Source: an uncultured Trueperaceae bacterium (GTDB taxonomy: Bacteria; Deinococcota; Deinococci; Deinococcales; Trueperaceae). From it: a stretch of 64,000 nucleotides of DNA. Shown here piece after piece: positions 1-64,000 of the stretch. Both the position numbers and the translations under genes were made by a program. The notes beneath the pieces were generated by a model. That model was not told the origin of the DNA. It saw only the letters and a program-made list of their open reading frames with translations, and ran no database searches. Numbering within the stretch: position 1 is the first letter of the stretch; every line of letters starts with the position of its first letter. Where the stretch lies: positions 1-64,000 of the forward strand of contig CAVSGP010000008.1 of NCBI GenBank assembly GCA_963727505.1, in the 5' to 3' direction.

Positions 1-1352
1 AGTTCATCTTCACGCTCGTCATGGCGCTGCGGTGCTACCCGCTCCAGGCCGGCGGGCTTCTCGCCCTCGAGGCCGTGGCGATCGGGATGACGAGCGCCGA
101 GGCCGTCTATCGGGAGATCGTCGCCGATCTTCCCGTCCTCCTGCTGTTGATCTTCATGGTGGCCGGCATCTACTTCCTGCGCGACGTGCTGCTCTATGTG
201 TTCACCAAGCTGCTGGTCGGCGTCCGTTCCAAGGTGTTGCTGTCGCTCGGGTTCACGTTCGCCGCCGCCTTCCTGTCGGCGTTCCTCGATGCGTTGACGG
301 TGACGGCCGTGATCATCTCGGTGGCGATCGCCTTCTACGGCGTCTACCACAAGGTGGCCTCGGGCAAGGGTTTCGACGACGAGCACGACCACCACGACGA
401 CACGCTCGTCCATGAGTTCCGACACGGCGACCTGGGGCGCTTCCGCGCGTTCCTGCGCAGCCTGATGATGCACGCGGCGGTCGGCACGGCGCTGGGCGGG
501 GTGACGACGCTGGTGGGCGAACCGCAGAACCTCCTGATCGCGAACGTGGCCGGGTGGAATTTCGGGGAATTCTTCATGCGGCTGGCGCCCATCTCGATGC
601 CCGTGCTGGTGGTAGGCCTGCTCACCTGCGTTCTGCTGGAGAGGCTGAAGTGGTTCGGCTACGGGGAGGAACTGCCGGCGTCGGTCCGAGACATCATGGA
701 GGCCTTCGAGCTCCGCGAGGTGACGCGCCGCGACGCCTCGGGCACGTTGCGGATCATCGTGCAAGGGCTGGTGGCGGTGTTCCTGATCGTAGCGCTGGCG
801 TTCCACGTCGCCGAGGTGGGCCTGATCGGGCTGGCGGTGATCATCCTCGCCACGGCCTTCAACGGCGTCACCGACGAGGGCCGCCTCGGTCACGCCTTCC
901 ACGAGGCGTTGCCGTTCACGGCACTGCTGGTCGTGTTCTTCGCGGTAGTGGCCGTGATCCAGGAGCAGCACTTGTTCCAGCCGCTGCTCGACACCGTGAT
1001 GGCCATGAGCGGCCGCGCCCAGATCGGGGCCATGTTCGGGCTCAGCGGCGTGCTCTCGGCGATCAGCGACAACGTCTTCGTGGCCACGGTCTACGTGACG
1101 GGCATCAAGTCCGCGCTGGAAGGGGGGCTCATCTCGACGGGGCAGTTCAACAACCTGGCGGTCGCGATCAACACCGCCACCAACATCCCGAGCGTCGCCA
1201 CCCCCAACGGTCAGGTCGCGTTCCTGTTCCTGCTGACCTCGGGCCTTGCGCCGCTGATCCGGCTGGGCTACGGCCGCATGGTGTGGATGGCGCTGCCGTA
1301 CACCGTGGTGTTGACCGTCACTGCGCTGGCCGCGACCCTGCTGGCGGTCTAG
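1..1352 (+). CDS. nhaB: Na+/H+ antiporter NhaB (5'-truncated by window edge)
   Basis: Frame is open from the window start: [14 protein letters not shown]...; NhaB motifs [47 protein letters not shown]. Confidence 0.92.
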
Positions 1353-1369
1353 CGACGATCGGCGGCAGG

Positions 1370-2503
1370 CTAGCTGGGGCTAGCTGGGGCCGCGGCCTCG
1401 ACGCCCATCTCGGCATCGTCGTGAGGTTCGCTCACGACGCAGTTCCTGCCCGAGCGCTTGCCGGCGTAGAGCGCCTCGTCGGCGGCCCGCACGACGGCCA
1501 CCGCACTGCGGGACGGAGCGCTGCCGGCGACGCCGAAGGTGGCGGTGACGCCGATCCCGTTCCCGGTCGCGCAGTCGGTGCCGCACTCGCGGACCGCGTC
1601 CAGCATCTTGAGAGCGGCGTAGTGCGCTCCGGCCCGCGTGCTGTTGGGGAACAGGACCAGGAACTCCTCGCCACCCCAGCGGGCGACGTAGTCGGTGTCG
1701 CGCACGGCTCCTTCTAGCGCGCCAGCGACGGTTCCCAGGACGGCGTCGCCGCAGGCGTGCCCGTAGGAATCGTTGATGCGCTTGAAGCGGTCGATGTCGA
1801 CCATGACGACGGCGTAGCGCTCGCCGAGGTGTTGCCTGCGAACCTGCGCTGCCTGCAACAGGGCCTCGATGGCGCGCCGGTTGAACAGGCCGGTGAGGGG
1901 GTCGCGGTTGGAGAGTTCCTCCAGGATCACGCTAGCGTGGAGCAGGCCGGCCTCGGCGTCGCCGGTGGCCCTGCCCACGATGACTGCCAGCACCGACAGG
2001 GTGGCGGCGAAACTGATGGCGTTGAACACGCCGAGCACGTCCACGCCGGGCGCCACCGGCGCGGCCAGGGTGCCGTTGAGGTAGGCGTGGAGGGCCAGCA
2101 GGCCGTAGGCGCCGACGGTCGACGTGCACGCAACGGCCTTGGCTCGCTGTGACCAGCTGGGGTGGAGCACGAACAGCATCGGCAGGACGAGCAGGTAGTA
2201 GTGGAAGCCGCTCGTCCAGCCCAGGAGCAGTGTGGCGGTGACGAACAACAGGACGAGGTTCGTCACGGCCAGGAGGAACGCCCCGCGCTCGTGGCCGTTC
2301 CGGAGCAATGCCCAGACGGTCCCGTGCAGCGCCATGCTGCCGAAGTTGACCCACACCATCACCGTCAGGCCCAGCCCGATGAAGAGGGCGGCCAGTGCGA
2401 GGTGGATCGGGAGTGCGGCCCGCTGCATGCGCGTGAAGATCCAACGGAACCGTTCGTCGGCCAGTTGCGCGGATCCGTCGGAGAGGCGCCGCACTTGCTC
2501 CAT
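1370..2503 (-). CDS. Membrane-bound diguanylate cyclase (GGDEF domain)
   Basis: About 5-6 N-terminal hydrophobic helices; DPLTGLFNRR, DIDRFKRINDSYGH and RWGGEEF motifs. Confidence 0.92.
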   Translation of the reverse strand: MEQVRRLSDGSAQLADERFRWIFTRMQRAALPIHLALAALFIGLGLTVMVWVNFGSMALHGTVWALLRNGHERGAFLLAVTNLVLLFVTATLLLGWTSGFHYYLLVLPMLFVLHPSWSQRAKAVACTSTVGAYGLLALHAYLNGTLAAPVAPGVDVLGVFNAISFAATLSVLAVIVGRATGDAEAGLLHASVILEELSNRDPLTGLFNRRAIEALLQAAQVRRQHLGERYAVVMVDIDRFKRINDSYGHACGDAVLGTVAGALEGAVRDTDYVARWGGEEFLVLFPNSTRAGAHYAALKMLDAVRECGTDCATGNGIGVTATFGVAGSAPSRSAVAVVRAADEALYAGKRSGRNCVVSEPHDDAEMGVEAAAPASPS

Positions 2504-2584
2504 GCTCCACTCTACGGCGGGGTGCTGTCGATTCTCATTCGGAGCCGGGGTGGTCCAGGGTAAGGCGTCGGTGCCGTTGCCCGG

Positions 2585-2719
2585 TCAGCGGTCGCCGCTC
2601 CGCGCCATCAGGGTGGGCGGGAACGCCAGGACGAAGGCCGTCGACAGCAGGCCGATCGACAGCAGGTCGATCAATGTGAGCACCCACGGGCCGAGCGCCC
2701 CCAGGCCGAGCGCCTGCAC
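2585..2719 (-). other. Small hydrophobic ORF or remnant 3' end of a membrane-protein gene
   Basis: Not in ORF track; reads VQALGLGALGPWVLTLIDLLSIGLLSTAFVLAFPPTLMARSGDR* with mostly G/C-ending codons; no RBS seen. Confidence 0.3.
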
Positions 2720-3224
2720 AGATGCGGATACCTGGGTTCGTGGTGGCGTGTCCAGGACGATGTGTCGCGGGCGTATGTGCGCGCGGGAACCGCCGACATC
2801 GGCCCAAGCCTAGGCCAGATCTGGGGTTTCGAAGGCATACGTACGTCAGACTTGTGACGTCCGAATCTGGCCGGCGCCACTCTCTCAGGCTCGGCCCTTG
2901 TCCTGGTAGGAGCGCGCGCGAACGCAGGCCGTCGCAGTGCTTGGGAGCTTGGTCACGGAGTTTCCGTACCCGTTGGCGACCTGATCCGATCGCAGAGATC
3001 TGGACCAGGCAGGGTGCGGGTCCCGATGAAGGGGACGTCCCATCCGCCCGAGCGGATCGTCATGAAGCAGCGGGAGGCCGACAAGTTGCTGGCCTCCGGT
3101 GACAGGGCCCTGCCGCTGCTCGGCGTGGCAGGCCGCCTCCTGCCGGACCCTTAGCCCTGTGGCGGACAGCCCTGTGACGGACAGCGCAGCAGAGGCGCAC
3201 CTTGCGCCAACGGCTGGCCGCCCT

Positions 3225-3779
3225 TCATGGCAAGTCCTTGGCGATCACGATGTCGTCTCCGCCTGCGCTGGTGTGGCCGGGCAGCGCGCCGGTCGTGGCT
3301 CCCGTGATGGTGGTGTTGCCGTTGGCGTCGCTGGTGATGCCGTAACCGATGTCGCTGACGCTGGTGCCGAACTGTGTGGCCCAGGTGGCGGGGGTGGCGG
3401 AGGTGCCGGCAGCGATCGTTGGGGTGGTGCCGGAGGTGCTATGGCCGTGACCGTCGCTGACCGTGAGTTTGCTGGTGTAGCTGCCAGGCGAAGAGAACGC
3501 GTAGCCCTGCGACGTGTTCGTACCGCGATCAGGTACGTACACGTCCGCTGTGCCGTCGTTGTTCGCGTCGAGGGCGCACGTGAGGGTGTCGCTGTCGGCA
3601 TCGCTGACGGTCCAGTGATAGGCCGCCCCGCCAGTGATCGACGTGCCCGTGAAGCTCGTGATGACAGGAGCGGTGTTGCTCGAGGGGGCCGTGTTGCCCG
3701 AGGAAGGAGCCGTGCCGCACCCCTGCAACGAGAGCGCCAAGAGCCCGGTCGCGGCCAACCATCCGATACGACGCATCAT
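3225..3779 (-). CDS. Lipoprotein with PKD/Ig-like domain and a single SBBP-type beta-propeller repeat (probably truncated)
   Basis: GGAGGG RBS; lipobox LSLQGC; FSSPGSYTSKLTVSDG (PKD-like); WATQFGTSVSDIGYGITSDANGN...GGDDIVIAK followed by a stop. Confidence 0.65.
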   Translation of the reverse strand: MMRRIGWLAATGLLALSLQGCGTAPSSGNTAPSSNTAPVITSFTGTSITGGAAYHWTVSDADSDTLTCALDANNDGTADVYVPDRGTNTSQGYAFSSPGSYTSKLTVSDGHGHSTSGTTPTIAAGTSATPATWATQFGTSVSDIGYGITSDANGNTTITGATTGALPGHTSAGGDDIVIAKDLP

Positions 3780-4049
3780 GATGTCCCCTCCAAAGGAAGC
3801 CAGCAAGCATCGTCCGTGTTGTGGTCACAGCGACTATACGCCGATGAGGCCGTCGCGCTCCATGTGACCGTCGGCCCCATGGGAACGGCTTCGGGCATCG
3901 CACATCGGACGCCATGGGTATCCAGACGGAAGTTCTCCACAGCCAGAGACGTACTCCTCGGTAAGAAGACGCCCCAAGAGCCTCTTGACCAGCAAGCAGG
4001 CCGACACAGTTCGAGGGGCCCCCTCCATCGGTGCGGCAACAAGGACTCG

Positions 4050-4196
4050 GACTGCGCCTCATGTGACCCGAGGCAGCGTCCAGAGAGACCACCCAGAGCG
4101 ACAGATTCCGGTTCCTCGAACGGTGCCCCATGCTTCGGCGTTGCCGACCACATCTCGTTGGCACGGGTTTTCCTGGAGTCGTCCCGCGAAGCTCAT
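4050..4196 (-). pseudogene. Possible decayed BrnT-family toxin gene
   Basis: MSFA/(frameshift)DDSRKTRAN...KHGAPFEEPESV resembles the BrnT N-terminus (FxWDxxKxxxNxxKHGxxFEE); sits in a lower-GC tract. Confidence 0.25.
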
Positions 4197-4426
4197 GAGC
4201 TGACGTACGTTTGAGCAGATTGGAGCCGTGGAGCGGTGGCTTTGAGCCTGCGAGTCTTGTCAGGGGCCACCCCACGAACTCAGCTACTCGGCTCCAGGCA
4301 TGAGGCCTAGCCGCGAGCCCTGACGGGGCGACGTAGGGTTACATTCTGAGCGTAGGGATCGGTAACTTGCGTCGACGTTTGGTTACAAGAGCAGCACCCA
4401 CGACACATGCCCCCAACAGCAACGGA

Positions 4427-4457
4427 TGCTAGCCTCTCCCATACCCCTAGGGGGTGT
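4427..4457 (+). promoter_or_regulatory. Extended -10 (TGcTAGCCT) followed by a CsoR/CstR-like operator ATACCCCTAGGGGGTGT
   Basis: C-tract/G-tract pseudo-palindrome at 4441-4457, directly upstream of the DUF302 gene. Confidence 0.6.
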
Positions 4458-4502
4458 ACGAACGCCCTACCGACCGCACTCCCGACCCAGGAGGAGAGAC
4501 CC

Positions 4503-4916
4503 ATGGCCCACTACGGAATGACCGCGACTGTCTCCGGCAGCTACGACGACGTGAAGGAGCGCGTCGTCGCCGCGCTGAAGGAACAGGGGTTCGGTGTCCT
4601 GACCACGATCGACGTTCAGGCCACGCTGAAGCAGAAGCTCGACGCCGACATGGAGCGCTACGAGATCCTCGGCGCCTGCAATCCGGCGCTGGCGCACCAG
4701 GCGCTGAAGACCGATCGCGAGATCGGGCTGCTGCTGCCCTGCAACGTGGTGCTGCGCCAGGCCGAGGACGGCGTTACCGTCAGCATGCTCGACCCCGAGG
4801 CGCTATTCTCGCTGGTCCAGGGCGTCAGCGCCGGGGAACTGGCCGACCTCCCGACGCAGGTCAAGGCGCGCCTCCAGAAGGCGCTCGAGGCGGTGAAGGC
4901 GGCGACCGTTGCCTAG
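4503..4916 (+). CDS. DUF302 domain protein
   Basis: GAGGAG RBS; LKEQGFGVLTTIDV, YEILGACNP and IGLLLPCNVV motifs. Confidence 0.9.
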   Translation: MAHYGMTATVSGSYDDVKERVVAALKEQGFGVLTTIDVQATLKQKLDADMERYEILGACNPALAHQALKTDREIGLLLPCNVVLRQAEDGVTVSMLDPEALFSLVQGVSAGELADLPTQVKARLQKALEAVKAATVA

Positions 4917-5057
4917 GATTGTTGCCTAAGGCCATCGCCCGGAATCGTTGCGCAGAATCGTGTTCTGAACGGTGCAGCAGCAACGGGTGTGGTGCCTAGA
5001 ATGACCTGAGCGGGACGGAGCGAGGGCGCCGCGCCCCGCCGAACGGGAGCGAGCACC

Positions 5058-6788
5058 ATGCCGGACCGTCCTTCCTGCCTTCCCTTCTACGCTCTGTTGC
5101 TGGGCGCGGCCCTGATGTTCGCGGTCCTGGGCTCCGGCACCGCGGCGGCCCAGGCCGTACCCTCTTCGTGCAAGGGCCCGATCGCCGCAACGCCCGCAGG
5201 TAGCCTCTGCGGCGCGCGCGAGACGGTCGACGGCACGCCCGTCGACGCCTTCCTCGGCATTCCGTTCGCGGCCCCGACCTCGGGCGCCCATCGCTTCCTC
5301 CCGCCGCGGCCCGCCGCCAGGTGGTCGGGTGTCCGCGACGCCACGGCCTTCGGCCCGGTGTGCCCGCAGACCGGCGATCAGGTCACCGGCCTCGCGGTCA
5401 GCGAGGACTGCCTCTCGTTGAACGTGTGGGTTCCGGCGAGCGTCGCTGCGTCCGATTCGGACCTGGCGGCGCGCTTCGAGCGGGCCCTCCGGGAGATGCG
5501 CGCCGAGCACGCGCCGAACGCCCGTGGGGTAGCGCCATCCAGCGCGTCGGGTCCCGGAGGGTCGTTGCCCGTCCTCGTGTTCGTCCACGGCGGCGGATTC
5601 GTGCACGGTGCCTCCTCGCAGCGGCTCTACCCGGGCGGACCCGCTCTCTACGACGGCGCCCGGATGGCCGCGACGCAGGGCATCGTCGTCGTCACCTTCA
5701 ACTACCGGATCGGCGTCCTCGGGTTCCTGGCGGGCGCGCCGGGTGTGACGCCCAACCTGGGGCTGCTGGATCAGCAACTCGCGCTGCGCTGGGTGCAGCG
5801 CAACATCGGCGCGTTCGGCGGCGACCCGACCCGCGTAACGCTGGCGGGCGAGAGCGCAGGCGCCATGTCCGCGGGGCTCCAGTTCCTCTCCATGCCGACC
5901 AGTGCCGGTCTGTTCCGCGCCGTCATCCTGGAGAGTGACCCCTTCGGGTTGCCCTATCGCACGATGGGGCAGGCCCGCCTGAGCGCCGACTTGTTCCTGC
6001 TGCGCGTGGGCTGCAAGCTGACGAGCGACACGCTGGCGTGCCTGCAGCACCTACCGCTGAAGACGATCCTGCAGGCACAGGACCACAGCGGGCAGGTGAA
6101 TGCCGTGTTGCGGCAAGGTCTCGCGGCCTTCCTCCCCTGGGCGCCGGTGGTGGACGGGCGGCTGGTGGTGGGCCAGCCGCTGCGCGCCGCCCTTGACGGC
6201 GGCGTGACCAAGCCGCTCTTGCTCGGTACGAACGGCAGCGAGGGCACGGTGTTCTTCGCCAACGACGCGCCCATCGGTGTTCTCGGCTACGACGCGCTGG
6301 CGAAGCTCATCGTGGGCGAGGGCCGTGCCGGCGCGCTTGCCTGGCGCTACCCGCCGTCGCTCTTCGGCGACAACACGCAGCAGGTGATCCGTGCCGCGGG
6401 GGACGGGCTCTTCGTGTGCCCGACGCGCGCCGTGGCACGCGCCGCACGGGCGCCCGCCTACCTCTACCACTTCGATCACCGCTCTTCGTTCAACCTCTGG
6501 GCCGACATCGGCCAGTGCAGCAAGGACGCCTGCCACGGGGCGGAGCTTCCCTTCGTCTTCGGCACGGCGGGAGGCAAGATGGCGTTCCTGCCGGCCGAGC
6601 GCCGCCTCTCGGACGCCATGATGGCGGCCTGGGGGGCGTTCGTGCGTGGCGGGGATCCCGCGGCGGCGGGTGCGAAGTCCGGTTGGCCGCGGTTCGACAG
6701 CAGCGGCAAGGTGTGGACGTTGGCGAACGCGCCGACGCTGGCTCCGCCCGGCCCGGCCGCGTGCGGGTTCTGGGGCCAGACCTACTGA
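5058..6788 (+). CDS. Secreted type-B carboxylesterase/lipase
   Basis: Signal peptide; [27 protein letters not shown] nucleophile, HGAEL catalytic His. Confidence 0.92.
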
Positions 6789-7282
6789 GCTGGCGCGCCA
6801 CCCAGGTCCGCGGTCGCGGCGATCCGCTGCCGTACCGCCCCGAGGTGGTACGCGGAGTGGGCGAGCACGGCCATCGCCGCGCCTATGGCGTGGTCGTCCC
6901 AGGTGTCGCGGTCCTCGAAGGCCCGCACCGCCCTGGCCGAGGTCTCCTCGAAGGACGCCTTGAGCGCTTCCCACGCCACCGGCGTGACCTCACGAACGCC
7001 CCAGGTGGCGTCCCAGTCGACCTTCTCGGGCCGCCCGTCAGCGAAGCGCAGCAGCGCTTCCAGGTACAGGCGGGCGTGCTCGACGTGCCCGGCGATGCTC
7101 GTCCCGCCGGGCTGCGCCGGTCGTGACGCCGCCTCGGCGGAGAGCGAAGCCAGCGTCGGCTCCCAGCCCGACTGCCGGTCGAGGTAGGCGTTGCCGCCGG
7201 GCCGCGCCGGCGACGCGAACGTCTCCTCCAGGAGGAACGCGAGGTTCCGGCGAAGGGCGTCGAGAACGGGATCGTCGGCCAT
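6782..7282 (-). CDS. DinB/YfiT-like four-helix metalloprotein
   Basis: GGAGG RBS before [13 protein letters not shown] and [11 protein letters not shown]is motifs. Confidence 0.75.
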
Positions 7283-7525
7283 GGCATACCTCCGGTGGAA
7301 CGGACGCGGCGGCGCGTGCTCGGGGGGCACGTGCGTGCCGTCGCGCCGCATCCCTTCGATGATAGCGGCCGTCCGGGGCCCACGGCCCGTCGCTGGGGGC
7401 CGTCGCTGGCCGCCGTCGGTCGGAGCCGCCGGGCGGGCCGGTCGCCTGCGCTGCACGGAGTAATCGCTTCCATCCGGTACTATCACTCCCCTGGCGCGGA
7501 GCGCCGACCGGGGGTGGAGCGGGTC

Positions 7526-10034
7526 ATGGCATTGAAGAACGCAACGACGAACACCACGCGACAGGTCCGGTGGGGGCGGCGGCCGTCCCGACCGCTACAA
7601 ATGGGTCGCCCTGTCCAACACCACGCTCGGCATCCTGATGGCGACGATCAACTCCTCGATCGTGCTGATCTCCATGCCGGCGATCTTCCGCGGCATCGAA
7701 ATCAACCCGTTGCAGCCGCAGAACGTCAGCTACCTGTTGTGGTTGCTGATGGGTTACATGGTGGTCACCGCCGTGCTGGTGGTGAGCTTCGGGCGGGTCG
7801 GGGACATGTACGGGCGCGTTCGCATGTACAACCTGGGGTTCCTGGTGTTCACGGTGGGCTCGATCCTGCTGTCGCTGGTGTTCTGGACGGGTCCCTCGGC
7901 CGCCCTCACGTTGATCGGGCTGCGGGTGGTGCAAGGGGTGGGCGGCGCGCTCCTGATGGCGAACAGCGCGGCCATCCTCACCGACGCCTTCCCCGCCGAC
8001 CAGCGCGGCATGGCGCTCGGCATCAACACGGTGGCCGGCATCTCCGGATCGTTCATCGGGCTGGTGATCGGCGGCCTGCTGTCCGTGCTCGACTGGCACC
8101 TGGTGTTCCTGGTGTCCGTCCCGGTGGGGATCGCAGGCACGGTGTGGGCATACTTCCGGCTCCGCGAGATCGGCGTGTCCAAGCGCGCGAAGATCGACTG
8201 GTGGGGGAACCTCACCTTCGGGCTGGGGCTCATCGCGATCCTGGTGGGCATCACCTACGGCATCCAGCCCTACGGGGGTCACCCAACCGGCTGGACCAAC
8301 CCCTTCGTGATCGGCTCGATCATCGGCGGAATCCTCGTTCTGGGGCTGTTCATGGTGATCGAGACGCGCGTGGCCGACCCCATGTTCCGCCTCGGGCTGT
8401 TCCGCATCCGCGCCTTCTCCTTCGGCAACTTCGCCGGCCTGCTGGCGGCCATCGGCCGCGGCGGCCTGATGTTCATGCTGATCATCTGGCTTCAGGGCAT
8501 CTGGCTCCCGCTGCACGGCTACACCTACGAGTCCACGCCGTTGTGGGCCGCCATCTACATGTTGCCCATGACGATCGGCTTCCTGATCGCCGGGCCGGTC
8601 TCGGGGTGGCTCTCCGATCGCTTCGGGGCCCGACCCTTCGCCACCGGCGGCATGGCGGCCGCCGCGGTCACCTTCGGGCTGATGCTGCTGCTGCCGGCGG
8701 ACTTCCACTACCTGTGGTTCGCGTTGCTGCTGCTGGCCAACGGGCTCGCCATGGGACTCTTCTCGGCTCCCAACACCGCAGGCATCATGAACGCGGTGCC
8801 CGCCAACGAGCGCGGGGTGGCGTCGGGCATGCGCGCCACCTTCCAGAACGCGGGCATGAACCTGTCGATCGGGTTGTTCTTCTCGCTGATGGTCGCAGGC
8901 CTCGCCTCGACGCTCCCCAGCACGATGTTCCAGGGCCTCACCGCGCAGGACGTGCCGTCGCAGGTGGCGCGCCGCGTCGCCGACCTGCCGCCCGTCGGCA
9001 GCCTGTTCGCCGCCTTCCTGGGCTACAACCCCATGCAGTCGCTGCTGGGCCCGGTGCTGCCCAACCTACCGGCCGACAAGGCCGCCTACCTCACCGGCAA
9101 GGTGTTCTTCCCGCATCTCATCTCGGTGCCGTTCATGGACGGCATGCACGTCACCTTCACCTTCGCGATGATCATGATGGTCGTCGCTGCGTTCGCCTCC
9201 TGGTTCCGCGGTAAGCGCTACGTGCACGAGGACGCGCCCGTTGCGGAGGCGACCCACCCGGCGCAGGCCTCCCTGCGGCCGGCCGGGCCGGCGAGCACCG
9301 GCGCCGGGAGCGCCGCAGCCCGGAGCGTGAAGGGCCGCGAGGCCGCGCCACAGGGTGCCGCAGGTCCCCTCGTCGCGATCTCGGCCGCGTCGGGGTCGGG
9401 CGAGAGCCGCATCGGCAAGAGCCTGGCCGAGCGCTTGGGTGTGCCCTTCGTGGATCGTGCCATCCCGCCCGAGCTGGAGGCGGAGGTGGCGGAGAAGCTC
9501 GAGCGCAGCTTCGCCGAGGAGGCGCAGGAGCGCCGAGGCGGAAGCGGCGTCGGTCACCTGCTCGCCGAGCTCAGCGCCAGCTCGACGCTCTTTGGCATCC
9601 AGGGCGCCACCGGCAACCAGGCGGCGCTGGCCGAGCGCGACTACGTCCGGCACACGCACGACGCGCTGCTCGAGCTTGCCCGTCGCGGCGGCGCCGTGAT
9701 CGTCGGTCACGGCGCGACCGCCGCGCTGGCCGACGCCGCGGACGTGCTCCGGGTGCGCCTGGAGGCGAGCCTGGAGGCGCGCGTGCAGGCGGTGGTGGAA
9801 CGGGACGGCGTGAGCGAGGGTGCGGCCCGGCGTGCCCTCGAGCGCACCGACGCCGCGCGCCGCGCCTACCTGCGGCGCCTGTACGAGCTGGACCCCGGCG
9901 ACCGGGCGCGCTTCCAGCTCGTGCTCGACACCGCCCAGCTCTCCGAGGAGGCCTGCGTCGACATCCTGACGGCGGCCGTGCGCGGCCGCGCACGGCATGC
10001 CGCCGATGCCGCGGCCGCGGCGCCGCCCTCCTGA
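7526..10034 (+). CDS. DHA2 (EmrB/QacA-like) MFS transporter fused to a C-terminal cytidylate-kinase-like domain; apparent 1-nt frameshift near 7572
   Basis: [22 protein letters not shown] and [11 protein letters not shown] motifs; C-terminal [26 protein letters not shown]...AVIVGHGA. The RBS-bearing ATG at 7526 is out of frame with the main ORF (7638-10034). Confidence 0.85.
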
Positions 10035-10091
10035 ACCTGCGTCGGAGCGGCCCGGACCGCGTGCCGGCAGGCGCGGGTCAGCCCACGCCGG

Positions 10092-11738
10092 TCAGCGGCC
10101 GCGCAGCTCCTTGAACGCGTCGATCAGCCCGTTGGTCGAGCTGTCGTGGCTCGTCACGGGTGCGTCACCGTCGAGCTCGGGCAGCACCGCCTTGGCGAGC
10201 TGCTTGCCGAGCTCGACCCCCATCTGGTCGAAGCTGTCGATGCCCCAGACGACGCCCTGCGTGAAGATCTTGTGCTCGTACAGCGCGATGAGCTTCCCCA
10301 GCGTCTCGGGCGTGAGCTTCTCGAACAGCAACGAGTTGGTGGGGCGGTTGCCTTCGAAGGTCTTGGCCGCGGCCAGGATGTCGAGCCGCTCCGACGGGGT
10401 GCCGTCTGCCTCCAACTCGGCGCGCGTCTCCTCACGCGTGCGGCCGCGCATCAGCGCCTCGGTCTGCGCGAAGAAGTTGGCGAGCAGGATGGCGTGGTGC
10501 CGCCCCACCGGGTGGTGGCTCCTGGCGGGAGCCAGGAAGTCGGCGGGCACGAGCTTGGTGCCCTGGTGGAGGAGCTGGTAGAAGGCGTGCTGCCCGTTGG
10601 TGCCGGGCTGCCCCCACACCACGGGGCCGGTGGAGTAGTCGACGCGCTCGCCGGACCTCGTGACGCTCTTGCCGTTGGACTCCATGTCCCCTTGCTGGAA
10701 GTAGGTGGGGAAGAACTCCAGCGTCTCGTCGTAGGGCAGGATGGCGTGCGTCTGCGCGCCGAAGAAGTTGTTGTACCAGACGCCCAGCATCCCCATCGTG
10801 GCGGGGATGTTGCGCTCCAGCGGGGTCGTGCGGAAGTGCTCGTCGACGGCGTGCGCGCCCTCGAGCAGTTCCTCGAAGGTCTCGAAGCCGACCGCCAGCG
10901 CGATCGACAGGCCGATCGCCGACCACAACGAGTAGCGGCCGCCGACCCAGTCCCAGAACTCGAACATGTTCTCGGGATCGATGCCGAAGCCCTCCACGCC
11001 CTCACGGTTGGTCGACAGCGCCACGAAGTGCTTCGCCACCGCGCTCGCGTCGGGCGCGCTCTCGAGGAGCCAGTCGCGCGCGGTGTGGGCGTTGGTCATC
11101 GTCTCCTGCGTGGTGAAGGTCTTGGAGGCCACCAGGAACAGCGTCGACTCGGGGCGCACGCGCTGCAGCACCTCGCTCATGTTGGTGCCGTCGATGTTCG
11201 AGACGAAGTGCACCTGCATCCCGTCGACGTGATACGGCGTCAGCGCGCGCGTGACCATCTGCGGGCCCAGGTGGGAGCCGCCGATGCCGATGTTGACCAC
11301 GTCGCTGATACGCTCCCCGGAGTAGCCGCGCCAATCGCCGCCGTGAACGGCATGGCAGAAGCCCTTCATCTTGTCGAGCACCCGGTTGACGTCGGGCATG
11401 ACGTCCTTGCCGTCGACCTCGATGGGGCGGCCGCTGCGGTTGCGCAGGGCGACGTGGAGCACCGCGCGGTCCTCGCTGGTGTTGATCTTCTCGCCCGCGA
11501 ACATCGCCCGCGTCCGGTCCTCGAGCCCGGTGTCACGCGCCAGCGCGTACAGGAGCCGCATCGTCTCCTCGGTGATGCGGTTCTTGGAGAAGTCGAACAG
11601 GATGTCATCACACCGCAGGTGGAAGCGCTGGAAGCGTTGCGGGTCGCGCGCGAAGAGGTCGCGCATGCGGAGGTCCTCGACCTCGGCGTGGTGCTTCTCG
11701 AGCCGCGTCCAAGCGGCGGAGCCTGTCAGGGATGGCAT
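10092..11738 (-). CDS. pgi: Glucose-6-phosphate isomerase
   Basis: [41 protein letters not shown]. Confidence 0.98.
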
Positions 11739-12051
11739 CGTGTGGAGCCTCCTTCCGGTCGGACGGGCGCCGGCCGTGCCCTGCGCGCGGTGCCGGCCGC
11801 CGGCCGGCCTCCGCGCTGCGCGCCGCCGGGCGGGCCCGCCCGTGGGGGCCGGTGGGTGGCGTCGGCGGCGCCTCTCGCTGGCCCGAGCCTATCGGCAAGG
11901 GCGCGGTGCCGGGGTCACGCAGCGGACCGTTGGCCGTCCCGTCGTTACACGACGCCGCCGCGTCGGGGCGATACCCTGCGGGGTCGCGCGTGACGACGCC
12001 CCCGGCGCGAGGCCGGCAGCCGGCGCGCCGCGCGCCAAGGGGAGGCCTTCC

Positions 12052-12672
12052 GTGCCGAACGCCATCCGAGCCCTCTTCACCGACATCGGCGGGGTCCTGC
12101 TGACCAACGGCTGGGACCGTCGCGCCCGCGCCCGGGCGGCCGAGACCTTCGGGCTGGACCTGGAAGAGCTCAACGAGCGCCACCACCTCACCTTCGATAC
12201 CTACGAGGCGGGCAAGCTGTTGCTCGACGAGTACCTGCACCGCGTCGTGTTCTACGAGACGCGCGCCTTCACGCCCGGCGACTTCCGTGGCTTCATGCGC
12301 GCGCAGTCCCGTCCCTTCGACGACATGATCACGTACGAACGCCGGCTCAAGCAGCGCCACGGGTTGCAGGTACTGGCCGTCAGCAACGAGGGGCGCGAGC
12401 TGAGCGAGTACCGGGCGCGCGACTTCGACCTGCAGGGGCTGATCGACGCCTTCGTGTGCTCCGGCTTCGTGCACGTGCGCAAGCCCGATGTCGACATCTT
12501 CCGCATCGCCCTCGACCTGGCGCAGGTCGAGCCACACGAGGTGGTCTTCCTCGACGACCGCCCCATGTTCGTGGAGGTGGCGCGAGGGCTCGGCATCCAC
12601 GGGGTGGTGCATCGCGACCTGCCGACGACGCGCAAGGAGTTCACGGCGCTGGGGCTCGATCTCCCGGCCTAG
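12052..12672 (+). CDS. HAD-superfamily phosphatase (YihX-like, subfamily IA)
   Basis: GGAGG + GTG start; FTDIGGVL, VSN, RKPD and FLDD motifs. Confidence 0.85.
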   Translation: MPNAIRALFTDIGGVLLTNGWDRRARARAAETFGLDLEELNERHHLTFDTYEAGKLLLDEYLHRVVFYETRAFTPGDFRGFMRAQSRPFDDMITYERRLKQRHGLQVLAVSNEGRELSEYRARDFDLQGLIDAFVCSGFVHVRKPDVDIFRIALDLAQVEPHEVVFLDDRPMFVEVARGLGIHGVVHRDLPTTRKEFTALGLDLPA

Positions 12673-12766
12673 GGTCCGCCGCCTAGGGTCGCCCGCGGAC
12701 CGTCGAGCCGTGATGATGGCCGGGCGCGCATGGGGTCGATGCGGCCGCCGGACGCGGGCGACGCGG

Positions 12767-12823
12767 CCTTCGCGGAGCCTTCACACACCCTTCCCCCAAC
12801 CTTCCATGGCTTCCTCCTAGGCT
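12767..12823 (+). promoter_or_regulatory. CCTTC direct repeats at 11-bp period followed by a -10 box (TAGGCT)
   Basis: CCTTC at 12767, 12778, 12789 and 12800; CTTC at 12810; TAGGCT at 12818-12823. Confidence 0.5.
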
Positions 12824-12872
12824 GACGGTGTCCCTGGGATCTCCCCCAGGCAGATACCGAACGGAGAAGACC

Positions 12873-13472
12873 ATGAAACGGACCATCGCCATTACCGCAG
12901 CCGCCGTCCTCGCCCTCTCGCTCGCCTTCGCCTACGGGCCTCGCTTCCAGAACTCCGCCGGCTCGCCTGGGGCCGCCAGAACCGGTGCCGGCCCGGTCCA
13001 GGCCGGTACGGTCTTCGCGGGGACGGTGCACGACGAGGCGGCAGCCCTGCTCGGGATCACCCCCGAGGAGCTGATCGCGCTCCACCAGAGCGGCAAGACG
13101 CTGCAGGACATCGCCGTCGAGCTCGGCCAGAACGCAGATGCCTTCCGCGCCGCGTTGATCGACAGCCGCAACCAGGCGATCGACGAGGCCGTCGCGAACG
13201 GTGAGCTCACCGACGCGCAGGGCGCCCTCATGAAGACGCGCAGCGAGGCCGCCGTGACCGCCCAGCTCCAGCGCGAGGTCGGCCCCAACGCTGGCTTCGC
13301 CTACGGGCCGGCTCGCGGCGCGCAGGCCTACGGCCGCCAGTCCGGTCGTGCCGTCGGCCCCGCCGGCAGCCCCGGTGGGTACGGTGCGGGCGGGTACGGT
13401 GCGGGTGGTTATGGCCCGGCCTGGCAGGGCGACGACGGCGCGATGCCCTACGGCCGCATGGGTCGCCGCTGA
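12873..13472 (+). CDS. Exported helical protein with Gly/Tyr-rich tail, function unknown
   Basis: GGAG RBS; signal peptide MKRTIAITAAAVLALSLAFA; AALLGITPEEL..GKTLQDIA..AVANGELTDAQ pattern; GGYGA repeats. Confidence 0.8.
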   Translation: MKRTIAITAAAVLALSLAFAYGPRFQNSAGSPGAARTGAGPVQAGTVFAGTVHDEAAALLGITPEELIALHQSGKTLQDIAVELGQNADAFRAALIDSRNQAIDEAVANGELTDAQGALMKTRSEAAVTAQLQREVGPNAGFAYGPARGAQAYGRQSGRAVGPAGSPGGYGAGGYGAGGYGPAWQGDDGAMPYGRMGRR

Positions 13473-13488
13473 GCCAGGATCGCCGCAC

Positions 13489-13588
13489 GGCGCCGGGGCC
13501 TACGGACCCCGGCGCCCCTCGACCCCAGTGAACCCAACGAGCTTCGAGTAGAGCGGGCCCCGCGCATGGAAGGCGGGGCCCGCTCTAC
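13489..13588. terminator. Two GC-rich hairpins between convergent genes
   Basis: ggcgccgggg/ccccggcgcc (13489-13516) and a perfect 16-bp stem gtagagcgggccccgc/gcggggcccgctctac (13548-13588). Confidence 0.75.
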
Positions 13589-13628
13589 GTGGGCCGGGCC
13601 GGCAACGGCGGGCGTCGCTGCGAAGAAA

Positions 13629-15062
13629 CTAGCCCGTCGCCTCCAGCCGGTAGGTGCGCAGCACCTGCTCGTAGGCCAGCGCCCGCGCCAGCGCGTGGGC
13701 GTCCTCCTCGTCGATGAGCCCGCGCACCCATCGCCCGGCCAGCCAGTTGCTCGTCACGCGGCGCCATACCTCGTGGCGCGCCGGGATGCTGGCGAAGGCG
13801 CGGGTGTCGTCGTTGAAGCCGGCCAGGTTGTACGCGCCCGCTGTCTCCATCACCGCGTCGAGGTAGCGCTCCATGCCCTTGACGCTATCGAAGAACCACC
13901 AGGGCGCGCCCAGCGTGAGCGCCGGGTAGTGCCCGGCCATGGGAGCCAGCTCGCGGCTGTAGCTGCTCTCGTCCAGGGTATAGACCACCAGGCGGTAGCG
14001 CGGGTCGTTGCCGTAGGCGTTCATGAGCGGCTGCAGGGCGCGCGTCCACTCGGTGGCCAGCGGGATGTCGGCGCCCTTGTCGAGGCCGAAGCGCCGGAAC
14101 ACGCGGCTGTTGTGGTTGCGCAGGCTGCCCACGTGGAGCTGCATCACGAGCCCGTCCTCGGCGCTCATGCGGGCCATCTCGAAGAGCATGTGGGCGGTGA
14201 AGCGCGGCGCGTCGTCCCCGTGCGGCGTGCCGGCCAGGGCGCGCTCGAACACGGCGCTCGCCTCCAGCTCGGAGAGCGGCGCCACGTCGGCGGTCTTCGA
14301 GGCGTGGTCGGTGGCGGCCGCACCGAGCTCCTTGAAGAACGCGCGGCGTTGCTCGAGCGCACGCAGGAAGCTCGGGTAATCGCTCACCTCGAGCCCCGAG
14401 ACCTCGGCCAGGCGATCGATGTTGGCACGCCAGCCCTCGGCGTCGAGGTTGAGCACGGCGTCGGGCCGGAAGGTGGGGCGCACCTTCGTGAAGCCCTGTT
14501 CGCGCATCGCCCGGTGGTGCTCCAGCGTGTCGGTGGCCGCGTCGGTGGTGGCCAGCGTGTGGATGTTGAAGCGTTCGAACAGCGCGCGCGGGCGGTAGGC
14601 GGGCTGCTGGAGCTTGGCCTGGACGGCGTCGTAGATGCGCTGGGCGTTGTCGGCGCCCAGCTTCTCGTCGATCCCGAAGAGCTGCTCGAACTCGAGCGCC
14701 AGCCACAGCCCCGTGGGGGTGCCGCGGAACAGGTGGAAGTGGTCGGCGAAACGCTGCCAGATGGCGCGCGGGTCGCGCTCGACCGGACTGCCGTCGCGGC
14801 TGGGGACCCCCAGGTCCTCCATCGGCACGCCCTGGCTGTAGAGCATGCGGAAGACGTAGTGGTCGGGCACGATGAAGAGCTGCGCGGGGTCGGGCAGCGG
14901 CGCGTCCTCGGCCAGCATGCGGGGGTCGACGTGTCCGTGCGGTCCCACGATGGGGAGGTCCTTCACCCCCTCGAACAGGGCACGGGCGAGCGCGCGCTGC
15001 TCGGGCTCGGGGCTGAAACAGCGGTCGGCGGCCGCCGACCGCGCCGTGGATGTGGTGCTCAT
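13629..15062 (-). CDS. uxaC: Glucuronate/galacturonate (uronate) isomerase
   Basis: LPIVGPHGHVDP, PDHYVFRMLYSQG, MQLHVG, GAPWWFFDS, GFNDDTRAF; start overlaps the gntK stop. Confidence 0.95.
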   Translation of the reverse strand: MSTTSTARSAAADRCFSPEPEQRALARALFEGVKDLPIVGPHGHVDPRMLAEDAPLPDPAQLFIVPDHYVFRMLYSQGVPMEDLGVPSRDGSPVERDPRAIWQRFADHFHLFRGTPTGLWLALEFEQLFGIDEKLGADNAQRIYDAVQAKLQQPAYRPRALFERFNIHTLATTDAATDTLEHHRAMREQGFTKVRPTFRPDAVLNLDAEGWRANIDRLAEVSGLEVSDYPSFLRALEQRRAFFKELGAAATDHASKTADVAPLSELEASAVFERALAGTPHGDDAPRFTAHMLFEMARMSAEDGLVMQLHVGSLRNHNSRVFRRFGLDKGADIPLATEWTRALQPLMNAYGNDPRYRLVVYTLDESSYSRELAPMAGHYPALTLGAPWWFFDSVKGMERYLDAVMETAGAYNLAGFNDDTRAFASIPARHEVWRRVTSNWLAGRWVRGLIDEEDAHALARALAYEQVLRTYRLEATG

Positions 15063-15682
15063 GTCTTCCCCTCCTCGTCTTGCTTCGCCTCGCGGTGTTC
15101 TTCGTCGCTGTGCTTTCCGTCGCTGTGCTTTCCGTTGGTGGGCTTCCCCTGGCCCGCTCCCCTGGTGCGCTCCCCACGCACCCCGCGCCGCGCCAGCCCG
15201 GCCAGCGCCCGTTGCACGGAGGCCGGCACGCTGTGCTCCACGCTCACCACGACGGCGTCCTCGGGCTCCTGCAGGTCGCGGAACTGGCTCTGAAGCATCG
15301 ACGCCTTCATGTAGTGGCCCTTGCGGCGGCGCATGCGCGTCAGGATGGTGTCGAAGTCGCCCCGCAGGTATACGAAGTGGACGTGCGCCGCCGGCTCGGC
15401 CCCCTTCAGCGAGCGCCGGTAACTCTCCTTCAAGGCGGAGCATGCGAGCACGAGCGAGCGTCCCTCGGCCGCGTGCTCCTCGATGAGTTGCCGCAGGCGC
15501 TCCAGCCAGGGCTGGCGGTCCTCGTCGTTGAGTGGCACGCCGGCCGCCATCTTGGCGATGTTCGCCTCCGGGTGGTAGCGGTCGGCGTCAGCGAAGGCGA
15601 AGCCCAGGCGGGAGGCGATGCGCCGCCCGATGGTGGACTTACCCGAGCCCGAGACGCCCATCACCACGATCGCCACGGCCAC
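15059..15682 (-). CDS. gntK: Gluconokinase (GntK/IdnK type)
   Basis: MGVSGSGKST, DADRYHPEANIAKMAAGVPLNDEDRQPWL, ACSALK. Confidence 0.93.
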   Translation of the reverse strand: MAVAIVVMGVSGSGKSTIGRRIASRLGFAFADADRYHPEANIAKMAAGVPLNDEDRQPWLERLRQLIEEHAAEGRSLVLACSALKESYRRSLKGAEPAAHVHFVYLRGDFDTILTRMRRRKGHYMKASMLQSQFRDLQEPEDAVVVSVEHSVPASVQRALAGLARRGVRGERTRGAGQGKPTNGKHSDGKHSDEEHREAKQDEEGKT

Positions 15683-15685
15683 CGC

Positions 15686-16969
15686 TCAACCCTTCCGGAG
15701 CCGGAAGAGGTGCTCGCCGGCGTTCTCCACGAGCAGCCGCCCCTCCTCCTCGCGGTCGCGCCACGCCTCGGGATCGATGCTGGCGGGGTCGCGGTAACCG
15801 AGATCGATGGCGCGGCACACCTCCTCGGGGATGCCGGTGGCGAGCGTGACCCGGATGCGCGGGCGCTCGACGCCGCCCTCGAAGGTGCCGCCCCCCTTGA
15901 CGTGGGTGGAGTGCGCCAGGATGGCCCAGGGAAGTTCCTCGAATCGTTCCCACTGCGCGGTGAAGTAGTCGCGCACGTGGTAGCCGACCTGCCGGATGAG
16001 GTGCCCGTGGACGGTGCTGATCTCCTCGAGCTCGGGCGCGAAGATGATGACCTCGCCGCCGTCGGCCACCACCGGCTCGGTCTTGTACATGGCCTTGGCG
16101 GCCGTCCACAGCTCGTCGTACATGGGTGATGGCATCGACAGCACCGAGCGGTAGGGCCGGCGCTTCCAGACGATGTTGAGCTCGGCCGACAGGTCGGCGG
16201 CGGCCTCCCAGGCGCCCTGCAGGTCGCCCAGGTAGAGGCCGTGCAGGGTCTTGCCCTCCATCACCAGCGCGGCCAGCGTCACGGGCCGGGCGTCGGTGAC
16301 GAAGGCGGCAGCGCGGTGCAGCACCCGCCTCACGGCCGTGTCCTTGACGCCGATGGTGGCGTGGCTGGTGGCGAGGGCGCCCAGCCAGTGGGTGTTGTCG
16401 ATGATGTCGGGTCCGGCGATGCCGGGGAAGAGGTACTTGGCGCCGCCGGAGAAGCCGGCCACCTCGTGGGGGAACACCGGACCGACGATGAGCAGATGGT
16501 CGTAGTCGAGGATCATGCGGTTGAGCCGGACCGGCGTCGGCCGGGTGACGAGGCCGCCGGTCAGCTCGTTCATGGTGCTCTCGGAGATGGTGCCGAGGTC
16601 GGTGAGGGCGCTCGCGTCCTGCCAGGCGTGGTTGAACACCCGGCTCCGGGGCGTGCGCCGCGCGCGCTCGCCTTCGTCCATGCCCACCAGCCGGGCGATG
16701 GCGGCGTCCGACATGGGTGGGTGGGTGCCCAGCGCGATGAGGTAGTCGAGCTGCGCCACGCGCTCGCCCAGCAGCTCGTAGAGCCGGCGGTAGAGCATGG
16801 GCAGCGGCGCGCTGCGGGTGCCGTCGGGGATGATGACGAGCACGCGCTTGCCGTCGAGCGGGACGTCGGCCAGGCCGCGTTGGAGCAGCTCGGCAACGGC
16901 GTTCTCCTCGATCGCGCGGTCGACGTGGCCCTCGCCGAGGACGCCGGCGGGCAGCCCTGGCGCGGTCAC
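15686..16969 (-). CDS. LarA-family (DUF2088) nickel-pincer 2-hydroxyacid racemase/epimerase; candidate mannonate/gluconate 2-epimerase (GntE-like)
   Basis: AAGGAG + GTG start; IPDGTR, IALGTH, PHEVAGFSGGAKYLFPG and NTH motifs of the LarA family; lies between uxuB and gntK. Confidence 0.85.
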   Translation of the reverse strand: MTAPGLPAGVLGEGHVDRAIEENAVAELLQRGLADVPLDGKRVLVIIPDGTRSAPLPMLYRRLYELLGERVAQLDYLIALGTHPPMSDAAIARLVGMDEGERARRTPRSRVFNHAWQDASALTDLGTISESTMNELTGGLVTRPTPVRLNRMILDYDHLLIVGPVFPHEVAGFSGGAKYLFPGIAGPDIIDNTHWLGALATSHATIGVKDTAVRRVLHRAAAFVTDARPVTLAALVMEGKTLHGLYLGDLQGAWEAAADLSAELNIVWKRRPYRSVLSMPSPMYDELWTAAKAMYKTEPVVADGGEVIIFAPELEEISTVHGHLIRQVGYHVRDYFTAQWERFEELPWAILAHSTHVKGGGTFEGGVERPRIRVTLATGIPEEVCRAIDLGYRDPASIDPEAWRDREEEGRLLVENAGEHLFRLRKG

Positions 16970-17017
16970 GGCCGGGCTCCTTGGAGCGGGGGTCGGGCGC
17001 AACGTCGCATCGACCGC

Positions 17018-17860
17018 TCAGACCCCGCTGAACGCGGAGAAGCCGCCGTCGACCGGGATGACCGCGCCGGTGACGAAGCCGCTGGCGGGATCGACCAGCC
17101 ACAGCAGGGTGCTGGCGAGGTCGCTGGCGGCGCCCAGGCGCGCCATGGGTGTGTGGCCCACCACGGTGGCGCCGCGGGGGGTGAGGTCCCCCGACTCGGC
17201 GTCGACCATCAGGTACTGGTTCTGCTGCGTCAGGAAGAAGCCGGGCGCCAGCGCGTTGACGCGGATGCCGGGCCCGTAGGTCTGGGCGAGGTGCACGGCC
17301 AACCAGCGCGTGAGGTTGTTGACCGCGGCCTTGGCCGCGGCGTAGCCCACGACACGGGTGAGGGGGCGCTCGGCCGCCATCGACGACACGTTGACGATGA
17401 CGCCCTGGCCGCGATCGGCCATGTCGCGCCCGAACACCTGGCAGGCCTGCAGCGTGCCCATCAGGTTGAGATCGAACACCTTGCGCAGGGCGTCGGGATC
17501 GAGGTCGAAGAAGCTCCGCTCGTCCGTGGCGGTGGCGTGCGGGTCGTTGCCCCCGGCGCCGTTGACGAGGATGTCGACGGGGCCGTAGATCTCGTGCACG
17601 CGCTCGCGGGCGCGCTGCAGGGAGGCCACGTCGACGACGTCGCCGACCACGGCCTGCGCCTCGCCGCCGTGCTCGCGGATGCGCGCGGCCACGGGCTCGG
17701 CGGTCTCGAGGTGGCGGCTCATCACCACGACGCGCGCGCCGGCGCCGGCCAGGGTCTCCGAGAGGCCTGCTCCGAGCCCGCCGCTGCCGCCGGTGACCAC
17801 GGCCACCGCGCCGGCCAGGCGGCTCTGCGTGTCGGGCGTCGGGACGGGGCGGGCGCTCAT
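17018..17860 (-). CDS. uxuB: SDR-family D-mannonate oxidoreductase (fructuronate reductase)
   Basis: TGGSGGLG, NGAGGN, PLTRVVGYAAAK, APGFFLTQQN and VDGGFSAFSGV, typical of SDR-type UxuB. Confidence 0.85.
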   Translation of the reverse strand: MSARPVPTPDTQSRLAGAVAVVTGGSGGLGAGLSETLAGAGARVVVMSRHLETAEPVAARIREHGGEAQAVVGDVVDVASLQRARERVHEIYGPVDILVNGAGGNDPHATATDERSFFDLDPDALRKVFDLNLMGTLQACQVFGRDMADRGQGVIVNVSSMAAERPLTRVVGYAAAKAAVNNLTRWLAVHLAQTYGPGIRVNALAPGFFLTQQNQYLMVDAESGDLTPRGATVVGHTPMARLGAASDLASTLLWLVDPASGFVTGAVIPVDGGFSAFSGV

Positions 17861-19371
17861 CGCGCGGCCTCCGCGAAGGGCCGCACGTGCTTCACGAAGT
17901 GGCGGTCGAGCGCGGCGTAGTGCTCGTCCTCGTGCGCGCGCAGCTCGCGCTGCAGCGCGTCCCCGTAGGCTTCCAGGGCGGAGCCGAAGGTGACGTGCAG
18001 CACCTGCCGGGCGTCGAACTGGTCGAGTAGCCCGGGCAGGTCGCCGTCGCTCAGCGCGCCCTCCTCCGGGACCTTCTCGAGTTGCGCGGAGATGTGGTAG
18101 CTGGCTCGGTCGGTGGGATAGCGCACCCGCGCGAACGCGAGGATCTCCCGGAACAGCGCGGGGGCCACGCCGGCGATCACCCGCAGCGCCTCCAGGTAGG
18201 AGGTGCCCGCCGTCTTGAGGTGGGCCAGGCCGCCGGTGGCCCTCGTGAACGGCCCGTAGACGGAGAACTTGTCCGAACCGGAGTGCAGGCTCAGCTTGTA
18301 GGGCCCCAGCGCGCGGGCGATGGCGGCGTGGCGCTTCAGCTCGACGGTGAGCGCGTCGACGTCACCGATGTAGTCCACGCCCTTCTCGAAGCGGCCGGGG
18401 AAGCGTGGGGCGAGGCTCACCCAGACGACGCCCAGGCGCTTCAGCTCGAGCGCGATGAAGGCGTGCTCGGCCGGCGAGGTGGGGGTCCCGGTCTCGTCGA
18501 CGGAGACTTCGAAGTCGAAGCTCTCCTTGCGCGCGGCGAGGTGGCGGTACATGCGCGCCACGTGCGCCAGCGCGGCGCCGTACTTGGCCGCGGCGCGCAG
18601 GACCTGCTCGCGCTCGAGGGTGATGCGTTCGTCCTCGAGCTCGACGGTGCGGCCGACGTACGCCTTCTCCATGGCTTCGCGGGTGGTCTCGAGCCCCTCC
18701 CAGGGCAGGGCCGCCAGGCGCCGCTCCAGATCGGCGGCGTCCGCGCCGTCGGCGTCGTCGTCGACGTGGTCGCCGGGGTCGACGGTGAAGAAGGAGAAGC
18801 CGGCGTCGACGCAGGCGTCGATGTGCTCGGGGAGCTTGAGGTGATCGGCGTCGGCGCCCAGCGGGCCACGCCAGCCGGCCTCGAAGGCGCCGAAGGTGGC
18901 GTCGCGCAGCACCTCGGTGGGCGAGCGCCGGGTGCGCGTCATCTCGCGGATCGATTGCTGCGCGAAGATGGGCGCCACCAGCCCGCCGGCCGCGCCGGCA
19001 CTGCCGAGCGAGCGCACGTGGCCCGGGGTGGCGATGCCGAGGCGATCGCCGAAGCCCGCCGAGGTGGCGAGCCCGAGCGGACGCGGCGCCAGGTCGGGCA
19101 GGGTCGCGCGGAGGGCGGCGGCGTTGGCGTCGTTGAGCGGGCAGCGCAGCAGCGCCAGGCCGTCGACGGTGCCGGCGGGGGCGCCCTCGAAGCGCTCCAG
19201 CACGGCCGAAGCCGGCGGGGCGGCGACCAGCAGGCGCTTGCCGTAGGCGCCGCGCTCGAGCACCAGCACGGCGCGGGCGCCATCGAGGTCGATGTCGGCG
19301 CGGGAGCCCGGGTAGAGCTGCGCGTCGTTTCTCACCAACCGATCGGTGGGAAGGGCGGCGGGTCGGGTCAT
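17857..19371 (-). CDS. uxaE: Tagaturonate/fructuronate epimerase
   Basis: SAGFGDRLGIATPGH, FAQQSIREMTRT, GADADHLK, EVSVDET, SLHSGSDKFS, HLKTAGTSYLEAL. Confidence 0.93.
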   Translation of the reverse strand: MTRPAALPTDRLVRNDAQLYPGSRADIDLDGARAVLVLERGAYGKRLLVAAPPASAVLERFEGAPAGTVDGLALLRCPLNDANAAALRATLPDLAPRPLGLATSAGFGDRLGIATPGHVRSLGSAGAAGGLVAPIFAQQSIREMTRTRRSPTEVLRDATFGAFEAGWRGPLGADADHLKLPEHIDACVDAGFSFFTVDPGDHVDDDADGADAADLERRLAALPWEGLETTREAMEKAYVGRTVELEDERITLEREQVLRAAAKYGAALAHVARMYRHLAARKESFDFEVSVDETGTPTSPAEHAFIALELKRLGVVWVSLAPRFPGRFEKGVDYIGDVDALTVELKRHAAIARALGPYKLSLHSGSDKFSVYGPFTRATGGLAHLKTAGTSYLEALRVIAGVAPALFREILAFARVRYPTDRASYHISAQLEKVPEEGALSDGDLPGLLDQFDARQVLHVTFGSALEAYGDALQRELRAHEDEHYAALDRHFVKHVRPFAEAAR

Positions 19372-20417
19372 GGGCGAACCTCCTCAGCTCGCGGCGTGGA
19401 GGGTGACGGTCGTGTGCCAGCAGCCACGGTGCTGCCGCGCACCACCAGGGTGGGCCTGAGCACCACCTCGGCGTGCACGTTGCGGCCGGCGATGCGGTCC
19501 AGCAGGATGCGCATCGCGTTGACGCCGAGATCGTACTTGGGGACGTGGAGGGTGGTCAGCGGCGGCGTGAACATGCGGGCGAAGGCGATGTCGTCGAAGC
19601 CGACGACCGCGACGTCCTGCGGCACCCGCAGCCCCGCCGCCGCGCACGCCTGCAGGGCGCCCGCCGCGACGAGGTCGTTGTAGCACAGCAGCGCGTCGAG
19701 GGGTCCCGCCATCTCGAACAGGCGGGCGGCCGCGTCGGCCCCTTCATCGATGTAGGGCGCCGTCTTGACCATCCGGTCGGGGGCCAGCGGCATGCCGCGC
19801 GCCTCGAGCCCGGCACGGATGCCTTCCAGGCGCTCGCGGGCGGCGAAGGAGCCGTCGGGCCCGGCGAGGACGCCGATGCGGCGGCGCCCCAGCGCCAGTA
19901 GGTGGTCGATGGCCTGCATGACGCCGCTGACGTGATCGAGGCGCACGGCGCCGGCGACCTCGGGCGGCGCCGTGCGGTTGACGACGACGGCCGCCCGGTG
20001 GCTGCGCAACAGGGCATGGAGTTGCCGCTCGGGCAACCGCGGGCTCACCACGATGACGCCGTCCACGCGCCGCTCCTCCATCAGGCGCAGGAGCGTGGCC
20101 TCGCGCCGCTGATCCTCGACGGCGTTGCTCAGGAACACCCCGTAACCCGCCTCCAGCGCCACGTCCTCGGCGCCGCGGACGATCTCGGGGAAGTAGGGGT
20201 TGGTGATGTCGGGGACGAGCAGGCCGAGCGTGTGGGAACGGCTGGCCTTGAGACCGCGGGCGAGGCTGTTGCGGCGATAGCCGAGCTTGCCGATCGCGGC
20301 GCGCACCTGCGTCCGCCGCCGCTCGCTCACGCCCGGCTGCTCGTTGAGTACGCGCGACACGGTCATCGCGGACACGCCGGCCTCGCGCGCTACGTCCTGG
20401 ATGGTGACACGTGCCAT
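19368..20417 (-). CDS. LacI-family transcriptional regulator of the hexuronate locus
   Basis: TIQDVAREAGVSAMTVSRVLN helix-turn-helix; VVGFDD and LTTL motifs. Confidence 0.95.
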   Translation of the reverse strand: MARVTIQDVAREAGVSAMTVSRVLNEQPGVSERRRTQVRAAIGKLGYRRNSLARGLKASRSHTLGLLVPDITNPYFPEIVRGAEDVALEAGYGVFLSNAVEDQRREATLLRLMEERRVDGVIVVSPRLPERQLHALLRSHRAAVVVNRTAPPEVAGAVRLDHVSGVMQAIDHLLALGRRRIGVLAGPDGSFAARERLEGIRAGLEARGMPLAPDRMVKTAPYIDEGADAAARLFEMAGPLDALLCYNDLVAAGALQACAAAGLRVPQDVAVVGFDDIAFARMFTPPLTTLHVPKYDLGVNAMRILLDRIAGRNVHAEVVLRPTLVVRGSTVAAGTRPSPSTPRAEEVRP

Positions 20418-20448
20418 GTCCGAAAGGTCCGCTCCGTCCTCGTTCGAC

Positions 20449-20640
20449 GTTAACGATACCAGACCCTACGGCGCCGTGGCGCCGCTGTGGCGGGGACTTC
20501 GCGGAAACGTCGACGCAGGCGGGACATCGTGTCGTTGACACCTCTCAGGGGCCGTGCTAGCGTTCAAGAGATGTCCACACCACGCCCTCGGCTCGCGTGG
20601 ACCCACGAGCTTGCGTTCGTCCGCGAACGTTAACGTTCAC
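20449..20640. promoter_or_regulatory. Divergent control region: sigma70 promoter TTGACA-N17-TAGCGT and LacI-type operators
   Basis: TTGACA 20535-20540; TAGCGT 20558-20563; GTTAACGATACC 20449-20460; GTTAACGTTCAC 20629-20640. Confidence 0.7.
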
Positions 20641-20738
20641 GTGTAGTACGGGAGGGGTTTGCGAGACGAGAGGGCGACCGCGTTCCGGAGGATCTCCGCG
20701 CGGGTGGGGTCCGGTCGTGTACCGGAGAAGGGAGATGC

Positions 20739-21716
20739 ATGCGACGCTTCGTGACGTCCCTGTTCGTCCTGGCCACCTTGATGATGGGGGTGGCGACCGC
20801 CCAGCAGATCACGCTCAAGGCGGCCGACAACCAGCCCGAGGACTACCCGACCGTCCAAGGGCTCAAGTTCATGGCCAACTATCTCGATGCCGCCACCAAC
20901 GGGCGCATCAAGATGGAGGTCTTCGCCGGCGGTCAGCTCGGCGACGAGCGCTCCACCATCGAGCAGGTCCAGCTCGGCGTCATCGACGTCGTGCGTACCT
21001 CGACCAGCCCGGTCGGCGAGTTCTACGCGCCCATGGGCGTCTACAGCATGCCCTACATCTTCCGCAACGCCGCCCACATGTGGAAGGTCGTGCAGGGCCC
21101 GATCGGGCGCGAGCTGCTCGACGGCCTGAAGCAGGCGAACCTCGTGGGGCTCGCCTACTACGACTCCGGCAGCCGCAACTTCTACACCACCAAGTCCGCC
21201 GGTCCCATCAAGAGCGTGGCCGATCTCAAGGGGATGCGCATCCGCACGCAGCAGAGCGAGGTCGTGCTCGACATGATGAAGGCGCTGGGCGCGGAGCCCG
21301 TTCCGATGGCCTTCGGTGAGGTCTACAGCTCGCTGCAGACCGGTGTCATCGACGGCGCCGAGAACAACTTCCCCTCCTACGGTCCGCAGGGCGTCCGCCA
21401 CTACGAGGTGGCCCCCTACTTCACGCTCGACGGTCACGCCCGCGTGCCCGAGGTCGTGATGATCAGCAAGTCCACCTGGGACAAGCTCAGCCCCGAGGAC
21501 CAGAGCCTGGTTCGCGAGGCCGCGCTGGCCAGCGTGCCCGTGGAGATGGCGCTGTGGGCGCAGCTCTCCAACACCAGCCGCGACGAGGTCGTGAAGGCCG
21601 GCAGCGAGATCATCACGGTCGACACCGCCGAGTTCCAGGCCGCCATGAAGCCGGTCTACGACAAGTACGGCTCGCAGTACGGCGACCTCATCCAGCGCAT
21701 CGTCGACACCAAGTAG
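20739..21716 (+). CDS. dctP: TRAP transporter substrate-binding protein (uronate-type)
   Basis: Signal peptide; GGQLGDE, DSGSRNFY, DLKGMRIR, GEVYSSLQTGVIDGAENN. Confidence 0.93.
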   Translation: MRRFVTSLFVLATLMMGVATAQQITLKAADNQPEDYPTVQGLKFMANYLDAATNGRIKMEVFAGGQLGDERSTIEQVQLGVIDVVRTSTSPVGEFYAPMGVYSMPYIFRNAAHMWKVVQGPIGRELLDGLKQANLVGLAYYDSGSRNFYTTKSAGPIKSVADLKGMRIRTQQSEVVLDMMKALGAEPVPMAFGEVYSSLQTGVIDGAENNFPSYGPQGVRHYEVAPYFTLDGHARVPEVVMISKSTWDKLSPEDQSLVREAALASVPVEMALWAQLSNTSRDEVVKAGSEIITVDTAEFQAAMKPVYDKYGSQYGDLIQRIVDTK

Positions 21717-21732
21717 AGGGGGTCGCGACCTC

Positions 21733-23661
21733 GTGACCCAACAGGCCGGCGCGGAGGGGGGAGCCCCCCCTCCGCGCCACCTCTATCAGCGCATCGAGGA
21801 CGTCGTCGTCGGCATCGTGCGCGCGGTCGTGGTCGGCCTGCTGGTCGGCATCGTGTTCGCCATCTCCTGGCAGGTGCTGACGCGCTACGTTCCGGGGCTG
21901 CCGGTGCCGCGCTGGACCGAGGAGGTCAGCCTCATCCTGATGGTGTGGCTCGCCATGGTCGGCAGCGCGCTGGCCGTGCGCACCGGCGAGCACCTGGCCA
22001 TGGACATCCTCCACCGCCAGGTCGACCCCCGCCTGCGGGACCCGCTGGTCCGGCTGGTGTGGCTGCTGGCCGCCGCTTTCGGCGCCTACCTGGTCTGGTA
22101 CGGCTGGGAGCTGTCGATGCGCACCATGATGCAGACGTTCTCGGCCACCAAGTGGCCGATCGGCTGGATGTACCTCGGCATCCCGGTCGGCGGCGCGCTG
22201 ATGCTGTTCTTTTCGGCGAAGAACATCCTTCTGCCGCCGCGGTCGTCCTACGACGAGGCAGAGGAGCGGACCACCGGCCGGAACCCGCTGGTCCGCCTGG
22301 CATTCATCGCCATCGTGGCGGCGCTGGTGGTGGGCGTGGTCGCCCTCTTCGGGTTCGACAGGCTCTTCGGTCCCATCGGGGCGCTACTGGGAACGTTCGG
22401 CGTGCTGCTGGTGCTGGGCGTGCCGATCGCCTTCGGGCTGGGCATCGCCAGCCTGGTGACGGTGCTGATGCTCGGCATCCCGCCGCTGATCGTCGCGCAG
22501 CGCATGGCCAACGGCGTCAACTCCACCCCGCTCCTCGCGATCCCGTTCTTCATCATGGCCGGCCAGCTCATGGCCGAGGGCGGCATCGCTGCCCGCTTGG
22601 TCGACTTCGCGCGGGTCCTGGTGGGTCCCATCCGCGGCGGCCTGGCGATGGTCAACGTGGTGGCGTCGATGCTGTTCGGCGGCGCCTCCGGCTCGGCCGT
22701 GGGAGACGTGAGCGCCAACGGCTCGATCCTCATCCCGATGATGAAGAAGAAGGGCTACGACACCGACTTCGCGGTCGGGATCACCGTCGCCAGCTCCACC
22801 CAGGGCCTCATCATCCCGCCCAGCCACAACGCCGTGATCTACTCGCTGGCGGCCGGCGGCGTGTCGATCGGCGCTCTCTTCCTGGGCGGCTACATCCCTG
22901 GCATCATGATCGGCCTGGGGTTGATGGTGGCCAGCTATGTGATCGCCCTGCGACGCGGCTACCCCTCCGAGGCGAGGCCGCCGCTGAGGCAGAGCGCGCG
23001 CATCTCGCTCGAGGCCATCCCCGCCCTCGGGGTGGGCTTCATCATCGTCGGCGGCATCGCCTTCGGCTTCTTCACCGCCACCGAGGCCGCCGCCATCGGC
23101 ACCGTCACGGCGTTCCTGGTGGGCGCCTTCGTGTACCGCGAGCTCACCCCCCGCAAGCTGTGGGACGCGCTGCTGCAGTCGGTGCGGACCATCTCGATCG
23201 TCATCTTCCTGATCTCCACCGCCAGCGCCTTCGCCTGGCTCATGGCCTACCTGCGCATCCCCTCGCTGCTGGCGTCCGGGCTGCTGTCGCTGACGCACGA
23301 CCGGATCCTGCTGCTGCTGTTCATCAACATCCTCCTGCTGCTGCTGGGCGCGATCATGGACATGGCGCCGCTCATCCTGATCCTCACGCCGGTGCTGCTG
23401 CCCATCGTCACGGCGCCTCCCATCAACATGAACCCGGTGCACTTCGGGATCGTGTTGCTCATGAACCTCGGCCTGGGGCTCACCACGCCGCCGGTCGGCA
23501 CGGCGCTGTTCGTGGGGTGCGCCATCGGCAACATCCGCATCGAGCGCGCCAGCCGGGCGATGCTCTATCTGTGGCCGGCCATGGTCATCGTGCTGCTGCT
23601 GGTCACCTACGTGCCGTGGTTCGTCAACTTCCTGCCCGACCTCCTGCACGTCCTCCGGTGA
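21733..23661 (+). CDS. dctQM: Fused TRAP small + large permease (DctQ-DctM)
   Basis: N-terminal 4-TM domain (WTEEVS..HLAMD) in frame with DctM (LLAIPFFIMAG, IIPPSH, TPPVG). Confidence 0.92.
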   Translation: MTQQAGAEGGAPPPRHLYQRIEDVVVGIVRAVVVGLLVGIVFAISWQVLTRYVPGLPVPRWTEEVSLILMVWLAMVGSALAVRTGEHLAMDILHRQVDPRLRDPLVRLVWLLAAAFGAYLVWYGWELSMRTMMQTFSATKWPIGWMYLGIPVGGALMLFFSAKNILLPPRSSYDEAEERTTGRNPLVRLAFIAIVAALVVGVVALFGFDRLFGPIGALLGTFGVLLVLGVPIAFGLGIASLVTVLMLGIPPLIVAQRMANGVNSTPLLAIPFFIMAGQLMAEGGIAARLVDFARVLVGPIRGGLAMVNVVASMLFGGASGSAVGDVSANGSILIPMMKKKGYDTDFAVGITVASSTQGLIIPPSHNAVIYSLAAGGVSIGALFLGGYIPGIMIGLGLMVASYVIALRRGYPSEARPPLRQSARISLEAIPALGVGFIIVGGIAFGFFTATEAAAIGTVTAFLVGAFVYRELTPRKLWDALLQSVRTISIVIFLISTASAFAWLMAYLRIPSLLASGLLSLTHDRILLLLFINILLLLLGAIMDMAPLILILTPVLLPIVTAPPINMNPVHFGIVLLMNLGLGLTTPPVGTALFVGCAIGNIRIERASRAMLYLWPAMVIVLLLVTYVPWFVNFLPDLLHVLR

Positions 23662-23964
23662 CGGTGGGATGGGCCCGCTTCGCAACCGGTAGCGAAAGGA
23701 CCATGGACGCTCCAGACGCAGCGGGGTAGACTTGAACCCTGGACACGCGACCAGCGGATAGGGGAACGGGGAGCGCACGTGGCGCTTCCCTCGGAGCCGC
23801 CAAGGGAGGCTCGACGCCCCACCCGTACCGGTCGCCTTCGGCCGCCAGAAGCACGCGGCGCCACCGGAGGAAGCGAGTCGGCACGTAACGCGTTGCCGTC
23901 AGACGAAGCCATGACGGACGGGTGCTACGTTGACGCCGACTTCACAGGAAGGGAAAGGGGAACC

Positions 23965-25263
23965 ATGAAGCGTATCGTCATCCTGTTCTCGCTGCTCGCA
24001 CTGCTCGGCAGCACCGCGCTGGCGCAGACGAAGATCGATTTCTTCGAAGCGTTCAGCACGGAGCGGCTCCAGTGGATCAAGGACCGCGCCGCGGAGTGGA
24101 ACAAGCAGAACCCGAACTACGAGATCGTGGTCACGCCCAAGGCGTCCTACCGCGACGTCCTCAACGCCGCGGTGCTCGGCGCCCGGCAGGGCAACCCGCC
24201 GGCGCTGGTGCAGCTCTTCGAGGTCGGCAGCCAGCAGGCCAAGGACTCCGGCCTGTTCATCCCGGTCGGCGATATCCCCGGCAGCTTCGACACCAGCGAT
24301 TACATCAAGCCGGTGCTCGACTACTACACCATCGACGGTACGGTGAACTCCATCCCGTTCAACTCCTCGAACGCGGTGATGTTCGTCAACAAGGCCATGA
24401 TGCAGAAGGCGGGCCTCGATCCCAACAACCCGCCCAAGACCTACAGCGACGTGATCAACGACTGCGCCGCGCTGCGCGCCGCCGGTGACACGCAGGACAG
24501 CTGCATCACCTTCGCCCTGCACAGCTGGTTCTTCGAGCAGTGGATGGCCGAGCAGAACGCGCCCCTGGTCAACAACGACAACGGCCGCGGCGGCCGCGCG
24601 ACCCAGGTGCTGCTGACGAGCCAGCCGTCGCTGAACATCGTCAGCTGGATCAAGGAACTCAACGACAAGGGCTACTACACCTACACCGGCAAGCTCGAGG
24701 ACTGGAACGGTAGCGAGGCCATCTTCAACCAGGGCCAGGCCATGTTCCACATCGACTCGACCTCCGAGGTGAACGCCATCAGCAAGGCCGGCCAGGACGG
24801 TGGCTGGGGTGCCGCCACGGCCGCGCTGCCCATCGCCGACAACGCGCCCCGTGAGGGCGTCGTCATCGGCGGCGCTTCGCTGTGGATCGCCAAGGGCGTG
24901 CCGCAGGACGTGCAGCAGGCCGCCCGCAACTTCGCGCTGTACATGACCGACACCCAGAACATGATCAGCTGGCACAAGCTCACCGGCTACTTCCCGGTGC
25001 GCATCAGCTCGGTCAACCAGCTCGACAAGGAAGGCTGGTTCCGCGACAACCCCAACTACGCCGTCGCGTTCAAGCAGCTCCTCGACACCAAGGCCTCGCC
25101 CGCCACGGCCGGCGCCCTGATGGGCCCGTTCCCGCAGGTGCGGACCATCATCGAAGAGGGCATCCAGAAGGTCCTCAACGGCGCCTCGGTCGATTCGGCC
25201 ATGGGCCAGGCCGAGAAGCTGGCCAACCAGGCCCTGCAGCAGTACAACAGCAACTTCCAGTAA
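23965..25263 (+). CDS. ABC substrate-binding protein, UgpB-like (glycerol-3-phosphate/carbohydrate)
   Basis: Signal peptide; VQLFEVG, SIPFNSS, IGGASLW and WHKLTGYFPV motifs. Confidence 0.85.
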   Translation: MKRIVILFSLLALLGSTALAQTKIDFFEAFSTERLQWIKDRAAEWNKQNPNYEIVVTPKASYRDVLNAAVLGARQGNPPALVQLFEVGSQQAKDSGLFIPVGDIPGSFDTSDYIKPVLDYYTIDGTVNSIPFNSSNAVMFVNKAMMQKAGLDPNNPPKTYSDVINDCAALRAAGDTQDSCITFALHSWFFEQWMAEQNAPLVNNDNGRGGRATQVLLTSQPSLNIVSWIKELNDKGYYTYTGKLEDWNGSEAIFNQGQAMFHIDSTSEVNAISKAGQDGGWGAATAALPIADNAPREGVVIGGASLWIAKGVPQDVQQAARNFALYMTDTQNMISWHKLTGYFPVRISSVNQLDKEGWFRDNPNYAVAFKQLLDTKASPATAGALMGPFPQVRTIIEEGIQKVLNGASVDSAMGQAEKLANQALQQYNSNFQ

Positions 25264-25273
25264 TCGCATCGAT

Positions 25274-25301
25274 GCCGGCGGCGGGGAGACCCGCCGCCGG
25301 C
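25274..25301 (+). terminator. Hairpin after the binding-protein gene
   Basis: gccggcggcggg-gaga-cccgccgccggc. Confidence 0.65.
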
Positions 25302-25362
25302 CCTCCATGACGTCCACGAGCGGCGCGGGCTCGGCACGCCGGCGGCGCCGCAGGAGCCCAGC

Positions 25363-26301
25363 ATGAACGAGGGAACGCCCGTATTTAAGAGCTGGACGAC
25401 GGCCTGGCTGCTGTTGCTGCCCACGGTCGTCATCCTGGTGATCTTCCTTTACTATCCCGCCCTCCAGTCGTTCGTCCTCAGCATGTACCGCAGCAACCTG
25501 ATCCTGGGGACGCGCCGGTTCATCGGGTTGGAGAACTTCCGGCAGCTCTTCTCAGGCCTGCTGGCGCCGATGTACCGCCAGGTGGTGCTGCAGAGCGTGG
25601 TCTTCAGCGCCTCCGTGGTGATCCTGGGCCTGATCGTCAGCCTGGCCTTCGCGATGCTCGCCAACCAGAAGGTGACGGGCTCGCGCTTCTACCGGCTGCT
25701 GCTCATCTGGCCCTTCGCGCTGTCGCCGGCCATCGCCGGCACCATCTTCTCGTTCCTGTTCAACCCGCAGGTGGGCGAGGTCAACCAGGTCCTCTCCCGC
25801 GTGATCGGTATCGCGCCGCGCTGGCTCGACAACCCGCTGCTGGCGTTCGGCCTGGTGGTCGGCGCAGCGATCTGGAAACAGCTCGGCTACAACGTCGTGT
25901 TCTATCTCGCGGCGCTGCAGAACATCCCCGGGGAGCTGTCGGAGGCGGCCGCCATCGACGGTGCCAACGCCTGGCAGCGCTTCCGGGCGGTGACGCTGCC
26001 GCTGCTCTCGCCGATGACGTTCTTCCTGGTGTTCACCAACCTGGCCTACTCGTTCTTCGAGGTCTTCGGCCTCATCGATATCCTCACGAAGGGCGGCCCC
26101 GTGGGTCCGAGTGCGTTGCACCTGGACAACGCCGGCCTGACAACGACCATGATCTACCGCCTGTACCAGGACGGCTTCGGCGGCACCGGCAGCCTCGGCT
26201 TCGCCGGCGCACAGGGCGTGGTCCTGCTCCTGCTCGTCGCCGTCATCACGGTGTTGCAGTTCCGTTACGGCGGGCGCAACGTTCACTACGGAGGGGGCTG
26301 A
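25363..26301 (+). CDS. Carbohydrate ABC permease, UgpA-like
   Basis: WKQLGYNVVFYLAALQNIP, EAAAIDGA, LPLLSPMTFF. Confidence 0.9.
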   Translation: MNEGTPVFKSWTTAWLLLLPTVVILVIFLYYPALQSFVLSMYRSNLILGTRRFIGLENFRQLFSGLLAPMYRQVVLQSVVFSASVVILGLIVSLAFAMLANQKVTGSRFYRLLLIWPFALSPAIAGTIFSFLFNPQVGEVNQVLSRVIGIAPRWLDNPLLAFGLVVGAAIWKQLGYNVVFYLAALQNIPGELSEAAAIDGANAWQRFRAVTLPLLSPMTFFLVFTNLAYSFFEVFGLIDILTKGGPVGPSALHLDNAGLTTTMIYRLYQDGFGGTGSLGFAGAQGVVLLLLVAVITVLQFRYGGRNVHYGGG

Positions 26302-26302
26302 G

Positions 26303-27229
26303 ATGGCGGCGCGAACGGTGAGCACCGGGACGCCCACCCGCAAGGGTCGACGCCCCCGCACGCGTTGGCTCATCCACATCCTGTTGATCCTGAGCTGCCT
26401 GCTCGTGACGGGCCCGATCCTGTTCGCCTTCATCAAGGCGACGCAGACCACGGCACAGGTGCTTTCGCCGAGTATGGTGCCGGGCCTGGAGCTGTGGCAC
26501 AACGTGAAGACCGCCTGGGTGACCGCCGATCTCGGCATCTACATGCGCAACTCGCTGATCATCGCGTTCGCCGTGACCCTGGGCAAGACGATCCTGTCGC
26601 TGATGGCGGGGATGGCGCTGGTGTACTTCCGGATCCCCTTCAAGCCCATCGTGTTCGGCTTCATCCTGCTGACGCTGATGATGCCCACGCAGGTGCTCAT
26701 CGTGGGGCTGTTCGACCTGGTGTCGAAGCAGGCGCCGCCGACCTGGGTGGCGCTGCTCTCCTGGATCACGCATCCGCTGGCGCCCACGGCCTACGGCTTC
26801 AACTGGTCGAACTCCTACTGGGCCATCATCGTGCCGTTCCTGGCCTCCGCGACCGGCGTGTTCCTATTCCGGCAGCATTTCATGTCGATCCCGGTGAGTC
26901 TGGCCGACGCCGCCAAGATCGACGGCGCCGGCCCGTTGCGCTTCCTGCTGAGCATCCTGGTGCCGATGAGCACCAACACCATCGGCGCGCTGGCCGTGAT
27001 CCAGTTCGTCTACGTCTGGAACCAGTACCTGTGGCCGCTGGTCATCATCCGGCGCGCCGATCGGCAGGTGGTCCAGGTGGGCCTCAACCTGATCATCAGC
27101 ACGGGGCAGGACACGGAGTGGGGACTGGTGATGGCCGGGGCCATCCTCGCGCTGATCCCGCCGCTGATCGTGTTCATGCTGCTTCAGGAGCAGTTCATGC
27201 GCGGCTTCGCGCTCTCCGCCGAGAAGTAA
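26303..27229 (+). CDS. Carbohydrate ABC permease, UgpE-like
   Basis: ASATGVFLFRQHF, DAAKIDGAGP, WNQYLWPL. Confidence 0.9.
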   Translation: MAARTVSTGTPTRKGRRPRTRWLIHILLILSCLLVTGPILFAFIKATQTTAQVLSPSMVPGLELWHNVKTAWVTADLGIYMRNSLIIAFAVTLGKTILSLMAGMALVYFRIPFKPIVFGFILLTLMMPTQVLIVGLFDLVSKQAPPTWVALLSWITHPLAPTAYGFNWSNSYWAIIVPFLASATGVFLFRQHFMSIPVSLADAAKIDGAGPLRFLLSILVPMSTNTIGALAVIQFVYVWNQYLWPLVIIRRADRQVVQVGLNLIISTGQDTEWGLVMAGAILALIPPLIVFMLLQEQFMRGFALSAEK

Positions 27230-27274
27230 GGCGGCGCGGGTCACGCCCGGCGCCGCCCCCGTCCCCTACGCACG

Positions 27275-27308
27275 ACGCCCGCCCCGGAGACGACTCCGGG
27301 GCGGGCGT
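27275..27308. terminator. Hairpin between convergent genes
   Basis: acgcccgccccggag-acga-ctccggggcgggcgt, a 15-bp stem. Confidence 0.7.
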
Positions 27309-27346
27309 GTGTCGGCGGTGCCGCACGGGACTGGCGCGCGCCGGTG

Positions 27347-28375
27347 TCAGCCCGCCTGGCTCGACTGCGCCCAGATGTTGATGCCGGCGTCGGTGGCGTA
27401 GCGGTCGATCTCGGCGAGTTCGTCGTCGGTGAATTGCAGGTGGTCCAGCGCCGCCACGTTCTCCTCGAGCTGGCGGACGCTGCTGGCCCCGATCAGCACC
27501 GAGGTGACGCGCGGGTCGCGCAGCACCCAGGCGAGCGCCATCTGTGCCAGCGTCTGGCCGCGGCGCTCGGCGATGTCGTTGAGCGCGCGCACCTTGTGGA
27601 GGTTCTCCTCGCGTAGGAAGTCCTCCCGGAAGCTCTCGGCGCGCTTCACGCGGGCGTCGTCGGGTACGCCGCCGAGGTACTTGTCGGTGAGCAGACCCTG
27701 CGCCAGGGGCGAGAAGGCGATGCAGCCCACGCCCTCGTCCTCCAGCGTCGGCAGCAGCTCGGGCTCGACCCAGCGGTTGAGCATCGAGTAGGAGGGCTGG
27801 TGGATCAGGCAGGGGACGCCCATCTCGCGCAGCAGGCCGACCGCCTCGCGCGTCTTGGCCGCCGAGTACGACGAGATCCCGACGTAGAGCGCCTTGCCCT
27901 GGTGGACGGCCGAGGCCAGTGTCCCCATGGTCTCTTCCAGCGGGGTGTTGGGGTCGAAGCGGTGGGAGTAGAAGATGTCGACGTAGTCCAGTCCCATCCG
28001 CTCCAGGCTCTGGTCCAGACTGGCGGTCAGGTACTTGCGCGACCCCCACTCACCGTACGGGCCCGGCCACATCAGGTAACCCGCCTTGGTGGAGATGACG
28101 AGCTCGTCGCGGTAGGGCGCGAAGTCCTCGGCCAGGAGGCGCCCGAAGTGCGTCTCCGCGCTCCCCGGAGGTGGGCCGTAGTTGTTCGCGAGGTCGAAGT
28201 GGGTGACGCCCAGATCGAACGCGCGGCGCAGGATCGCGCGCTGCGTCTCGATGGAGCGGTCCTCGCCGAAGTTGTGCCAGAGGCCGAGCGACACCGCCGG
28301 CAGGCGTAGGCCGCTGCTGCCCGTCTGTCGGTACTGCATCCGTTGGTAGCGGTCGGGAGCGGGTTGGTAGGCCAC
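27347..28375 (-). CDS. Aldo/keto reductase, L-glyceraldehyde-3-phosphate reductase (YghZ/Gpr) type
   Basis: GGAGG + GTG start; SLGLWHNFG, THFDLANNYGPPPGSAE, ISTKAGY, IHQPSYSM. Confidence 0.9.
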   Translation of the reverse strand: MAYQPAPDRYQRMQYRQTGSSGLRLPAVSLGLWHNFGEDRSIETQRAILRRAFDLGVTHFDLANNYGPPPGSAETHFGRLLAEDFAPYRDELVISTKAGYLMWPGPYGEWGSRKYLTASLDQSLERMGLDYVDIFYSHRFDPNTPLEETMGTLASAVHQGKALYVGISSYSAAKTREAVGLLREMGVPCLIHQPSYSMLNRWVEPELLPTLEDEGVGCIAFSPLAQGLLTDKYLGGVPDDARVKRAESFREDFLREENLHKVRALNDIAERRGQTLAQMALAWVLRDPRVTSVLIGASSVRQLEENVAALDHLQFTDDELAEIDRYATDAGINIWAQSSQAG

Positions 28376-28586
28376 GGGTACCTCCTGTGCGTGCACGCGT
28401 TGGGTGCCTTCACGGGCGCTGGGTCAGGGTTTCGGCGCTGGCATTGTACGACGGGGAGGGGCGTCGTCCCGTCGGCTGCGGGCCGGCGCGTGTTCCGAGG
28501 GCGGCTTTGGCGGCCCGTGAGCTGTGCTGGCGGTGACGGCGGCCGGCTGGAGGGTGTCCGCGACGCCTGGGGTCCGATGTACAGAC

Positions 28587-28640
28587 TGGCTTTCGGCTTC
28601 GGCTTCGGCTTCCGGCTGCGGCTGCGGCTGCGGCTGCGGG
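28587..28640. repeat. Hexamer microsatellite (ggcttc)n-(ggctgc)n
   Basis: Visible tandem 6-mers in the intergenic region. Confidence 0.8.
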
Positions 28641-28881
28641 TGCGCGGCGGGGTCCGGCGCCAGGCGGCCGAAACGTCGGGGGATCGGCCGTGGCGTCATG
28701 TGGCGGCGCCCGCCTCCCGCCCCTCCGAAAGCGAGGCTTAACGTTGCGACCAGGGGTCCGCGCGACCCCCCCCGTGCCCTATCGCATGGCAGCGGGCGCC
28801 GCCCGGTGGCGACGCCCGCTCGGCGTAGGTTGACGTGCGCGGGTTGACGTGCGCGGTCCCGCCCCGGTCCTCCCCGCGAAC

Positions 28882-30102
28882 CTACGGTCTGGCGGTCCCG
28901 CCCCCGGCCGGCCCGCCGGACGAACCGGACGGCGGCGCTGTCAGCCGCTGGATGGCGCCGGTCGAGCCGGCCCCGGCCGCCCCGGAGCTCCCACCGTTCG
29001 ACGCCGGCTTGGCGATGAAGTCGGCCTGCTTCTTGCCGACCACGTCGCCGAGCGCCGAGCTCGAGACCTGTACGACGTAGGGGGAGTCGGAGATCCGGAT
29101 CGGGTAGAAGCCCTTCTTGTCCTTGGCGCCCACCGTGATGGTGGTCGTGGTGGTGACGGGCTTGGCTGCCGGTTGGGCGGCGCTCGCAGCGGCGCCGGCC
29201 GAGCTGGTGCTGGCCGAGTTCGTGCCGCTCGAGCTGGTCCCGCTCGAGCTGGTCCCGCTCGCATCGGCGCTCTTCGCGGGCTTCACGGTCGTCAGGGTCA
29301 CCACCGCCAGAGGCTTGTCGAACGCGTAGGCGGGCTTGACGGTCTTGCCGAGCGGCTCGTCGAGTTGCAGCCTGGAGAGGCTGCCGGCGAGGGTGCTCAC
29401 GGCGTGCGCGTCGAGCTGCTTGCCGCTGGGAAGGCCCTGCATGGACCAGCCGCTCTTGGCGTGCGTGAACACGAAGTCCCCGTTGGCGTTGCGGACCTCC
29501 ATGCGCGTGAGGTTGGCCGGGTCGAGGCTGAGCACGGTGGTGTCGACGTAGCCGGAGGGATCGCTGCGTGCGTCGCTGGCGTGCAGCGCGTGCGTGACGT
29601 AGACGCCCTTGGCGCTGGCGAGGCGGACGTGGGTGCTGCCGTAACTCGGCTCCGAGCCGATGAGGAGGGTCTCGCTGCCGCCGCTCTTGAGCGTCAGATC
29701 GACCTTCTTCTGGTAGGTGTCCTTGGTCACCTTCAGGCGCTTGTAGGCGTCCGCGGTGGTGGCCACCAGGCCGCTGCGTTGCAGGCCCACGAGCTGCTGC
29801 AGGAAGCTCTTCACGCGGGTTCCCTGCGCCGGGTACCCGCCCTGGTCAGGAAGCACCCAGTTGGTGCCGTCGCGCTTGAGGGTGACGCTCTTGCCGTCCG
29901 AGCCGGTCACCGTGAAGGCGTCGATGTTCGCGACGGTGACGTCCTTGCCCAGCAGCGGTCCGGAGCTGGTCTTGGGCGGCCGTGCCACGGTGAGCAGCAC
30001 CAGCGCGAGTAGCCCGAGCTGCACCAGGGCAAGGACGGCCAGCCCCAGGTTGCCGCGCCGGGTTGCGGCGGGCGCGCGCAGGGTCCTGCTGGCGGCGCTC
30101 AC
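28882..30102 (-). CDS. DUF4340 domain exported/membrane-anchored protein
   Basis: GGAGG + GTG overlapping the upstream stop; single TM helix; repeated W...GYPA / LLIG..YVR pattern; follows GldG. Confidence 0.75.
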   Translation of the reverse strand: MSAASRTLRAPAATRRGNLGLAVLALVQLGLLALVLLTVARPPKTSSGPLLGKDVTVANIDAFTVTGSDGKSVTLKRDGTNWVLPDQGGYPAQGTRVKSFLQQLVGLQRSGLVATTADAYKRLKVTKDTYQKKVDLTLKSGGSETLLIGSEPSYGSTHVRLASAKGVYVTHALHASDARSDPSGYVDTTVLSLDPANLTRMEVRNANGDFVFTHAKSGWSMQGLPSGKQLDAHAVSTLAGSLSRLQLDEPLGKTVKPAYAFDKPLAVVTLTTVKPAKSADASGTSSSGTSSSGTNSASTSSAGAAASAAQPAAKPVTTTTTITVGAKDKKGFYPIRISDSPYVVQVSSSALGDVVGKKQADFIAKPASNGGSSGAAGAGSTGAIQRLTAPPSGSSGGPAGGGTARP

Positions 30103-33062
30103 GACTGACCTCCCAGGGCGCGGTTCGTGGGGGCGGTCCCGCCGACGCCCAAGATGGGCGAGCGCCTGCGCTTGCGCCACTGCCAGATGCCGGCGATCAG
30201 CACCAGCGCGAGCAGCGCGAAGACGTAGTTGCCGACCTCCCAGCCGGTCTCCTGCGCTTGCGTCAGGTGCTCGAGCACGCGCGTGGTGGCGCCGCTGGCG
30301 CGGATGCCGAGCAGGCTGGCGTCCTCGGTCGACCAGTCGACGGCGTTCTGCAGGAGCTTCAGGTCCTCCCCCGAGAGGTTCTGGCTGAGGCGCGAAGCGA
30401 GGTTCAGCACGGTGTCGTTTACGATCTCGCCGGAGCCGATCACGACCAGGCGGGCGTTGTCCGGCGACGAGGCGATGACGCCGACCTGGCCGGACGAGCT
30501 GGAGCTCGAGGCCGCAGAGCTCGAGCCCGCAGAGCTCGAGCCGCTGGAGCTCGAAGCGTTCGAGCCGCTGTTCCCACTACTGCCGCTACCCTGCAGCGGG
30601 TCCTTCTTGCCCTTGAAGTAGCTCGTGAACGAGCCGCGCACGGCGACCGCCAGCGGGTAGGCCTTCTGCGTCTTGCCCACCGGGAAGCCGTGCTTCGGGT
30701 AGCTCTGGAAGTCCGGGATGATGTTGGTGCTCTGCGAGGTCCAGGCGTTGGGGCTCGACGACAGCAGCACGTCCACCTTGCGCGCGCCGCTCGATCCCTT
30801 CTGCACGGTCAGTGGCGACGCCCACGGCACCGTCACCGCCGGCAGGCTGGAGGTGATGGGCGAGGACCGGTCCATGCTGCTCGGGCGCACGTCGACGAAG
30901 AAGGGGTAGTCGACGGCCTGCACCTCCTGCACCGGCACGCCGCCGACGTTGTGCGGCACCACCACCGGGAACTGCGTGTTCTGCGTGTCCATCACCACCG
31001 AGTCGCCCACGGTGACGCCGTAGCTCTTCAGCATGTCGGCCAGGCCGCCCTGCACCTTCTTCAGCGCGAGCTGGCCGGAGTAGGGCTGCTGGGTGAGAGC
31101 GTAGTTGCCGCCCGCCACCACCACCGAGCCGCCGCGCATCAGGAACTGGTCGACGGCGAAGCGCTGCTTGGCGTTCATGCCCTGGGGTGACAGCAGCAGC
31201 AGGGTGTCGACGTCGTTGGGAACGGTACCGTTCGACAGCGACACGTTCTCCACCTTGTAGTCCTTCTGGAGCTGCTTCTGGATGAGCTGCGTCTTGTAGA
31301 TCTGTTGTTGCTGCCGGGCGTAGGGGCTGCGGCCTGCGGGCGGGGGCGTCCACAGCCCGACCACCTTCAGGAAGCCGGAGGTGGAACGCTTCAGCGCCGC
31401 GGTGACGGCGTCCTTCACGGTCTTCTGGCTGAAGCTCCCGGACGGTACCACCACCTGGCTCTTGCCGTTCACGGTGAGCAGCATCTGCAGGTAGTAGGTG
31501 TCGTTGGAGAGCAGGCCGGCCGGGATGGGCTGGATGCCGTATTGCTGCTGCAGCTGCTGGGGCGTGTAGGGGGCGTTGGCGGAGCGGGGGTCCACCTGCT
31601 GGAAGGCGAACTGGCCCTTGGCGCCGCTCTCGATGGAGTCTGCCACCTTCTTGACGATGCCGGGGGCGTCCTGCAGGTTCTGCGGGAGCGACTTCGGTGT
31701 CGCCAGCAGCGTCAGCTTGGCAGGCTGCTTGAGCGAGGCCAGCACCGTGTCGACGTCGCTGAAGCCGGCCACGTCCTTCTTGATGGCGCGCGTGAGGTTG
31801 TACTCGAGGTTGTTGAGCTCGACGTTGGGCGTGCCGCCGGTCGGGTTGGAGGTCACGTTGATGAGGTCGCTGAGCTTGAGCACCTGGGTCTGGTCGCCGT
31901 AGCGCACCAGGATCGCGAAGTAGGCGTTCACGACCGACGACTGGTAGCGGTTCGCCACCTGGAAGGGATGCGGCTGGATGCCGTAGTCCTGGTTGGCGGT
32001 CTGTTCGATCTTGGGGTTGGTGGAGGGATCGACCACCTCGGCCTTGACGCGCCCGTGTGAGGCGACCTGGTACTCGTGTAGCATGTCCGCTACCTGCGGG
32101 ATGAGAGGCTTGAGGAGCGGGTGGGTGTCCTTGCTGATGTAGGCGCGAATGAGCAGCGGTTGCTGCAGCGAGTCGAGCAGGTCGTGCGTGGTGGCCGACA
32201 GGCTGTAGCGGTGGCTCTGCGTCATGTCGACGCGCAGACTGGAGAGCGGCAGCATCCAACCATTGAGCAGGATCAGGTTGAGCGCGACCAGGCCCACGCC
32301 CAACAGCCGGGCGTTGCGGTAGGGGCGGGTCATGGCGGTGCCGCTCCAGCGCTTGGCGTCGAGCGACAGCACGTTGAGCGCCAGGAACAGCCCGGCGAGG
32401 GAGAGGTAGAAGGCGAGGTCGCGCAGGTCGAGAACGCCGCGCTCGATGGACTGGAAGTGGGTGGTGGTGGAGAGCTCTCGGAAGACGGCGGCGACGCCGT
32501 TGGGCACGAAGTCGAGCACGGCGTTGGTGCCGATCAGGTAGAACGCTCCGCCGATCAGCAGCGTCACGATGAGCGACACGATCTGGTTGTCGCTGCGCGA
32601 GGACACGAACAGGCCGATGGCGGCGTAGGCGGCGGCCATCAGCAGGGCGGCGACGTAGCCGCCGATGACGGGCCCCCAGTCGAGGTTGCCCAGCAGCGCC
32701 ACGGTGATCGGCAGGCTGACGGTGAGCGCCAGCGCCACCGTCACGAGCGTCATCACGGCCAGGAACTTGCCGAGCACCAGCCGCCAGGCGTCGACCGGCA
32801 GGGTGAGCAGCATCTCGAGGGTGCCGGAGCGCTGCTCTTCGCTCCACTGCCGCATCGTCAAGGCGGCGACGAGGAACACCAGCAGGAGCGGCATCCAGGT
32901 GAAGAGCGGGCGCACGTCGGCGATGCCGCGCGCGAAGAAGGTGGCCACCCAGAAGAACACGAAGAAGGTGACCAGCAGGAAGGTGCCCATGAAGATGAGC
33001 GCCAGGGGCGACCCGAAGGCGCTCGAGAGCTCCTTCTTGGCGATGGCGACGGTCTGTCGCAA
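30099..33062 (-). CDS. ABC-2 permease (GldF-like) fused to a GldG/ABC-auxiliary domain
   Basis: TMRQWSEEQRSGTLEMLLTLP, LGKFLA, RGVLDLRD, then RVDMTQSHRYSLS, LEYNLT, DQFLMRGG, NAVDW. Confidence 0.88.
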   Translation of the reverse strand: MRQTVAIAKKELSSAFGSPLALIFMGTFLLVTFFVFFWVATFFARGIADVRPLFTWMPLLLVFLVAALTMRQWSEEQRSGTLEMLLTLPVDAWRLVLGKFLAVMTLVTVALALTVSLPITVALLGNLDWGPVIGGYVAALLMAAAYAAIGLFVSSRSDNQIVSLIVTLLIGGAFYLIGTNAVLDFVPNGVAAVFRELSTTTHFQSIERGVLDLRDLAFYLSLAGLFLALNVLSLDAKRWSGTAMTRPYRNARLLGVGLVALNLILLNGWMLPLSSLRVDMTQSHRYSLSATTHDLLDSLQQPLLIRAYISKDTHPLLKPLIPQVADMLHEYQVASHGRVKAEVVDPSTNPKIEQTANQDYGIQPHPFQVANRYQSSVVNAYFAILVRYGDQTQVLKLSDLINVTSNPTGGTPNVELNNLEYNLTRAIKKDVAGFSDVDTVLASLKQPAKLTLLATPKSLPQNLQDAPGIVKKVADSIESGAKGQFAFQQVDPRSANAPYTPQQLQQQYGIQPIPAGLLSNDTYYLQMLLTVNGKSQVVVPSGSFSQKTVKDAVTAALKRSTSGFLKVVGLWTPPPAGRSPYARQQQQIYKTQLIQKQLQKDYKVENVSLSNGTVPNDVDTLLLLSPQGMNAKQRFAVDQFLMRGGSVVVAGGNYALTQQPYSGQLALKKVQGGLADMLKSYGVTVGDSVVMDTQNTQFPVVVPHNVGGVPVQEVQAVDYPFFVDVRPSSMDRSSPITSSLPAVTVPWASPLTVQKGSSGARKVDVLLSSSPNAWTSQSTNIIPDFQSYPKHGFPVGKTQKAYPLAVAVRGSFTSYFKGKKDPLQGSGSSGNSGSNASSSSGSSSAGSSSAASSSSSSGQVGVIASSPDNARLVVIGSGEIVNDTVLNLASRLSQNLSGEDLKLLQNAVDWSTEDASLLGIRASGATTRVLEHLTQAQETGWEVGNYVFALLALVLIAGIWQWRKRRRSPILGVGGTAPTNRALGGQS

Positions 33063-33074
33063 GTCTCTACCTCC

Positions 33075-34046
33075 CTAGGCGGGGGACGTCGTGGGCGACG
33101 TCGTGGGCGACGGCGTGGGCGCGCTGTCGCGGGCCAGTTCGTTGAACACCGTCTCCAACGTGCGGGTCTCGCGGTGCAGCTCCTGCAGCGGCCAGTTGTG
33201 CCGCTTGGCGAGCTCGAAGATGGCGGGACACAGGTCGCGGTCGTCCTCCGCGTGCACCACGTATGCCACCCGGCCGTCGCCGACGGTGCCCGGCTGGACG
33301 CCGCTCGCGCCGGGCAGGCCGCGAAGCGCGTCGCTCACCGACGGGTCGGCGGCCGTGCCCCCTAGCACCAGCCGTGCCGTGCCGCTCCGGGACAGCTCGG
33401 AGAGCTGCGCGTCGGCGCGAATCACGCCGCCCATGATCATCACGGCGCGGTCGCACAGTGCCTCCACCTCGGGCAGGATGTGGCTGGAGAAGAGCACGGT
33501 GCTGGTCTTGGCCAGGGTCCGCACGAGCTGCCGGATCTCGGCGAGCTGGGTCGGGTCGAGCCCGACGGTAGGCTCGTCGAGGATGAGCAACTTGGGCCGG
33601 TGCAGGATGGCCTGCGCGATCCCCACCCGCTGGCGGTAGCCCTTGGAGAGTTGTTGGATGGGACGGGTGAGCATGGGTCCCAGCCCGGTCGCCCGGATGG
33701 CGTCGGAGAGCGACTTCGTCTGCTGCGCGCGGGGGATGCGCCGCACGTCGGCCATCATCAGCAGGTACTCCTGTACCGTCAGCTCGGGGTAGAGGGGCGC
33801 GTTCTCGGGCAGGTAGCCGATGCGCTCCTGCGCCTGGCGGCGCTCCAGGAGCACGTCGAAGTCCTCGATGCTGACCTGTCCGCTGTCGGGCTGCAGGTAG
33901 CCGGTCAGGACCTTCATGAGGGTGGACTTGCCGGCGCCGTTGGGGCCGAGCAGGCCCACGATGGTGCCCGCCTCGATCCGGAAGCTCACGTCTTGCAGAG
34001 CCCGCACCGCGCCGTATGATTTGGTTACGTTCCGAACGTCGACCAA
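33075..34046 (-). CDS. ABC ATP-binding protein, GldA-like
   Basis: GGAGG + TTG start; GPNGAGKST, LSKGYRQRVG, LDEPTVGLDP, SSHILPEV. Confidence 0.92.
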   Translation of the reverse strand: MVDVRNVTKSYGAVRALQDVSFRIEAGTIVGLLGPNGAGKSTLMKVLTGYLQPDSGQVSIEDFDVLLERRQAQERIGYLPENAPLYPELTVQEYLLMMADVRRIPRAQQTKSLSDAIRATGLGPMLTRPIQQLSKGYRQRVGIAQAILHRPKLLILDEPTVGLDPTQLAEIRQLVRTLAKTSTVLFSSHILPEVEALCDRAVMIMGGVIRADAQLSELSRSGTARLVLGGTAADPSVSDALRGLPGASGVQPGTVGDGRVAYVVHAEDDRDLCPAIFELAKRHNWPLQELHRETRTLETVFNELARDSAPTPSPTTSPTTSPA

Positions 34047-34184
34047 GTTGAACCTCCCGACTCTGCGGTCGTCGTTGCGCCTAGAGGCGGTGTCGGCGGA
34101 GGCTTCGGGTGCCGGCGGCGCCGGCGTGGCCCCCACGGGACCGTGGCCGCGCGCTGCCGGCCGAGTTTTTCGCCGTCACCCAAG

Positions 34185-34232
34185 TGGTTTACCAAATTTC
34201 AGATGAAAGTTGGACCAGGGTTTCGTGAAATT
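34185..34232. promoter_or_regulatory. AT-rich palindromic operator in the divergent intergenic region
   Basis: CCAAATTTCA-GA-TGAAAGTTGG (34192-34213, one mismatch), flanked by TGGT..ACCA and a second TTTCGTGAAA. Confidence 0.55.
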
Positions 34233-34370
34233 GTTGAGTACGCTCGCCCCGGCCGAGGCCCGCGAGGCGGTACGACACGCGCCGCGGCCAGAAGGGCGGC
34301 CGCTCCGTAGAATGCAAGGAGCGCCTCGCACAAGCCGTCCAGATCGGTCGGCCACCGCACGCAACAGGAG

Positions 34371-36935
34371 ATGACGCGCATGTCGCTGGTCCGTAGCCCC
34401 TTCGTCCCCTCGCTCGTCCTCAGCGGCCTCGCGCTGCTGGTGCTGGCCTGGGTGGCGTGGGTCCGCCGTCGCGACGTGCGCGGCGGGCGGGCGTTGGCCC
34501 TGCTTGCCGCGCTCGGCGCGTGTTGGGCGGGGGCGCTCGCGTTGTGGGTGGCAGCGGGGAGCGGGGCCACTGGCGAAGCGGGTCTGCGGCTGCAGGCGGC
34601 CGCCGGCGTGCTGGTGCCGTGGGCTCTCCTGGCCTTCGCCGTTCGTGCCACGCGGCTGCTCGAGCACGGGGACGCGCTGCTGTGGGGGCTGGCCGTCCCT
34701 TCGCTGGCGGCCGCCGCGCTCGCCTTCGGCCCGGTCGGCGGCCTGGGGCTGTGGCGAGCCGAAGGCGAGCGCGCCGCCCTCGGCGGTTCGCTGTGGGTCG
34801 GCGAGGCGAGTCTCTACGGCAACCTTGTGGGCGCCTACGACGCGGTCCTGGTGGCGGCCGCAGTGGCCTTCCTGGCGCTGGCCGTGGTGCGCGCCCCGGC
34901 GTCGCGGCGCCCCCCGCACGCCTGGACGCTGGCCGGTGTGGCGCTGCCGGTCGCCGCCGCCGCGGCGGTCGGGCTGGTTGCGGCGTTCGCGCCCTCCGCG
35001 CTCCCCGCGGCGTTGGCGCTGCTGCCGCCGGCGGCGTTCCTGCTGGCACCGGCGGCCCTGGCTGTCGCGCACGGCCTGTTCGGCGAGGTGCGGACGCACG
35101 CCGGCGACGAGGAGGGCGAGGGGCCCGTTCCCGGCGCTGCCGCGGTGGGCTTGCATCGGGGCGCGTTGGTGGACCACCTCGAGCAGCCCGTGCTGCTTCT
35201 CGACGGAGCGTCGCGCGTGCGTTACGCCAACGCGGCGGCCACGCGGTTGTTCCATCGCGACGGGGACCTGCTGGGCACGCCCGCCGAAGCCCTCTTCCGC
35301 GACCTCCCCGGGGTGCTGGCCGCGCTGTCCCGGCGCCGGAGCGCCGTGCAGGAGATCGAGCTGCCACGCGCCGGCGGTTCCCGACGCTTCGAGGCGTGGC
35401 TCACGCCGCTGACCGAGGCCAGCGGGCGGCATGGCGGGACGCTGCTGGCGCTCGTCGACAGCGCTCGGCTGCACAGGGCCGAAGCTGCCTCGGAGGAGGT
35501 GGAGGCCCAGGCCCGGCGCCACGAGGCGCTGCTCGAGGCGCTCCACGAGGCGCTCCGCGCCATCGGCAGGGGCGAGACGCTAGGACTGCTGCTCGACATC
35601 GTGCTGACCAGCGCCGCAAGCGCGCTCGAGGCGCCGCACGCCGCGCTCTACCTGCACGACCCGGCCGCCGACGTGTTGCGCCGGCGCACCGCCGTCGGCG
35701 GCTTCGAGGCCCTGGAGGAGCCGCCGCTGCGGCGCGAGGAGGGGCTGGCGGGCGAGGCCTGGGCGACCTCCTCGGTGGTGCCGGCGGAGGCGTTCCCCGC
35801 CGACGGCGGGGATGCGAACGGAGGCGAGGCCTGGGCGGGCGCCGCCGTGGCGGTGCCGTTGCGGCTCGGCGGCCGCACCTTCGGGGTGCTGCTGGTCGCG
35901 CGCCCGCGCGCCGACCACAGGCCCTTCGTAACCGACGAGGTGGACGCCCTGCAGCGCTTCGCGGAGCTGGCGGCGATCGCGGTCCGGGACGCGCGGGCAC
36001 GCGAACGCGCCGAGGGCGCCGAGGAGGAGCTGGCGTGGCTGGACCGGCTCGACGCGGCCATCGCGCGGCAGGCGCCCGACACCGCGGTGCTCGACCTTGC
36101 CCTCACCGCGGCGCAGCAGGTCGCCGGACTCGAGCGGGCGGTGGTGTGGCTACCGTCGGCGGACGGCCGGGCGCTGCAGGCGGGCGCCTGGCTGGGGCTC
36201 GAGCTTGGCCCCGAATCGACGCAGCGCGTGCTGCTGGACGGCTCCGCGCCGCTTCTCGAGGACGCCTTCTTGGGCGGCCACGAGATCGTGCTGCAGGGGG
36301 GCGGGCCGCTTCCGCAACGGCTGCGGCCGACCGGTCCGGCGGCGGTTTCGCCGCTGATGCGGCCGAGCTGGCCGACCGTGCTGCCGCTGCGCGGCTCGGG
36401 CGGCGTGGTGGGCGTGCTGGTGGCCGACGACCACCGTCAGGGGGCCGACCTCGAGCCGCGCCTGCGGGCGCTGCGGCGCATCGCCGCACGTGCGGGCCAG
36501 GCCCTCGACCGGGCGCGGCTGCACGACGAGGCGCAGTGTCAAGCGGCCGCCGTGGGGCGGGCCGAGGCACAGCTCCACGGTGTGCTGGCCGCCCGCGAGG
36601 CCCTCCTCGACGCCCTCCCCGTCGCCTACTTCGAGACCGATCTTCGTGGTGAGCTGACGCGCGCCTCACCCGAGTTGGCGCGCCTGGCCGGCTTCGACGA
36701 GGCGGTGCTGCGCGGCATCTACCTGGGTGACCTGGCAGCGTCCGGCGGAGAGGGGGCGCTGACCGAGCTGTTCGGGCGCGTACTGCGCAGCGGTCGCGTC
36801 GCCCGCCGCGCATCGTGGGCGCTGCTCGCGCGTCGCGGCGGCGCCCTGCCGGTGGAGCTGTCGATCGGCCTGTTACGGGGCCCGACCGGCGAGGCGGCGG
36901 GGTACTTCGGGCTCGTGACGCCGCGCGCTCGCTAG
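34371..36935 (+). CDS. Membrane sensor: 7TM-like N-terminus, then PAS-GAF-GAF-PAS, with no output domain
   Basis: Hydrophobic N-terminus; LLDGASRVRYANAAA (PAS); EGLAGEAW..AVPL..FGVL..FAELAAIA (GAF); a second GAF; FETDLRGELT..SP (PAS), then stop. Confidence 0.7.
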   Translation: MTRMSLVRSPFVPSLVLSGLALLVLAWVAWVRRRDVRGGRALALLAALGACWAGALALWVAAGSGATGEAGLRLQAAAGVLVPWALLAFAVRATRLLEHGDALLWGLAVPSLAAAALAFGPVGGLGLWRAEGERAALGGSLWVGEASLYGNLVGAYDAVLVAAAVAFLALAVVRAPASRRPPHAWTLAGVALPVAAAAAVGLVAAFAPSALPAALALLPPAAFLLAPAALAVAHGLFGEVRTHAGDEEGEGPVPGAAAVGLHRGALVDHLEQPVLLLDGASRVRYANAAATRLFHRDGDLLGTPAEALFRDLPGVLAALSRRRSAVQEIELPRAGGSRRFEAWLTPLTEASGRHGGTLLALVDSARLHRAEAASEEVEAQARRHEALLEALHEALRAIGRGETLGLLLDIVLTSAASALEAPHAALYLHDPAADVLRRRTAVGGFEALEEPPLRREEGLAGEAWATSSVVPAEAFPADGGDANGGEAWAGAAVAVPLRLGGRTFGVLLVARPRADHRPFVTDEVDALQRFAELAAIAVRDARARERAEGAEEELAWLDRLDAAIARQAPDTAVLDLALTAAQQVAGLERAVVWLPSADGRALQAGAWLGLELGPESTQRVLLDGSAPLLEDAFLGGHEIVLQGGGPLPQRLRPTGPAAVSPLMRPSWPTVLPLRGSGGVVGVLVADDHRQGADLEPRLRALRRIAARAGQALDRARLHDEAQCQAAAVGRAEAQLHGVLAAREALLDALPVAYFETDLRGELTRASPELARLAGFDEAVLRGIYLGDLAASGGEGALTELFGRVLRSGRVARRASWALLARRGGALPVELSIGLLRGPTGEAAGYFGLVTPRAR

Positions 36936-36982
36936 CTCTCCGGGCGCGTCTGCGACGGCGCAAATGCTACGCTGAGCGCAAC

Positions 36983-37864
36983 ATGTCTCGGCTGGATCGA
37001 TCGCCGACCCCCCACAACGACAGGTCCGCAGCAGGTGCCGCCGGCGTCACGCTGGTGGTGGGCGCCGGCGGTGCGGCGTGCGCCGCGGCGGTGGGCGCCC
37101 ACCGCGCGTTGAAGCGCGCCGGCGTAGCGGTCGACGGCGTCGTCGGCAGCTCCACCGGCGCGGCGGTGGCGGCCGCGCTGGCGCTAGGCTGGGAGGCCGA
37201 GACCACCGAGGCGGTGCTGCGGCGGCTGTGGGTGCCGGCCGTGATGCGCGGCGCCCGGCAACGCGCGGCGCTGCGGCTGGCGTTGCCGCGGCTGGCGCGT
37301 GGCGGCGGCTTCGCGCTGAGCGAGGGCGGGGCGCTCGAGGAGCGCGTACGCAGGGCGTTCGGGGAGGCGCGCTTCGAGGACGCCCGCATCCCTCTCGTGA
37401 TCGTCGCCACCGACCTTGCCAGCGGCGAGCGCGTGCGCCTCGAGGAGGGCCTCGTTGCCGACGCGGTCCGCGCCAGCCTCAGCGTCCCGCTGCTCTTCCC
37501 GCCGGTCCTCTGGCAGGGTCGGGAGCTGGTGGACGGCGCCCTCTCCGAGCCCCTGCCGGTGCTGGAGGCGTTGGGGTGGGGGTCGGTGGCGGTGGTGGCG
37601 CTGGGGTTCGCGAGTCGCGCGCCGGAGCGCGCCGGCGGGGCGCTGGGGGCGGTGCTGGCGACGCACGTGGCTGCGGTCAACAACCTGATGCGGCTGGCGT
37701 CGGCCTACTACGACCTGGCGTCACCGGTGCGACTCCTCCGGCTCGAGCCCGAGCTCGGCGACGCCGCCCCCATGTTCGACGGCTCGGGCACCGCCGAGGC
37801 GATCGCAAGCGGCGAGCGCGCCATGGAAGAGGCCATGGAGGACCTACGGCGCCTGCTCGTGTGA
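36983..37864 (+). CDS. Patatin-like phospholipase
   Basis: GAGGAA glycine loop, GSSTG nucleophile, ATDLASGE, LVDGA. Confidence 0.85.
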   Translation: MSRLDRSPTPHNDRSAAGAAGVTLVVGAGGAACAAAVGAHRALKRAGVAVDGVVGSSTGAAVAAALALGWEAETTEAVLRRLWVPAVMRGARQRAALRLALPRLARGGGFALSEGGALEERVRRAFGEARFEDARIPLVIVATDLASGERVRLEEGLVADAVRASLSVPLLFPPVLWQGRELVDGALSEPLPVLEALGWGSVAVVALGFASRAPERAGGALGAVLATHVAAVNNLMRLASAYYDLASPVRLLRLEPELGDAAPMFDGSGTAEAIASGERAMEEAMEDLRRLLV

Positions 37865-37870
37865 CGGGGC

Positions 37871-38296
37871 TCAGGTGGTCTGCCGGCTGTCGATGAGTTG
37901 CGCCAGGTGCACGCGGTCGAGCGTCTCGCGGATGGCGAGGCTGGTGCTCAACCACGCCACGTTGAGGCGGCAGAAGCCCTTTCGCTGCTGGGTGGCGCAA
38001 CGCGCCTGGGTCTGGCAGGTGTCGACCACCACCGACCCCGACATGGCTTCGATCACGTCGAGCAACGATAGCCGCTCGACGTCCACGCGCAGCGTGACGC
38101 CCCCGTTGCGCCCCGGCTTGCTCTCCAGGAAGCGCGCGGCGGACAGCTTGCGCAATACCTTGGCCAGGAAGGCAGGAGGCATCTGGAGATCCTTGGCCAT
38201 CTTCGCGGCGCTTGCGCCAGGGTTCTCGGCGGCGTAGATGAGCGCGTGGATCGCGTAGCTCTCTTCGCGCCTCAGCAGGGTCCGGATGTCGTCCAT
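37871..38296 (-). CDS. Rrf2-family regulator with three Cys (probable Fe-S ligands)
   Basis: YAIHAL, FLAKVLRKL, GRNGGVTL, SLLDVIEAMSG, C-x5-C-x8-C. Confidence 0.9.
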   Translation of the reverse strand: MDDIRTLLRREESYAIHALIYAAENPGASAAKMAKDLQMPPAFLAKVLRKLSAARFLESKPGRNGGVTLRVDVERLSLLDVIEAMSGSVVVDTCQTQARCATQQRKGFCRLNVAWLSTSLAIRETLDRVHLAQLIDSRQTT

Positions 38297-38461
38297 ACCA
38301 GTGCTCCGGCGGCAACCCGAGCTGCCTCCATGCTAGCAGACAAACGCGGAGATGGCGCTCGGATTTGGCGCGGGGTCGCCGTCGTGCGCTCCGCTCGCGC
38401 GCTCGAAACATGGAGCTGTGGGTCCGAGTCAAGCTTTGTCCGCGGAGCGGACGCGGCGATT

Positions 38462-40093
38462 TCAGTGCGGCAGCGCCAGCAGCAGCACTTGCGCCAGCAG
38501 GATCTTGACGATGGTGGCCAGCGGGAACACGGTGGCGTAGCCGACGTTGGGCAGGTCGTTGCCGGTCTGCTCGTTGGCGAAGCCCAGCACGGCCGGTTGG
38601 GTCTGCTGCCCCGACAGCATGCCGATCAGCAGGCTCATGGGGATACGCAACAGCCGGCTTCCCACCACCAGCGTCAGCAGGGCGCTGGCGCAGGTGACGA
38701 GCGCACCGCCCAGGAACAGCCTCAGGCCGCCGCCGCTGGCGAGCGTGGTCGCGAAGGCGTCGCCGCTGCGGGTGCCGATCCCGGCGAGGAACAGCACCAG
38801 CCCGAGCTGGCGCAGCGTCAGGTTGGCGCTGTAGGGCGGCTGCCAAACGATGGGCCCGGTGCGCCGCAGGGCGGACAGCGCCAGCGCCACGACCAGCGGG
38901 CCGCCCGCGAAGCCCAGTCGGAAGGTGAGGCCGCCGGGCAGCGGCAGCGGCACCAGGCCGAGCGCCAACCCCAGCGCGATGCCGAGGCCGAAGGGCAGCA
39001 CGTCGATCTCGGACAGCGAGCGGTAGGAATCGCCGAAGAAGCGCCCGACCGCGTCCATGCGGTCGCGGCGGGTGACGACGCGGACACGGTCGCCGAGCTC
39101 CAGCCGCATGCCCCCCGAGGGGAGCAGGTCGCTGTCGCCCCGCCGCACGCGCGTCACCAGAGCACCGAAGCGTTCCAGCAGGCCCAGGTCGCGCAGGGCC
39201 CTACCTGCCACCTCCGGGCGGGACACGAAGATGCGTCGCACGTCCAGGCGCGCCCGGTCGAACTCGAGGTGCTCCGGGCTGGGCTCGCCCAGCGCCGGCA
39301 TCACGGCCTGCAGGTCCTCGGCGGCGCCCACCAGGGTGACGTCGTCGCCGGGGCGCAGCACGGTGTCGCCGTGCACCAGGTCGAGCTCGTCGCCGCGCCG
39401 GAAGCGCGCGAAGAGCACGTGCCAGCGCTCGCGTTCCAGCCACCCCTGGACGCTCCGCTCGGCCATGTCGGGGCGGGTGATGCGCACCGTCGCCGCGTCC
39501 AGCCGCTCGCCCGAGGCACCCAGGTCGCGCAGCGCCCGCGCCTCCTTGCGGTAGTCGATGCGCCAGATCCGCTGCGCGATGAAGATCGCCAGGATGACCC
39601 CCACGACACCCACCGGGTAGCTGATCGAGTACGCCACCACGGGCTGGTTGTCGAGCGCTGCCCGCCCGCTCTGCTGTAGCGTCTCCACCAGGCTGGCGAG
39701 TGCGGGCGTGTTGGTGAGCCCTCCAGCGAACAGGCCGGCCGCGAACGGTCCCGGGATCCCGAGTCCGAGTGCGAGCGCCGTGGTCAGGCCGGCGGCGAAG
39801 AGTAGCGCGGCCAGCACCAGCAGGTTGTCGCGCAACCCGCGGCGTCCGAACGACGCGAAGAAGCCGGGCCCGCTGGCCAGCCCCACCGTGTACACGAAGA
39901 TCACCAGGCCGAGCTGATAGACGAGATCTGGCAGCCGCAGGCTGGGGTCGATCGCGCCCACCCCCAGCCCCACGAACAACACGGCGGCGACGCCGAGGTT
40001 GAAGCCGGCCACTCGTATGCGCCCCAACGGGTAACCCAGCGCGGCGACGATGAACAGGAGCAGCAGCGGATTGCCGGCGATCAGCGCGACCAT
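38462..40093 (-). CDS. AspT/YidE/YbjL-family antiporter with two TrkA_C domains
   Basis: LGVAAVLFVG, AGGLTNTPAL, AGGPLVVAL, GYATVFP. Confidence 0.9.
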   Translation of the reverse strand: MVALIAGNPLLLLFIVAALGYPLGRIRVAGFNLGVAAVLFVGLGVGAIDPSLRLPDLVYQLGLVIFVYTVGLASGPGFFASFGRRGLRDNLLVLAALLFAAGLTTALALGLGIPGPFAAGLFAGGLTNTPALASLVETLQQSGRAALDNQPVVAYSISYPVGVVGVILAIFIAQRIWRIDYRKEARALRDLGASGERLDAATVRITRPDMAERSVQGWLERERWHVLFARFRRGDELDLVHGDTVLRPGDDVTLVGAAEDLQAVMPALGEPSPEHLEFDRARLDVRRIFVSRPEVAGRALRDLGLLERFGALVTRVRRGDSDLLPSGGMRLELGDRVRVVTRRDRMDAVGRFFGDSYRSLSEIDVLPFGLGIALGLALGLVPLPLPGGLTFRLGFAGGPLVVALALSALRRTGPIVWQPPYSANLTLRQLGLVLFLAGIGTRSGDAFATTLASGGGLRLFLGGALVTCASALLTLVVGSRLLRIPMSLLIGMLSGQQTQPAVLGFANEQTGNDLPNVGYATVFPLATIVKILLAQVLLLALPH

Positions 40094-40120
40094 GATGGAG
40101 AGCGGGCGGGCGGCGGGGGG

Positions 40121-41722
40121 TCAGACCTGCGGGCCGGCCCGGACGACCTCCTCGGAAACCTGGTCCCCGAACTGGCGGAAGTTGTCGCGGAACATCCCCG
40201 CCAGCTTGCGTGCCTGCTGGGCGTAGGCGTCCTTGTCGGGCCAGGTGCCGCTGGGCATGAGCACGTCCGAGGTCACGCCGGGAACGCTCCTGGGCACCGC
40301 AAGGCCGAAGAGCGGCTCCTCGTCGAACTCGGCGTGGTCGAGCCGCGAGCTCACCGCCGCCTCGACCATGGCGCGCGTGTAGCTGATCGGCATGCGATGC
40401 CCCTGGCCGTACGCCCCGCCCGTCCAACCGGTGTTGACCAGCCATACCGACGCGCCCGCTTCGCGTACCTTCTCGGCCAGGAGCTCGGCGTACACGACGG
40501 CAGGTCGGGGCATGAAAGGCCCCCCGAAGCAGATCGAGAACGTCGCCTGGGGCTCGTCCACCCCGCGCTCCGTGCCGGCCAGTTTGGCGGTGTAGCCCGA
40601 GAGGAAGTAGTACATCGCCTGCTCCGGAGTGAGTCGGGAGATCGGCGGCAGCACCCCGAAGGCATCGGCCGACAGGAACACGACGTGGGTGGGATGCCCT
40701 CCGAAGCCGACGCGACTGGCGCTCGGGATGTGGGAGATGGGGTAGGCCGCGCGCGTGTTCTCCGTCTTGCTGGTGTCGTCGAGGTTGACCTTGCGGGTGT
40801 CCGGATCGACGATGACGTTCTCCAGGATGGTGCCGAAGCGCCTCGTGGTCTGGTAGATCTCCGGCTCGGCTTCCGACGACAGGTGTTCGATCTTCGCGTA
40901 GCAGCCGCCCTCGAAGTTGAACACGCCCTGGTCCGACCAGCCGTGCTCGTCGTCGCCGATGAGGGTGCGGTCGCTGGTCGAGGAGAGGGTCGTCTTCCCG
41001 GTGCCCGAGAGCCCGAAGAACAGGGCCACCTCGTTGTCAGGACCGACGTTGGCCGAGCAGTGCATGGGCAGCACGCCGCGCGCCGGCAACTCGAAGTTCA
41101 TCATCGAGAAGGCCGCCTTCTTCATCTCGCCGGCGTACTCGGTGGAGCCGACGATCACCAGCTTCTCGCTTAGGTTCATGGCGATGACCGTCTCGTTGCG
41201 CGTGCCCATGGTCGCCGGGTCGGCGCGCAGGCTTGGCAGGTCGAGGATGGTGTAGACCGGCTCGAAGCGCTCGCGTGCCCGCAGGGTGGGGCGCACGAAC
41301 AGGTTGCGGATGAACAGGCTGTGCCAGGCGTACTCGGTGATGACGCGCACCGGTACGCGGAAGTCGGGGTGGGCGCCCACGAAGACGTCGGCGACGAAGA
41401 GCTCGAGCCCGCGGGTGGTGTCGAGCGCAGCGCTGCGCAGGGCCTCGAACTGCTCGGGCTCCATCGGCTGGTTGATCGGCCCCCACGCCACCGTGTCCGC
41501 GGTGGTGGCGTCGCGCACGATGTACTTGTCCTTCGGCGAGCGGCCCGTGTAGCGCCCGGTATCCACCACCAGCGGCCCCATGTGGGCCAGTTGCGCCTCG
41601 CCACGGTTCAGGGCCGCGGTGTAGAGCTCCGGGGTGCCGAGGTTCCAGTGGACGACGACCGCGTCCGCGATCCCCGAGGCCGCGAACGACTCTGCCTTGA
41701 TGTTGTGACCATCATGCTTCAT
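40121..41722 (-). CDS. pckA: Phosphoenolpyruvate carboxykinase (ATP)
   Basis: TGRSPKDK, YAGEMKK, FFGLSGTGKTTLS, LIGDDEHGW, NFEGGCYAK. Confidence 0.98.
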   Translation of the reverse strand: MKHDGHNIKAESFAASGIADAVVVHWNLGTPELYTAALNRGEAQLAHMGPLVVDTGRYTGRSPKDKYIVRDATTADTVAWGPINQPMEPEQFEALRSAALDTTRGLELFVADVFVGAHPDFRVPVRVITEYAWHSLFIRNLFVRPTLRARERFEPVYTILDLPSLRADPATMGTRNETVIAMNLSEKLVIVGSTEYAGEMKKAAFSMMNFELPARGVLPMHCSANVGPDNEVALFFGLSGTGKTTLSSTSDRTLIGDDEHGWSDQGVFNFEGGCYAKIEHLSSEAEPEIYQTTRRFGTILENVIVDPDTRKVNLDDTSKTENTRAAYPISHIPSASRVGFGGHPTHVVFLSADAFGVLPPISRLTPEQAMYYFLSGYTAKLAGTERGVDEPQATFSICFGGPFMPRPAVVYAELLAEKVREAGASVWLVNTGWTGGAYGQGHRMPISYTRAMVEAAVSSRLDHAEFDEEPLFGLAVPRSVPGVTSDVLMPSGTWPDKDAYAQQARKLAGMFRDNFRQFGDQVSEEVVRAGPQV

Positions 41723-41955
41723 GCGTGTCCTCCCGCCGGGTCCGACCCGTACGCGTACGTTAGCCTTTCGCGCGGGTGGCAGGTGGCCCAACGGGAGGGA
41801 CAACGGCCGGAGGGGCGTGCGTCGACCGTCTACACGGCCTCCCAGCAGCAGGCGCAGCACGGCGGCGGGCAGCACGGTGCCGGACCCTGGTCGACGGGCT
41901 TATCGACGTCGGACGCCGACGAACCTCGTGAGCGCCGGCACTATGATGGGGCGCC

Positions 41956-42618
41956 ATGCCCCTGGACGGCCACACTCCTCACCCCCGCCCGTCGCCTGCA
42001 CGGCGGACCGCCCGCCTCTTCCTGCTCAACCTGTTGGTCTTCGGCGGCGCGATGCTGCTGCTGTGGGGTGGTTCGAAGCTGCTCCACCACCCCAGGGGCG
42101 CCGCCGCCAACGTTCCCATGCCGGCCGGCATGGTGGTCGGGCGGGCGCCGGGCCCGCTCGATTCCGGCGACTACCGTCTGTGGCTCCAAGGCGCGCGCTG
42201 GGTCCGCCAGGACAGCCTGCCCGGGAACGTCCGCCTCAGCTTCCGGGCGCGCCCCAACATGCTGGTCGACTACCTGGTGGTGCACGTGACCGTGGGGGAC
42301 CGCGGCGGCGCGACGCTGCCGTTGAGCTACCAGGGTGTCGAGCAGGACGTGCGCTTCGTGCTCGGGTCGAACGACCCCGACTCGCGCTACGTCGAACCGG
42401 TGCCGCCGGCCGACGCGGCGACCATCAGCGGCGACGCGCCGCTCGCAAGCGGCGCGCTGGCGCCCGGCGAGCGCCGCAGCGGGGTGCTGGTGTACGCCAT
42501 CGAGCCCTTCCGGAAGGGGTTCGCGCTGCTCCTGATCCCGCGGTACGCGGCCGGCGGATCGCCCGACGCCGGCCCCATCGAGCCCGCCCTCGAGATGCGT
42601 TTCGCGCCCGGGCGCTGA
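41956..42618 (+). CDS. Membrane-anchored hypothetical protein (possible DUF4352-like Ig fold)
   Basis: Single N-terminal TM helix; LAPGERRSGVLVY motif; TATGAT box 8 nt before the ATG. Confidence 0.65.
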   Translation: MPLDGHTPHPRPSPARRTARLFLLNLLVFGGAMLLLWGGSKLLHHPRGAAANVPMPAGMVVGRAPGPLDSGDYRLWLQGARWVRQDSLPGNVRLSFRARPNMLVDYLVVHVTVGDRGGATLPLSYQGVEQDVRFVLGSNDPDSRYVEPVPPADAATISGDAPLASGALAPGERRSGVLVYAIEPFRKGFALLLIPRYAAGGSPDAGPIEPALEMRFAPGR

Positions 42619-42684
42619 AGATACTCACCGTTTCGGGCGCCCGACGCGCCCGGGAGTAGGGCAGCCGGGGCCCGCCGCCGACGG

Positions 42685-43716
42685 CTAGCGGGTGCGGGTG
42701 ACCTTGCGCAGGTGGCGGGGCGCGTCCGGATCGATCCCGCGCGAGCGCGCCAGGCGTTCGGCGAGGAGCTGGCCGGCCACGACCAGCACGAAGCTCGCCG
42801 TGACCTCGTGCAGCCCTTCGGGCAGCGCCGCCGACGCGGATGCGAGGCGCAACAGCGAGGGTGCGCCCGCCAGCACCGTCAGGTCGGCGCCGACCTCGCG
42901 CAGCCGCGAGGCGACCGCCTCGTTTCCACTCAGGCTGGCGTCCTCGGTCGCCAGCAGCAGCAGCGGGTCGCCGGCGTCCACCACCGCGATGGGGCCATGC
43001 TGGAACTCGGCGCTGGAGTACGCCTGGGCGTCGATGTAGGCCGTCTCCTTGAGCTTGAGGGCGGTCTCCAGCGCGGCCGCGAACGACAGGCCGCGCCCCA
43101 GCACGTAGAGCCCATCGGCGTGCGTCAGTCGCAGCGCCGCCCGCTCCAAGGCGTCCACGTCGGCCAGCAGGGTCTCCAGCGCGGGCGGGACGGCGTCGAG
43201 CGCAGCGCGCAGATCGTCGTCGGCCGCCCACTCCGCCACCAGTCGCGCCAGCACCATCATCTGGCTGGTGAAGGTCTTGCTCGCCGCCACCGCCTGTTCC
43301 TCGCCGGCGTGCTGTGCCAGCGCGTGGTCGGCCTGCGTCGCCAGATGGCTGCCCGGCTGGTTGGTCACGGCCAGCGTGAGCGCGCCGGCCTCCTGCAGCG
43401 CGGCCAGACCTTCCACCACGTCGGTGCTCTCGCCGGACTGGCTGACGCCGATGCCGAGCGCGCCCTCGAGCCGCAGGCGGGCGCCGTAGAGGGTGAGCAG
43501 CGAGGGCGGCACGCTCGCCACCGGCAACCCCAGGCTGCGGCCCGCCAGATAGGCGAAGAAGGTGACGGCGTTGTCCGACGAGCCACGCGCCAGCGTGGCG
43601 ACCAGCGGCACGTCGCGGCCGCGCAGCTCGCCCGCCAGCTCGGCAACGGACGGGTCCTGCAGGATGCGCGCCAGGACGGCGGGTTGCTCGGCGATCTCGC
43701 GTTCGAAGTGACTCAC
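42685..43716 (-). CDS. SIS-domain glucosamine-6-phosphate deaminase (NagB-II type)
   Basis: EIAEQP, ARGSSDNA, SQSGES, AVAASKTF, ALKLKET, EFQHGP, HLRKVTRT; no glutaminase domain. Confidence 0.88.
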   Translation of the reverse strand: MSHFEREIAEQPAVLARILQDPSVAELAGELRGRDVPLVATLARGSSDNAVTFFAYLAGRSLGLPVASVPPSLLTLYGARLRLEGALGIGVSQSGESTDVVEGLAALQEAGALTLAVTNQPGSHLATQADHALAQHAGEEQAVAASKTFTSQMMVLARLVAEWAADDDLRAALDAVPPALETLLADVDALERAALRLTHADGLYVLGRGLSFAAALETALKLKETAYIDAQAYSSAEFQHGPIAVVDAGDPLLLLATEDASLSGNEAVASRLREVGADLTVLAGAPSLLRLASASAALPEGLHEVTASFVLVVAGQLLAERLARSRGIDPDAPRHLRKVTRTR

Positions 43717-44600
43717 GGGTCCTCCCGTCGATCGTCCAGTGCGTCGCGCACGCGGTCGCGGTGGCGCGCGAGAAGTGTGCGGGCCACCTCCGGGTCGACG
43801 CCCGCCTCCAGCATCACGATGGCCTCGCGGATCCCCCAGGCGGCGGCGGCCAGGGAACGTTCGGCAGCCTCGCGCGGCGCGCCGGTGGCCGCGCACACCA
43901 CCTCCACCGCCCTTCGCCGGAGCTTGGCGTTGGTGGGGCGCATGCCGACCATCAGGTTCCGGTAGGCGCCGCCCGAGCGCACGAGCACGGCCGTGGACAG
44001 CGCGTTGAGGGCGATCTTCTGCGCCGTGCCTGCCGCCAGCCGGGTGGAGCCGGCCAGCACCTCCGGTCCGGTATCCAGCAGGACGCCGACCTCGGCCGCG
44101 GCGAGCAGCGGTGTGCCGGCGTTGTTGGCGATGCCGACGGTGAACGCGCCGCGTTCGCGGGCGGCGTGGATCACGCTGAGGGTGTAGGGCGTGCGGCCGC
44201 TGGCCGCGATGCCGAGGACCGCGTCGTCCGGCCCCAGGCCGGCGCCCGCGACGTCGCGGGCGGCCGCGTCCGTGTCGTCCTCGGCGTTCTCGACGGCCAC
44301 GGCGCCGGCGCTGCCGCCGCCGGCCATGAGCACCACGGTGCGCTCGAAGCCGAAGGTGGGCGGCAACTCCGCGGCGTCCTGCAGGGCGATGCGGCCCGAG
44401 GTTCCGGCGCCCGCGTACACGAGCCGACCGCCACGCGACAGGCGCGCCTCGACGCCGATCGCCGCCCGCTCCAGCGCGTCGCGTGCGTTCCACGCGGCAT
44501 CGACCGCGCGCTGGCCGCCATCGACGACGGCATCGACGATGCGGCCGAGGGACCAGACGTCGAGGTCCCGGTAGTTGGGGTCGCGGCCCTCCGTGGTCAT
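43713..44600 (-). CDS. murQ: N-acetylmuramic acid 6-phosphate etherase
   Basis: GAGTSGR..DAAELPPTFG, AVENAED, AASGRTPY, GPEVLAGSTRLAAGTAQK. Confidence 0.95.
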   Translation of the reverse strand: MTTEGRDPNYRDLDVWSLGRIVDAVVDGGQRAVDAAWNARDALERAAIGVEARLSRGGRLVYAGAGTSGRIALQDAAELPPTFGFERTVVLMAGGGSAGAVAVENAEDDTDAAARDVAGAGLGPDDAVLGIAASGRTPYTLSVIHAARERGAFTVGIANNAGTPLLAAAEVGVLLDTGPEVLAGSTRLAAGTAQKIALNALSTAVLVRSGGAYRNLMVGMRPTNAKLRRRAVEVVCAATGAPREAAERSLAAAAWGIREAIVMLEAGVDPEVARTLLARHRDRVRDALDDRREDP

Positions 44601-45346
44601 GGCTCGCCCGCCCGCAGGTGCAGCACCATGCGGTACATGTCGCCACGATACGCACTGCGCACGAACTCGAAGGGCCGGCCGTTGCCGTCGTACGTGGTGC
44701 GCTCGAGCTCGAGCACCGGGACGTCGCGGCCGATCTGCAGCAACCGGCACTCCTTGGCCGTCGGAAGGCGCGCGCCTACGGCCTGCCGCGCTCGTGCCGG
44801 ACGGATCCCGAACTGCGCTTCCAGGCAGCGGTAGAGGCTGCCGGTGCGCTCCAGCTCCTCGAGCGACAGCGCCGCGACATGCGGGGCCAGGTTCGCCGCC
44901 TGCAGGGCGAGCGGTGCGTCGTCGGCGCCGCGAAGGCGCTCGATGCGGAGCAGCGGTGCGCCCGCCGGCACGAGCAGGGCGGCGGCGGCGTCACGGTCGG
45001 CGGGGACCTCGGAGGACGCGAGCAGACGTGCGGTGGGATGGAACCCGAGGCCGCGGGCCTCGTCGGTGAAGCCCAGCACGCGATCGAGCACCTGTTCCAG
45101 GGGGTGGCCCCGGACGTACGTGCCCGAACCCTGGCGCTGCTCCACCAGGTCTCGGCGCTCGAGTTCCTCGAACGCGCGGCGCACGGTCATGCGCGACAGC
45201 CCGAGTTGCTGCGCCAGCTCGCGTTCGCTGGGCAGCGCCTGCCCGGGGCTGAGCGAGCCGTCCTCGATGGCCTGCTCCAGCGCCTGGCGGAGCTGCAGGT
45301 ACGCCGGCGTCGGCAGGGCCTTGTCGATGGCGGGCGCGAACGTCAT
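44597..45346 (-). CDS. GntR/HutC (UTRA) family regulator, NagR-like
   Basis: LPSERELA..SRMTVRRA..QGSGTYV; C-terminal UTRA (YRGDMY); alternative GTG start at 45364. Confidence 0.92.
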   Translation of the reverse strand: MTFAPAIDKALPTPAYLQLRQALEQAIEDGSLSPGQALPSERELAQQLGLSRMTVRRAFEELERRDLVEQRQGSGTYVRGHPLEQVLDRVLGFTDEARGLGFHPTARLLASSEVPADRDAAAALLVPAGAPLLRIERLRGADDAPLALQAANLAPHVAALSLEELERTGSLYRCLEAQFGIRPARARQAVGARLPTAKECRLLQIGRDVPVLELERTTYDGNGRPFEFVRSAYRGDMYRMVLHLRAGEP

Positions 45347-45591
45347 GGGACGCTCGGCCGCCACGGGGCTACGACCGTGACCATGCCACTATTGTACCAA
45401 TCCGCGCCGGGCCTCTATACTTGACTCGTCCAACGAGGGTGCCGCGCGAGGTGCAAGCGGCCAAGCCGCCGGAGTCGGCCGGGCGACGTCCGCTCCTCCC
45501 GAACGAACCGGCGGCGTGCTGTCCCCGACGGCGCCCTCGAGCGCTCTCCCGACCGCGATGCCGGCGGGGGAGGATCGATCGGAGGAAAGGT

Positions 45592-46824
45592 ATGAAGAGG
45601 ATCGGTGGCATGCGTCTCCTGGCCGTTCTGCTCGGCCTGGTCCTGCTTGGCAGCGCGGCAGCGCAATCGCTGTCGTTCTGGAGCTGGCGTACGGAGGACG
45701 TCGACGCCTACAACAGCTTCATCGCCGCGTTCCAGAAGGATCACCCCAACATCGACGTCACGTTCACGCCCTACAAGAACACCGAATACAACACCATCCT
45801 GTCGACCGCCATGCAAGGCGGCGGCGGCCCGGACATCGCCCACCTGCGCGCCTACGGCGGCATAGAACCACTGGCGGAGGCCGGCTTGCTGGTTCCCCTG
45901 GGCGACAAGGTGCCGGCGCTCGCCAACTTCGACCCCAACGTGCTCAAGGCCGCCACCGACCGCGCCGACGGCAAGGTCTACGGGGTGCCATTCGCGCTCC
46001 AGACCATCCAGGTCCTGTACAACAAGGACGTCTTCGCCAAGCTCGGCCTCAGCGAACCCAAGACCTGGCAGGAGTTCCTCGACGTCGCGCAGAAGATCAA
46101 GGCGTCCGGGATCGACGCGCTCGCCAACGGCACCAAGGACCCATGGACGGTCGAGACGCTGTTCGGCGGCGTGGCCCCGGCGTTCTACGGCTGCAACGCC
46201 TTCTACGACAAGATGGCGGCCGGCACGTCCACCTTCGAGGACCCCGCCTTCAAGGGCGCGCTACAGCGCATGGTCGACCTCGAGCCCTACCTGGCGAGCA
46301 ACTACCAGGGCGTGGCCTACTCCGACATGCAGTCGCTGTTCGCCTACGGCCAGGCCGGCATGCTCATCGGCGGCAGCTACGAGCTCGGCACGCTCGCCCA
46401 GCTCGCTCCCGACTTCAACGTCGGCTCGTTCCTGATCCCCAACGATCAGGGCCAGACCTGCGAGACCTTCTACGTCGACGGCTCGTACGGCATCAACACG
46501 GCCAGCAAGCACCAGGACGCCGACGTGCAGTTCATCAACTTCCTGGCGAGCAAGGCGTACGGTCAGATGTTCACCGACACCCTGAAGCAGATCTCGGCGG
46601 TACCCGGTGTCCTCCCGACCGATCCGGTACTGGCGCAGATGGCCGACCGGATGCACAGCGAAGGCACGCCCTACCTGATGCTCACGCTCTTCCGCTACGG
46701 TCAGCCCTCGGGCTCGACGCTGTTGCAAAACGAGATGCAGGCCGTGCTGGCCGGTAGCGAGACCGTCGACCAGGCGGCCGCCAACATCCAGCGCGGGGTG
46801 GCGACCTGGTACACCTTCCAATAG
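45592..46824 (+). CDS. Sugar ABC substrate-binding protein (candidate amino-sugar/disaccharide binder)
   Basis: RBS; signal peptide; GGGPDI, YGVPFA, YNKDVF, PKTWQEF. Confidence 0.9.
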   Translation: MKRIGGMRLLAVLLGLVLLGSAAAQSLSFWSWRTEDVDAYNSFIAAFQKDHPNIDVTFTPYKNTEYNTILSTAMQGGGGPDIAHLRAYGGIEPLAEAGLLVPLGDKVPALANFDPNVLKAATDRADGKVYGVPFALQTIQVLYNKDVFAKLGLSEPKTWQEFLDVAQKIKASGIDALANGTKDPWTVETLFGGVAPAFYGCNAFYDKMAAGTSTFEDPAFKGALQRMVDLEPYLASNYQGVAYSDMQSLFAYGQAGMLIGGSYELGTLAQLAPDFNVGSFLIPNDQGQTCETFYVDGSYGINTASKHQDADVQFINFLASKAYGQMFTDTLKQISAVPGVLPTDPVLAQMADRMHSEGTPYLMLTLFRYGQPSGSTLLQNEMQAVLAGSETVDQAAANIQRGVATWYTFQ

Positions 46825-46857
46825 CCCGGGTGGACGCGCGCATCGTGTCCCCCGCGT

Positions 46858-46887
46858 GGTGGGGTCGGGCTTCGGCCCGACCCCACC
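46858..46887 (+). terminator. cUUCGg tetraloop hairpin after the binding-protein gene
   Basis: ggtggggtcgggc-ttcg-gcccgaccccacc. Confidence 0.7.
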
Positions 46888-46951
46888 CTCCTGATGGAGC
46901 AGCCGTGCCGGCAGGCCCGCTCCGGCCCGCCCGGGCGACGGGCGCTGCCCG

Positions 46952-47881
46952 ATGACGGGCGCGCGGGTGTGGTTCCGTCGCCACGGTCACCTGGTGGTGT
47001 TCCTGGCGCCGGGGTTGCTCCTCTACGGGCTGTTCATGGCCTACCCGCTGCTCACGTCGCTGTCGTACAGCCTGTCGGACTGGCACGGCCTGCTGCGCGG
47101 CGCCTTCTCGGGCTTCGCCAACTTCACCAAGGTCCTGACGCAGTGGCCGTACAACGTGCGCTTCTGGGGCGCGTTGAGTCACAACGCCCTGTTCTTCTTG
47201 TTGACCTTCCTGATCCAGTCCACCCTGGGGCTGTTCCTGGCCGTGCTGCTGAGCCGCAAGTGGCGCGGCTTCGCCTTCTTCCAGGCGGCATATTTTCTTC
47301 CCTACACGATGTCGATGGTGGTCGTGGGCTTCCTCTGGCTGCTGCTGCTCAACCCCACCTGGGGCCCCGTGGCACACGGCCTCAGGCTGGTGGGCCTGGG
47401 CGAGTGGGTGCAGCCGTGGTTGGGGCAACGCGGCACGGCCCTCGTCACCGTGATCCTGGTCAACTCCTGGCACTGGCTGGGCTTCCCGGTGCTGGTCTTC
47501 ATGGCCGCCATCCAGGGCATCCCGCGCGAGTTCTACGAGGCCGGACTGGTGGACGGCGCCAACGACTGGCAGGGCTTCCGCTTCATCACCTTGCCGTTGT
47601 TGCTCCCCAGCCTCGCCATGATGTCGATCCTCACCTTCATCTGGGACTTCAACGCCTTCGAGCTCGTGTTCGTCATGCAGGGTGCGTCGGGGTCGCCGAA
47701 CTACGCCACCGACCTGCTGGCGACCCTCTTCTACCGGACCGCCTTCGGGGACCCCACCACCGGCGGCGAGCCCGGGCAGATCGGCCTGGCCTCGGCCATC
47801 GGCGTGCTGATGCTGATCATCATCGGTGCCGCCTCGGCCTTCGGCGTGCGCTTCACCCAGCGCAGCCAGACGGAGTATTGA
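46952..47881 (+). CDS. Sugar ABC permease
   Basis: IPREFYEAGLVDGA EAA loop; ITLPLL. Confidence 0.92.
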   Translation: MTGARVWFRRHGHLVVFLAPGLLLYGLFMAYPLLTSLSYSLSDWHGLLRGAFSGFANFTKVLTQWPYNVRFWGALSHNALFFLLTFLIQSTLGLFLAVLLSRKWRGFAFFQAAYFLPYTMSMVVVGFLWLLLLNPTWGPVAHGLRLVGLGEWVQPWLGQRGTALVTVILVNSWHWLGFPVLVFMAAIQGIPREFYEAGLVDGANDWQGFRFITLPLLLPSLAMMSILTFIWDFNAFELVFVMQGASGSPNYATDLLATLFYRTAFGDPTTGGEPGQIGLASAIGVLMLIIIGAASAFGVRFTQRSQTEY

Positions 47882-47882
47882 C

Positions 47883-48746
47883 ATGCTTCCCCGCGCCCCT
47901 ACGGCCCGGTCGCGCCCGCCAACAGCGCGCGTGCTCTCCCGCCTGCTGATCTACCTGGTGCTCGTGCTGCTGGCGCTGGGCTTCCTCTACCCCATCGCGC
48001 TGATGGTGCTCGACGCCTTCAAGACGACACCCGAGATCTTCCGGAGCCCCTTCGGGCTGCCGTCGCACGTGGGCCTGGAGACCTTCCGCGAGGTCTGGCG
48101 CCGTGCCCACTTCGGCCTCTACCTGCGCAACAGCGTCCTGGTGACCGGAGGCTCGCTGGCGGTGCTGCTGGCCTGCGCGGCGCCCGCCGCCTACGCCATC
48201 GCCCGCTACCGCTTCCCGGTGCGGGGCCTGATCTTCCTGTTCTTCCTTGCCGGAATCATGGTACCGATCCGGCTCGGCATCCTCCCGCTCTATCTGCTGA
48301 TGAAGCACCTGAGTCTGCTCGACACGCCGTTCTCGCTGATCCTCACGTACGCCGCGAGCGGCATGCCGATGTCGGTGTTCCTGCTGAGCACCTTCTTCCG
48401 AACGCTCCCCAGCGATCTGGAGGACGCCGCGCGCATCGACGGCTGCAGCGAGTACCGCACTTTCTGGAGCATCATGCTGCCGCTGGTGCGCCCCGCCGTC
48501 GCCACCGTGACGATCGTCAACGTCGTGCCCTGGTGGAACGACTTCTTCTTCCCGCTGCTGTTCCTGCAGAGCAACACCTGGAAGACGGTGCCGCTGGGCA
48601 TGCAGATCTTCTTCGGTCAGCACCTGACGAACTGGAGCCTGGTGTTCGCCGGCATGCTGATGTCCAGCCTTCCCCTGCTTGTCGTCTACCTCCTGATGTC
48701 GCGGCAGTTCATCTCCGGCCTGACGTCGGGCGCGCTGAAGGGCTGA
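47883..48746 (+). CDS. Sugar ABC permease
   Basis: LEDAARIDGC, WNDFFFPL, GLTSGALKG. Confidence 0.92.
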   Translation: MLPRAPTARSRPPTARVLSRLLIYLVLVLLALGFLYPIALMVLDAFKTTPEIFRSPFGLPSHVGLETFREVWRRAHFGLYLRNSVLVTGGSLAVLLACAAPAAYAIARYRFPVRGLIFLFFLAGIMVPIRLGILPLYLLMKHLSLLDTPFSLILTYAASGMPMSVFLLSTFFRTLPSDLEDAARIDGCSEYRTFWSIMLPLVRPAVATVTIVNVVPWWNDFFFPLLFLQSNTWKTVPLGMQIFFGQHLTNWSLVFAGMLMSSLPLLVVYLLMSRQFISGLTSGALKG

Positions 48747-48751
48747 GCTCC

Positions 48752-51019
48752 ATGGCGCCGATCGTCGCGCTCGGGATCGACCGCCTGGTGACCGACCCCG
48801 AGGTCTGGTTGCGGGGGCGCCGGGTGGCGCTGCTCGCCAACCATGCCTCGCTCACCTCCGAACACCGGCCCAGCGTGGACGCGCTGGGAGAGGCTCTGGG
48901 CGGCGGCCTGACGGCGTTGCTGACCCCCGAGCATGGGGCGAGCGGCTTCGAGGAGGATGCCACCGCCGTCCCGGACGGGCGTGACGCCCGCACCGGTCTC
49001 CCCGTCCACAGCCTCTACGGGCCGCGACGGCGACCCGACCCCGAGCTGCTGCGCCGCCTCGACGCGGTCGTGGTGGACCTGCGGGACGTTGGCGTGCGTT
49101 GCTACACGTACGCCACCAGCGTGGCCCTGCTGCTCGAAGCCGCTCGCGAGACGGGCACCGAGGTGCTGGTGTGCGACCGGCCGTCGTTGCTCGGCCCGCG
49201 GGTCGACGGTCCCGCGCTCGACAGCGCGCGCCGTTCGTTCCTGGCGTATCTCGACGTTCCTCTCCAGCACGGCCTCACGCTGGGCGAGCTCGCCCGCCGC
49301 CATGCGCGCCGGCTCGGCGGCGCGCCGCTGCGCGTGATCGCGGTCGAGGGGTGGCGCCGCGGCCAGCCGGATCCCGGGCCCTTCGTGCCCCCATCGCCCG
49401 GTCTGCCCTCGGCGGCTTCCGTGGCGTTGTACCCGGGGCTGGTCGCCCTCGAGGGCACCGGGCTCTCCGAGGGCCGTGGCACGCCGCTCCCCTTCGAGCT
49501 GGTGGGCGGTCCGGACGTCGACGGGCACGCGCTGGCCCGGGAACTGAACGCCCTCGGGCTGGGGGGCGTGTGGGCGCGGCCGGTGGCGTTCCGCCCGGAC
49601 AGCGGCAAGCTCATGGGGCTGGCGTGCCAAGGGGTGCAGCTCCACCTCTCCGACCCCGCCGCGCTGCGGCCGCTCGAGCTCGGCGCCGCCGTGCTGCGCG
49701 CGCTGTTCGCGGCCGGGAAGGTGAGCTGGCGGCGGTCGGACGCCATGCCGTGGGCGCAGGCGCCGGACGCGGGGCGGCCCTGGCACGAGCCGGTGGAGGG
49801 CTTGCTGGTCGATGCCCTGTTGGGCGACGACAGTTTCCGTGCGGTGGCGGAGGGGCGGGTGTCGTTCGCGGATGCGGCCGGGCTCTGGGCGGAGCAGCAC
49901 CACGCCTACCTGGAGGCGTTGGACGGCGACCTGCTGTACCGTCCTGCACCTGCTGCATGGCCTGCAGGGACGTCGCAGGTGGCGTCGCGGGTGGCGCCGC
50001 ATGGTCCAGCGCTCGGAGCGAGTCCGGCGCGGGCGGCGCCTCCGAGCGACGCGCGTCCGGCAGGGAACGACGCGCCGGCGGCGAGCCAAGGGACGCGTCA
50101 GGGCGGCCCGCTCGGCCTCGGCATCGACGCGGGCGGCTCGAGCACGCGCTGGCGGCTCGAGGGCCCCGCCGGGGCGGTGGCGGAGGGGCGGTTGCCAGCA
50201 CTCGCCGGGCACCTCTACGACGACGCCGGGCGCAGCGATGCCGGCGCCCGGTTGAGCGAGCTGGCGGCGGCGGTGGCCGCCGCCTCGGCCGAGCCGCCGA
50301 CGGCGGTGGTGGCCGGCGTCACGGGCCTGGCGCAGGCAGGCGCAGAAGCCACCTGGCTGCGTCGCGAGCTGGCCGCCGGGATCGGCCTTGCCGAAGCGGC
50401 GGTGACCGTGCTCGACGACATCGAGCTGGCCCTCAGGGCGGCCTTCGCGGGGGACGACGGTGTGCTGGTGTACGCCGGCACCGGTGCGATCGCCGTCGCC
50501 CGCGCGGGCGGTCAGCGGCTTCGCGCGGGTGGCCACGGCTACCTCCTGGACGACGATGGAGGGGGCTTCTCGATCGGGCGCGCGGCGCTCCGCGCCGTGC
50601 TGCGCCAGACCGACGCCCGTGGCAGCACGCCGGACACACCTCTCGCGCACCGGCTCTACGGCGCGATCGGGGGTGCCGACTGGGACAGGGTGCGCGCCTA
50701 CGTCTACGGCGGCGGTCGCGGCGCCGTGGCGGCGCTGGTGCCGCTCGTCGTGCAGGCGGCGGCCGACGGGGACGGCGAGGCGCGCGCGATTCTGACGTGG
50801 GCCGGAGAGGAGCTCGCGCGCCTCGCCCGCCTCCTGCTCCAGCGCTGCGGCGAGCCGCGCCCGGTGGCTCTGGCAGGGGGGGTGGCCAAGGTCGGAGGCG
50901 CGCTCGAGGCGAGGTTCCGGGGCGCGCTGCCGGCGGGTACGGAAGTCCGCGTGCTCACGGACGAACCTGTCCGTGCGGCGGCCCGCCTGGCGTGGGTAGC
51001 AGCGCAGGGCGCGCGATAA
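48752..51019 (+). CDS. Fusion of a NamZ-like exo-beta-N-acetylmuramidase (DUF1343) and a BadF/BcrAD-type amino-sugar kinase
   Basis: N-terminal PEHG, SLYG..RRP, DLRDVGVRCYTY, HGLTLGELA, PSPGLP, SEGRGTPLPFELVG; Pro/Ala linker; C-terminal GIDAGGSST, AGTGA, RAGGHGYLLDDDGGG, LAGGV. Confidence 0.85.
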   Translation: MAPIVALGIDRLVTDPEVWLRGRRVALLANHASLTSEHRPSVDALGEALGGGLTALLTPEHGASGFEEDATAVPDGRDARTGLPVHSLYGPRRRPDPELLRRLDAVVVDLRDVGVRCYTYATSVALLLEAARETGTEVLVCDRPSLLGPRVDGPALDSARRSFLAYLDVPLQHGLTLGELARRHARRLGGAPLRVIAVEGWRRGQPDPGPFVPPSPGLPSAASVALYPGLVALEGTGLSEGRGTPLPFELVGGPDVDGHALARELNALGLGGVWARPVAFRPDSGKLMGLACQGVQLHLSDPAALRPLELGAAVLRALFAAGKVSWRRSDAMPWAQAPDAGRPWHEPVEGLLVDALLGDDSFRAVAEGRVSFADAAGLWAEQHHAYLEALDGDLLYRPAPAAWPAGTSQVASRVAPHGPALGASPARAAPPSDARPAGNDAPAASQGTRQGGPLGLGIDAGGSSTRWRLEGPAGAVAEGRLPALAGHLYDDAGRSDAGARLSELAAAVAAASAEPPTAVVAGVTGLAQAGAEATWLRRELAAGIGLAEAAVTVLDDIELALRAAFAGDDGVLVYAGTGAIAVARAGGQRLRAGGHGYLLDDDGGGFSIGRAALRAVLRQTDARGSTPDTPLAHRLYGAIGGADWDRVRAYVYGGGRGAVAALVPLVVQAAADGDGEARAILTWAGEELARLARLLLQRCGEPRPVALAGGVAKVGGALEARFRGALPAGTEVRVLTDEPVRAAARLAWVAAQGAR

Positions 51020-51061
51020 CGCTTCGATACCGCCGGGTCTGGCGCGCGGCCGCGAGCCTAC

Positions 51062-52045
51062 TCAGCCGTGCGCCAGACCCTCCCGCACGAAGCGGAGCTG
51101 CTCCAGCACGTGGAGCGTCTCGCCGCCCTCGTGCCCGTTGAAGCGGTACAGGCGCAGGGTCTTGGGTCCGGCGTAGTGGTTGTAGGTGGCGTACACCGTC
51201 GACGGCGGTGAGATGAGGTCCATCAGGCCCGCCGAGAACAGGGCGCGCGCCGAGGCCCGGGCCGCGAAGTTCATGCCGTCGAAGTAGGCCAGGGTCGCGA
51301 AGACGGCGCCCACCTTGCCCTTGTGGACCTTGCAGTAGCCGGCGATCTCGGCGTAGGGCGCAGCGTCGGTGATGGTGGCGGCGCGCTCGAAGTGGCACAG
51401 GAAGGGCACGTCCGGCAACGCCAGCGGCAGGTCGGGCACCAGGCCCGCCAGCGCCAGCGTGAGGCCGCCGCCCTGGCTCCGGCCGGTGGCCGCCACGCGT
51501 GCCGGGTCGACCGCCGGATGGGCGCGCAGGGTGCCCAGCGCCCGGACCGCGTCGGTGTACAGGCGACGGAAGTAGTAGGTCTCCGGGTCGAGGATGCCCG
51601 CCGTCATGAAGCCGGGATGGTGCGGCCCGGTGGCGTTGGGGTCGTCCATGGGATCGGCCGTGGCTCCCTCCAGCCAGGCGCTCCCCTGGCCGCGGGTGTC
51701 CATCACCAGCGTGGCGAAGCCGGCGCTGGGCCACAGCAACCAGTCGGCGGGGAAGCCGCGACCGCCTCCGTAGCCGATGAACTCCACCATGCCCGGTAGC
51801 GGCCCGTCGCGGAGCTTCGGCAAGAGCAGCCAGCCGCGCACCGGCTGGCCCGCGAAGCCGGCGAAGGTGACGTCGAAGGCGTCGATGGTTGCCAGACCGG
51901 CGTCGAACGGTTCGAAGCGCGGCTCCCAGGCGCGTGCTTCGGCGTCGTCGAGGGTTGCTTTCCAGAAGGCATCGAAGTCATCGGGTGCGGTGAGGGGCGG
52001 GAGGTAGCGTTCGAGTTCCTCCAGGGGCAGGTCGAAGACAGCCAT
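51062..52045 (-). CDS. Acetylxylan esterase / cephalosporin-C deacetylase (CE7)
   Basis: FDLPLEEL, GYGGGRG, DTRGQG, GRSQGGG, PPSTV, NGHEGG. Confidence 0.93.
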   Translation of the reverse strand: MAVFDLPLEELERYLPPLTAPDDFDAFWKATLDDAEARAWEPRFEPFDAGLATIDAFDVTFAGFAGQPVRGWLLLPKLRDGPLPGMVEFIGYGGGRGFPADWLLWPSAGFATLVMDTRGQGSAWLEGATADPMDDPNATGPHHPGFMTAGILDPETYYFRRLYTDAVRALGTLRAHPAVDPARVAATGRSQGGGLTLALAGLVPDLPLALPDVPFLCHFERAATITDAAPYAEIAGYCKVHKGKVGAVFATLAYFDGMNFAARASARALFSAGLMDLISPPSTVYATYNHYAGPKTLRLYRFNGHEGGETLHVLEQLRFVREGLAHG

Positions 52046-52126
52046 GGGGCTTCCTTCCTCGCGCGGTGTGCCGCGGGCACGCCCAGGCTACCCGGTCGAG
52101 CGGCGCTTCTCGGCGCTGCGTGCGGG

Positions 52127-52314
52127 TCACACGTCTCGCCCGCGCAGGGTGGGGTCCAGCAGGTCCCGCATGCGCGGCATGCTTGTGCGTGGGCTGTCCT
52201 ATCACGTCTCGTCCCGCGCAGGGTGGGGTCCAGGAGGTCCCGCATGCGCGGCATGCTTGTGCGTGGGGCCTACACGTCCCTCCCGCGCAAGGTCGGGTCC
52301 AGGAGGTCCCGCAT
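52127..52314 (-). repeat. Three tandem copies of the oppC 3' end (69-74 bp period)
   Basis: Copies at 52270-52314, 52199-52245 and 52127-52171, separated by a shared CCCACGCACAAGCATGCCGCGC spacer. Confidence 0.9.
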
Positions 52315-53118
52315 GCCGTCGCCGAAGAGATTGAAGCCCAGCGAGGCCAGCAGGATGGCGAGTCCCGAGACGATCGACACCCAGGGCGAGAGGAGCATGT
52401 AGTCGCGGCTCTGCGAGAGCATCAGGCCCAGCGAGGGGGTGGGCGGCTGCGTGCCGAGGCCGAGGAAGCTCAGGCTGGCCTCGACCAGGATGGCGGTGGA
52501 GAGCGAGAGCGTGGTCTGCACCAGGATGGGCGCAAGGATGTTGGGCAGCACGTGGCGCATGATGATGCGCCCACCTCCCGCTCCCACCGCGCGGGCCGCG
52601 GCGACGTAGTCCCACGACAGCACTGTCAGTGCGGGCCCACGGGCGAGCCGCGCGAAGATCGGCGTGTAGACGATGCCGATCGCCAGCGCCGTGTTGGTGC
52701 CGCCCGGACCCAGCACGGCCAGCACCGCGATGGCCAGCAGGATGATGGGGAATGCCAGCAGCACGTCCATGAGGCGCATCAGCAGGCGGTCGACCCAGCC
52801 GCCGAGGTACGCGGCGACAAGGCCGATGGTGGAGCCCAGCAACGTCGACAGGGCCACGGCACCGAACGACACCGCGATGGAGGTGCGGTAGCCGAAGAGG
52901 ATGCGCGCCAGGGTGTCCCGGCCGAAGTTGTCCGTGCCGAGCAAGTGGTGGAGGCTGGGTCCCTCGAAGCGCTCCAACACGCTCTGGTGCAGAGGGTCGA
53001 TGCCGACGACCCAGGGTCCGACGGAAGCGGCCAGCGCGACCAGGACAGCCAGCACGAAGCCCAGCATGCCGACGCGGTTGCGCCACAACCGCGCCAGGAA
53101 GTGACGCACGGGCGCCAT
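52270..53118 (-). CDS. Peptide ABC permease, OppC/DppC-like
   Basis: HLLGTDNFGRD, HVLPNIL, EASLSFLGLG, GDGMRDLLDP. Confidence 0.93.
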   Translation of the reverse strand: MAPVRHFLARLWRNRVGMLGFVLAVLVALAASVGPWVVGIDPLHQSVLERFEGPSLHHLLGTDNFGRDTLARILFGYRTSIAVSFGAVALSTLLGSTIGLVAAYLGGWVDRLLMRLMDVLLAFPIILLAIAVLAVLGPGGTNTALAIGIVYTPIFARLARGPALTVLSWDYVAAARAVGAGGGRIIMRHVLPNILAPILVQTTLSLSTAILVEASLSFLGLGTQPPTPSLGLMLSQSRDYMLLSPWVSIVSGLAILLASLGFNLFGDGMRDLLDPTLRGRDV

Positions 53119-54068
53119 CACCCGTACTCCACCCGCGGGTCGATCCAGGCGTAGGCCAGGTCGACGAGCAGGTTGACCACCACGAACACCGCGGTGATGG
53201 CGAGGACGATGCCCTGGATGAGCGGGTAGTTGCGCTGGTTGATGGCGCCGATGATCAGACGTCCGATGCCGGGGATGGCGAACACCTGCTCGATGACCAC
53301 CACGCCCGACAGCAGGTATCCGAGCTGCACGCCGATCACCGTGACGACCGGGATCATGGCGTTGCGCAGGGCGTGCTTGTAGAGCACCGGCCGTTCCGCC
53401 AGGCCCTTGGAGCGCGCCGTGCGGACGTAGTCGCTGTTGAGCACGTCGAGCAGGCTCGAGCGCAGGATGCGCGTCAGCCCCGCGATCATCGGTAGCGACA
53501 CGGCCACCACCGGCAGCGCCATGCGCGCCAGGTTGCCGAGCGGATCCTGGCCGAACGGGACGTACCCGATCGCCGGCCAACCCGGCAGATAGAGCGAGAA
53601 GACGAGCAGCATCAGCACGCCGACCCAGAAGGTCGGCAGCGTCAATCCCACGATCGACAGCACCCGAACCACCAGGTCGCTGGCGCTTCCGCGCGCGCGG
53701 GCCGACAGGACCCCGAGTGGGAAGGAGAGCACCAGCGCCAGCAGCAGCGCCAGTCCCGTGATCTCGAGGGTGGCGGGCGCGCGCGCCAGGATCTCGGCGC
53801 TCACCGGCCGCCCGGTCCAGATGCTGGTACCCAGGTCGCCGTGCAGCACGCCCGTCAACCAGCGCCAATATTGCGCGTGGATGGGCAGGTCGAGGCCCAG
53901 GCTGTGGCGCAGCGCGGCGACCCGGTCGGGCGTGATGTCGGTGTTGGCCCCCAGCATGATCTCGACGGCGTCCCCGGGGATGAAGCGCACCATCAGGAAC
54001 ACCAGGATCGAGACGCCGAGTAGCACGAAGGCGAGGTCGATGAGGCGGCGGGCGATGTAACCGATCAT
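53118..54068 (-). CDS. Peptide ABC permease, OppB/DppB-like
   Basis: PGD, GDLGTS, DYVRTARSKGL, HALRNA, DLAYAWIDPRV. Confidence 0.93.
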   Translation of the reverse strand: MIGYIARRLIDLAFVLLGVSILVFLMVRFIPGDAVEIMLGANTDITPDRVAALRHSLGLDLPIHAQYWRWLTGVLHGDLGTSIWTGRPVSAEILARAPATLEITGLALLLALVLSFPLGVLSARARGSASDLVVRVLSIVGLTLPTFWVGVLMLLVFSLYLPGWPAIGYVPFGQDPLGNLARMALPVVAVSLPMIAGLTRILRSSLLDVLNSDYVRTARSKGLAERPVLYKHALRNAMIPVVTVIGVQLGYLLSGVVVIEQVFAIPGIGRLIIGAINQRNYPLIQGIVLAITAVFVVVNLLVDLAYAWIDPRVEYG

Positions 54069-54116
54069 GCGGGCACGGGTGTCATGCGCGAACCTTGAGC
54101 GCTCGGGGGCGCGAGA

Positions 54117-54144
54117 GGGGTGGGGGCGCACACGCCCCCACCCC
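54117..54144 (-). terminator. Hairpin after the binding-protein gene
   Basis: ggggtgggggcg-caca-cgcccccacccc. Confidence 0.65.
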
Positions 54145-54189
54145 AGGCTAGCCCGAAGGGCCGCTTCGAGCGCGACGGGAACGGCGGCG

Positions 54190-55690
54190 CTACGGCAGGC
54201 TCACCTCGCGCAGGTAGCGCAGGCCGCGCGTGGGCATCTGCTGGAAGCCCTGGACGTTGTCGCGCAGGCCCGTGAAGAGCGTCCCGTAGGCGATGTGGAC
54301 GATGGGTCCGGTGCAGGCGAGCTGCTTCTGGAGGTTGTCGTAGATCGCCTGGCGCTGGCCCTTGTCGGCGGTGGTGCGGCCCTGGTCGAGCAGGGTGTCG
54401 ACCGACGGGTCGCTGAACTTGAAGATGTTGGTCGAGCCGCCGGTGTGGAACGTGCGGTAGAGGTAGCCGTCGGGGTCGGTGGAGCCGCCGTTCAGGCTCA
54501 CGAACATGTCGAAGTTCGAGTTCTTCCAGTCCTGGACGAACTTGCCGAACTCCTCCACATCGACCTTGGCGTCGATGCCGACCTGCGCGAGCTGCGCCTG
54601 GAGCACCTGGGCGGTGTCGGACACCTCCTTGATGGTGCCGAAGGTGATGATGGTGGTCTTGAAGCCGTTGGGGTAGCCGGCGTCGGCCAGCAACTGCTTG
54701 GCCTTCGCCACGCTGGGCTGGTAGCAGGGGAACTGCGAGACCGGCACGGCCCAGTCCTTCAGCGCCGGGCTGAGTGGGCCGCCCGGCACGGCGTTGCCGA
54801 GGTAGACGGCCTGCACGATGTCGGAGCGGTTCACCGCGTAGTTGATGGCCTCACGCACGCGCGGGTCGTCGAAGGGCTTGCGGCTGACGTTGAGGCCGAG
54901 CAGCGAGTAGGCAAGATCTTGCGTGCCCATCACGGTGACGCCGCCGGCGTTCTTGAGCGTCTGCGCGGTGACGGGGTCGACCGTGGGGAGGAGCTGGTAG
55001 GTGCCGGTGCGCAGCCCCGCGGCCCGGGTGGACGCCTCGGGCACGATGTTGAACTTGAGCTCGGCCACCTTGGGCTCGCCCGGCCGGTAGTAGTCGGGGT
55101 TCGCCTTGAGCAGCACGTAGGTGTCGGGGACGACCTTGTCGAGCTCGAAGGGGCCGGTGCCGACCGCCACCTTCTGCAGGTTGCCGTTGGCCTCGACGAC
55201 CTCCTTGGGCACGACGTAGAGGTTGGTGAGGTTGGCGAGGAAGGGAGCGAACGGCTCCTTCAGCGTGAAGCGCACCTCGTACGGTCCCGTGGCCTCGATC
55301 TTGGACACCTCGCTGAAGCGGCTGGCCTGCGGCGAGCCGGTGTTGGGGTCCATGATGCGGTCGTAGGAGTAGACGACGTCGGCCGACGTCATCTGCGCGG
55401 CCGTTGTGGAACTTGACGCCCTGGCGCAGCTCGAACGTGTAGCTCAGGCCGTCGGGCGACACCGACCACGACGTCGCCAGCGCGGGCTCGAGCTGGAGCT
55501 TGCTGTTGACCTCCAGCAGCCCCTCGTAGATCTGGTCGACCACGGCGAAGGACGAGAAGGCCGTGACGATGTCGGGGTCGAGACCGACCGGCGATTGGTC
55601 GACGGCGATCTCGAGCGTTCCCTGTTGCGCATACGCCAGGCTCATGGCGGCGACGAGCGCTGCTACGAGCAGACCGATACGGATTCGCAT
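54190..55690 (-). CDS. Peptide ABC substrate-binding protein (family 5), split by a 1-nt frameshift near 55393-55398
   Basis: AAGGAGG RBS; signal peptide; PALATSW..YTFELRQGVKFHNGR continues as MTSADVVYS..GTGPF in the adjacent frame. Confidence 0.88.
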
Positions 55691-55771
55691 ACCAACCTCC
55701 TTCTGCGATGGTGGCAGGGAAGCCCGTCCCCCACGCAAGCCACGGCTGCCGACGGAACAATTGCGACGCGC

Positions 55772-55815
55772 CTAGTGTACCATTCCCAGACCAGTCGATT
55801 CAATCGTGCTAGCGT
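55772..55815. promoter_or_regulatory. Divergent promoter region with TGGTAC-like direct repeats
   Basis: Minus strand TTGAAT-N18-TACACT containing TGGTCT-N5-TGGTAC; plus strand TGcTAGCGT 7 nt before the ATG at 55823. Confidence 0.5.
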
Positions 55816-55822
55816 TGCGGCC

Positions 55823-56908
55823 ATGAACCATGCAGCAGCGGCCGAGGCCCGGGGCCGGGACGCCGTGGCAGCCGCCCTCGAGGCGGCGGTCGCGGACGGG
55901 ACGGTGCCGGGAGGCGTGCTCCTGGTCGGCGGCGCCGACCACGTCTGGGACCCCGTCGTCGCCGGCGTACGGCGCTACGGGGGGGAGCGCGTGACGCGCG
56001 ACACCCGCTACGACCTCGCCTCGCTCACCAAGGTCGTCGGCTGCCTGAGCGCCCTGTTGCACCTCCTCGACGCCGGTGCGCTGACCCTGGACGACCCGGT
56101 CCGGAAGTTCTTCAGCAACGCCGGCTGGTTCCAGGAACCCTCGCTCGGCGACGTTCGCCTCGAAGCGCTCGCCACCCACGTGTCGGGCCTGCCGGCGTGG
56201 CGGGCGCTGTTCGCGCAGGTCACAGGGCGCCGCATGGCCCTGGCCAGCGTGTTGCAGACGCCGCTCGAAGGGCCCGCCGACCGCTTCCGCTACTCCGATC
56301 TCGGGGTCATCGTCCTGACGGCCGTCATCGAGCGCGTCGCCGGGGAGCGGATCGATGCGCTGCTGGCGCGCGAAGTCTTCGAGCCGCTCGGCATGGACCG
56401 CACCGGCTACGGCCCGCTCGACCCCGGCCTCCCCGTCGCCGCCACCGAGGACGACGGCCTGCGCGGTGGTGTCCTGCAGGGCGTCGTCCACGACGAGAAC
56501 GCCTGGGCGTTGGAGGGTATCTCCGGGCACGCCGGCCTGTTCGCCCCGGCTTCCGACGTGCTCGCCTTCGGCCTGGCCTGGCTGCGGCTCCAGGCGCCGT
56601 TCGCCTCGGAGGGCACGCTCCGGTCGGCCCTGCGCGATCGCTCCGGCGGCGAGGGCGCTCGTCGCGGCCTGCTGTGGCGCCTGGGCGAGCCCGATGGGTT
56701 CTTCGGGCCGGAGACGACGGAGGCGGCGTTCGGGCACACCGGCTTCACCGGCACCAGCCTGGTGGTGGAGCCGCGTCAGGGCTGGACGGCCGCCCTCCTC
56801 ACCAACCGCGTGCACCCGACCCGCGAGGCGGGTGCCGGGATCGACGACCTGCGCAGGCGCGTGCACGGCCTGGTGGCCGGCGCGTTCGACGAGGAGGCGC
56901 TGCGATGA
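55823..56908 (+). CDS. Beta-lactamase-fold serine hydrolase; AmiE-like MurNAc-L-alanine amidase by context
   Basis: DLASLTK (SxxK), YSDLG, GVVHDENA, GHAGLF, GHTGFTG, LTNRVHP; no signal peptide. Confidence 0.8.
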   Translation: MNHAAAAEARGRDAVAAALEAAVADGTVPGGVLLVGGADHVWDPVVAGVRRYGGERVTRDTRYDLASLTKVVGCLSALLHLLDAGALTLDDPVRKFFSNAGWFQEPSLGDVRLEALATHVSGLPAWRALFAQVTGRRMALASVLQTPLEGPADRFRYSDLGVIVLTAVIERVAGERIDALLAREVFEPLGMDRTGYGPLDPGLPVAATEDDGLRGGVLQGVVHDENAWALEGISGHAGLFAPASDVLAFGLAWLRLQAPFASEGTLRSALRDRSGGEGARRGLLWRLGEPDGFFGPETTEAAFGHTGFTGTSLVVEPRQGWTAALLTNRVHPTREAGAGIDDLRRRVHGLVAGAFDEEALR

Positions 56909-58083
56909 CGGATTCCGAACAGGGTGCGGCCGTTCCCGGCGATCTGGCAGCGATGACGGTGCTCGGCCTCATGTCGGGCACCTCGCTGGACGGGGTGGAC
57001 ACGGTCACCGTACGCCTGGCGCGGCGCGGCGGCCGGCTCGACTGGGAGGTGCTGGCGCGCGCTTCCCACCCCTACGACGATGCCCTGCGCGAGCGCTTGC
57101 AGCGCGCCATCGATCCGGCGCGCTCCGACGTGATCCTGTTGACCGAGCTCCACCAGGAGGTGGGGCGGGCCTACGCCGACGCGGCGGCTTCGGCCGCCGC
57201 GCGCCACCCGCTCGACCTGGTGGGCCTCTCGGGCCAGACCGTGTACCACATCCCCCGAGCCGACGAGGAACGGGGCTGGCACGTGGTGAGCACCCTGCAG
57301 CTGGGGGAGGCGAGTGTCGTGACCGAGCGTTGCTCGGTCGTGACGGTGTCGGACTTCCGGCAGGCGGACCTGGCGGCGGGCGGTCAGGGGGCGCCGATGG
57401 TGCCCTTCGCCGACCTACAGCTCTACCACCGGCCAGGGGAGCGGATCGCCGTGCAGAACATCGGCGGCATCGGCAACGTCACCGTGCTGCCGGCCGACGG
57501 CGACCCGGCGGCGGTGCAGGCGTTCGACACCGGTCCCGGCAATTGCCTGATGGACGAGGCGATGGAGTTGCTGTTCGACGAGCCGTTCGACGATCAGGGG
57601 CGGGTGGCGGCCTCGGGGCGCGTTCTGGGCGACGCCCTGCAGCGGCTGCTCTCCGAGCCCTACTTCGAGCTCCCGCCACCCAAGACCACCGGCCGCGAGC
57701 TGTTCACGCTTCCGCGCGCCATGGAGCGCGGCGGTCTCGAGGGCGCGGCCCCCGCCGACGTGGTCGCGACCCTGAACGCGTTCACCGTGGCGTCGATCGC
57801 GCAGGCGTACGAACGCCACGTGCTGCCCGGAGGCCTCGATGAGGTGCTGATCGCGGGCGGCGGCGCCCGCAACCCGGTCCTGGTCGAGGGACTGCGCCGG
57901 CGCCTGCCGGTGCGGGTCCGTACCTTCCGGGAGGCCGGCTACCAGGACAAGGACCGCGAGACGCTGGCGATGGCGGTGATGGCGTTCATGGCGTTCCACG
58001 GGGAGCCGAACGTGCTGCCCGCAGCGACGGGCGCGCGGCATCCGGTGATCGCGGGGAAGGTGTGCCGGCCCTACCGGGGTTGA
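56905..58083 (+). CDS. anmK: Anhydro-N-acetylmuramic acid kinase
   Basis: GLMSGTSLDGVD, GQTVYH, DFRQADLAAGGQGAP, NIGGIGN, FDTGPGN, PPKTTGRE. Confidence 0.96.
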   Translation: MTDSEQGAAVPGDLAAMTVLGLMSGTSLDGVDTVTVRLARRGGRLDWEVLARASHPYDDALRERLQRAIDPARSDVILLTELHQEVGRAYADAAASAAARHPLDLVGLSGQTVYHIPRADEERGWHVVSTLQLGEASVVTERCSVVTVSDFRQADLAAGGQGAPMVPFADLQLYHRPGERIAVQNIGGIGNVTVLPADGDPAAVQAFDTGPGNCLMDEAMELLFDEPFDDQGRVAASGRVLGDALQRLLSEPYFELPPPKTTGRELFTLPRAMERGGLEGAAPADVVATLNAFTVASIAQAYERHVLPGGLDEVLIAGGGARNPVLVEGLRRRLPVRVRTFREAGYQDKDRETLAMAVMAFMAFHGEPNVLPAATGARHPVIAGKVCRPYRG

Positions 58084-58089
58084 AGCGCG

Positions 58090-59826
58090 TCAGTCGTCCC
58101 CGCCGGCCCGCACCGGCGTGGGCCGCCCCTCGGGGGCGTCGATCATCTCCTTGAACGCCTCCATCGACTCCTGGGTGGCCACTACGGTCAGGCGGTCGCC
58201 CTCCTCCAGCATGGTGTTGCCGTCGGGGATCGAGGCCTGCTCGTTGTGCATCACGCCGGCGATGAGGACGTCGGAGGGGAGTCGTAGCTCGCGCAGCTTC
58301 TTGTTGGTGACGGGGCAGCCTGGCGGCACCTCGGTCATGTAGACGAACTCGTGGCGGCCCACCATCGGCACCGGCTCTCCGCGCGACAGCCGGTCGACGA
58401 ACTCACGATCGAGGATGGTGGGGTCGAGCGTGACCACCCGTTGCCGCAGCAGCTTGAGCACCGCCTGGTAGTACTCCTGCTGATGGACCGGGCTGTCGCC
58501 GGGATGCGCGACCTGCCACTCGTACAGGGTGGGGTACTTGGCGCGCCGCGTGAGCGTGTCCTGGATGACGTAACTGAGGGCCACGGTCAACATGGTCGGA
58601 ACGATCAGGCGGTAGCCGCCCGTCATCTCGGCGACCATGATGAGGGTCGCGAGCGGCACCCGGGCGGCGCCGGCGAAGATGGCGGCCATTCCGACCACGG
58701 CGAGCGCCTCCGGGCTCGGACCCGACGGCGTCAGGTAGTGAAGGAAGCTCGCCAGCGCACCGCCCAGCATGGCGCCGACGAACAGGGTGGGGCCGAAGAC
58801 TCCGCCCGAACCGCCGGAGCTGATGGTGAACGACATCGCTACGATCTTGCCGAAGGCCAGCAACACCATCAGCCACAACGCCAGCTTGCCGTCGATGGCG
58901 AGCTGCATGTAGCCGTAGCCCCCGCCCAGCAGCTGCGGCAGCGCCATGCCCAGCAAGCCGAGCATCAGGCCGCCGATGGCGGGCTTGACGTGGTTGGGGA
59001 CGGGCAGGGCGCGGAACCAGTCGCGCAGGCGATAGAAGACCCAGGGGATGAGGGTAGCCACCAGGCCGGCGGCGACGCCGAGGATCGCGAACCAGATGAG
59101 CTCGCGTACGCCGGTGAAGTCGAGCGGGGCGGGCAGCGCGAACAGCGGCGTCCAGCCGCTGAAGCTGCCGGTAACGGCGTAGGCGGTGGCGGCGCCGATC
59201 AGCGTGTAGACCAGCGCGCCGCCCTCGAAGGCCATCTCCCGGTACAGGATCTCCACGGCGAAGATGGCGGTGCCGAGCGGGCTCTTGAAGACCGCCGACA
59301 GACCGGCCGCCATGCCGACCAGCAGCAGGTAGCGGCGCTCCTCGGCAGGGAGCCTGAGGAGCGTTCCCATCACCGAGCCGAAGCCGGCCGCGATCTGCGC
59401 GGTCGGGCCTTCACGGCCCGCCGCGCCGCCCGATCCGATGGTGATGGCGCTGGCGACGGTCTTGAGGATCGGCACGCGGGCGCGCACGAAGCCGTCGAGA
59501 CGATGGTAGGCCTTGACGGCCGCGTCGGTACCGTGCCCCTCCGACTCCGGCGCGAACGTGTAGACCAGGAAGCCGACGACGAGACCACCCAGGGTGGTGG
59601 ATACCGGGATCAGCCAGTTGAGGTAGTGCTGCTGTGGGGGGCCCGCCAGGCCGGCGGCGGCGCCGGCCGAGAGGATGGGGTTGTGCGCCAGGCCGGCGAT
59701 GAGGTAGTGCGACACCCAGTCGATCATCCACTCGAAGAGTCGAGCGCCCAGAGCGCCCACGACCCCGAGGAGTACGCTGAGCAGAACGAGTCTGGAGGTG
59801 CGGTCGAGTCGGAGAAGCCAGTTCAC
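58090..59826 (-). CDS. ClC-family chloride channel/transporter with a C-terminal TrkA_C (RCK_C) domain
   Basis: GHGTD, GREGP, GGSGGVFGP, AEMTG; C-terminal KKLRELRLP..IPDGNTMLEEGDRL; start position uncertain. Confidence 0.88.
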   Translation of the reverse strand: MNWLLRLDRTSRLVLLSVLLGVVGALGARLFEWMIDWVSHYLIAGLAHNPILSAGAAAGLAGPPQQHYLNWLIPVSTTLGGLVVGFLVYTFAPESEGHGTDAAVKAYHRLDGFVRARVPILKTVASAITIGSGGAAGREGPTAQIAAGFGSVMGTLLRLPAEERRYLLLVGMAAGLSAVFKSPLGTAIFAVEILYREMAFEGGALVYTLIGAATAYAVTGSFSGWTPLFALPAPLDFTGVRELIWFAILGVAAGLVATLIPWVFYRLRDWFRALPVPNHVKPAIGGLMLGLLGMALPQLLGGGYGYMQLAIDGKLALWLMVLLAFGKIVAMSFTISSGGSGGVFGPTLFVGAMLGGALASFLHYLTPSGPSPEALAVVGMAAIFAGAARVPLATLIMVAEMTGGYRLIVPTMLTVALSYVIQDTLTRRAKYPTLYEWQVAHPGDSPVHQQEYYQAVLKLLRQRVVTLDPTILDREFVDRLSRGEPVPMVGRHEFVYMTEVPPGCPVTNKKLRELRLPSDVLIAGVMHNEQASIPDGNTMLEEGDRLTVVATQESMEAFKEMIDAPEGRPTPVRAGGDD

Positions 59827-60018
59827 GTGTCGGTCCCGGGCCCAGGCGACCGGGTGGCGCCCGCCATGCGCAGGCGTCCTCCGGAGGCGCCTCGGCGCCA
59901 AAGGAAGATTGTACATACAACGGGGTGTACCCGCAACCGGCAACGGCCCATGGCATCATGGGGGCGCCCAATGCTGCGCCGTCCGGGCGCGAGCGACGAC
60001 CGAAGGGAGGTGGAGCCC

Positions 60019-61638
60019 ATGGAGGAGGACATCGAAGAGGGTCTGGGCGGGGAACTGGATGCGGCCCCCGGCCACGCTTCCGCGATGGAGGCCGAGGGTT
60101 TGCTGTACGTGGTGCGGCCCGCGCCCGAGATGACGATCAAGGCTCCCACCACCCGCAACGCCTTCCGCAGGCGGCTCAAGGCCAACGTCGGGGACGCCGT
60201 CAAGCGCTGGGGGCTGCGCGCCCGGGTGCGTGCGCTCTACGGGCGCCTGATGGTGCGCATCGACCCGGGCGACGAGCGGCCCGACGCGGTGGCGGCGCGC
60301 GCCGCCGAGGCGCTGTCGCGCGTGTTCGGCGTGGCCTCGTTCTCGCCCGCCGAGGGCCATTGCCGCGCCGACCTCGACGCCATCGTCGCCATGGGCCGCG
60401 ATCTCTTCGCCGAGCGCGTGAAGGGGCGCCGCTACGCCGTGCGCTGCAAGCGTACCGGCAGCCACCCTTTCGGGTCGATGGACGTGGAGCGGCGGCTCGG
60501 TGCCGCGCTCAACGAGGGCGCTACCGTCGACCTGACGGACCCCGAGGTGACGGTGTCGGTGGAGATCACCGGCGGTCGCGCCGTCTTCTTCAGCGAGCGG
60601 CTGGCCGGTCCGGGCGGGTTGCCGTTGGGGACCGGCGGTCGCGCGCTGGTGCTGCTCTCCGGCGGGTACGACTCGGTGGTCGCCGCCTGGTACGTCATGA
60701 AGCGCGGCGTGGACGTCGATTTTCTGCACTGCCGCATGGGGGGGAGCGCGTCCGAGCGCCTGACGCTGCAGATCGCCAAGGTGTTCACCGACTACTGGGC
60801 GATGGGTAGCCGCCCGGACTTCTACGCCGTCGATTTCGCGCCGGTGGTCGAGGAGCTGCAGGCCTCATCGAGGCCCACCTACTGGCAGGTGGTGCTCAAG
60901 CGGCAGATGCTGCGCACCGGCGACGCGCTCGCCGACCGCATCGAGCGCGACCTGGACCTGCGCTCCAAGCAGCGCGGCGAGCGCCGCAAGCCGTCGATGG
61001 TGGACGCCCTGGTCACCGGCGAGGTGCTGGCGCAGGTGTCGTCGCAGACGCTGAGCAACCTGCGCGCCATCGACGGCGCCGCCGAGCGGCCGGTGCTGCG
61101 TCCGCTGGCGGGGCTCGACAAGCTGGAGATCATCCGGGGTGCCGAGCGCATCGGTACCGCCGCGCTGTCGGCGCAGGTGCGGGAGTTCTGCGCCATCACG
61201 CCAGTCCATCCCGTCACCTCGACCCGTCCGGGCGAGGTCGAGCGCCAGGAGGTCGGCCTCGACCCGGCGCGGCTGACGGCGCTGGTGGATCAGGCGGAGC
61301 GCCGACCCCTACGTGCGCTCACCCCGGCCGACCTCATGCTCCCCTACCTCTACGTCGAGGAGGTTCCCGACGGGGCGGTCGTGCTCGACTGCCGCCTGGA
61401 GGGCGCCCGCCGCGCCTGGAATCCCGACGGCGCCGTCCACGCGCCGCTTCCCGACCTGCTCGGCCGCCTGCGCGAGTTCGACAAGGCGCCCACCTACGTG
61501 CTGTTCTGCCAGTTCGGCACCCGCAGCGCGCAGGCGGCGGAGGTGATGCAGCAAGCGGGCTTCGAGGCCTACTCGTTCCGGGGCGGGGAGCGGGCGTTGC
61601 GCGCGCACCTCGAGGCGCCCACGCGCGTGTCTGTCTAG
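60019..61638 (+). CDS. thiI: tRNA 4-thiouridine synthase ThiI with a C-terminal rhodanese domain
   Basis: THUMP domain (RCKRTGSHPFGS, VDLTDPE); GGLPLG..LLSGGYDS PP-loop; QVSSQTL; EFC; FCQFGTRS rhodanese loop. Confidence 0.93.
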   Translation: MEEDIEEGLGGELDAAPGHASAMEAEGLLYVVRPAPEMTIKAPTTRNAFRRRLKANVGDAVKRWGLRARVRALYGRLMVRIDPGDERPDAVAARAAEALSRVFGVASFSPAEGHCRADLDAIVAMGRDLFAERVKGRRYAVRCKRTGSHPFGSMDVERRLGAALNEGATVDLTDPEVTVSVEITGGRAVFFSERLAGPGGLPLGTGGRALVLLSGGYDSVVAAWYVMKRGVDVDFLHCRMGGSASERLTLQIAKVFTDYWAMGSRPDFYAVDFAPVVEELQASSRPTYWQVVLKRQMLRTGDALADRIERDLDLRSKQRGERRKPSMVDALVTGEVLAQVSSQTLSNLRAIDGAAERPVLRPLAGLDKLEIIRGAERIGTAALSAQVREFCAITPVHPVTSTRPGEVERQEVGLDPARLTALVDQAERRPLRALTPADLMLPYLYVEEVPDGAVVLDCRLEGARRAWNPDGAVHAPLPDLLGRLREFDKAPTYVLFCQFGTRSAQAAEVMQQAGFEAYSFRGGERALRAHLEAPTRVSV

Positions 61639-61662
61639 GGTAACGGCCCGGCGGCTCGCGGC

Positions 61663-62580
61663 TCAGGCGGCGCTGGCGGTGGCCGCGCCGCGCAGCAGGC
61701 GCTGCAGCGCCCGGCGGCGGGCCGGTTCGAGGCGCGCGCCCATCACCAGCCACACGTCCACCCGGTCCTCGCCGGGCTCGACCGCCACCCGCGCCAGCCA
61801 GCCCGCCTCGCTCTCCGGACCGACGTAGGACCACACCGTCACGCCGATGCCCTGACCGGCCAGCACGGCCGCACGCACCGCAGCCGGGCCGCTCAGCTCC
61901 AGGGTGCGGCCGGGCTCGAGCCCGGCGTCGCGCATCTCCTGGCGGACGTGGGCGTTCAGGCTGCTGGAGCGCGAGGGCAGCAGCAGCGTCTCGCCGCGCA
62001 GGGCGGCGGGATCGACCAGCCCCTCGCGGGCCACGGGGTCATCGGGGAGGGTGGCGAGGCAGATCCGTTCGGTGCCGAGCCGCTCGACGGTGAGCGCAGG
62101 GTCGCGAGGCGGGGGCGCGCCGAGGGTGACGGCCGCGTCGAGGCTGCCCGCCTTCACGGCCTGGACGAGCGGGGTCGAGTAACCCTCCTGCAGCTCCGGC
62201 TCGAGCGGCGTTCCGAGGCCGGCCAGGCGCCGCGCCTCTCGCAGGAGCGCGCCGCTCAAGCGCGGCACCAGGTGATGACTGAGCCCCAGCCGCAGCGTGA
62301 GTGGCGTCGGCTCGGGGTTGGCCAGCGCGGCCGCCGCGCCGCGGAGGGCGGCGTCGATAGCGCGGGCGTGGGGCAGGAGCGCCCGTCCCTGAGCGGTCAA
62401 GGCCGCGCCCTGGGGGCCGCGGCGCAGCAGAGGTGCGGTTCCGGTGCGCTGCAACGCCGCCAGGCGCCGGCTGACCGCGGACTGGCTGATGCCGAGCTCG
62501 CGGGCCGCCTCGCTCTCGCTGCCGGCGTCGGCGACGGCGAGGAGGGTGAGCAGGTGGGTCGCATCGGGGCGTTCGGGCAT
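61663..62580 (-). CDS. LysR-family transcriptional regulator
   Basis: GSESEAARELGISQSAVSRRL helix-turn-helix; LTAQG; AVLAGQGI. Confidence 0.9.
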   Translation of the reverse strand: MPERPDATHLLTLLAVADAGSESEAARELGISQSAVSRRLAALQRTGTAPLLRRGPQGAALTAQGRALLPHARAIDAALRGAAAALANPEPTPLTLRLGLSHHLVPRLSGALLREARRLAGLGTPLEPELQEGYSTPLVQAVKAGSLDAAVTLGAPPPRDPALTVERLGTERICLATLPDDPVAREGLVDPAALRGETLLLPSRSSSLNAHVRQEMRDAGLEPGRTLELSGPAAVRAAVLAGQGIGVTVWSYVGPESEAGWLARVAVEPGEDRVDVWLVMGARLEPARRRALQRLLRGAATASAA

Positions 62581-62825
62581 GCCCTATTATGAACCCAGCG
62601 CATAGTAGGTGCGGGTGTTCACCAGAAAGGCCGTGGGGCACGCGGTGCGACGCGGCCGGAGGGTGCCGGGGGGTTGTTCGCACCCCCTGGTCGGAACGTA
62701 CAGGTGGGCTTTCGGTTTGGCAGGCAGGGCGGAGCGACGGGTGGACCTCGAGGCGTGCCGCCCGGCCTTCTCCGCTCCCTGTTCCGCTGCCTGTTGCGCG
62801 GCCGACCACGACCGTGGATCGTGCG

Positions 62826-62910
62826 GCCCGTTCTCGTCCGGCTCGCGTTTGTCCGGCTCGCGTTTGTCCGGTTCGCGTTCGTGTGGCCCGTTCTCGTCCG
62901 GCTCACGGTC
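62826..62910. repeat. Degenerate 15-nt tandem repeat
   Basis: gtccggctcgcgttt-type units. Confidence 0.7.
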
Positions 62911-63170
62911 GCTCGACCTGTGTTCGTTCAACCAGGCTTTACGTTGGATCCAGGGCGCGCACGAGCCCCCCGGCCCCTCGGAGCTCCGTGGGCGCGAGGC
63001 CCGTCGAACGCGACCTTCGGCCTGGGCCACGGCGATGCGCCCCTTCTGTTCTCCGGCGACCCTCCGACCCGCCCTGCTCCCGCTACCATGACGCTGTCGA
63101 ATGCGGCCGACCCGGTGCGCCCGACCGGTTCGCCCGGGCGGTGCGCCCGACCGGCGCGCGGAGGTGCTTG

Positions 63171-63234
63171 CTATGCGCATGGCTCATATAAGGTCGCGCG
63201 TTCCGTTGACCATATCCCGGAGGGGTATTAGTCT
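63171..63234 (+). promoter_or_regulatory. Promoter TTGACC-N17-TAGTCT with a CsoR/CstR-like operator as the spacer and an upstream LysR box
   Basis: TTGACC 63206-63211; ATATCCCGGAGGGGTAT 63212-63228; TAGTCT 63229-63234; ATGCGCATGGCTCAT 63173-63187. Confidence 0.7.
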
Positions 63235-63282
63235 TGACCCATGCCCCGCGGCCCACGGCACGCTGTTGCCGGCCGGGCGCGG

Positions 63283-63347
63283 CGCCACCCCTACCCGCGA
63301 CACCCCTACCCGCGACACCCCCACCCGCGACACCCCCACCCACGACG
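63283..63347 (+). repeat. 15-nt tandem repeat (cgcgacaccc[c/t]acc-like, about 4 copies)
   Basis: Directly visible in the leader of the MBL gene. Confidence 0.8.
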
Positions 63348-63395
63348 TGAACCCCGTCGCAACGAGCAAGCTCAGCAAGGCGTGAAGGGAGACGG

Positions 63396-64000
63396 ATGTT
63401 CTTCAAGCACTTCTACGACACGGACCTGGCCCAGGGTAGCTACCTGATCGGGTGCCAGGCCAGCGGGGAAGCCATCGTGGTGGACCCGCGCCGGGACGTG
63501 CGCATGTACCTGGACGAGGCCGCGGCCCAGGGGCTGCGGATCGTCGCCGTCACGGAGACGCACATCCACGCCGACTACCTGTCGGGCTCGCGAGAGCTCG
63601 CGCAGGCGGCTGGCGCACGCCTCTACCTCTCCGACGAGGGCGCCCCCAGGGCCGAGGGAGACGAGGACTGGAGCTACGGCTTCGATCACGTCGGGCTTCG
63701 CAACGGCGACGCCATCCGCATCGGCAACATCGAGATCGAAGCGCTGCATACCCCCGGCCACACACCCGAGCATCTCTCCTTCCTGGTGACCGACGGCGGC
63801 CTGACCGAGCGCCCCGGTTACCTGTTGAGCGGCGACTTCGTGTTCGTCGGCGATGTCGGTCGGCCCGACCTGCTCGACGAGGCCGCGGGCGGCGTCGACA
63901 CCCGCTTCTCGGGCGCGAAGCAGCTCTTCGCCAGCCTGCGCGACGTCTTCCTGCCCCTCCCCGACTTCGTCCAGGTATGGCCCGGCCACGGCGCCGGGAG
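63396..64000 (+). CDS. MBL-fold metallo-hydrolase, persulfide-dioxygenase/CstB-like (3'-truncated by window edge)
   Basis: Absent from the ORF track; [68 protein letters not shown]. Confidence 0.9.

Follow-up and report, generated by a model that had tools for sequence, protein, structure and literature searches.

NamZ of Bacillus subtilis is described in PMC8054146 as specific for MurNAc, leaving pNP-GlcNAc uncleaved; Glu92 and Arg279 are its putative catalytic residues. The PF00144 family includes B. subtilis AmiE and Escherichia coli PBP4B; amiE is placed under PF00144 in Table 1 of PMC10653849 and PBP4B is cited in PMC5061867 as a DD-carboxypeptidase.

The locus described here lies in a window of 64,000 nucleotides, the whole stretch of DNA that was analysed. 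The host belongs to Deinococcales, and the named relatives are Trueperaceae. The locus is a conserved cluster that appears to import cell-wall fragments via two ABC transporters, with the sugars being dismantled in the cytoplasm. The preferred reading, to which a probability of about 0.68 is given, is a co-regulated regulon for peptidoglycan-fragment uptake and cytoplasmic sugar breakdown, in which two import-and-process modules converge on MurQ.

Organisation of the locus

Gene models were derived from Pfam and NCBIfam profile matches, with starts assigned by reading start codons. The four transcription units named in the first-pass annotation are all present at 42685–58083, with the genes it listed: GntR–MurQ–SIS isomerase; a sugar ABC importer with a NamZ–kinase fusion; an Opp-type importer with a CE7 esterase; and AnmK, whose gene overlaps that of a PF00144 (AmiE-family) hydrolase. 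The start/stop overlaps ATGA (gntR–murQ), GTGA (murQ and the SIS gene, which has a GTG start), TGATG (oppB–oppC) and ATGA (PF00144–anmK) tie each of these groups together as an operon. The flanks are unrelated to the locus, with PEPCK (40121–41875) on one side and a CLC channel and ThiI (from 58090) on the other. The proposed families also hold: AnmK passes its equivalog cut-off, MurQ passes two subfamily cut-offs and NamZ, CE7, PF00144 and the BadF-type kinase pass those of Pfam.

Judged by a reading of N-termini and a hydrophobicity scan, signal peptides are present only in the two binding proteins and are missing from the NamZ–kinase, PF00144 and CE7 proteins, so the cytoplasmic location claimed earlier for the NamZ-like and AmiE-like enzymes stands. 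In an alignment, Deinococcales NamZ proteins start at the catalytic domain; four standalone NamZ homologues from other lineages have hydrophobic N-terminal extensions.

The locus is not self-contained, as had been claimed. It has no ABC ATPase gene for either importer and the NagA step is encoded elsewhere, both points missed on first reading. Importers share ABC ATPases across the genome: about 16 OppBC sets compare with 7 OppD/F-type matches and about 20 CUT1 permease sets with 2 MalK-type matches. Both importers would borrow ATPases encoded outside the locus. The genome is 97.4% complete, and no NagZ-type enzyme, GH20 or GH73 was found in it, the only GH3 being BglX-type; no enzyme removing terminal GlcNAc was thus found. 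This counts against the proposed route, which accounts neither for the removal of GlcNAc from GlcNAc-anhydroMurNAc nor for an own-wall source of MurNAc-first fragments.

The sugar importer, the NamZ–kinase fusion and the MurQ branch

The first module is encoded on the forward strand, apart from its esterase. The family-1 (CUT1) sugar binding protein (45592–46824; Pfam SBP_bac_1, 137.1 bits) has a Sec signal peptide without a lipobox; its N-terminus reads MKRIGGMRLLAVLLGLVLLGSAAAQ (KD 3.00). Its closest solved structures bind oligosaccharides and include the chitin-oligosaccharide binder NagB2. Two permeases follow, one of MalF/UgpA type (46952–47881) and one of MalG/UgpE type (47826–48746, true start uncertain), both assigned by Pfam BPD_transp_1 and NCBIfam. 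The importer would take in peptide-free glycan fragments whose non-reducing end is MurNAc (MurNAc-GlcNAc type).

A single frame of 755 aa (48752–51019) encodes NamZ_N (184.1 bits), NamZ_C (110.3 bits) and a BadF/BadG-type N-acetylhexosamine kinase (Pfam BcrAD_BadFG, 67.8 bits); the NamZ half, of the exo-beta-N-acetylmuramidase family, and the kinase half are joined by a low-complexity linker. According to the alignment, the fusion retains the NamZ-family invariants P59-E60-H61-G62 and R242, that is, the PEHG glutamate and the GRGT arginine. The cytoplasmic NamZ domain would free MurNAc, which the fused kinase would phosphorylate at O6, perhaps along with GlcNAc. The kinase half matches a broad-specificity hexokinase (PDB 2e2n, 2.2e-19) better than MurK (MurNAc/GlcNAc kinase 8zo3, 1.9e-14), and its sole NCBIfam match is the GlcNAc kinase model NagK, at 66.8 bits against an equivalog cut-off of 370. 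The earlier label 'MurK-type' therefore survives as a family-level resemblance, the score being well under the cut-off. The genome has a second BadF-type kinase outside the locus (C10), accompanied by a sugar ABC system of its own.

The CE7 acetyl esterase (AXE1 family; 51062–52045, reverse strand) is cytoplasmic and matches Pfam AXE1 with 348.6 bits over residues 1–320. Its gene lies near the namZ/kinase gene in G003, G005, G006, G007, G019 and G033. A 6-O-acetyl group on MurNAc would prevent 6-phosphorylation, and the esterase probably strips O-acetyl groups first, before the kinase step. A literature search found no published link between CE7 and MurNAc.

CE7 enzymes deacetylate acetylated xylo-oligosaccharides and cephalosporins, which fits another reading of this module, namely that it targets a different acetylated hexosamine oligosaccharide (chito-oligosaccharides or an O-acetylated exopolysaccharide), the NamZ-like half being some other exo-hexosaminidase and the kinase a GlcNAc kinase. 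The resemblance of the binding protein to generic oligosaccharide binders, the NagK match and the failure to find in the genome a GH73 glucosaminidase that would yield MurNAc-first fragments also favour it. However, B. subtilis NamZ is MurNAc-specific, as noted above; the module has a divergent promoter in common with gntR–murQ; orthologous kinases directly adjoin murQ in members of three other families (G047, G059, G049 and G060); and the second BadF-type kinase and its sugar ABC system could serve GlcNAc. This alternative is considered improbable, and MurNAc-containing glycans remain the preferred substrate.

The operon on the other side of the promoter is transcribed from the reverse strand. 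It begins with a GntR/HutC-type regulator (44597–45346; Pfam GntR, 78.4 bits) carrying a UTRA effector domain (135.5 bits). MurQ, the MurNAc-6-phosphate etherase (43713–44600), passes the cut-offs of NCBIfam NF003915 (325.4 bits; cut-off 168) and NF009222 (261.9; cut-off 255) and misses the equivalog cut-off of TIGR00274 (248.1 vs 302). The last gene encodes a SIS/GlmS-C-like sugar-phosphate isomerase/deaminase (42685–43716), NagB-II-like, with two stretches of Pfam SIS. The 'NagB-II' assignment of the first-pass annotation is sound at the level of family resemblance; the score for NagB_SO3506, 217.5 bits, is well under the equivalog cut-off of 430, and GlmS scores 205.5. MurQ would yield GlcNAc-6P, a NagA-like enzyme encoded outside the locus (its match is just below cut-off) would produce GlcN-6P, and the SIS enzyme would convert this to fructose-6P.

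The Opp-type importer, the PF00144 hydrolase and AnmK

The importer of the second module is encoded on the reverse strand. Its permeases are OppC/DppC/GsiD-like (52270–53118; Pfam BPD_transp_1 and OppC_N, NCBIfam) and OppB/NikB/GsiC-like (53118–54068; Pfam BPD_transp_1 and BPD_transp_1_N, NCBIfam). A local tandem repeat found by TRF (52117–52316; period 74, 2.8 copies) covers the 3′ end of oppC and the oppC–CE7 spacer, whose counterpart in G003 measures just some 70 nt; no other copy was found in the genome by blastn. The family-5 binding protein (SBP_bac_5; 54190–55693) has a Sec signal peptide and is split over two frames by a frameshift at 55394–55396, missed on first reading and present in this assembly only. 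Contigs from all four public runs examined (two studies) are one base shorter there, so the frameshift probably arose in assembly; all five relatives inspected (G003, G006, G007, G019 and G020) have an unbroken frame. The closest solved structures are of DppA/GsiB/HbpA type (E 1e-55 to 1e-68), ahead of MppA (3e-29).

Divergent from the importer, on the forward strand, is the gene for a cytoplasmic PF00144 serine hydrolase (55823–56908; Pfam Beta-lactamase, 162 bits), a proposed (anhydro)MurNAc-peptide amidase. The residues S67-x-x-K70, Y157-S-D and H305-T-G were read from an alignment. The top NCBIfam match is PBP4B (105.7 bits, under the cut-off), and over 345 residues the protein shares 35% identity with the PF00144 domain of a PF00144–NamZ fusion. 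The description 'AmiE-like' holds as far as PF00144 membership and gene context go. AnmK, the anhydro-MurNAc kinase (56905–58083), scores 407.2 bits with NCBIfam NF007148 (cut-off 387) and 296.4 bits with Pfam AnmK. Anhydro-MurNAc-containing muropeptides would enter through the Opp-type importer, the hydrolase would remove the stem peptide, an AmpD role filled by an AmiE-family enzyme, and AnmK would convert anhydroMurNAc to MurNAc-6P.

The genome contains two SLT lytic transglycosylases, which could supply anhydroMurNAc. Neither AmpG nor a PTS EIIC was found in it, in agreement with the proposal that entry is by ABC systems. Use of both the organism's own wall and foreign walls, also proposed earlier, remains an inference, as do the cargoes of the importers.

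Alternatively, this module may handle free stem peptides or oligopeptides, PF00144 being a cytoplasmic D-stereospecific peptidase or DD-carboxypeptidase and AnmK a neighbour through a common wall-turnover response. The dipeptide/glutathione binders nearest to the binding protein are consistent with this, as is the match to PBP4B with its cited activity; with no LdcA found in the genome, the trimming of D-amino-acid peptides must fall to a different enzyme. Against it, PF00144 adjoins anmK in every other genome that has the ortholog (23 of 23; 22 within 260 nt and one at 2.3 kb), with the ATGA overlap here, and in G057 anmK and the binding-protein gene are immediate neighbours transcribed divergently. 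Furthermore, no Amidase_2/AmpD-type amidase that would otherwise release anhydroMurNAc for AnmK was found in the genome, and 66 of the 120 NamZ homologues listed carry a PF00144 fusion, which ties the PF00144 subfamily to the MurNAc sugar. A peptide-only function is thus thought unlikely, and muropeptide uptake is retained as the preferred reading.

Conservation, common control and comparison with known systems

The full four-unit cluster occurs in G003, G006, G007 and G019, all members of the genus or of a single sister genus, and has outlasted an inversion in G007 and an insertion in G006. Linkage of the modules extends over two to three families; the gene arrangement is therefore far from chance. 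The expected co-conservation of the four units is thereby seen in these two genera, with the modules linked more widely. Of 17 genomes, 13 have the family-5 binding-protein gene no more than 5 kb from anmK. Among 61 genomes, 37 have MurQ together with AnmK, 16 have neither and 8 have just one of the two. Because the relatives are kin, these tallies do not represent independent events.

The divergent promoter between gntR and the sugar importer contains an operator-like motif, CTATTGTACCAATC (45389–45402), followed 18 nt further on by a conserved CTATACT; the motif is kept in all five aligned genus-level relatives and is degenerate in G019. The promoter between the family-5 importer and PF00144 has an operator-like block, CTAGTGTACCATTCCCAGACCAGT (55772–55795), unique in the genome; the form GTACCATT.C.AGACCA is kept in five of six aligned sequences, including G019 and G020, and G007 has ATACCATT. 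The 10-mer TA[GT]TGTACCA, defined from these same two promoter regions, has only two copies in the 3.26 Mb genome, one per divergent promoter (in the 45389–45402 motif and at 55773), both within blocks conserved among relatives. No copy was found upstream of the CE7 gene. The two blocks are candidate operators through which the GntR/HutC regulator, with an effector presumably bound by UTRA, would control both promoter regions.

Could the four units be mere neighbours, with no common control or pathway and an order kept only through close kinship? Complete synteny was seen only within the genus and a single sister genus, the two modules are cleanly separate in G020 (about 445 kb apart) and 4 of the 17 genomes carry anmK and the family-5 binding-protein gene on separate contigs. 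Nevertheless, the cluster persists despite rearrangement, both promoters carry a motif otherwise absent from the genome, and in five families MurQ, AnmK and the kinase occur, or are missing, as a set; coincidence is very improbable, and a co-regulated regulon is preferred.

The literature search found no paper describing this combination, which the first-pass annotation likewise did not know as a described pathway. What is new is the arrangement; the component enzymes are all of known families. Opp-type muropeptide entry has a precedent in Agrobacterium, where, as described in PMC9790009, the Opp-family ABC importer YejBEF-YepA replaces AmpG.

Organisation, conservation and probable co-regulation of the locus

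The region 42685–58083 is a real, conserved peptidoglycan-sugar salvage locus, probably co-regulated, in which every component family is already known. The limits proposed in the first-pass annotation proved exact, the stop codons of the SIS gene and of anmK lying at 42685 and 58083, respectively. The G+C content of the window is about 70%, which makes long spurious ORFs common; genes were chosen using third-position G+C, Pfam and NCBIfam matches and start-codon context. Unit 1, on the minus strand, contains genes for a GntR/UTRA regulator (44597–45346), MurQ (43713–44600) and a SIS isomerase (42685–43716). Unit 2, on the plus strand, encodes a family-1 sugar binding protein (45592–46824), two permeases of the sugar importer (46952–47881 and 47826–48746) and a 755-residue protein composed of NamZ_N, NamZ_C and a BadF/BadG-type kinase domain (48752–51019). 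Unit 3, on the minus strand, consists of genes for a family-5 binding protein (54190–55693), oppB (53118–54068), oppC (52270–53118) and, 224 nt beyond oppC, a CE7/AXE1 esterase (51062–52045). Unit 4, on the plus strand, comprises genes for a PF00144 hydrolase (55823–56908) and AnmK (56905–58083). Start/stop overlaps (ATGA, GTGA, TGATG and ATGA) join gntR–murQ–SIS, oppB–oppC and PF00144–anmK. Unrelated genes flank the cluster: PEPCK and a small membrane-anchored protein lie beyond the SIS gene, a CLC channel and ThiI beyond anmK.

The anchored protein (41956–42618, plus strand; 220 residues) carries its anchor at the N-terminus and matches no Pfam family. Six relatives (G001, G003, G005, G006, G007 and G019; 54–82% identity) keep it between PEPCK and the SIS gene; it is convergent to the cluster and probably not a member of it. 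A tandem repeat at 52117–52316 (period 74, 2.8 copies, 87% matches) copies the 3′ end of oppC into the oppC–CE7 spacer, which is only about 70 nt long in G003. The repeat may reflect either a genuine local duplication or a fault of the assembly; a dispersed element was rejected, since no other copy exists in the genome. Strong G+C-rich hairpins (46858–46887 and 54117–54144) directly follow both binding-protein genes within their operons; hairpins so placed are commonly credited with stabilising that part of an ABC transcript which encodes the binding protein.

Conservation was surveyed in 61 genomes, 60 relatives and the window's own, which are kin, so that the counts reflect linkage and not independent events; synteny was assessed by tblastn of the window proteins on about 20 kb around matches. 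The four units, previously proposed to form one locus, do stand together in G003, G006, G007 and G019. The order is unchanged in G003; G006 has the four units and an unrelated 3 kb insert; in G007, one half is inverted and CE7 lies at the opposite end of the cluster. G019, a member of another genus, has every unit, with CE7 following the kinase in the same orientation. The genome of G020 has two clean modules, one with the sugar importer and namZ and the other with the family-5 importer and PF00144–anmK, the kinase being nearby, and G033 has sugar importer–namZ–kinase with CE7 alongside. Of the 61 genomes, 37 have both MurQ and AnmK, 16 have neither and eight are discordant, three of these eight being less than 90% complete. 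An orthologue of the PF00144 hydrolase (E ≤ 1e-50) was found in 23 other genomes and adjoins anmK in all 23, with the match ends within 260 nt in 22 and 2.3 kb apart in G012; the pair is divergent in two, both sister-family genomes. Seventeen other genomes encode the family-5 binding protein (E ≤ 1e-90); its gene lies within 5 kb of anmK in 13 of them, and the two are on separate contigs in the remaining four. The fusion query matches 41 of the 61 genomes, with the NamZ half in 19 of the 41. In G059, an unfused signal-less NamZ is the last gene of the arrangement GntR/UTRA | SBP5–OppB–OppC–SBP5–NamZ, indicating that ABC import followed by cytoplasmic NamZ recurs with a different transporter family.

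Region L026 (G001 C14:1–17000), from the same genus, retains gntR–murQ–SIS, adjoined by a different sugar ABC system (30–43% identity) and an unfused NamZ (41%); the kinase has its own gene close by. The pattern suggests that one module was swapped for another at this site.

Both divergent promoter regions have a common motif, CTATTGTACCAATC (45389–45402) and CTAGTGTACCATTC (55772–55785). Within the 3.26 Mb genome, the pattern TA[GT]TGTACCA is confined to these two sites; TGTACCAWT has three copies against 6.4 expected from base composition, two of the three being the promoter sites. The motifs sit in blocks kept while the adjoining spacer diverges: CCACTATTGTACCAATC, with CTATACT 18 nt on, is found in all five genus-level relatives, and GTACCATT.C.AGACCA is kept in five of six sequences, G019 and G020 included. 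On the opposite strand, the second block contains TGGT...TGGT half-sites, which we take to recall HutC/DasR-type operators. The shared motif is suggestive only, because it was derived from the same regions where it was then counted. No copy precedes the CE7 gene, and no copy of the GTACCA/AGACCA core is present in the gntR | SBP5 spacer of G059. A sigma-70 consensus scan yielded no promoter-like sites, and terminator-like sites were at chance level.

A conserved promoter-like block precedes the start of the sugar binding-protein gene by about 165 nt and implies a long G+C-rich leader (45403–45591), which contains a block conserved among relatives (CGAGGGTGCC). An Rfam search of 41800–58300 (E-value threshold) gave no match and thus no known riboswitch in this leader.

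Enzymes of the locus

The NamZ part of the 755-residue protein belongs to the NamZ exo-β-N-acetylmuramidase family (DUF1343; PF07075 and PF20732). Both domains exceed the Pfam gathering scores (NamZ_N 184.1 bits, cut-off 26.9; NamZ_C 110.3 bits, cut-off 25), and NamZ is single-copy in the genome. All of 13 diverse NamZ-family sequences share P59-E60-H61-G62 and R242, and with them the glutamate of PEHG and the arginine of GRGT. In B. subtilis NamZ, PMC8054146 places the putative catalytic Glu92 at the tip of β-2, 58 residues past the domain start, and adds an arginine of the C-terminal domain; E60 was equated with Glu92 by the matching offset from the domain start, not by direct alignment. The window enzyme is predicted to release MurNAc from the non-reducing end (pNP-MurNAc, MurNAc-GlcNAc).

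The kinase half matches PF01869 (67.8 bits, cut-off 31.5), and its ASKHA motifs GIDAGGSST, AGTGA and GGHGYLLDDDGGGFSIGR align to those of 2e2n, a broad-specificity hexokinase (2.2e-19), and 8zo3, a MurNAc/GlcNAc kinase (1.9e-14). The score against NagK_SO3507 is 66.8 bits, with a cut-off of 370. The BadF/BadG-type fold is clear, and the sugar specificity is putative. The gene is linked to murQ, residing in the same locus here, and its orthologues directly adjoin murQ in G047, G049, G059 and G060. Among 120 listed matches of the fusion query in the protein database (of 291 with E ≤ 0.001), 13 bear the kinase domain, all at least 62% identical to the query, and in 66 NamZ is fused to PF00144 instead. 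NamZ and kinase form a single open frame only in the window's genome, G003, G006 and G007, all of one genus. The halves are adjacent in different frames in G019 and G033, as separate genes or frameshifted fusions, and about 445 kb apart in G020. A search of genome contigs with the fusion protein returned only two distant kinase-domain matches, from Rhodospirillales MAGs, which were uninformative on synteny.

A second, unfused BadF-type kinase, 35–39% identical to the fused one, lies at C10:46055–50499 of the window's genome beside another CUT1 binding protein and permease pair; this region may be a GlcNAc or chitobiose locus.

The PF00144 hydrolase (162 bits, cut-off 27) has the motifs S67-L-T-K70, Y157-S-D159 and H305-T-G307, as read from the alignment, and is 35% identical to the PF00144 half of a PF00144–NamZ fusion. 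The amiE gene is filed under the same family (PMC10653849, Table 1), and cleavage of the MurNAc–L-Ala amide is predicted from membership of the AmiE family, not from AmiE orthology. The enzyme might instead be a DD-carboxypeptidase: its best NCBIfam match is PBP4B (105.7 bits; next model 43), a PF00144 member encoded in the E. coli murQ operon (PMC5061867), with DD-carboxypeptidase as the reported activity according to the reference list of that paper. For the predicted amidase, database relatives carry generic names only. The tight pairing with anmK suggests a function for the widespread short, signal-less proteins now generically annotated as 'serine hydrolase' or 'beta-lactamase family'. 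AnmK itself scores 407.2 bits against NF007148, above the equivalog cut-off of 387.

Enzyme location was judged by reading the N-termini and by a Kyte–Doolittle scan. Only the two binding proteins have signal-peptide-like N-termini (maximum 12-residue values 3.00 and 2.75); the six enzymes reach 1.72 or below, NamZ–kinase 1.55. The scan agrees with the earlier statement that the NamZ-like and AmiE-like proteins lack signal peptides. B. subtilis NamZ and AmiE are secreted (PMC8054146), whereas the NamZ–kinase opens directly at the catalytic domain (MAPIVALGIDRL...). Secretion is a property of the characterised B. subtilis NamZ, not of the NamZ fold. In an alignment of 13 family proteins, none of the five Deinococcales-group members has residues ahead of the catalytic domain, hydrophobic N-terminal extensions are present in four standalone homologues of other lineages, and two of three PF00144–NamZ fusions open with a signal- or lipoprotein-like sequence. 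An unfused NamZ from a sister-family genome is likewise signal-less.

MurQ passes both subfamily cut-offs (NF003915, 325.4 against 168; NF009222, 261.9 against 255) and falls below that of the older equivalog TIGR00274 (248.1 against 302). The assignment of the SIS gene as NagB-II in the first-pass annotation was not upheld, since the enzyme reaches 217.5 bits on NF046059, whose cut-off is 430, and does about as well on GlmS isomerase-domain models; it plausibly works like NagB-II. Three further SIS paralogues are encoded in the genome.

Two SIS-domain paralogues, at C1:28926–33769 and C5:141636–145653 (30–34% identical to the cluster enzyme), each lie beside another CUT1 sugar ABC system. The pairing of SIS and ABC genes thus recurs in the genome and is not amino-sugar-specific.

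Importers and missing steps

The locus supplies no ATPase gene for either importer, and the operon of the Opp-type importer contains no OppD or OppF. Permease sets without their own ATPase are the rule in the window's genome: by tblastn, 16 loci have OppB-type and 20 have MalG-type permeases, with only seven OppD/F C-terminal-domain and two MalK-type TOBE_2 matches. Gene decay was rejected on this ground as the cause of the missing ATPases. The insert of about 3 kb between CE7 and oppC in G006, considered as a lost OppD/F, codes for a DrrA-type ABC-2 ATPase plus an HTH protein, both unrelated. With its family-5 binding protein and OppB/OppC-type permeases, and with no AmpG found in the genome, the Opp-type transporter is a candidate Opp-family muropeptide importer. 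The nearest solved relatives of the binding protein bind dipeptides, glutathione or haem, MppA being farther off; the protein looks, by these relationships, like a dipeptide binder, which is a weakness of the muropeptide-import reading.

The gene of this binding protein is broken in the window assembly, with '...FHNGRA' in one frame and 'MTSADVVYSYDRI...' in another. Contigs from all four public runs (two studies) are one base shorter at 55394–55396, and the frame is intact in G003, G006, G007, G019 and G020. The frameshift is read as an assembly error or private variant, and gene decay was rejected on these observations. The contig of run X1 has the shorter form and no other difference across 55100–55499; X1 may be the source sample and so is not independent.

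Region L030 (C9:520000–539999 of the same genome) encodes, at 6508–17496, a LacI regulator and a family-5 binding protein along with OppB/OppC-type permeases and just one OppD/F-type ATPase; a xylose-isomerase-like TIM-barrel protein is also encoded there, as is a GH3 + Fn3-like glycosidase. It is an Opp-family transporter serving a sugar locus with one ATPase gene only.

The first-pass annotation called the locus self-contained, a description that does not hold: ATPase genes are missing, and the best NagA candidate (211.5 bits, cut-off 225.65) lies alone on contig C5. No GH20 or GH73 was found in the 97.4%-complete draft genome, nor any NagZ; the only GH3 gene (C9), tried as NagZ, has GH3 N, GH3 C and Fn3-like domains in a LacI/Opp-type sugar locus and is BglX-like. 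There is no recognisable enzyme for terminal GlcNAc removal, which is a main weakness of the pathway. AmpG-type permease, PTS EIIC, Amidase_2/AmpD and LdcA were likewise not found in this draft, where absence means 'not found' and is no proof of absence. The genome has two SLT-domain lytic transglycosylases.

Proposed pathway and comparison with known systems

In the proposed pathway, two modules would converge on MurQ. The sugar importer of the first would take in peptide-free fragments with MurNAc at the non-reducing end; the NamZ domain would free MurNAc and the fused kinase convert it to MurNAc-6P. The CE7 esterase would strip O-acetyl groups, of which the 6-O-acetyl would block 6-phosphorylation; this role is conjectural, and no paper linking CE7 to MurNAc was found in the literature searched. 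In the second module, the Opp-type importer would take in anhydroMurNAc-peptides, the PF00144 enzyme would take off the peptide and AnmK would yield MurNAc-6P. MurQ, NagA (encoded elsewhere) and the SIS enzyme would then lead to fructose-6P. Scavenging of foreign walls by the NamZ branch, as suggested in the first-pass annotation, is reasonable but unproven, since NamZ needs MurNAc-first fragments and no GH73 glucosaminidase was found in the genome.

The broader reading, to which we give a probability of about one in three, is that Trueperaceae-type Deinococcales salvage peptidoglycan without the canonical Gram-negative AmpG, NagZ, AmpD and LdcA through four replacements acting jointly. An Opp-family importer may deliver anhydromuropeptides; a cytoplasmic beta-lactamase-fold anhydroMurNAc-peptide amidase may be a non-orthologous substitute for AmpD; a sugar-type importer may feed a bifunctional exo-muramidase–kinase that cleaves MurNAc-GlcNAc and phosphorylates the freed sugar in one polypeptide; and CE7 may clear 6-O-acetyl groups, making O-acetylated foreign walls usable. 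On this reading, given that the genome search gave no GH73, other bacteria's walls would be the main food of the NamZ branch.

What is known of peptidoglycan recycling comes mostly from Proteobacteria and Bacillota, and the literature searched contained nothing on it in the Deinococcus-Thermus lineage. The locus is a testable candidate for muropeptide import where AmpG is missing, for stem-peptide removal where AmpD is missing and for MurNAc phosphorylation without a PTS; the NamZ–kinase fusion is a compact candidate bifunctional enzyme that would convert wall disaccharides to MurNAc-6P. In the main texts searched, no conserved PF00144–anmK pair is described, nor, within the part of PMC8054146 searched, a cytoplasmic NamZ, a NamZ–kinase fusion or a NamZ from Deinococcus-Thermus. 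The earlier remark that the four-unit combination is not a described pathway agrees with the same search. Already established are PTS-free MurNAc kinases, Opp-family muropeptide import (PMC9790009, abstract) and the pathways of B. subtilis and E. coli; the locus shows the modularity of a known pathway, not a new kind of system.

The B. subtilis operon murQ–murR–murP–amiE–nagZ–namZ (ybbC) resembles the locus in MurQ, a PF00144 AmiE-family hydrolase and NamZ, and both are single regulated loci converging on MurNAc-6P (PMC8054146, PMC5061867 and PMC10653849). In B. subtilis, however, AmiE, NagZ and NamZ are exported and the MurP PTS takes up MurNAc, whereas the window NamZ and PF00144 enzymes have no signal peptides, two ABC systems are present, no PTS EIIC was found and phosphorylation is proposed to occur by the fused kinase and AnmK. 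NagZ, present in B. subtilis, was not found in the window's genome, and the regulator is of the GntR/HutC type instead of the MurR/RpiR type. The E. coli AmpG–NagZ–AmpD–LdcA–AnmK–MurQ route shares the cytoplasmic conversion of anhydromuropeptide to anhydroMurNAc, followed by AnmK and MurQ (PMC5061867). AmpG, an AmpD-type amidase and LdcA were not found in the window's genome; by gene context, the Opp-type importer and the PF00144 hydrolase fill the AmpG and AmpD positions. The E. coli murQ operon retains a PF00144 protein, PBP4B/YfeW.

In Agrobacterium tumefaciens, which lacks AmpG, the Opp-family ABC importer YejBEF–YepA takes its place, likewise using a binding protein of family 5 (PMC9790009, abstract). 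The likeness is by importer kind and description, not by YepA sequence; the window importer has no ATPase gene in its locus and is divergently paired with the PF00144–anmK operon. MurK of Clostridium acetobutylicum and Tannerella forsythia is a kinase of BadF/BadG-type ATPase fold that phosphorylates MurNAc at position 6 independently of a PTS, upstream of MurQ; the window kinase is fused to NamZ, its similarity to MurK is weak and its specificity putative. The MurP–MupG system of Staphylococcus aureus resembles the proposed route in taking up an intact MurNAc-GlcNAc disaccharide and cleaving it intracellularly; MupG and NamZ are described as complementary and mutually exclusive in PMC8054146. 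S. aureus phosphorylates during PTS import, after which MupG cleaves MurNAc-6P-GlcNAc, whereas the order proposed for the window locus is ABC import, NamZ cleavage and then phosphorylation by the kinase.

Follow-up and report, generated by a model that had tools for sequence, protein, structure and literature searches.

A CE7 acetyl esterase gene of an uncultured Trueperaceae bacterium lies inside a locus for the import and catabolism of peptidoglycan sugars, and it has stayed at that locus in the organism's relatives. We propose that the esterase takes O-acetyl groups off imported MurNAc-containing fragments before the sugar is phosphorylated at C6, a reading to which we give a probability of about 0.45. 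The best explanation that we can offer would make CE7 an accessory part of the locus in one Deinococci lineage. The window referred to below is the whole stretch of DNA that was analysed, 64,000 nucleotides long.

The esterase gene and its product

51062..52045, minus strand: CE7 acetyl esterase (AXE1 family), 327 amino acids, ATG start, signal peptide absent

The Pfam profile AXE1 (PF05448) covers the window protein end to end, residues 1-320 on profile positions 1-318 of 321, with an E-value of 3.2e-104 and 348.6 bits against a cut-off of 21. AXE1 was the sole Pfam match at E<=1e-5, and there was no match to the SGNH/GDSL fold. The closest solved relative in a PDB sequence comparison is T. 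maritima TM0077 (1vlq, E 3.8e-120). B. subtilis CAH matches at E 3.6e-64, and the window protein aligns with both over its full length without large gaps. All of the CE7 signature motifs, as defined in the available text of PMC6282417 (RGQ, GxSQG and HE), are present, as RGQG at 118, G-R-S-Q-G (SQGG at 190) and HEGG at 305. The triad is Ser190, Asp276 (in GLMD) and His305, which aligns with Ser188, Asp274 and His303 of TM0077, and GxSQG, GLMD and HEGG stay in register in that alignment. The protein begins MAVFDLPLEEL, which lines up from residue 1 with the native start of TM0077, and by inspection it was judged to carry no signal peptide.

Judged by its sequence, this is a normal CE7 acetyl esterase of the cytoplasm, with its catalytic machinery complete. 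Its strong similarity to TM0077 leads us to assume that it also forms the doughnut-shaped hexamer that limits substrate size. TM0077 is intracellular and without positional specificity, its hexamer lets in small substrates only, and it cleaves glucose pentaacetate and short esters, not xylan (PMC6282417, available text). CE7 enzymes in general are likewise described as intracellular, not position-specific and active on small substrates only (PMC9477735 and PMC6282417, in the parts available).

The surrounding locus

42685..43704, minus strand: NagB-II-like double-SIS glucosamine-6-phosphate deaminase, below the equivalog cut-off
43713..44600, minus strand: MurQ, MurNAc-6-phosphate etherase (NF003915, 325.9 bits, cut-off 168)
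44597..45364, minus strand: GntR/UTRA (HutC-type) regulator (Pfam/NCBIfam)
45592..48746, plus strand: sugar ABC importer as a whole, SBP_bac_1 and two permeases
45592-46824, plus strand: SBP_bac_1 binding protein, with signal peptide
46952-47881 and 47883-48746, plus strand: the sugar importer permeases
48752..51019, plus strand: NamZ (exo-beta-N-acetylmuramidase, both the N and the C domain) and a MurK-like sugar kinase of BadF/BadG type in a single reading frame, without signal peptide
55823..56908, plus strand: Beta-lactamase-family serine hydrolase, PBP4B/AmpH-like, without signal peptide
56905..58083, plus strand: AnmK, anhydro-MurNAc kinase (NF007148, 405.1 bits, cut-off 387; Pfam AnmK E 4e-88)

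Gene limits were set by Pfam/NCBIfam matches, tblastn and start-codon inspection. With MurQ, AnmK, the NamZ-kinase fusion, the GntR/UTRA regulator and the NagB-II-like and PBP4B-like proteins as neighbours, the esterase does stand inside a peptidoglycan locus, as the initial annotation had it. The NamZ-kinase gene is convergent with CE7 across a gap of 42 bp. Its NamZ_N and NamZ_C domains score 184 and 110 bits in Pfam. The kinase domain matches the MurNAc/GlcNAc kinase 8zo3 at E 1.9e-14 and a Sulfolobus hexokinase better, at 2.3e-19, and its NagK equivalog score is 64 bits against a cut-off of 370. The claim that the window is free of xylan genes was borne out by Pfam scans of the window ORFs, which found no GH10/11/43 or other xylan gene and no xylanase, xylosidase or other glycoside hydrolase besides NamZ. 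A hexuronate cluster (UxaC, UxaE, LacI, TRAP and ABC transporters) occupies 13.6-27.2 kb of the window.

The hydrolase at 55823..56908, which we take to be AmiE-like, raises the idea of an antibiotic-related function, in which a cephalosporin-C-type deacetylase and a beta-lactamase-family protein 3.8 kb away would act together on imported beta-lactams. CE7 enzymes do deacetylate cephalosporin C and 7-ACA (PMC6282417, available text), and PDB molecule names agree. However, the hydrolase scores highest as PBP4B-like (105.8 bits) and reaches just 28.5 bits as a class C beta-lactamase, where the cut-off is 415. A 4-bp overlap also couples its translation to that of AnmK, and all other genes of the locus concern amino-sugar catabolism, and we regard an antibiotic function as highly improbable.

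The Opp-type unit and its promoter

52270..53118, minus strand: OppC-like permease (BPD_transp_1 and OppC_N)
53118..54068, minus strand: OppB-like permease (BPD_transp_1_N and BPD_transp_1)
54190..55690, minus strand: SBP_bac_5 (Opp/Dpp-type) binding protein, signal peptide, frameshifted in the assembly
52117..52316, no strand: 74-bp tandem repeat of 2.8 copies, in which the final codons and stop of the OppC-like gene are duplicated
55773..55796, no strand: operator-like site GTACCATTCCCAGACCAGT, kept in 4 relatives, in the divergent promoter between SBP5 and hydrolase-AnmK
45385..45405, no strand: operator-like site CCACTATTGTACCAAT, related to GTACCATTCCCAGACCAGT, in the divergent GntR / SBP1 promoter

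By position CE7 is the last gene of the Opp-type unit, as first described, downstream of SBP_bac_5, OppB and OppC on the same strand. ATPase genes are absent from the unit. The 74-bp repeat takes up most of the 224-bp spacer between OppC and CE7. In G173, of the same genus, it is single-copy and the spacer is 70 bp. Metagenome contigs of the window locus end at this repeat. The frameshift in SBP_bac_5 lies near 55394-55396. Metagenome contigs (4 runs, 2 studies) are one base shorter there, which restores a single frame; the idea that the unit is decaying was therefore rejected.

CE7 directly follows OppC in the window and in G173, and it might serve the Opp-type importer for some other cargo: acetylated oligosaccharides, O-acetylated peptides or other esters. 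Thermotoga offers a precedent for the first of these, as its Opp-family binding proteins bind sugars and its xylan cluster presumably holds an Opp-family transporter and a xylosidase as neighbours of TM0077. TM0077 co-localises with xylanase and xylosidase genes (PMC6282417, available text). Some CE7 loci of Streptomyces, Nonomuraea and Anaerolineaceae (L019, L025, L029, L031, L037, L040) likewise have Opp-type genes at a distance of no more than 10 kb. In the window, however, the nearest solved relatives of the SBP_bac_5 protein are peptide binders (5u4o, YliB/GsiB, DppA, and MppA at E 8e-14), with no sugar-binding protein named among the 60 PDB matches listed, and NamZ is the sole glycoside hydrolase of the locus. 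By its PDB matches and its gene content, the locus thus appears to differ from the Thermotoga-type pairing. CE7 is moreover detached from the Opp unit in G172, G166, G209 and L003/L192/L193, where it adjoins the kinase, AnmK or GntR-MurQ, and the Opp unit itself has its promoter region in common with the PBP4B-like and AnmK genes. A partnership with the Opp-type importer for a cargo of this other kind seems distinctly unlikely to us.

The site in the SBP5 promoter is GntR-type operator-like and related to the one in the GntR/SBP1 promoter. G173 and G158 conserve CCACTATTGTACCAAT, G172 and G209 have variants of it, and genes of the locus may be co-regulated. No operator-like site stands directly upstream of CE7 in any gene arrangement. 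A scan of 50800-52600 found no promoter-like site and a single terminator-like site, which falls within CE7 but on the other strand. In a k-mer comparison, the spacer upstream of CE7 had only GC-rich chance words in common with the two promoters that bear operator-like sites.

Linkage in relatives and beyond

The linkage also occurs in other genomes and so escapes a refuting condition named in the initial annotation, restriction to this one genome. In a tree of 88 CE7 rows the linked esterases form one clade (the window, G173, G158, G166, G172, G209 and contig L003), and 7/7 members are linked to the locus. SH-aLRT support is 100 for six members and 84 with G172 added, and CE7 identity across the clade is 60-78%. 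Among metagenome relatives of at least 74% identity, CE7 lies beside the same locus genes in 5/5 contigs. Five gene orders occur around the linked CE7 (arrowheads give direction):

kinase> <CE7 <OppC: window, G173, G158
NamZ> kinase> CE7>: G172, with CE7 inverted and a spacer of about 60 bp
CE7> GntR> MurQ> SIS: L003, L192, L193, with a 129-bp spacer
CLC> CE7> <AnmK: G166, with CE7 moved to the far side of AnmK
kinase> <CE7 / kdp: G209

CE7 is directly co-directional with pathway genes in two of the five. The kinase comes right after NamZ in the CE7-linked loci whose NamZ region is visible (6/6 genomes, and L195 and L231) and in 0/8 of the NamZ loci that lack CE7. As a point against the proposal, minor rearrangements within a locus leave neighbouring genes close together by default.

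Neighbourhood statistics of CE7 with murQ and anmK, which had been suggested as a check, gave a divided answer: the linkage is kept across its own clade but is absent elsewhere. No peptidoglycan gene lies within about 10 kb of CE7 at 36 of the 40 Deinococci loci fetched, a set that leaves out five further genomes and one second copy. MurQ-locus genes stand beside CE7 in only three (L003, L004, L006) of 79 CE7 loci, many of the rest having short flanks. Among genomes holding both genes, none of 16 from Bacillota has them within 10 kb (closest pair 16.6 kb, in G230), and none of 14 from Actinomycetota has them linked. A general CE7-MurQ linkage was rejected, as it was seen neither in Bacillota and Actinomycetota nor in Chloroflexota/Actinomycetota/Spirochaetota relatives. 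Within the family, eight genomes carry the SBP1-permease-NamZ operon with no CE7 nearby, and four of them (G060, G140, G142, G143) have no CE7 match anywhere at E<=1e-20. CE7 as a member of such a locus is confined to one clade and is not a regular component of the MurQ pathway. By the tree and the loci together, the linkage arose once, in a single lineage of Deinococci, so the linked genomes are not independent. Just 6 residue positions are specific to the linked clade, none within a signature motif. The clade therefore gives no specificity signal, and on these alignments it does not show active-site retooling.

These results leave room for a serious rival, in which CE7 is a promiscuous housekeeping esterase for miscellaneous acetylated small molecules that landed here once and was kept by inertia, with no role in cell-wall sugars. 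The single origin, the NamZ operon without CE7 in sister genera, the unaltered active site and the want of an operator-like site of its own all fit such a passenger. So do the mixed neighbourhoods of the CE7 loci scanned, 16 of them unlinked ones from Deinococci and 13 from other phyla, which include two-component systems, TRAP transporters, restriction enzymes and ETF, and some sugar genes (GH42, GH1, GH3, GH65, GH88, FGGY, ROK, LacI). Against it, CE7 still lies within the locus or at its border in 7/7 clade members and 5/5 close metagenome contigs, although the gene order takes five forms, and the linkage has survived the inversion in G172, the shift past AnmK in G166 and divergence to 60-78% identity. 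Little DNA separates CE7 from co-directional pathway genes, too: the spacer measures about 70 bp in G173 (after OppC), about 60 bp in G172 (after the kinase) and 129 bp in L003 (before GntR-MurQ). We consider a mere passenger doubtful, if well worth keeping in mind.

Pfam scans of the same 16 Deinococci and 13 other-phylum loci, made with crude longest-ORF calling that left many ORFs unmatched, found no xylanase beside the related CE7s. A xylan context as the default for the window's CE7 subfamily was set aside.

A proposed route for O-acetylated MurNAc

O-acetylation at C6 of MurNAc is widespread and blocks lysozyme and lytic transglycosylases. The acetyl group also sits on the hydroxyl to which MurK-type kinases or the MurP PTS have to add phosphate. 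Genes for Acyl_transf_3, OatA-type SGNH and MBOAT proteins (OatA-/PatA-type O-acetyltransferases) were not found in the 97%-complete genome, and the known routes of O-acetylation probably do not operate on the organism's own wall. With no known peptidoglycan O-acetyltransferase, the cell would have to obtain any substrate from other bacteria by scavenging, and recycling of its own wall seems an unlikely source.

In the proposed route, MurNAc-containing fragments shed by other bacteria would enter through the SBP_bac_1 sugar importer, the Opp-type importer or both. Stem peptides would be removed by the PBP4B/AmiE-like hydrolase and terminal MurNAc released by NamZ. CE7 would then remove O-acetyl groups, above all at MurNAc C6, and the MurK-like kinase domain could phosphorylate the freed position. 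Cleavage of the lactyl ether would fall to MurQ, and the later steps to NagB-II and central metabolism. AnmK would handle the 1,6-anhydro form, which cannot bear a 6-O-acetyl group.

The biochemical logic of the initial annotation is sound: an acetyl group at C6 blocks 6-phosphorylation, and CE7 is intracellular and takes small substrates (PMC9477735 and PMC6282417, as far as their available text goes). O-acetylated MurNAc has been suggested not to be a substrate for 6-phosphorylation by NAGK (PMC9477735, available text). The further proposal, that CE7 unblocks imported fragments, stands in part. The persistent linkage and the chemistry favour it; the single origin, its lack of generality across CE7, the NamZ operon without CE7 and the absence of retooling count against it. 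Naming muropeptides as the substrate was too narrow, since free MurNAc or MurNAc-GlcNAc is equally likely. A stronger version of the proposal can be put forward tentatively: the clade may be a dedicated cytoplasmic de-O-acetylase of 6-O-acetyl-MurNAc (and of O-acetyl-MurNAc-GlcNAc or muropeptides), which would let the cell use lysozyme-resistant, O-acetylated wall remains of other bacteria as food without O-acetylating its own wall. Nothing found in the literature searched ties CE7 to MurQ or MurNAc.

Comparison with known systems and significance

Salvage of MurNAc is known from E. coli murQP-yfeW, B. subtilis murQRP-amiE-nagZ-namZ and the MurK of Tannerella and Clostridium. The window resembles these MurQ/MurK/NamZ/AmiE/AnmK pathways in clustering MurQ, AnmK, NamZ, a BadF/BadG kinase, a PBP4B/AmiE-like hydrolase and a regulator. 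It differs in that uptake would be by ABC importers, not the MurP PTS, and in that its NamZ is cytoplasmic and fused to the kinase. To our knowledge no esterase belongs to the described MurNAc or peptidoglycan salvage loci, and no link between an esterase and such loci was found in the literature. Ape1-type O-acetylpeptidoglycan esterases are periplasmic SGNH hydrolases. The proposed chemistry, 6-O-acetyl removal from MurNAc, is theirs too, but the window protein is of another fold and family (AXE1 only) and cytoplasmic, and it would act on small imported fragments, not the sacculus, for catabolism and not to enable lytic transglycosylases. The natural substrates of CE7 enzymes are still debated. 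With TM0077 (1vlq/3m81) and Bacillus CAH/AXE the window protein shares the motifs, the Ser-Asp-His triad and the lack of a signal peptide. TM0077 has xylanase and xylosidase neighbours (PMC6282417, available text), whereas the window CE7 has MurQ, NamZ-kinase, AnmK, GntR and a peptide-type Opp unit.

Because one Deinococci lineage supplies all of the genomic signal, the reach of the claim is limited. No description was found in the literature searched of how salvaged O-acetylated fragments enter the MurQ pathway, and a cytoplasmic esterase step, if true, would fill this gap. The enzyme would then be the first cytoplasmic peptidoglycan de-O-acetylase, and its role the first physiological one for CE7 outside plant-polysaccharide breakdown. 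CE7 enzymes would gain a defined physiological substrate, one that bears on the turnover of bacterial necromass in soils and sediments.

Gene content of the locus

CE7, a candidate acetyl esterase gene (Pfam AXE1, PF05448), lies in a region of the window, 42.7-58.1 kb, in which every gene was assigned to amino-sugar or peptidoglycan-fragment catabolism.

Genes of the region, in window coordinates
42685-43704 (-), NagB-II-like
43713-44600 (-), MurQ
44597-45364 (-), GntR/UTRA regulator
45592-46824 (+), SBP_bac_1 (SBP1), signal peptide present
46952-47881 and 47883-48746 (+), two permeases
48752-51019 (+), NamZ_N, NamZ_C, low-complexity linker and BadF/BadG sugar kinase in one 755-aa frame
51062-52045 (-), CE7, 327 aa, ATG start
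52270-53118 (-), OppC-like
53118-54068 (-), OppB-like
54190-55690 (-), SBP_bac_5 (SBP5)
55823-56908 (+), Beta-lactamase-family protein, top NCBIfam match PBP4B
56905-58083 (+), AnmK

Because of the identities and order of these genes, the initial annotation was correct in placing the esterase as the last gene of an Opp-type unit inside a peptidoglycan locus. Its statement that the window has no xylan genes agrees with scans of the window ORFs, in which neither xylan-degrading enzymes (xylanase, xylosidase) nor any other glycoside hydrolase turned up. The kinase domain of the NamZ fusion has a Sulfolobus hexokinase and the MurNAc/GlcNAc kinase 8zo3 as its closest solved relatives. The fusion product has no signal peptide; NamZ and kinase share a single frame also in genomes G158 and G166, whereas in G172 a TGA divides them and in eight other genomes of the family NamZ stands alone.

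The SBP_bac_5 gene is frame-split at 55394-55396 in this assembly. Metagenome contigs from four runs in two studies are all one base shorter there, so that start and stop share a single 1500-nt frame, and the split is probably an assembly error or strain variant. Each Opp-type unit, here (52270-55690) and in relatives (e.g. contig L190, 2-4085), has one binding-protein gene and two permease genes but no ATPase gene alongside, and presumably uses ATPases encoded elsewhere. Between OppC and CE7 is a tandem repeat (52117-52316; 74 bp, 2.8 copies, 87% matches) whose unit duplicates the final codons and stop of the OppC-like gene; G173, of the same genus, has one copy. Elsewhere in the window are a type-B carboxylesterase (COesterase) gene (5058-6788) and, 25 kb from the CE7 locus, a hexuronate utilisation cluster (13629-27229) with UxaC, UxaE, SDR, LacI, a TRAP transporter, a sugar ABC importer and a Lar_N gene (15686-17002).

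The CE7 protein

The source genome is 3.26 Mb at 97% completeness, and the window, on its contig C8, has a G+C content of 70%. A ribosome-binding stretch, GAGGAAGGAAG, lies immediately 5' of the CE7 start. AXE1 covers the full length of the protein (E 3.2e-104), and among solved structures T. maritima TM0077 (1vlq) is the closest relative (E 3.8e-120). Since its N-terminus aligns in register with the native N-terminus of TM0077, a signal peptide appears to be absent. The signature motifs, as listed in PMC6282417, were found: RGQ at 118, G-R-S-Q-G with Ser190, Asp276 in GLMD, and H-E at 305. Residues that set the clade of linked CE7 proteins apart number just six, and none falls in these motifs. 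The CE7 of the same-genus genome G166 is identical to that of record L004. The source genome has no second strong AXE1 match. Judged by sequence, CE7 is an intact, ordinary member of its family.

Persistence of the linkage in relatives

A CE7 orthologue occurs in 45 of 201 genomes of the class, the source genome counted, and about 20 kb was retrieved around 40 loci in 39 genomes (omitting G116, G126, G068, G176, G183 and a second copy in G148). Peptidoglycan genes stand beside CE7 at four of the 40: G173, G166 and G158, from the same genus, and G172, from another. A family-level NamZ-kinase search added G209, from a third genus, a search of genome contigs added L003, and all five metagenome contigs with at least 74% CE7 identity (L191, L192, L193, L195, L231) are linked, though some may be the same species as the genomes. 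The linkage is therefore not unique to this genome; uniqueness would, by the initial annotation, have counted against its own reading. Five gene orders were seen.

Gene orders at linked CE7 loci
A: kinase> <CE7 <OppC (window, G173; G158 with a 3-kb MarR/ABC/HTH insert)
B: NamZ> kinase> CE7> <OppC (G172)
C: CLC> small ORF> CE7> fasciclin> <AnmK (G166)
D: OppC> <HTH <PGA_cap CE7> GntR> MurQ> SIS (L003, L192, L193)
E: Opp-type> GH3> SBP1> perm> perm> NamZ> kinase> <CE7, then kdp (G209)

CE7 has been kept with the pathway genes despite inversion and relocation, and is directly co-directional with them in two of the five orders. The linked sequences group as a single clade in a tree of 88 CE7 proteins, and all members of that clade are linked (SH-aLRT 100 for six members, 84 with G172 added). 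On this tree the linkage has a single origin, and the linked genomes are not independent, because the association arose once. Local rearrangements also tend to leave neighbours close. The main alternative, that CE7 is a promiscuous passenger esterase, has to be weighed against its persistence across these orders, and is possible if rather unlikely.

Several features accompany these loci. On L191 (10954-11610) an 82% identical CE7 is followed by a 23-residue GntR remnant and the start of a SIS/NagB-II-like gene, which suggests a deletion inside the CE7-GntR-MurQ-SIS arrangement. In G166 and G209, CE7 is immediately preceded by a conserved ORF of some 85 aa that includes a hydrophobic segment (contigs L113, about 3635-3890, and L190, about 12540-12790, minus strand); the corresponding position in the window lacks it. 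In order D, a PGA_cap (CapA-like) gene (L003 2169-3218, -) and an HTH_31 regulator (1745-2098, -) lie between OppC and CE7; the HTH_31 gene adjoins OppC in G158 too. In genome G140, a LarA-type lactate racemase gene (contig L184 7363-8703, +) adjoins NamZ (8776-9915, -). The pairing may point to use of lactate, since MurQ releases D-lactate.

Limits of the linkage

The neighbourhood statistics of CE7 with murQ/anmK, a check named in the initial annotation, show CE7 linked throughout one clade and unlinked at the other loci compared. Linkage is missing at 36 of 40 Deinococci loci and is not a general CE7 property. Among 79 CE7 loci in the genome-contig search, many of them with short flanks, peptidoglycan genes were found only at L003, L004 and L006, with none in Chloroflexota, Actinomycetota or other relatives. 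Of 301 Bacillota genomes 26 have CE7, 16 of them with MurQ, and in none of the 16 are the two within 10 kb (closest pair 16.6 kb, G230); 21 of 301 Actinomycetota genomes have CE7, 14 with MurQ, and in none are the two near each other. Surroundings of unlinked CE7 genes are mixed, with just a few sugar genes among the neighbours, and no xylanase was found in the neighbourhoods scanned. Eight family genomes retain the SBP1-permease-NamZ operon without CE7 or an adjoining kinase, four of them with no CE7 match at E<=1e-20 genome-wide, which makes the esterase an accessory component.

Regulation

Two related operator-like sites were found, GTACCATTCCCAGACCAGT (55773-55796) in the divergent SBP5 / PBP4B-like-AnmK promoter and CCACTATTGTACCAAT (45385-45405) in the divergent GntR / SBP1 promoter. 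Conservation of the sites extends to G173, G158, G172 and G166, with variant forms in G209 and, at the GntR / SBP1 promoter, in G172 as well; they are candidate sites of the GntR/UTRA regulator. Were CE7 transcribed together with the window's Opp-type genes, it would come under the SBP5/AnmK promoter site. In none of the arrangements inspected does CE7 have such a site immediately 5' of it, and a consensus scan around CE7 gave nothing informative on regulation.

Proposed function

According to PMC6282417, CE7 enzymes are intracellular hexamers whose active sites line a chamber entered through narrow openings; they lack positional specificity and their substrates are acetylated sugars of small size, TM0077 hydrolysing glucose pentaacetate and not xylan. 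A cephalosporin-type role for this member of the family is very improbable. The MurNAc O-acetyl group is on C6 (PMC6737391), and a passage of PMC9477735 suggests that 6-phosphorylation does not act on O-acetylated MurNAc. The locus would offer two routes to MurNAc-6-P. AnmK would take the 1,6-anhydro form, which cannot bear a 6-O-acetyl, whereas the MurK-like kinase domain would take reducing MurNAc freed by NamZ or the PBP4B/AmiE-like hydrolase, so that a 6-O-acetyl could block only the kinase route. CE7 would then be a cytoplasmic de-O-acetylation step on imported MurNAc-containing fragments. In this bacterial family, where the NamZ region is visible, CE7 is confined to loci with a kinase adjoining NamZ, although this co-occurrence may reflect a single event. 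That CE7 acts instead on some other acetylated compound carried by the Opp-type importer, whose binding protein has peptide binders as its closest solved relatives (MppA at E 8e-14), is improbable. CE7 biochemistry, the C6 position of the acetyl, the possible block of the kinase route and the kinase-NamZ co-occurrence favour de-O-acetylation. The proposal that CE7 unblocks imported O-acetylated fragments is thus partly supported: it is not tied to one genome, but its support consists of one lineage's gene order and biochemical plausibility.

Known Ape-type peptidoglycan O-acetyl esterases are periplasmic SGNH enzymes, and CE7 differs from them in fold and compartment. A search of papers available without subscription found no link of CE7 or acetyl xylan esterase to MurQ, MurNAc or peptidoglycan recycling, and no esterase step for O-acetylated fragments in NamZ or MurK recycling. 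The locus is a variant of known MurQ/NamZ/AnmK salvage loci; its new element is the added esterase, itself a plain family member.

No Acyl_transf_3, OatA-type SGNH or MBOAT genes were found in the source genome. Known systems probably do not O-acetylate the wall of this organism, in which case any O-acetylated substrate would be foreign. We tentatively suggest, at a probability of roughly 45%, that CE7 acts in the cytoplasm to remove O-acetyl groups from imported fragments containing MurNAc, which would be scavenged rather than recycled.
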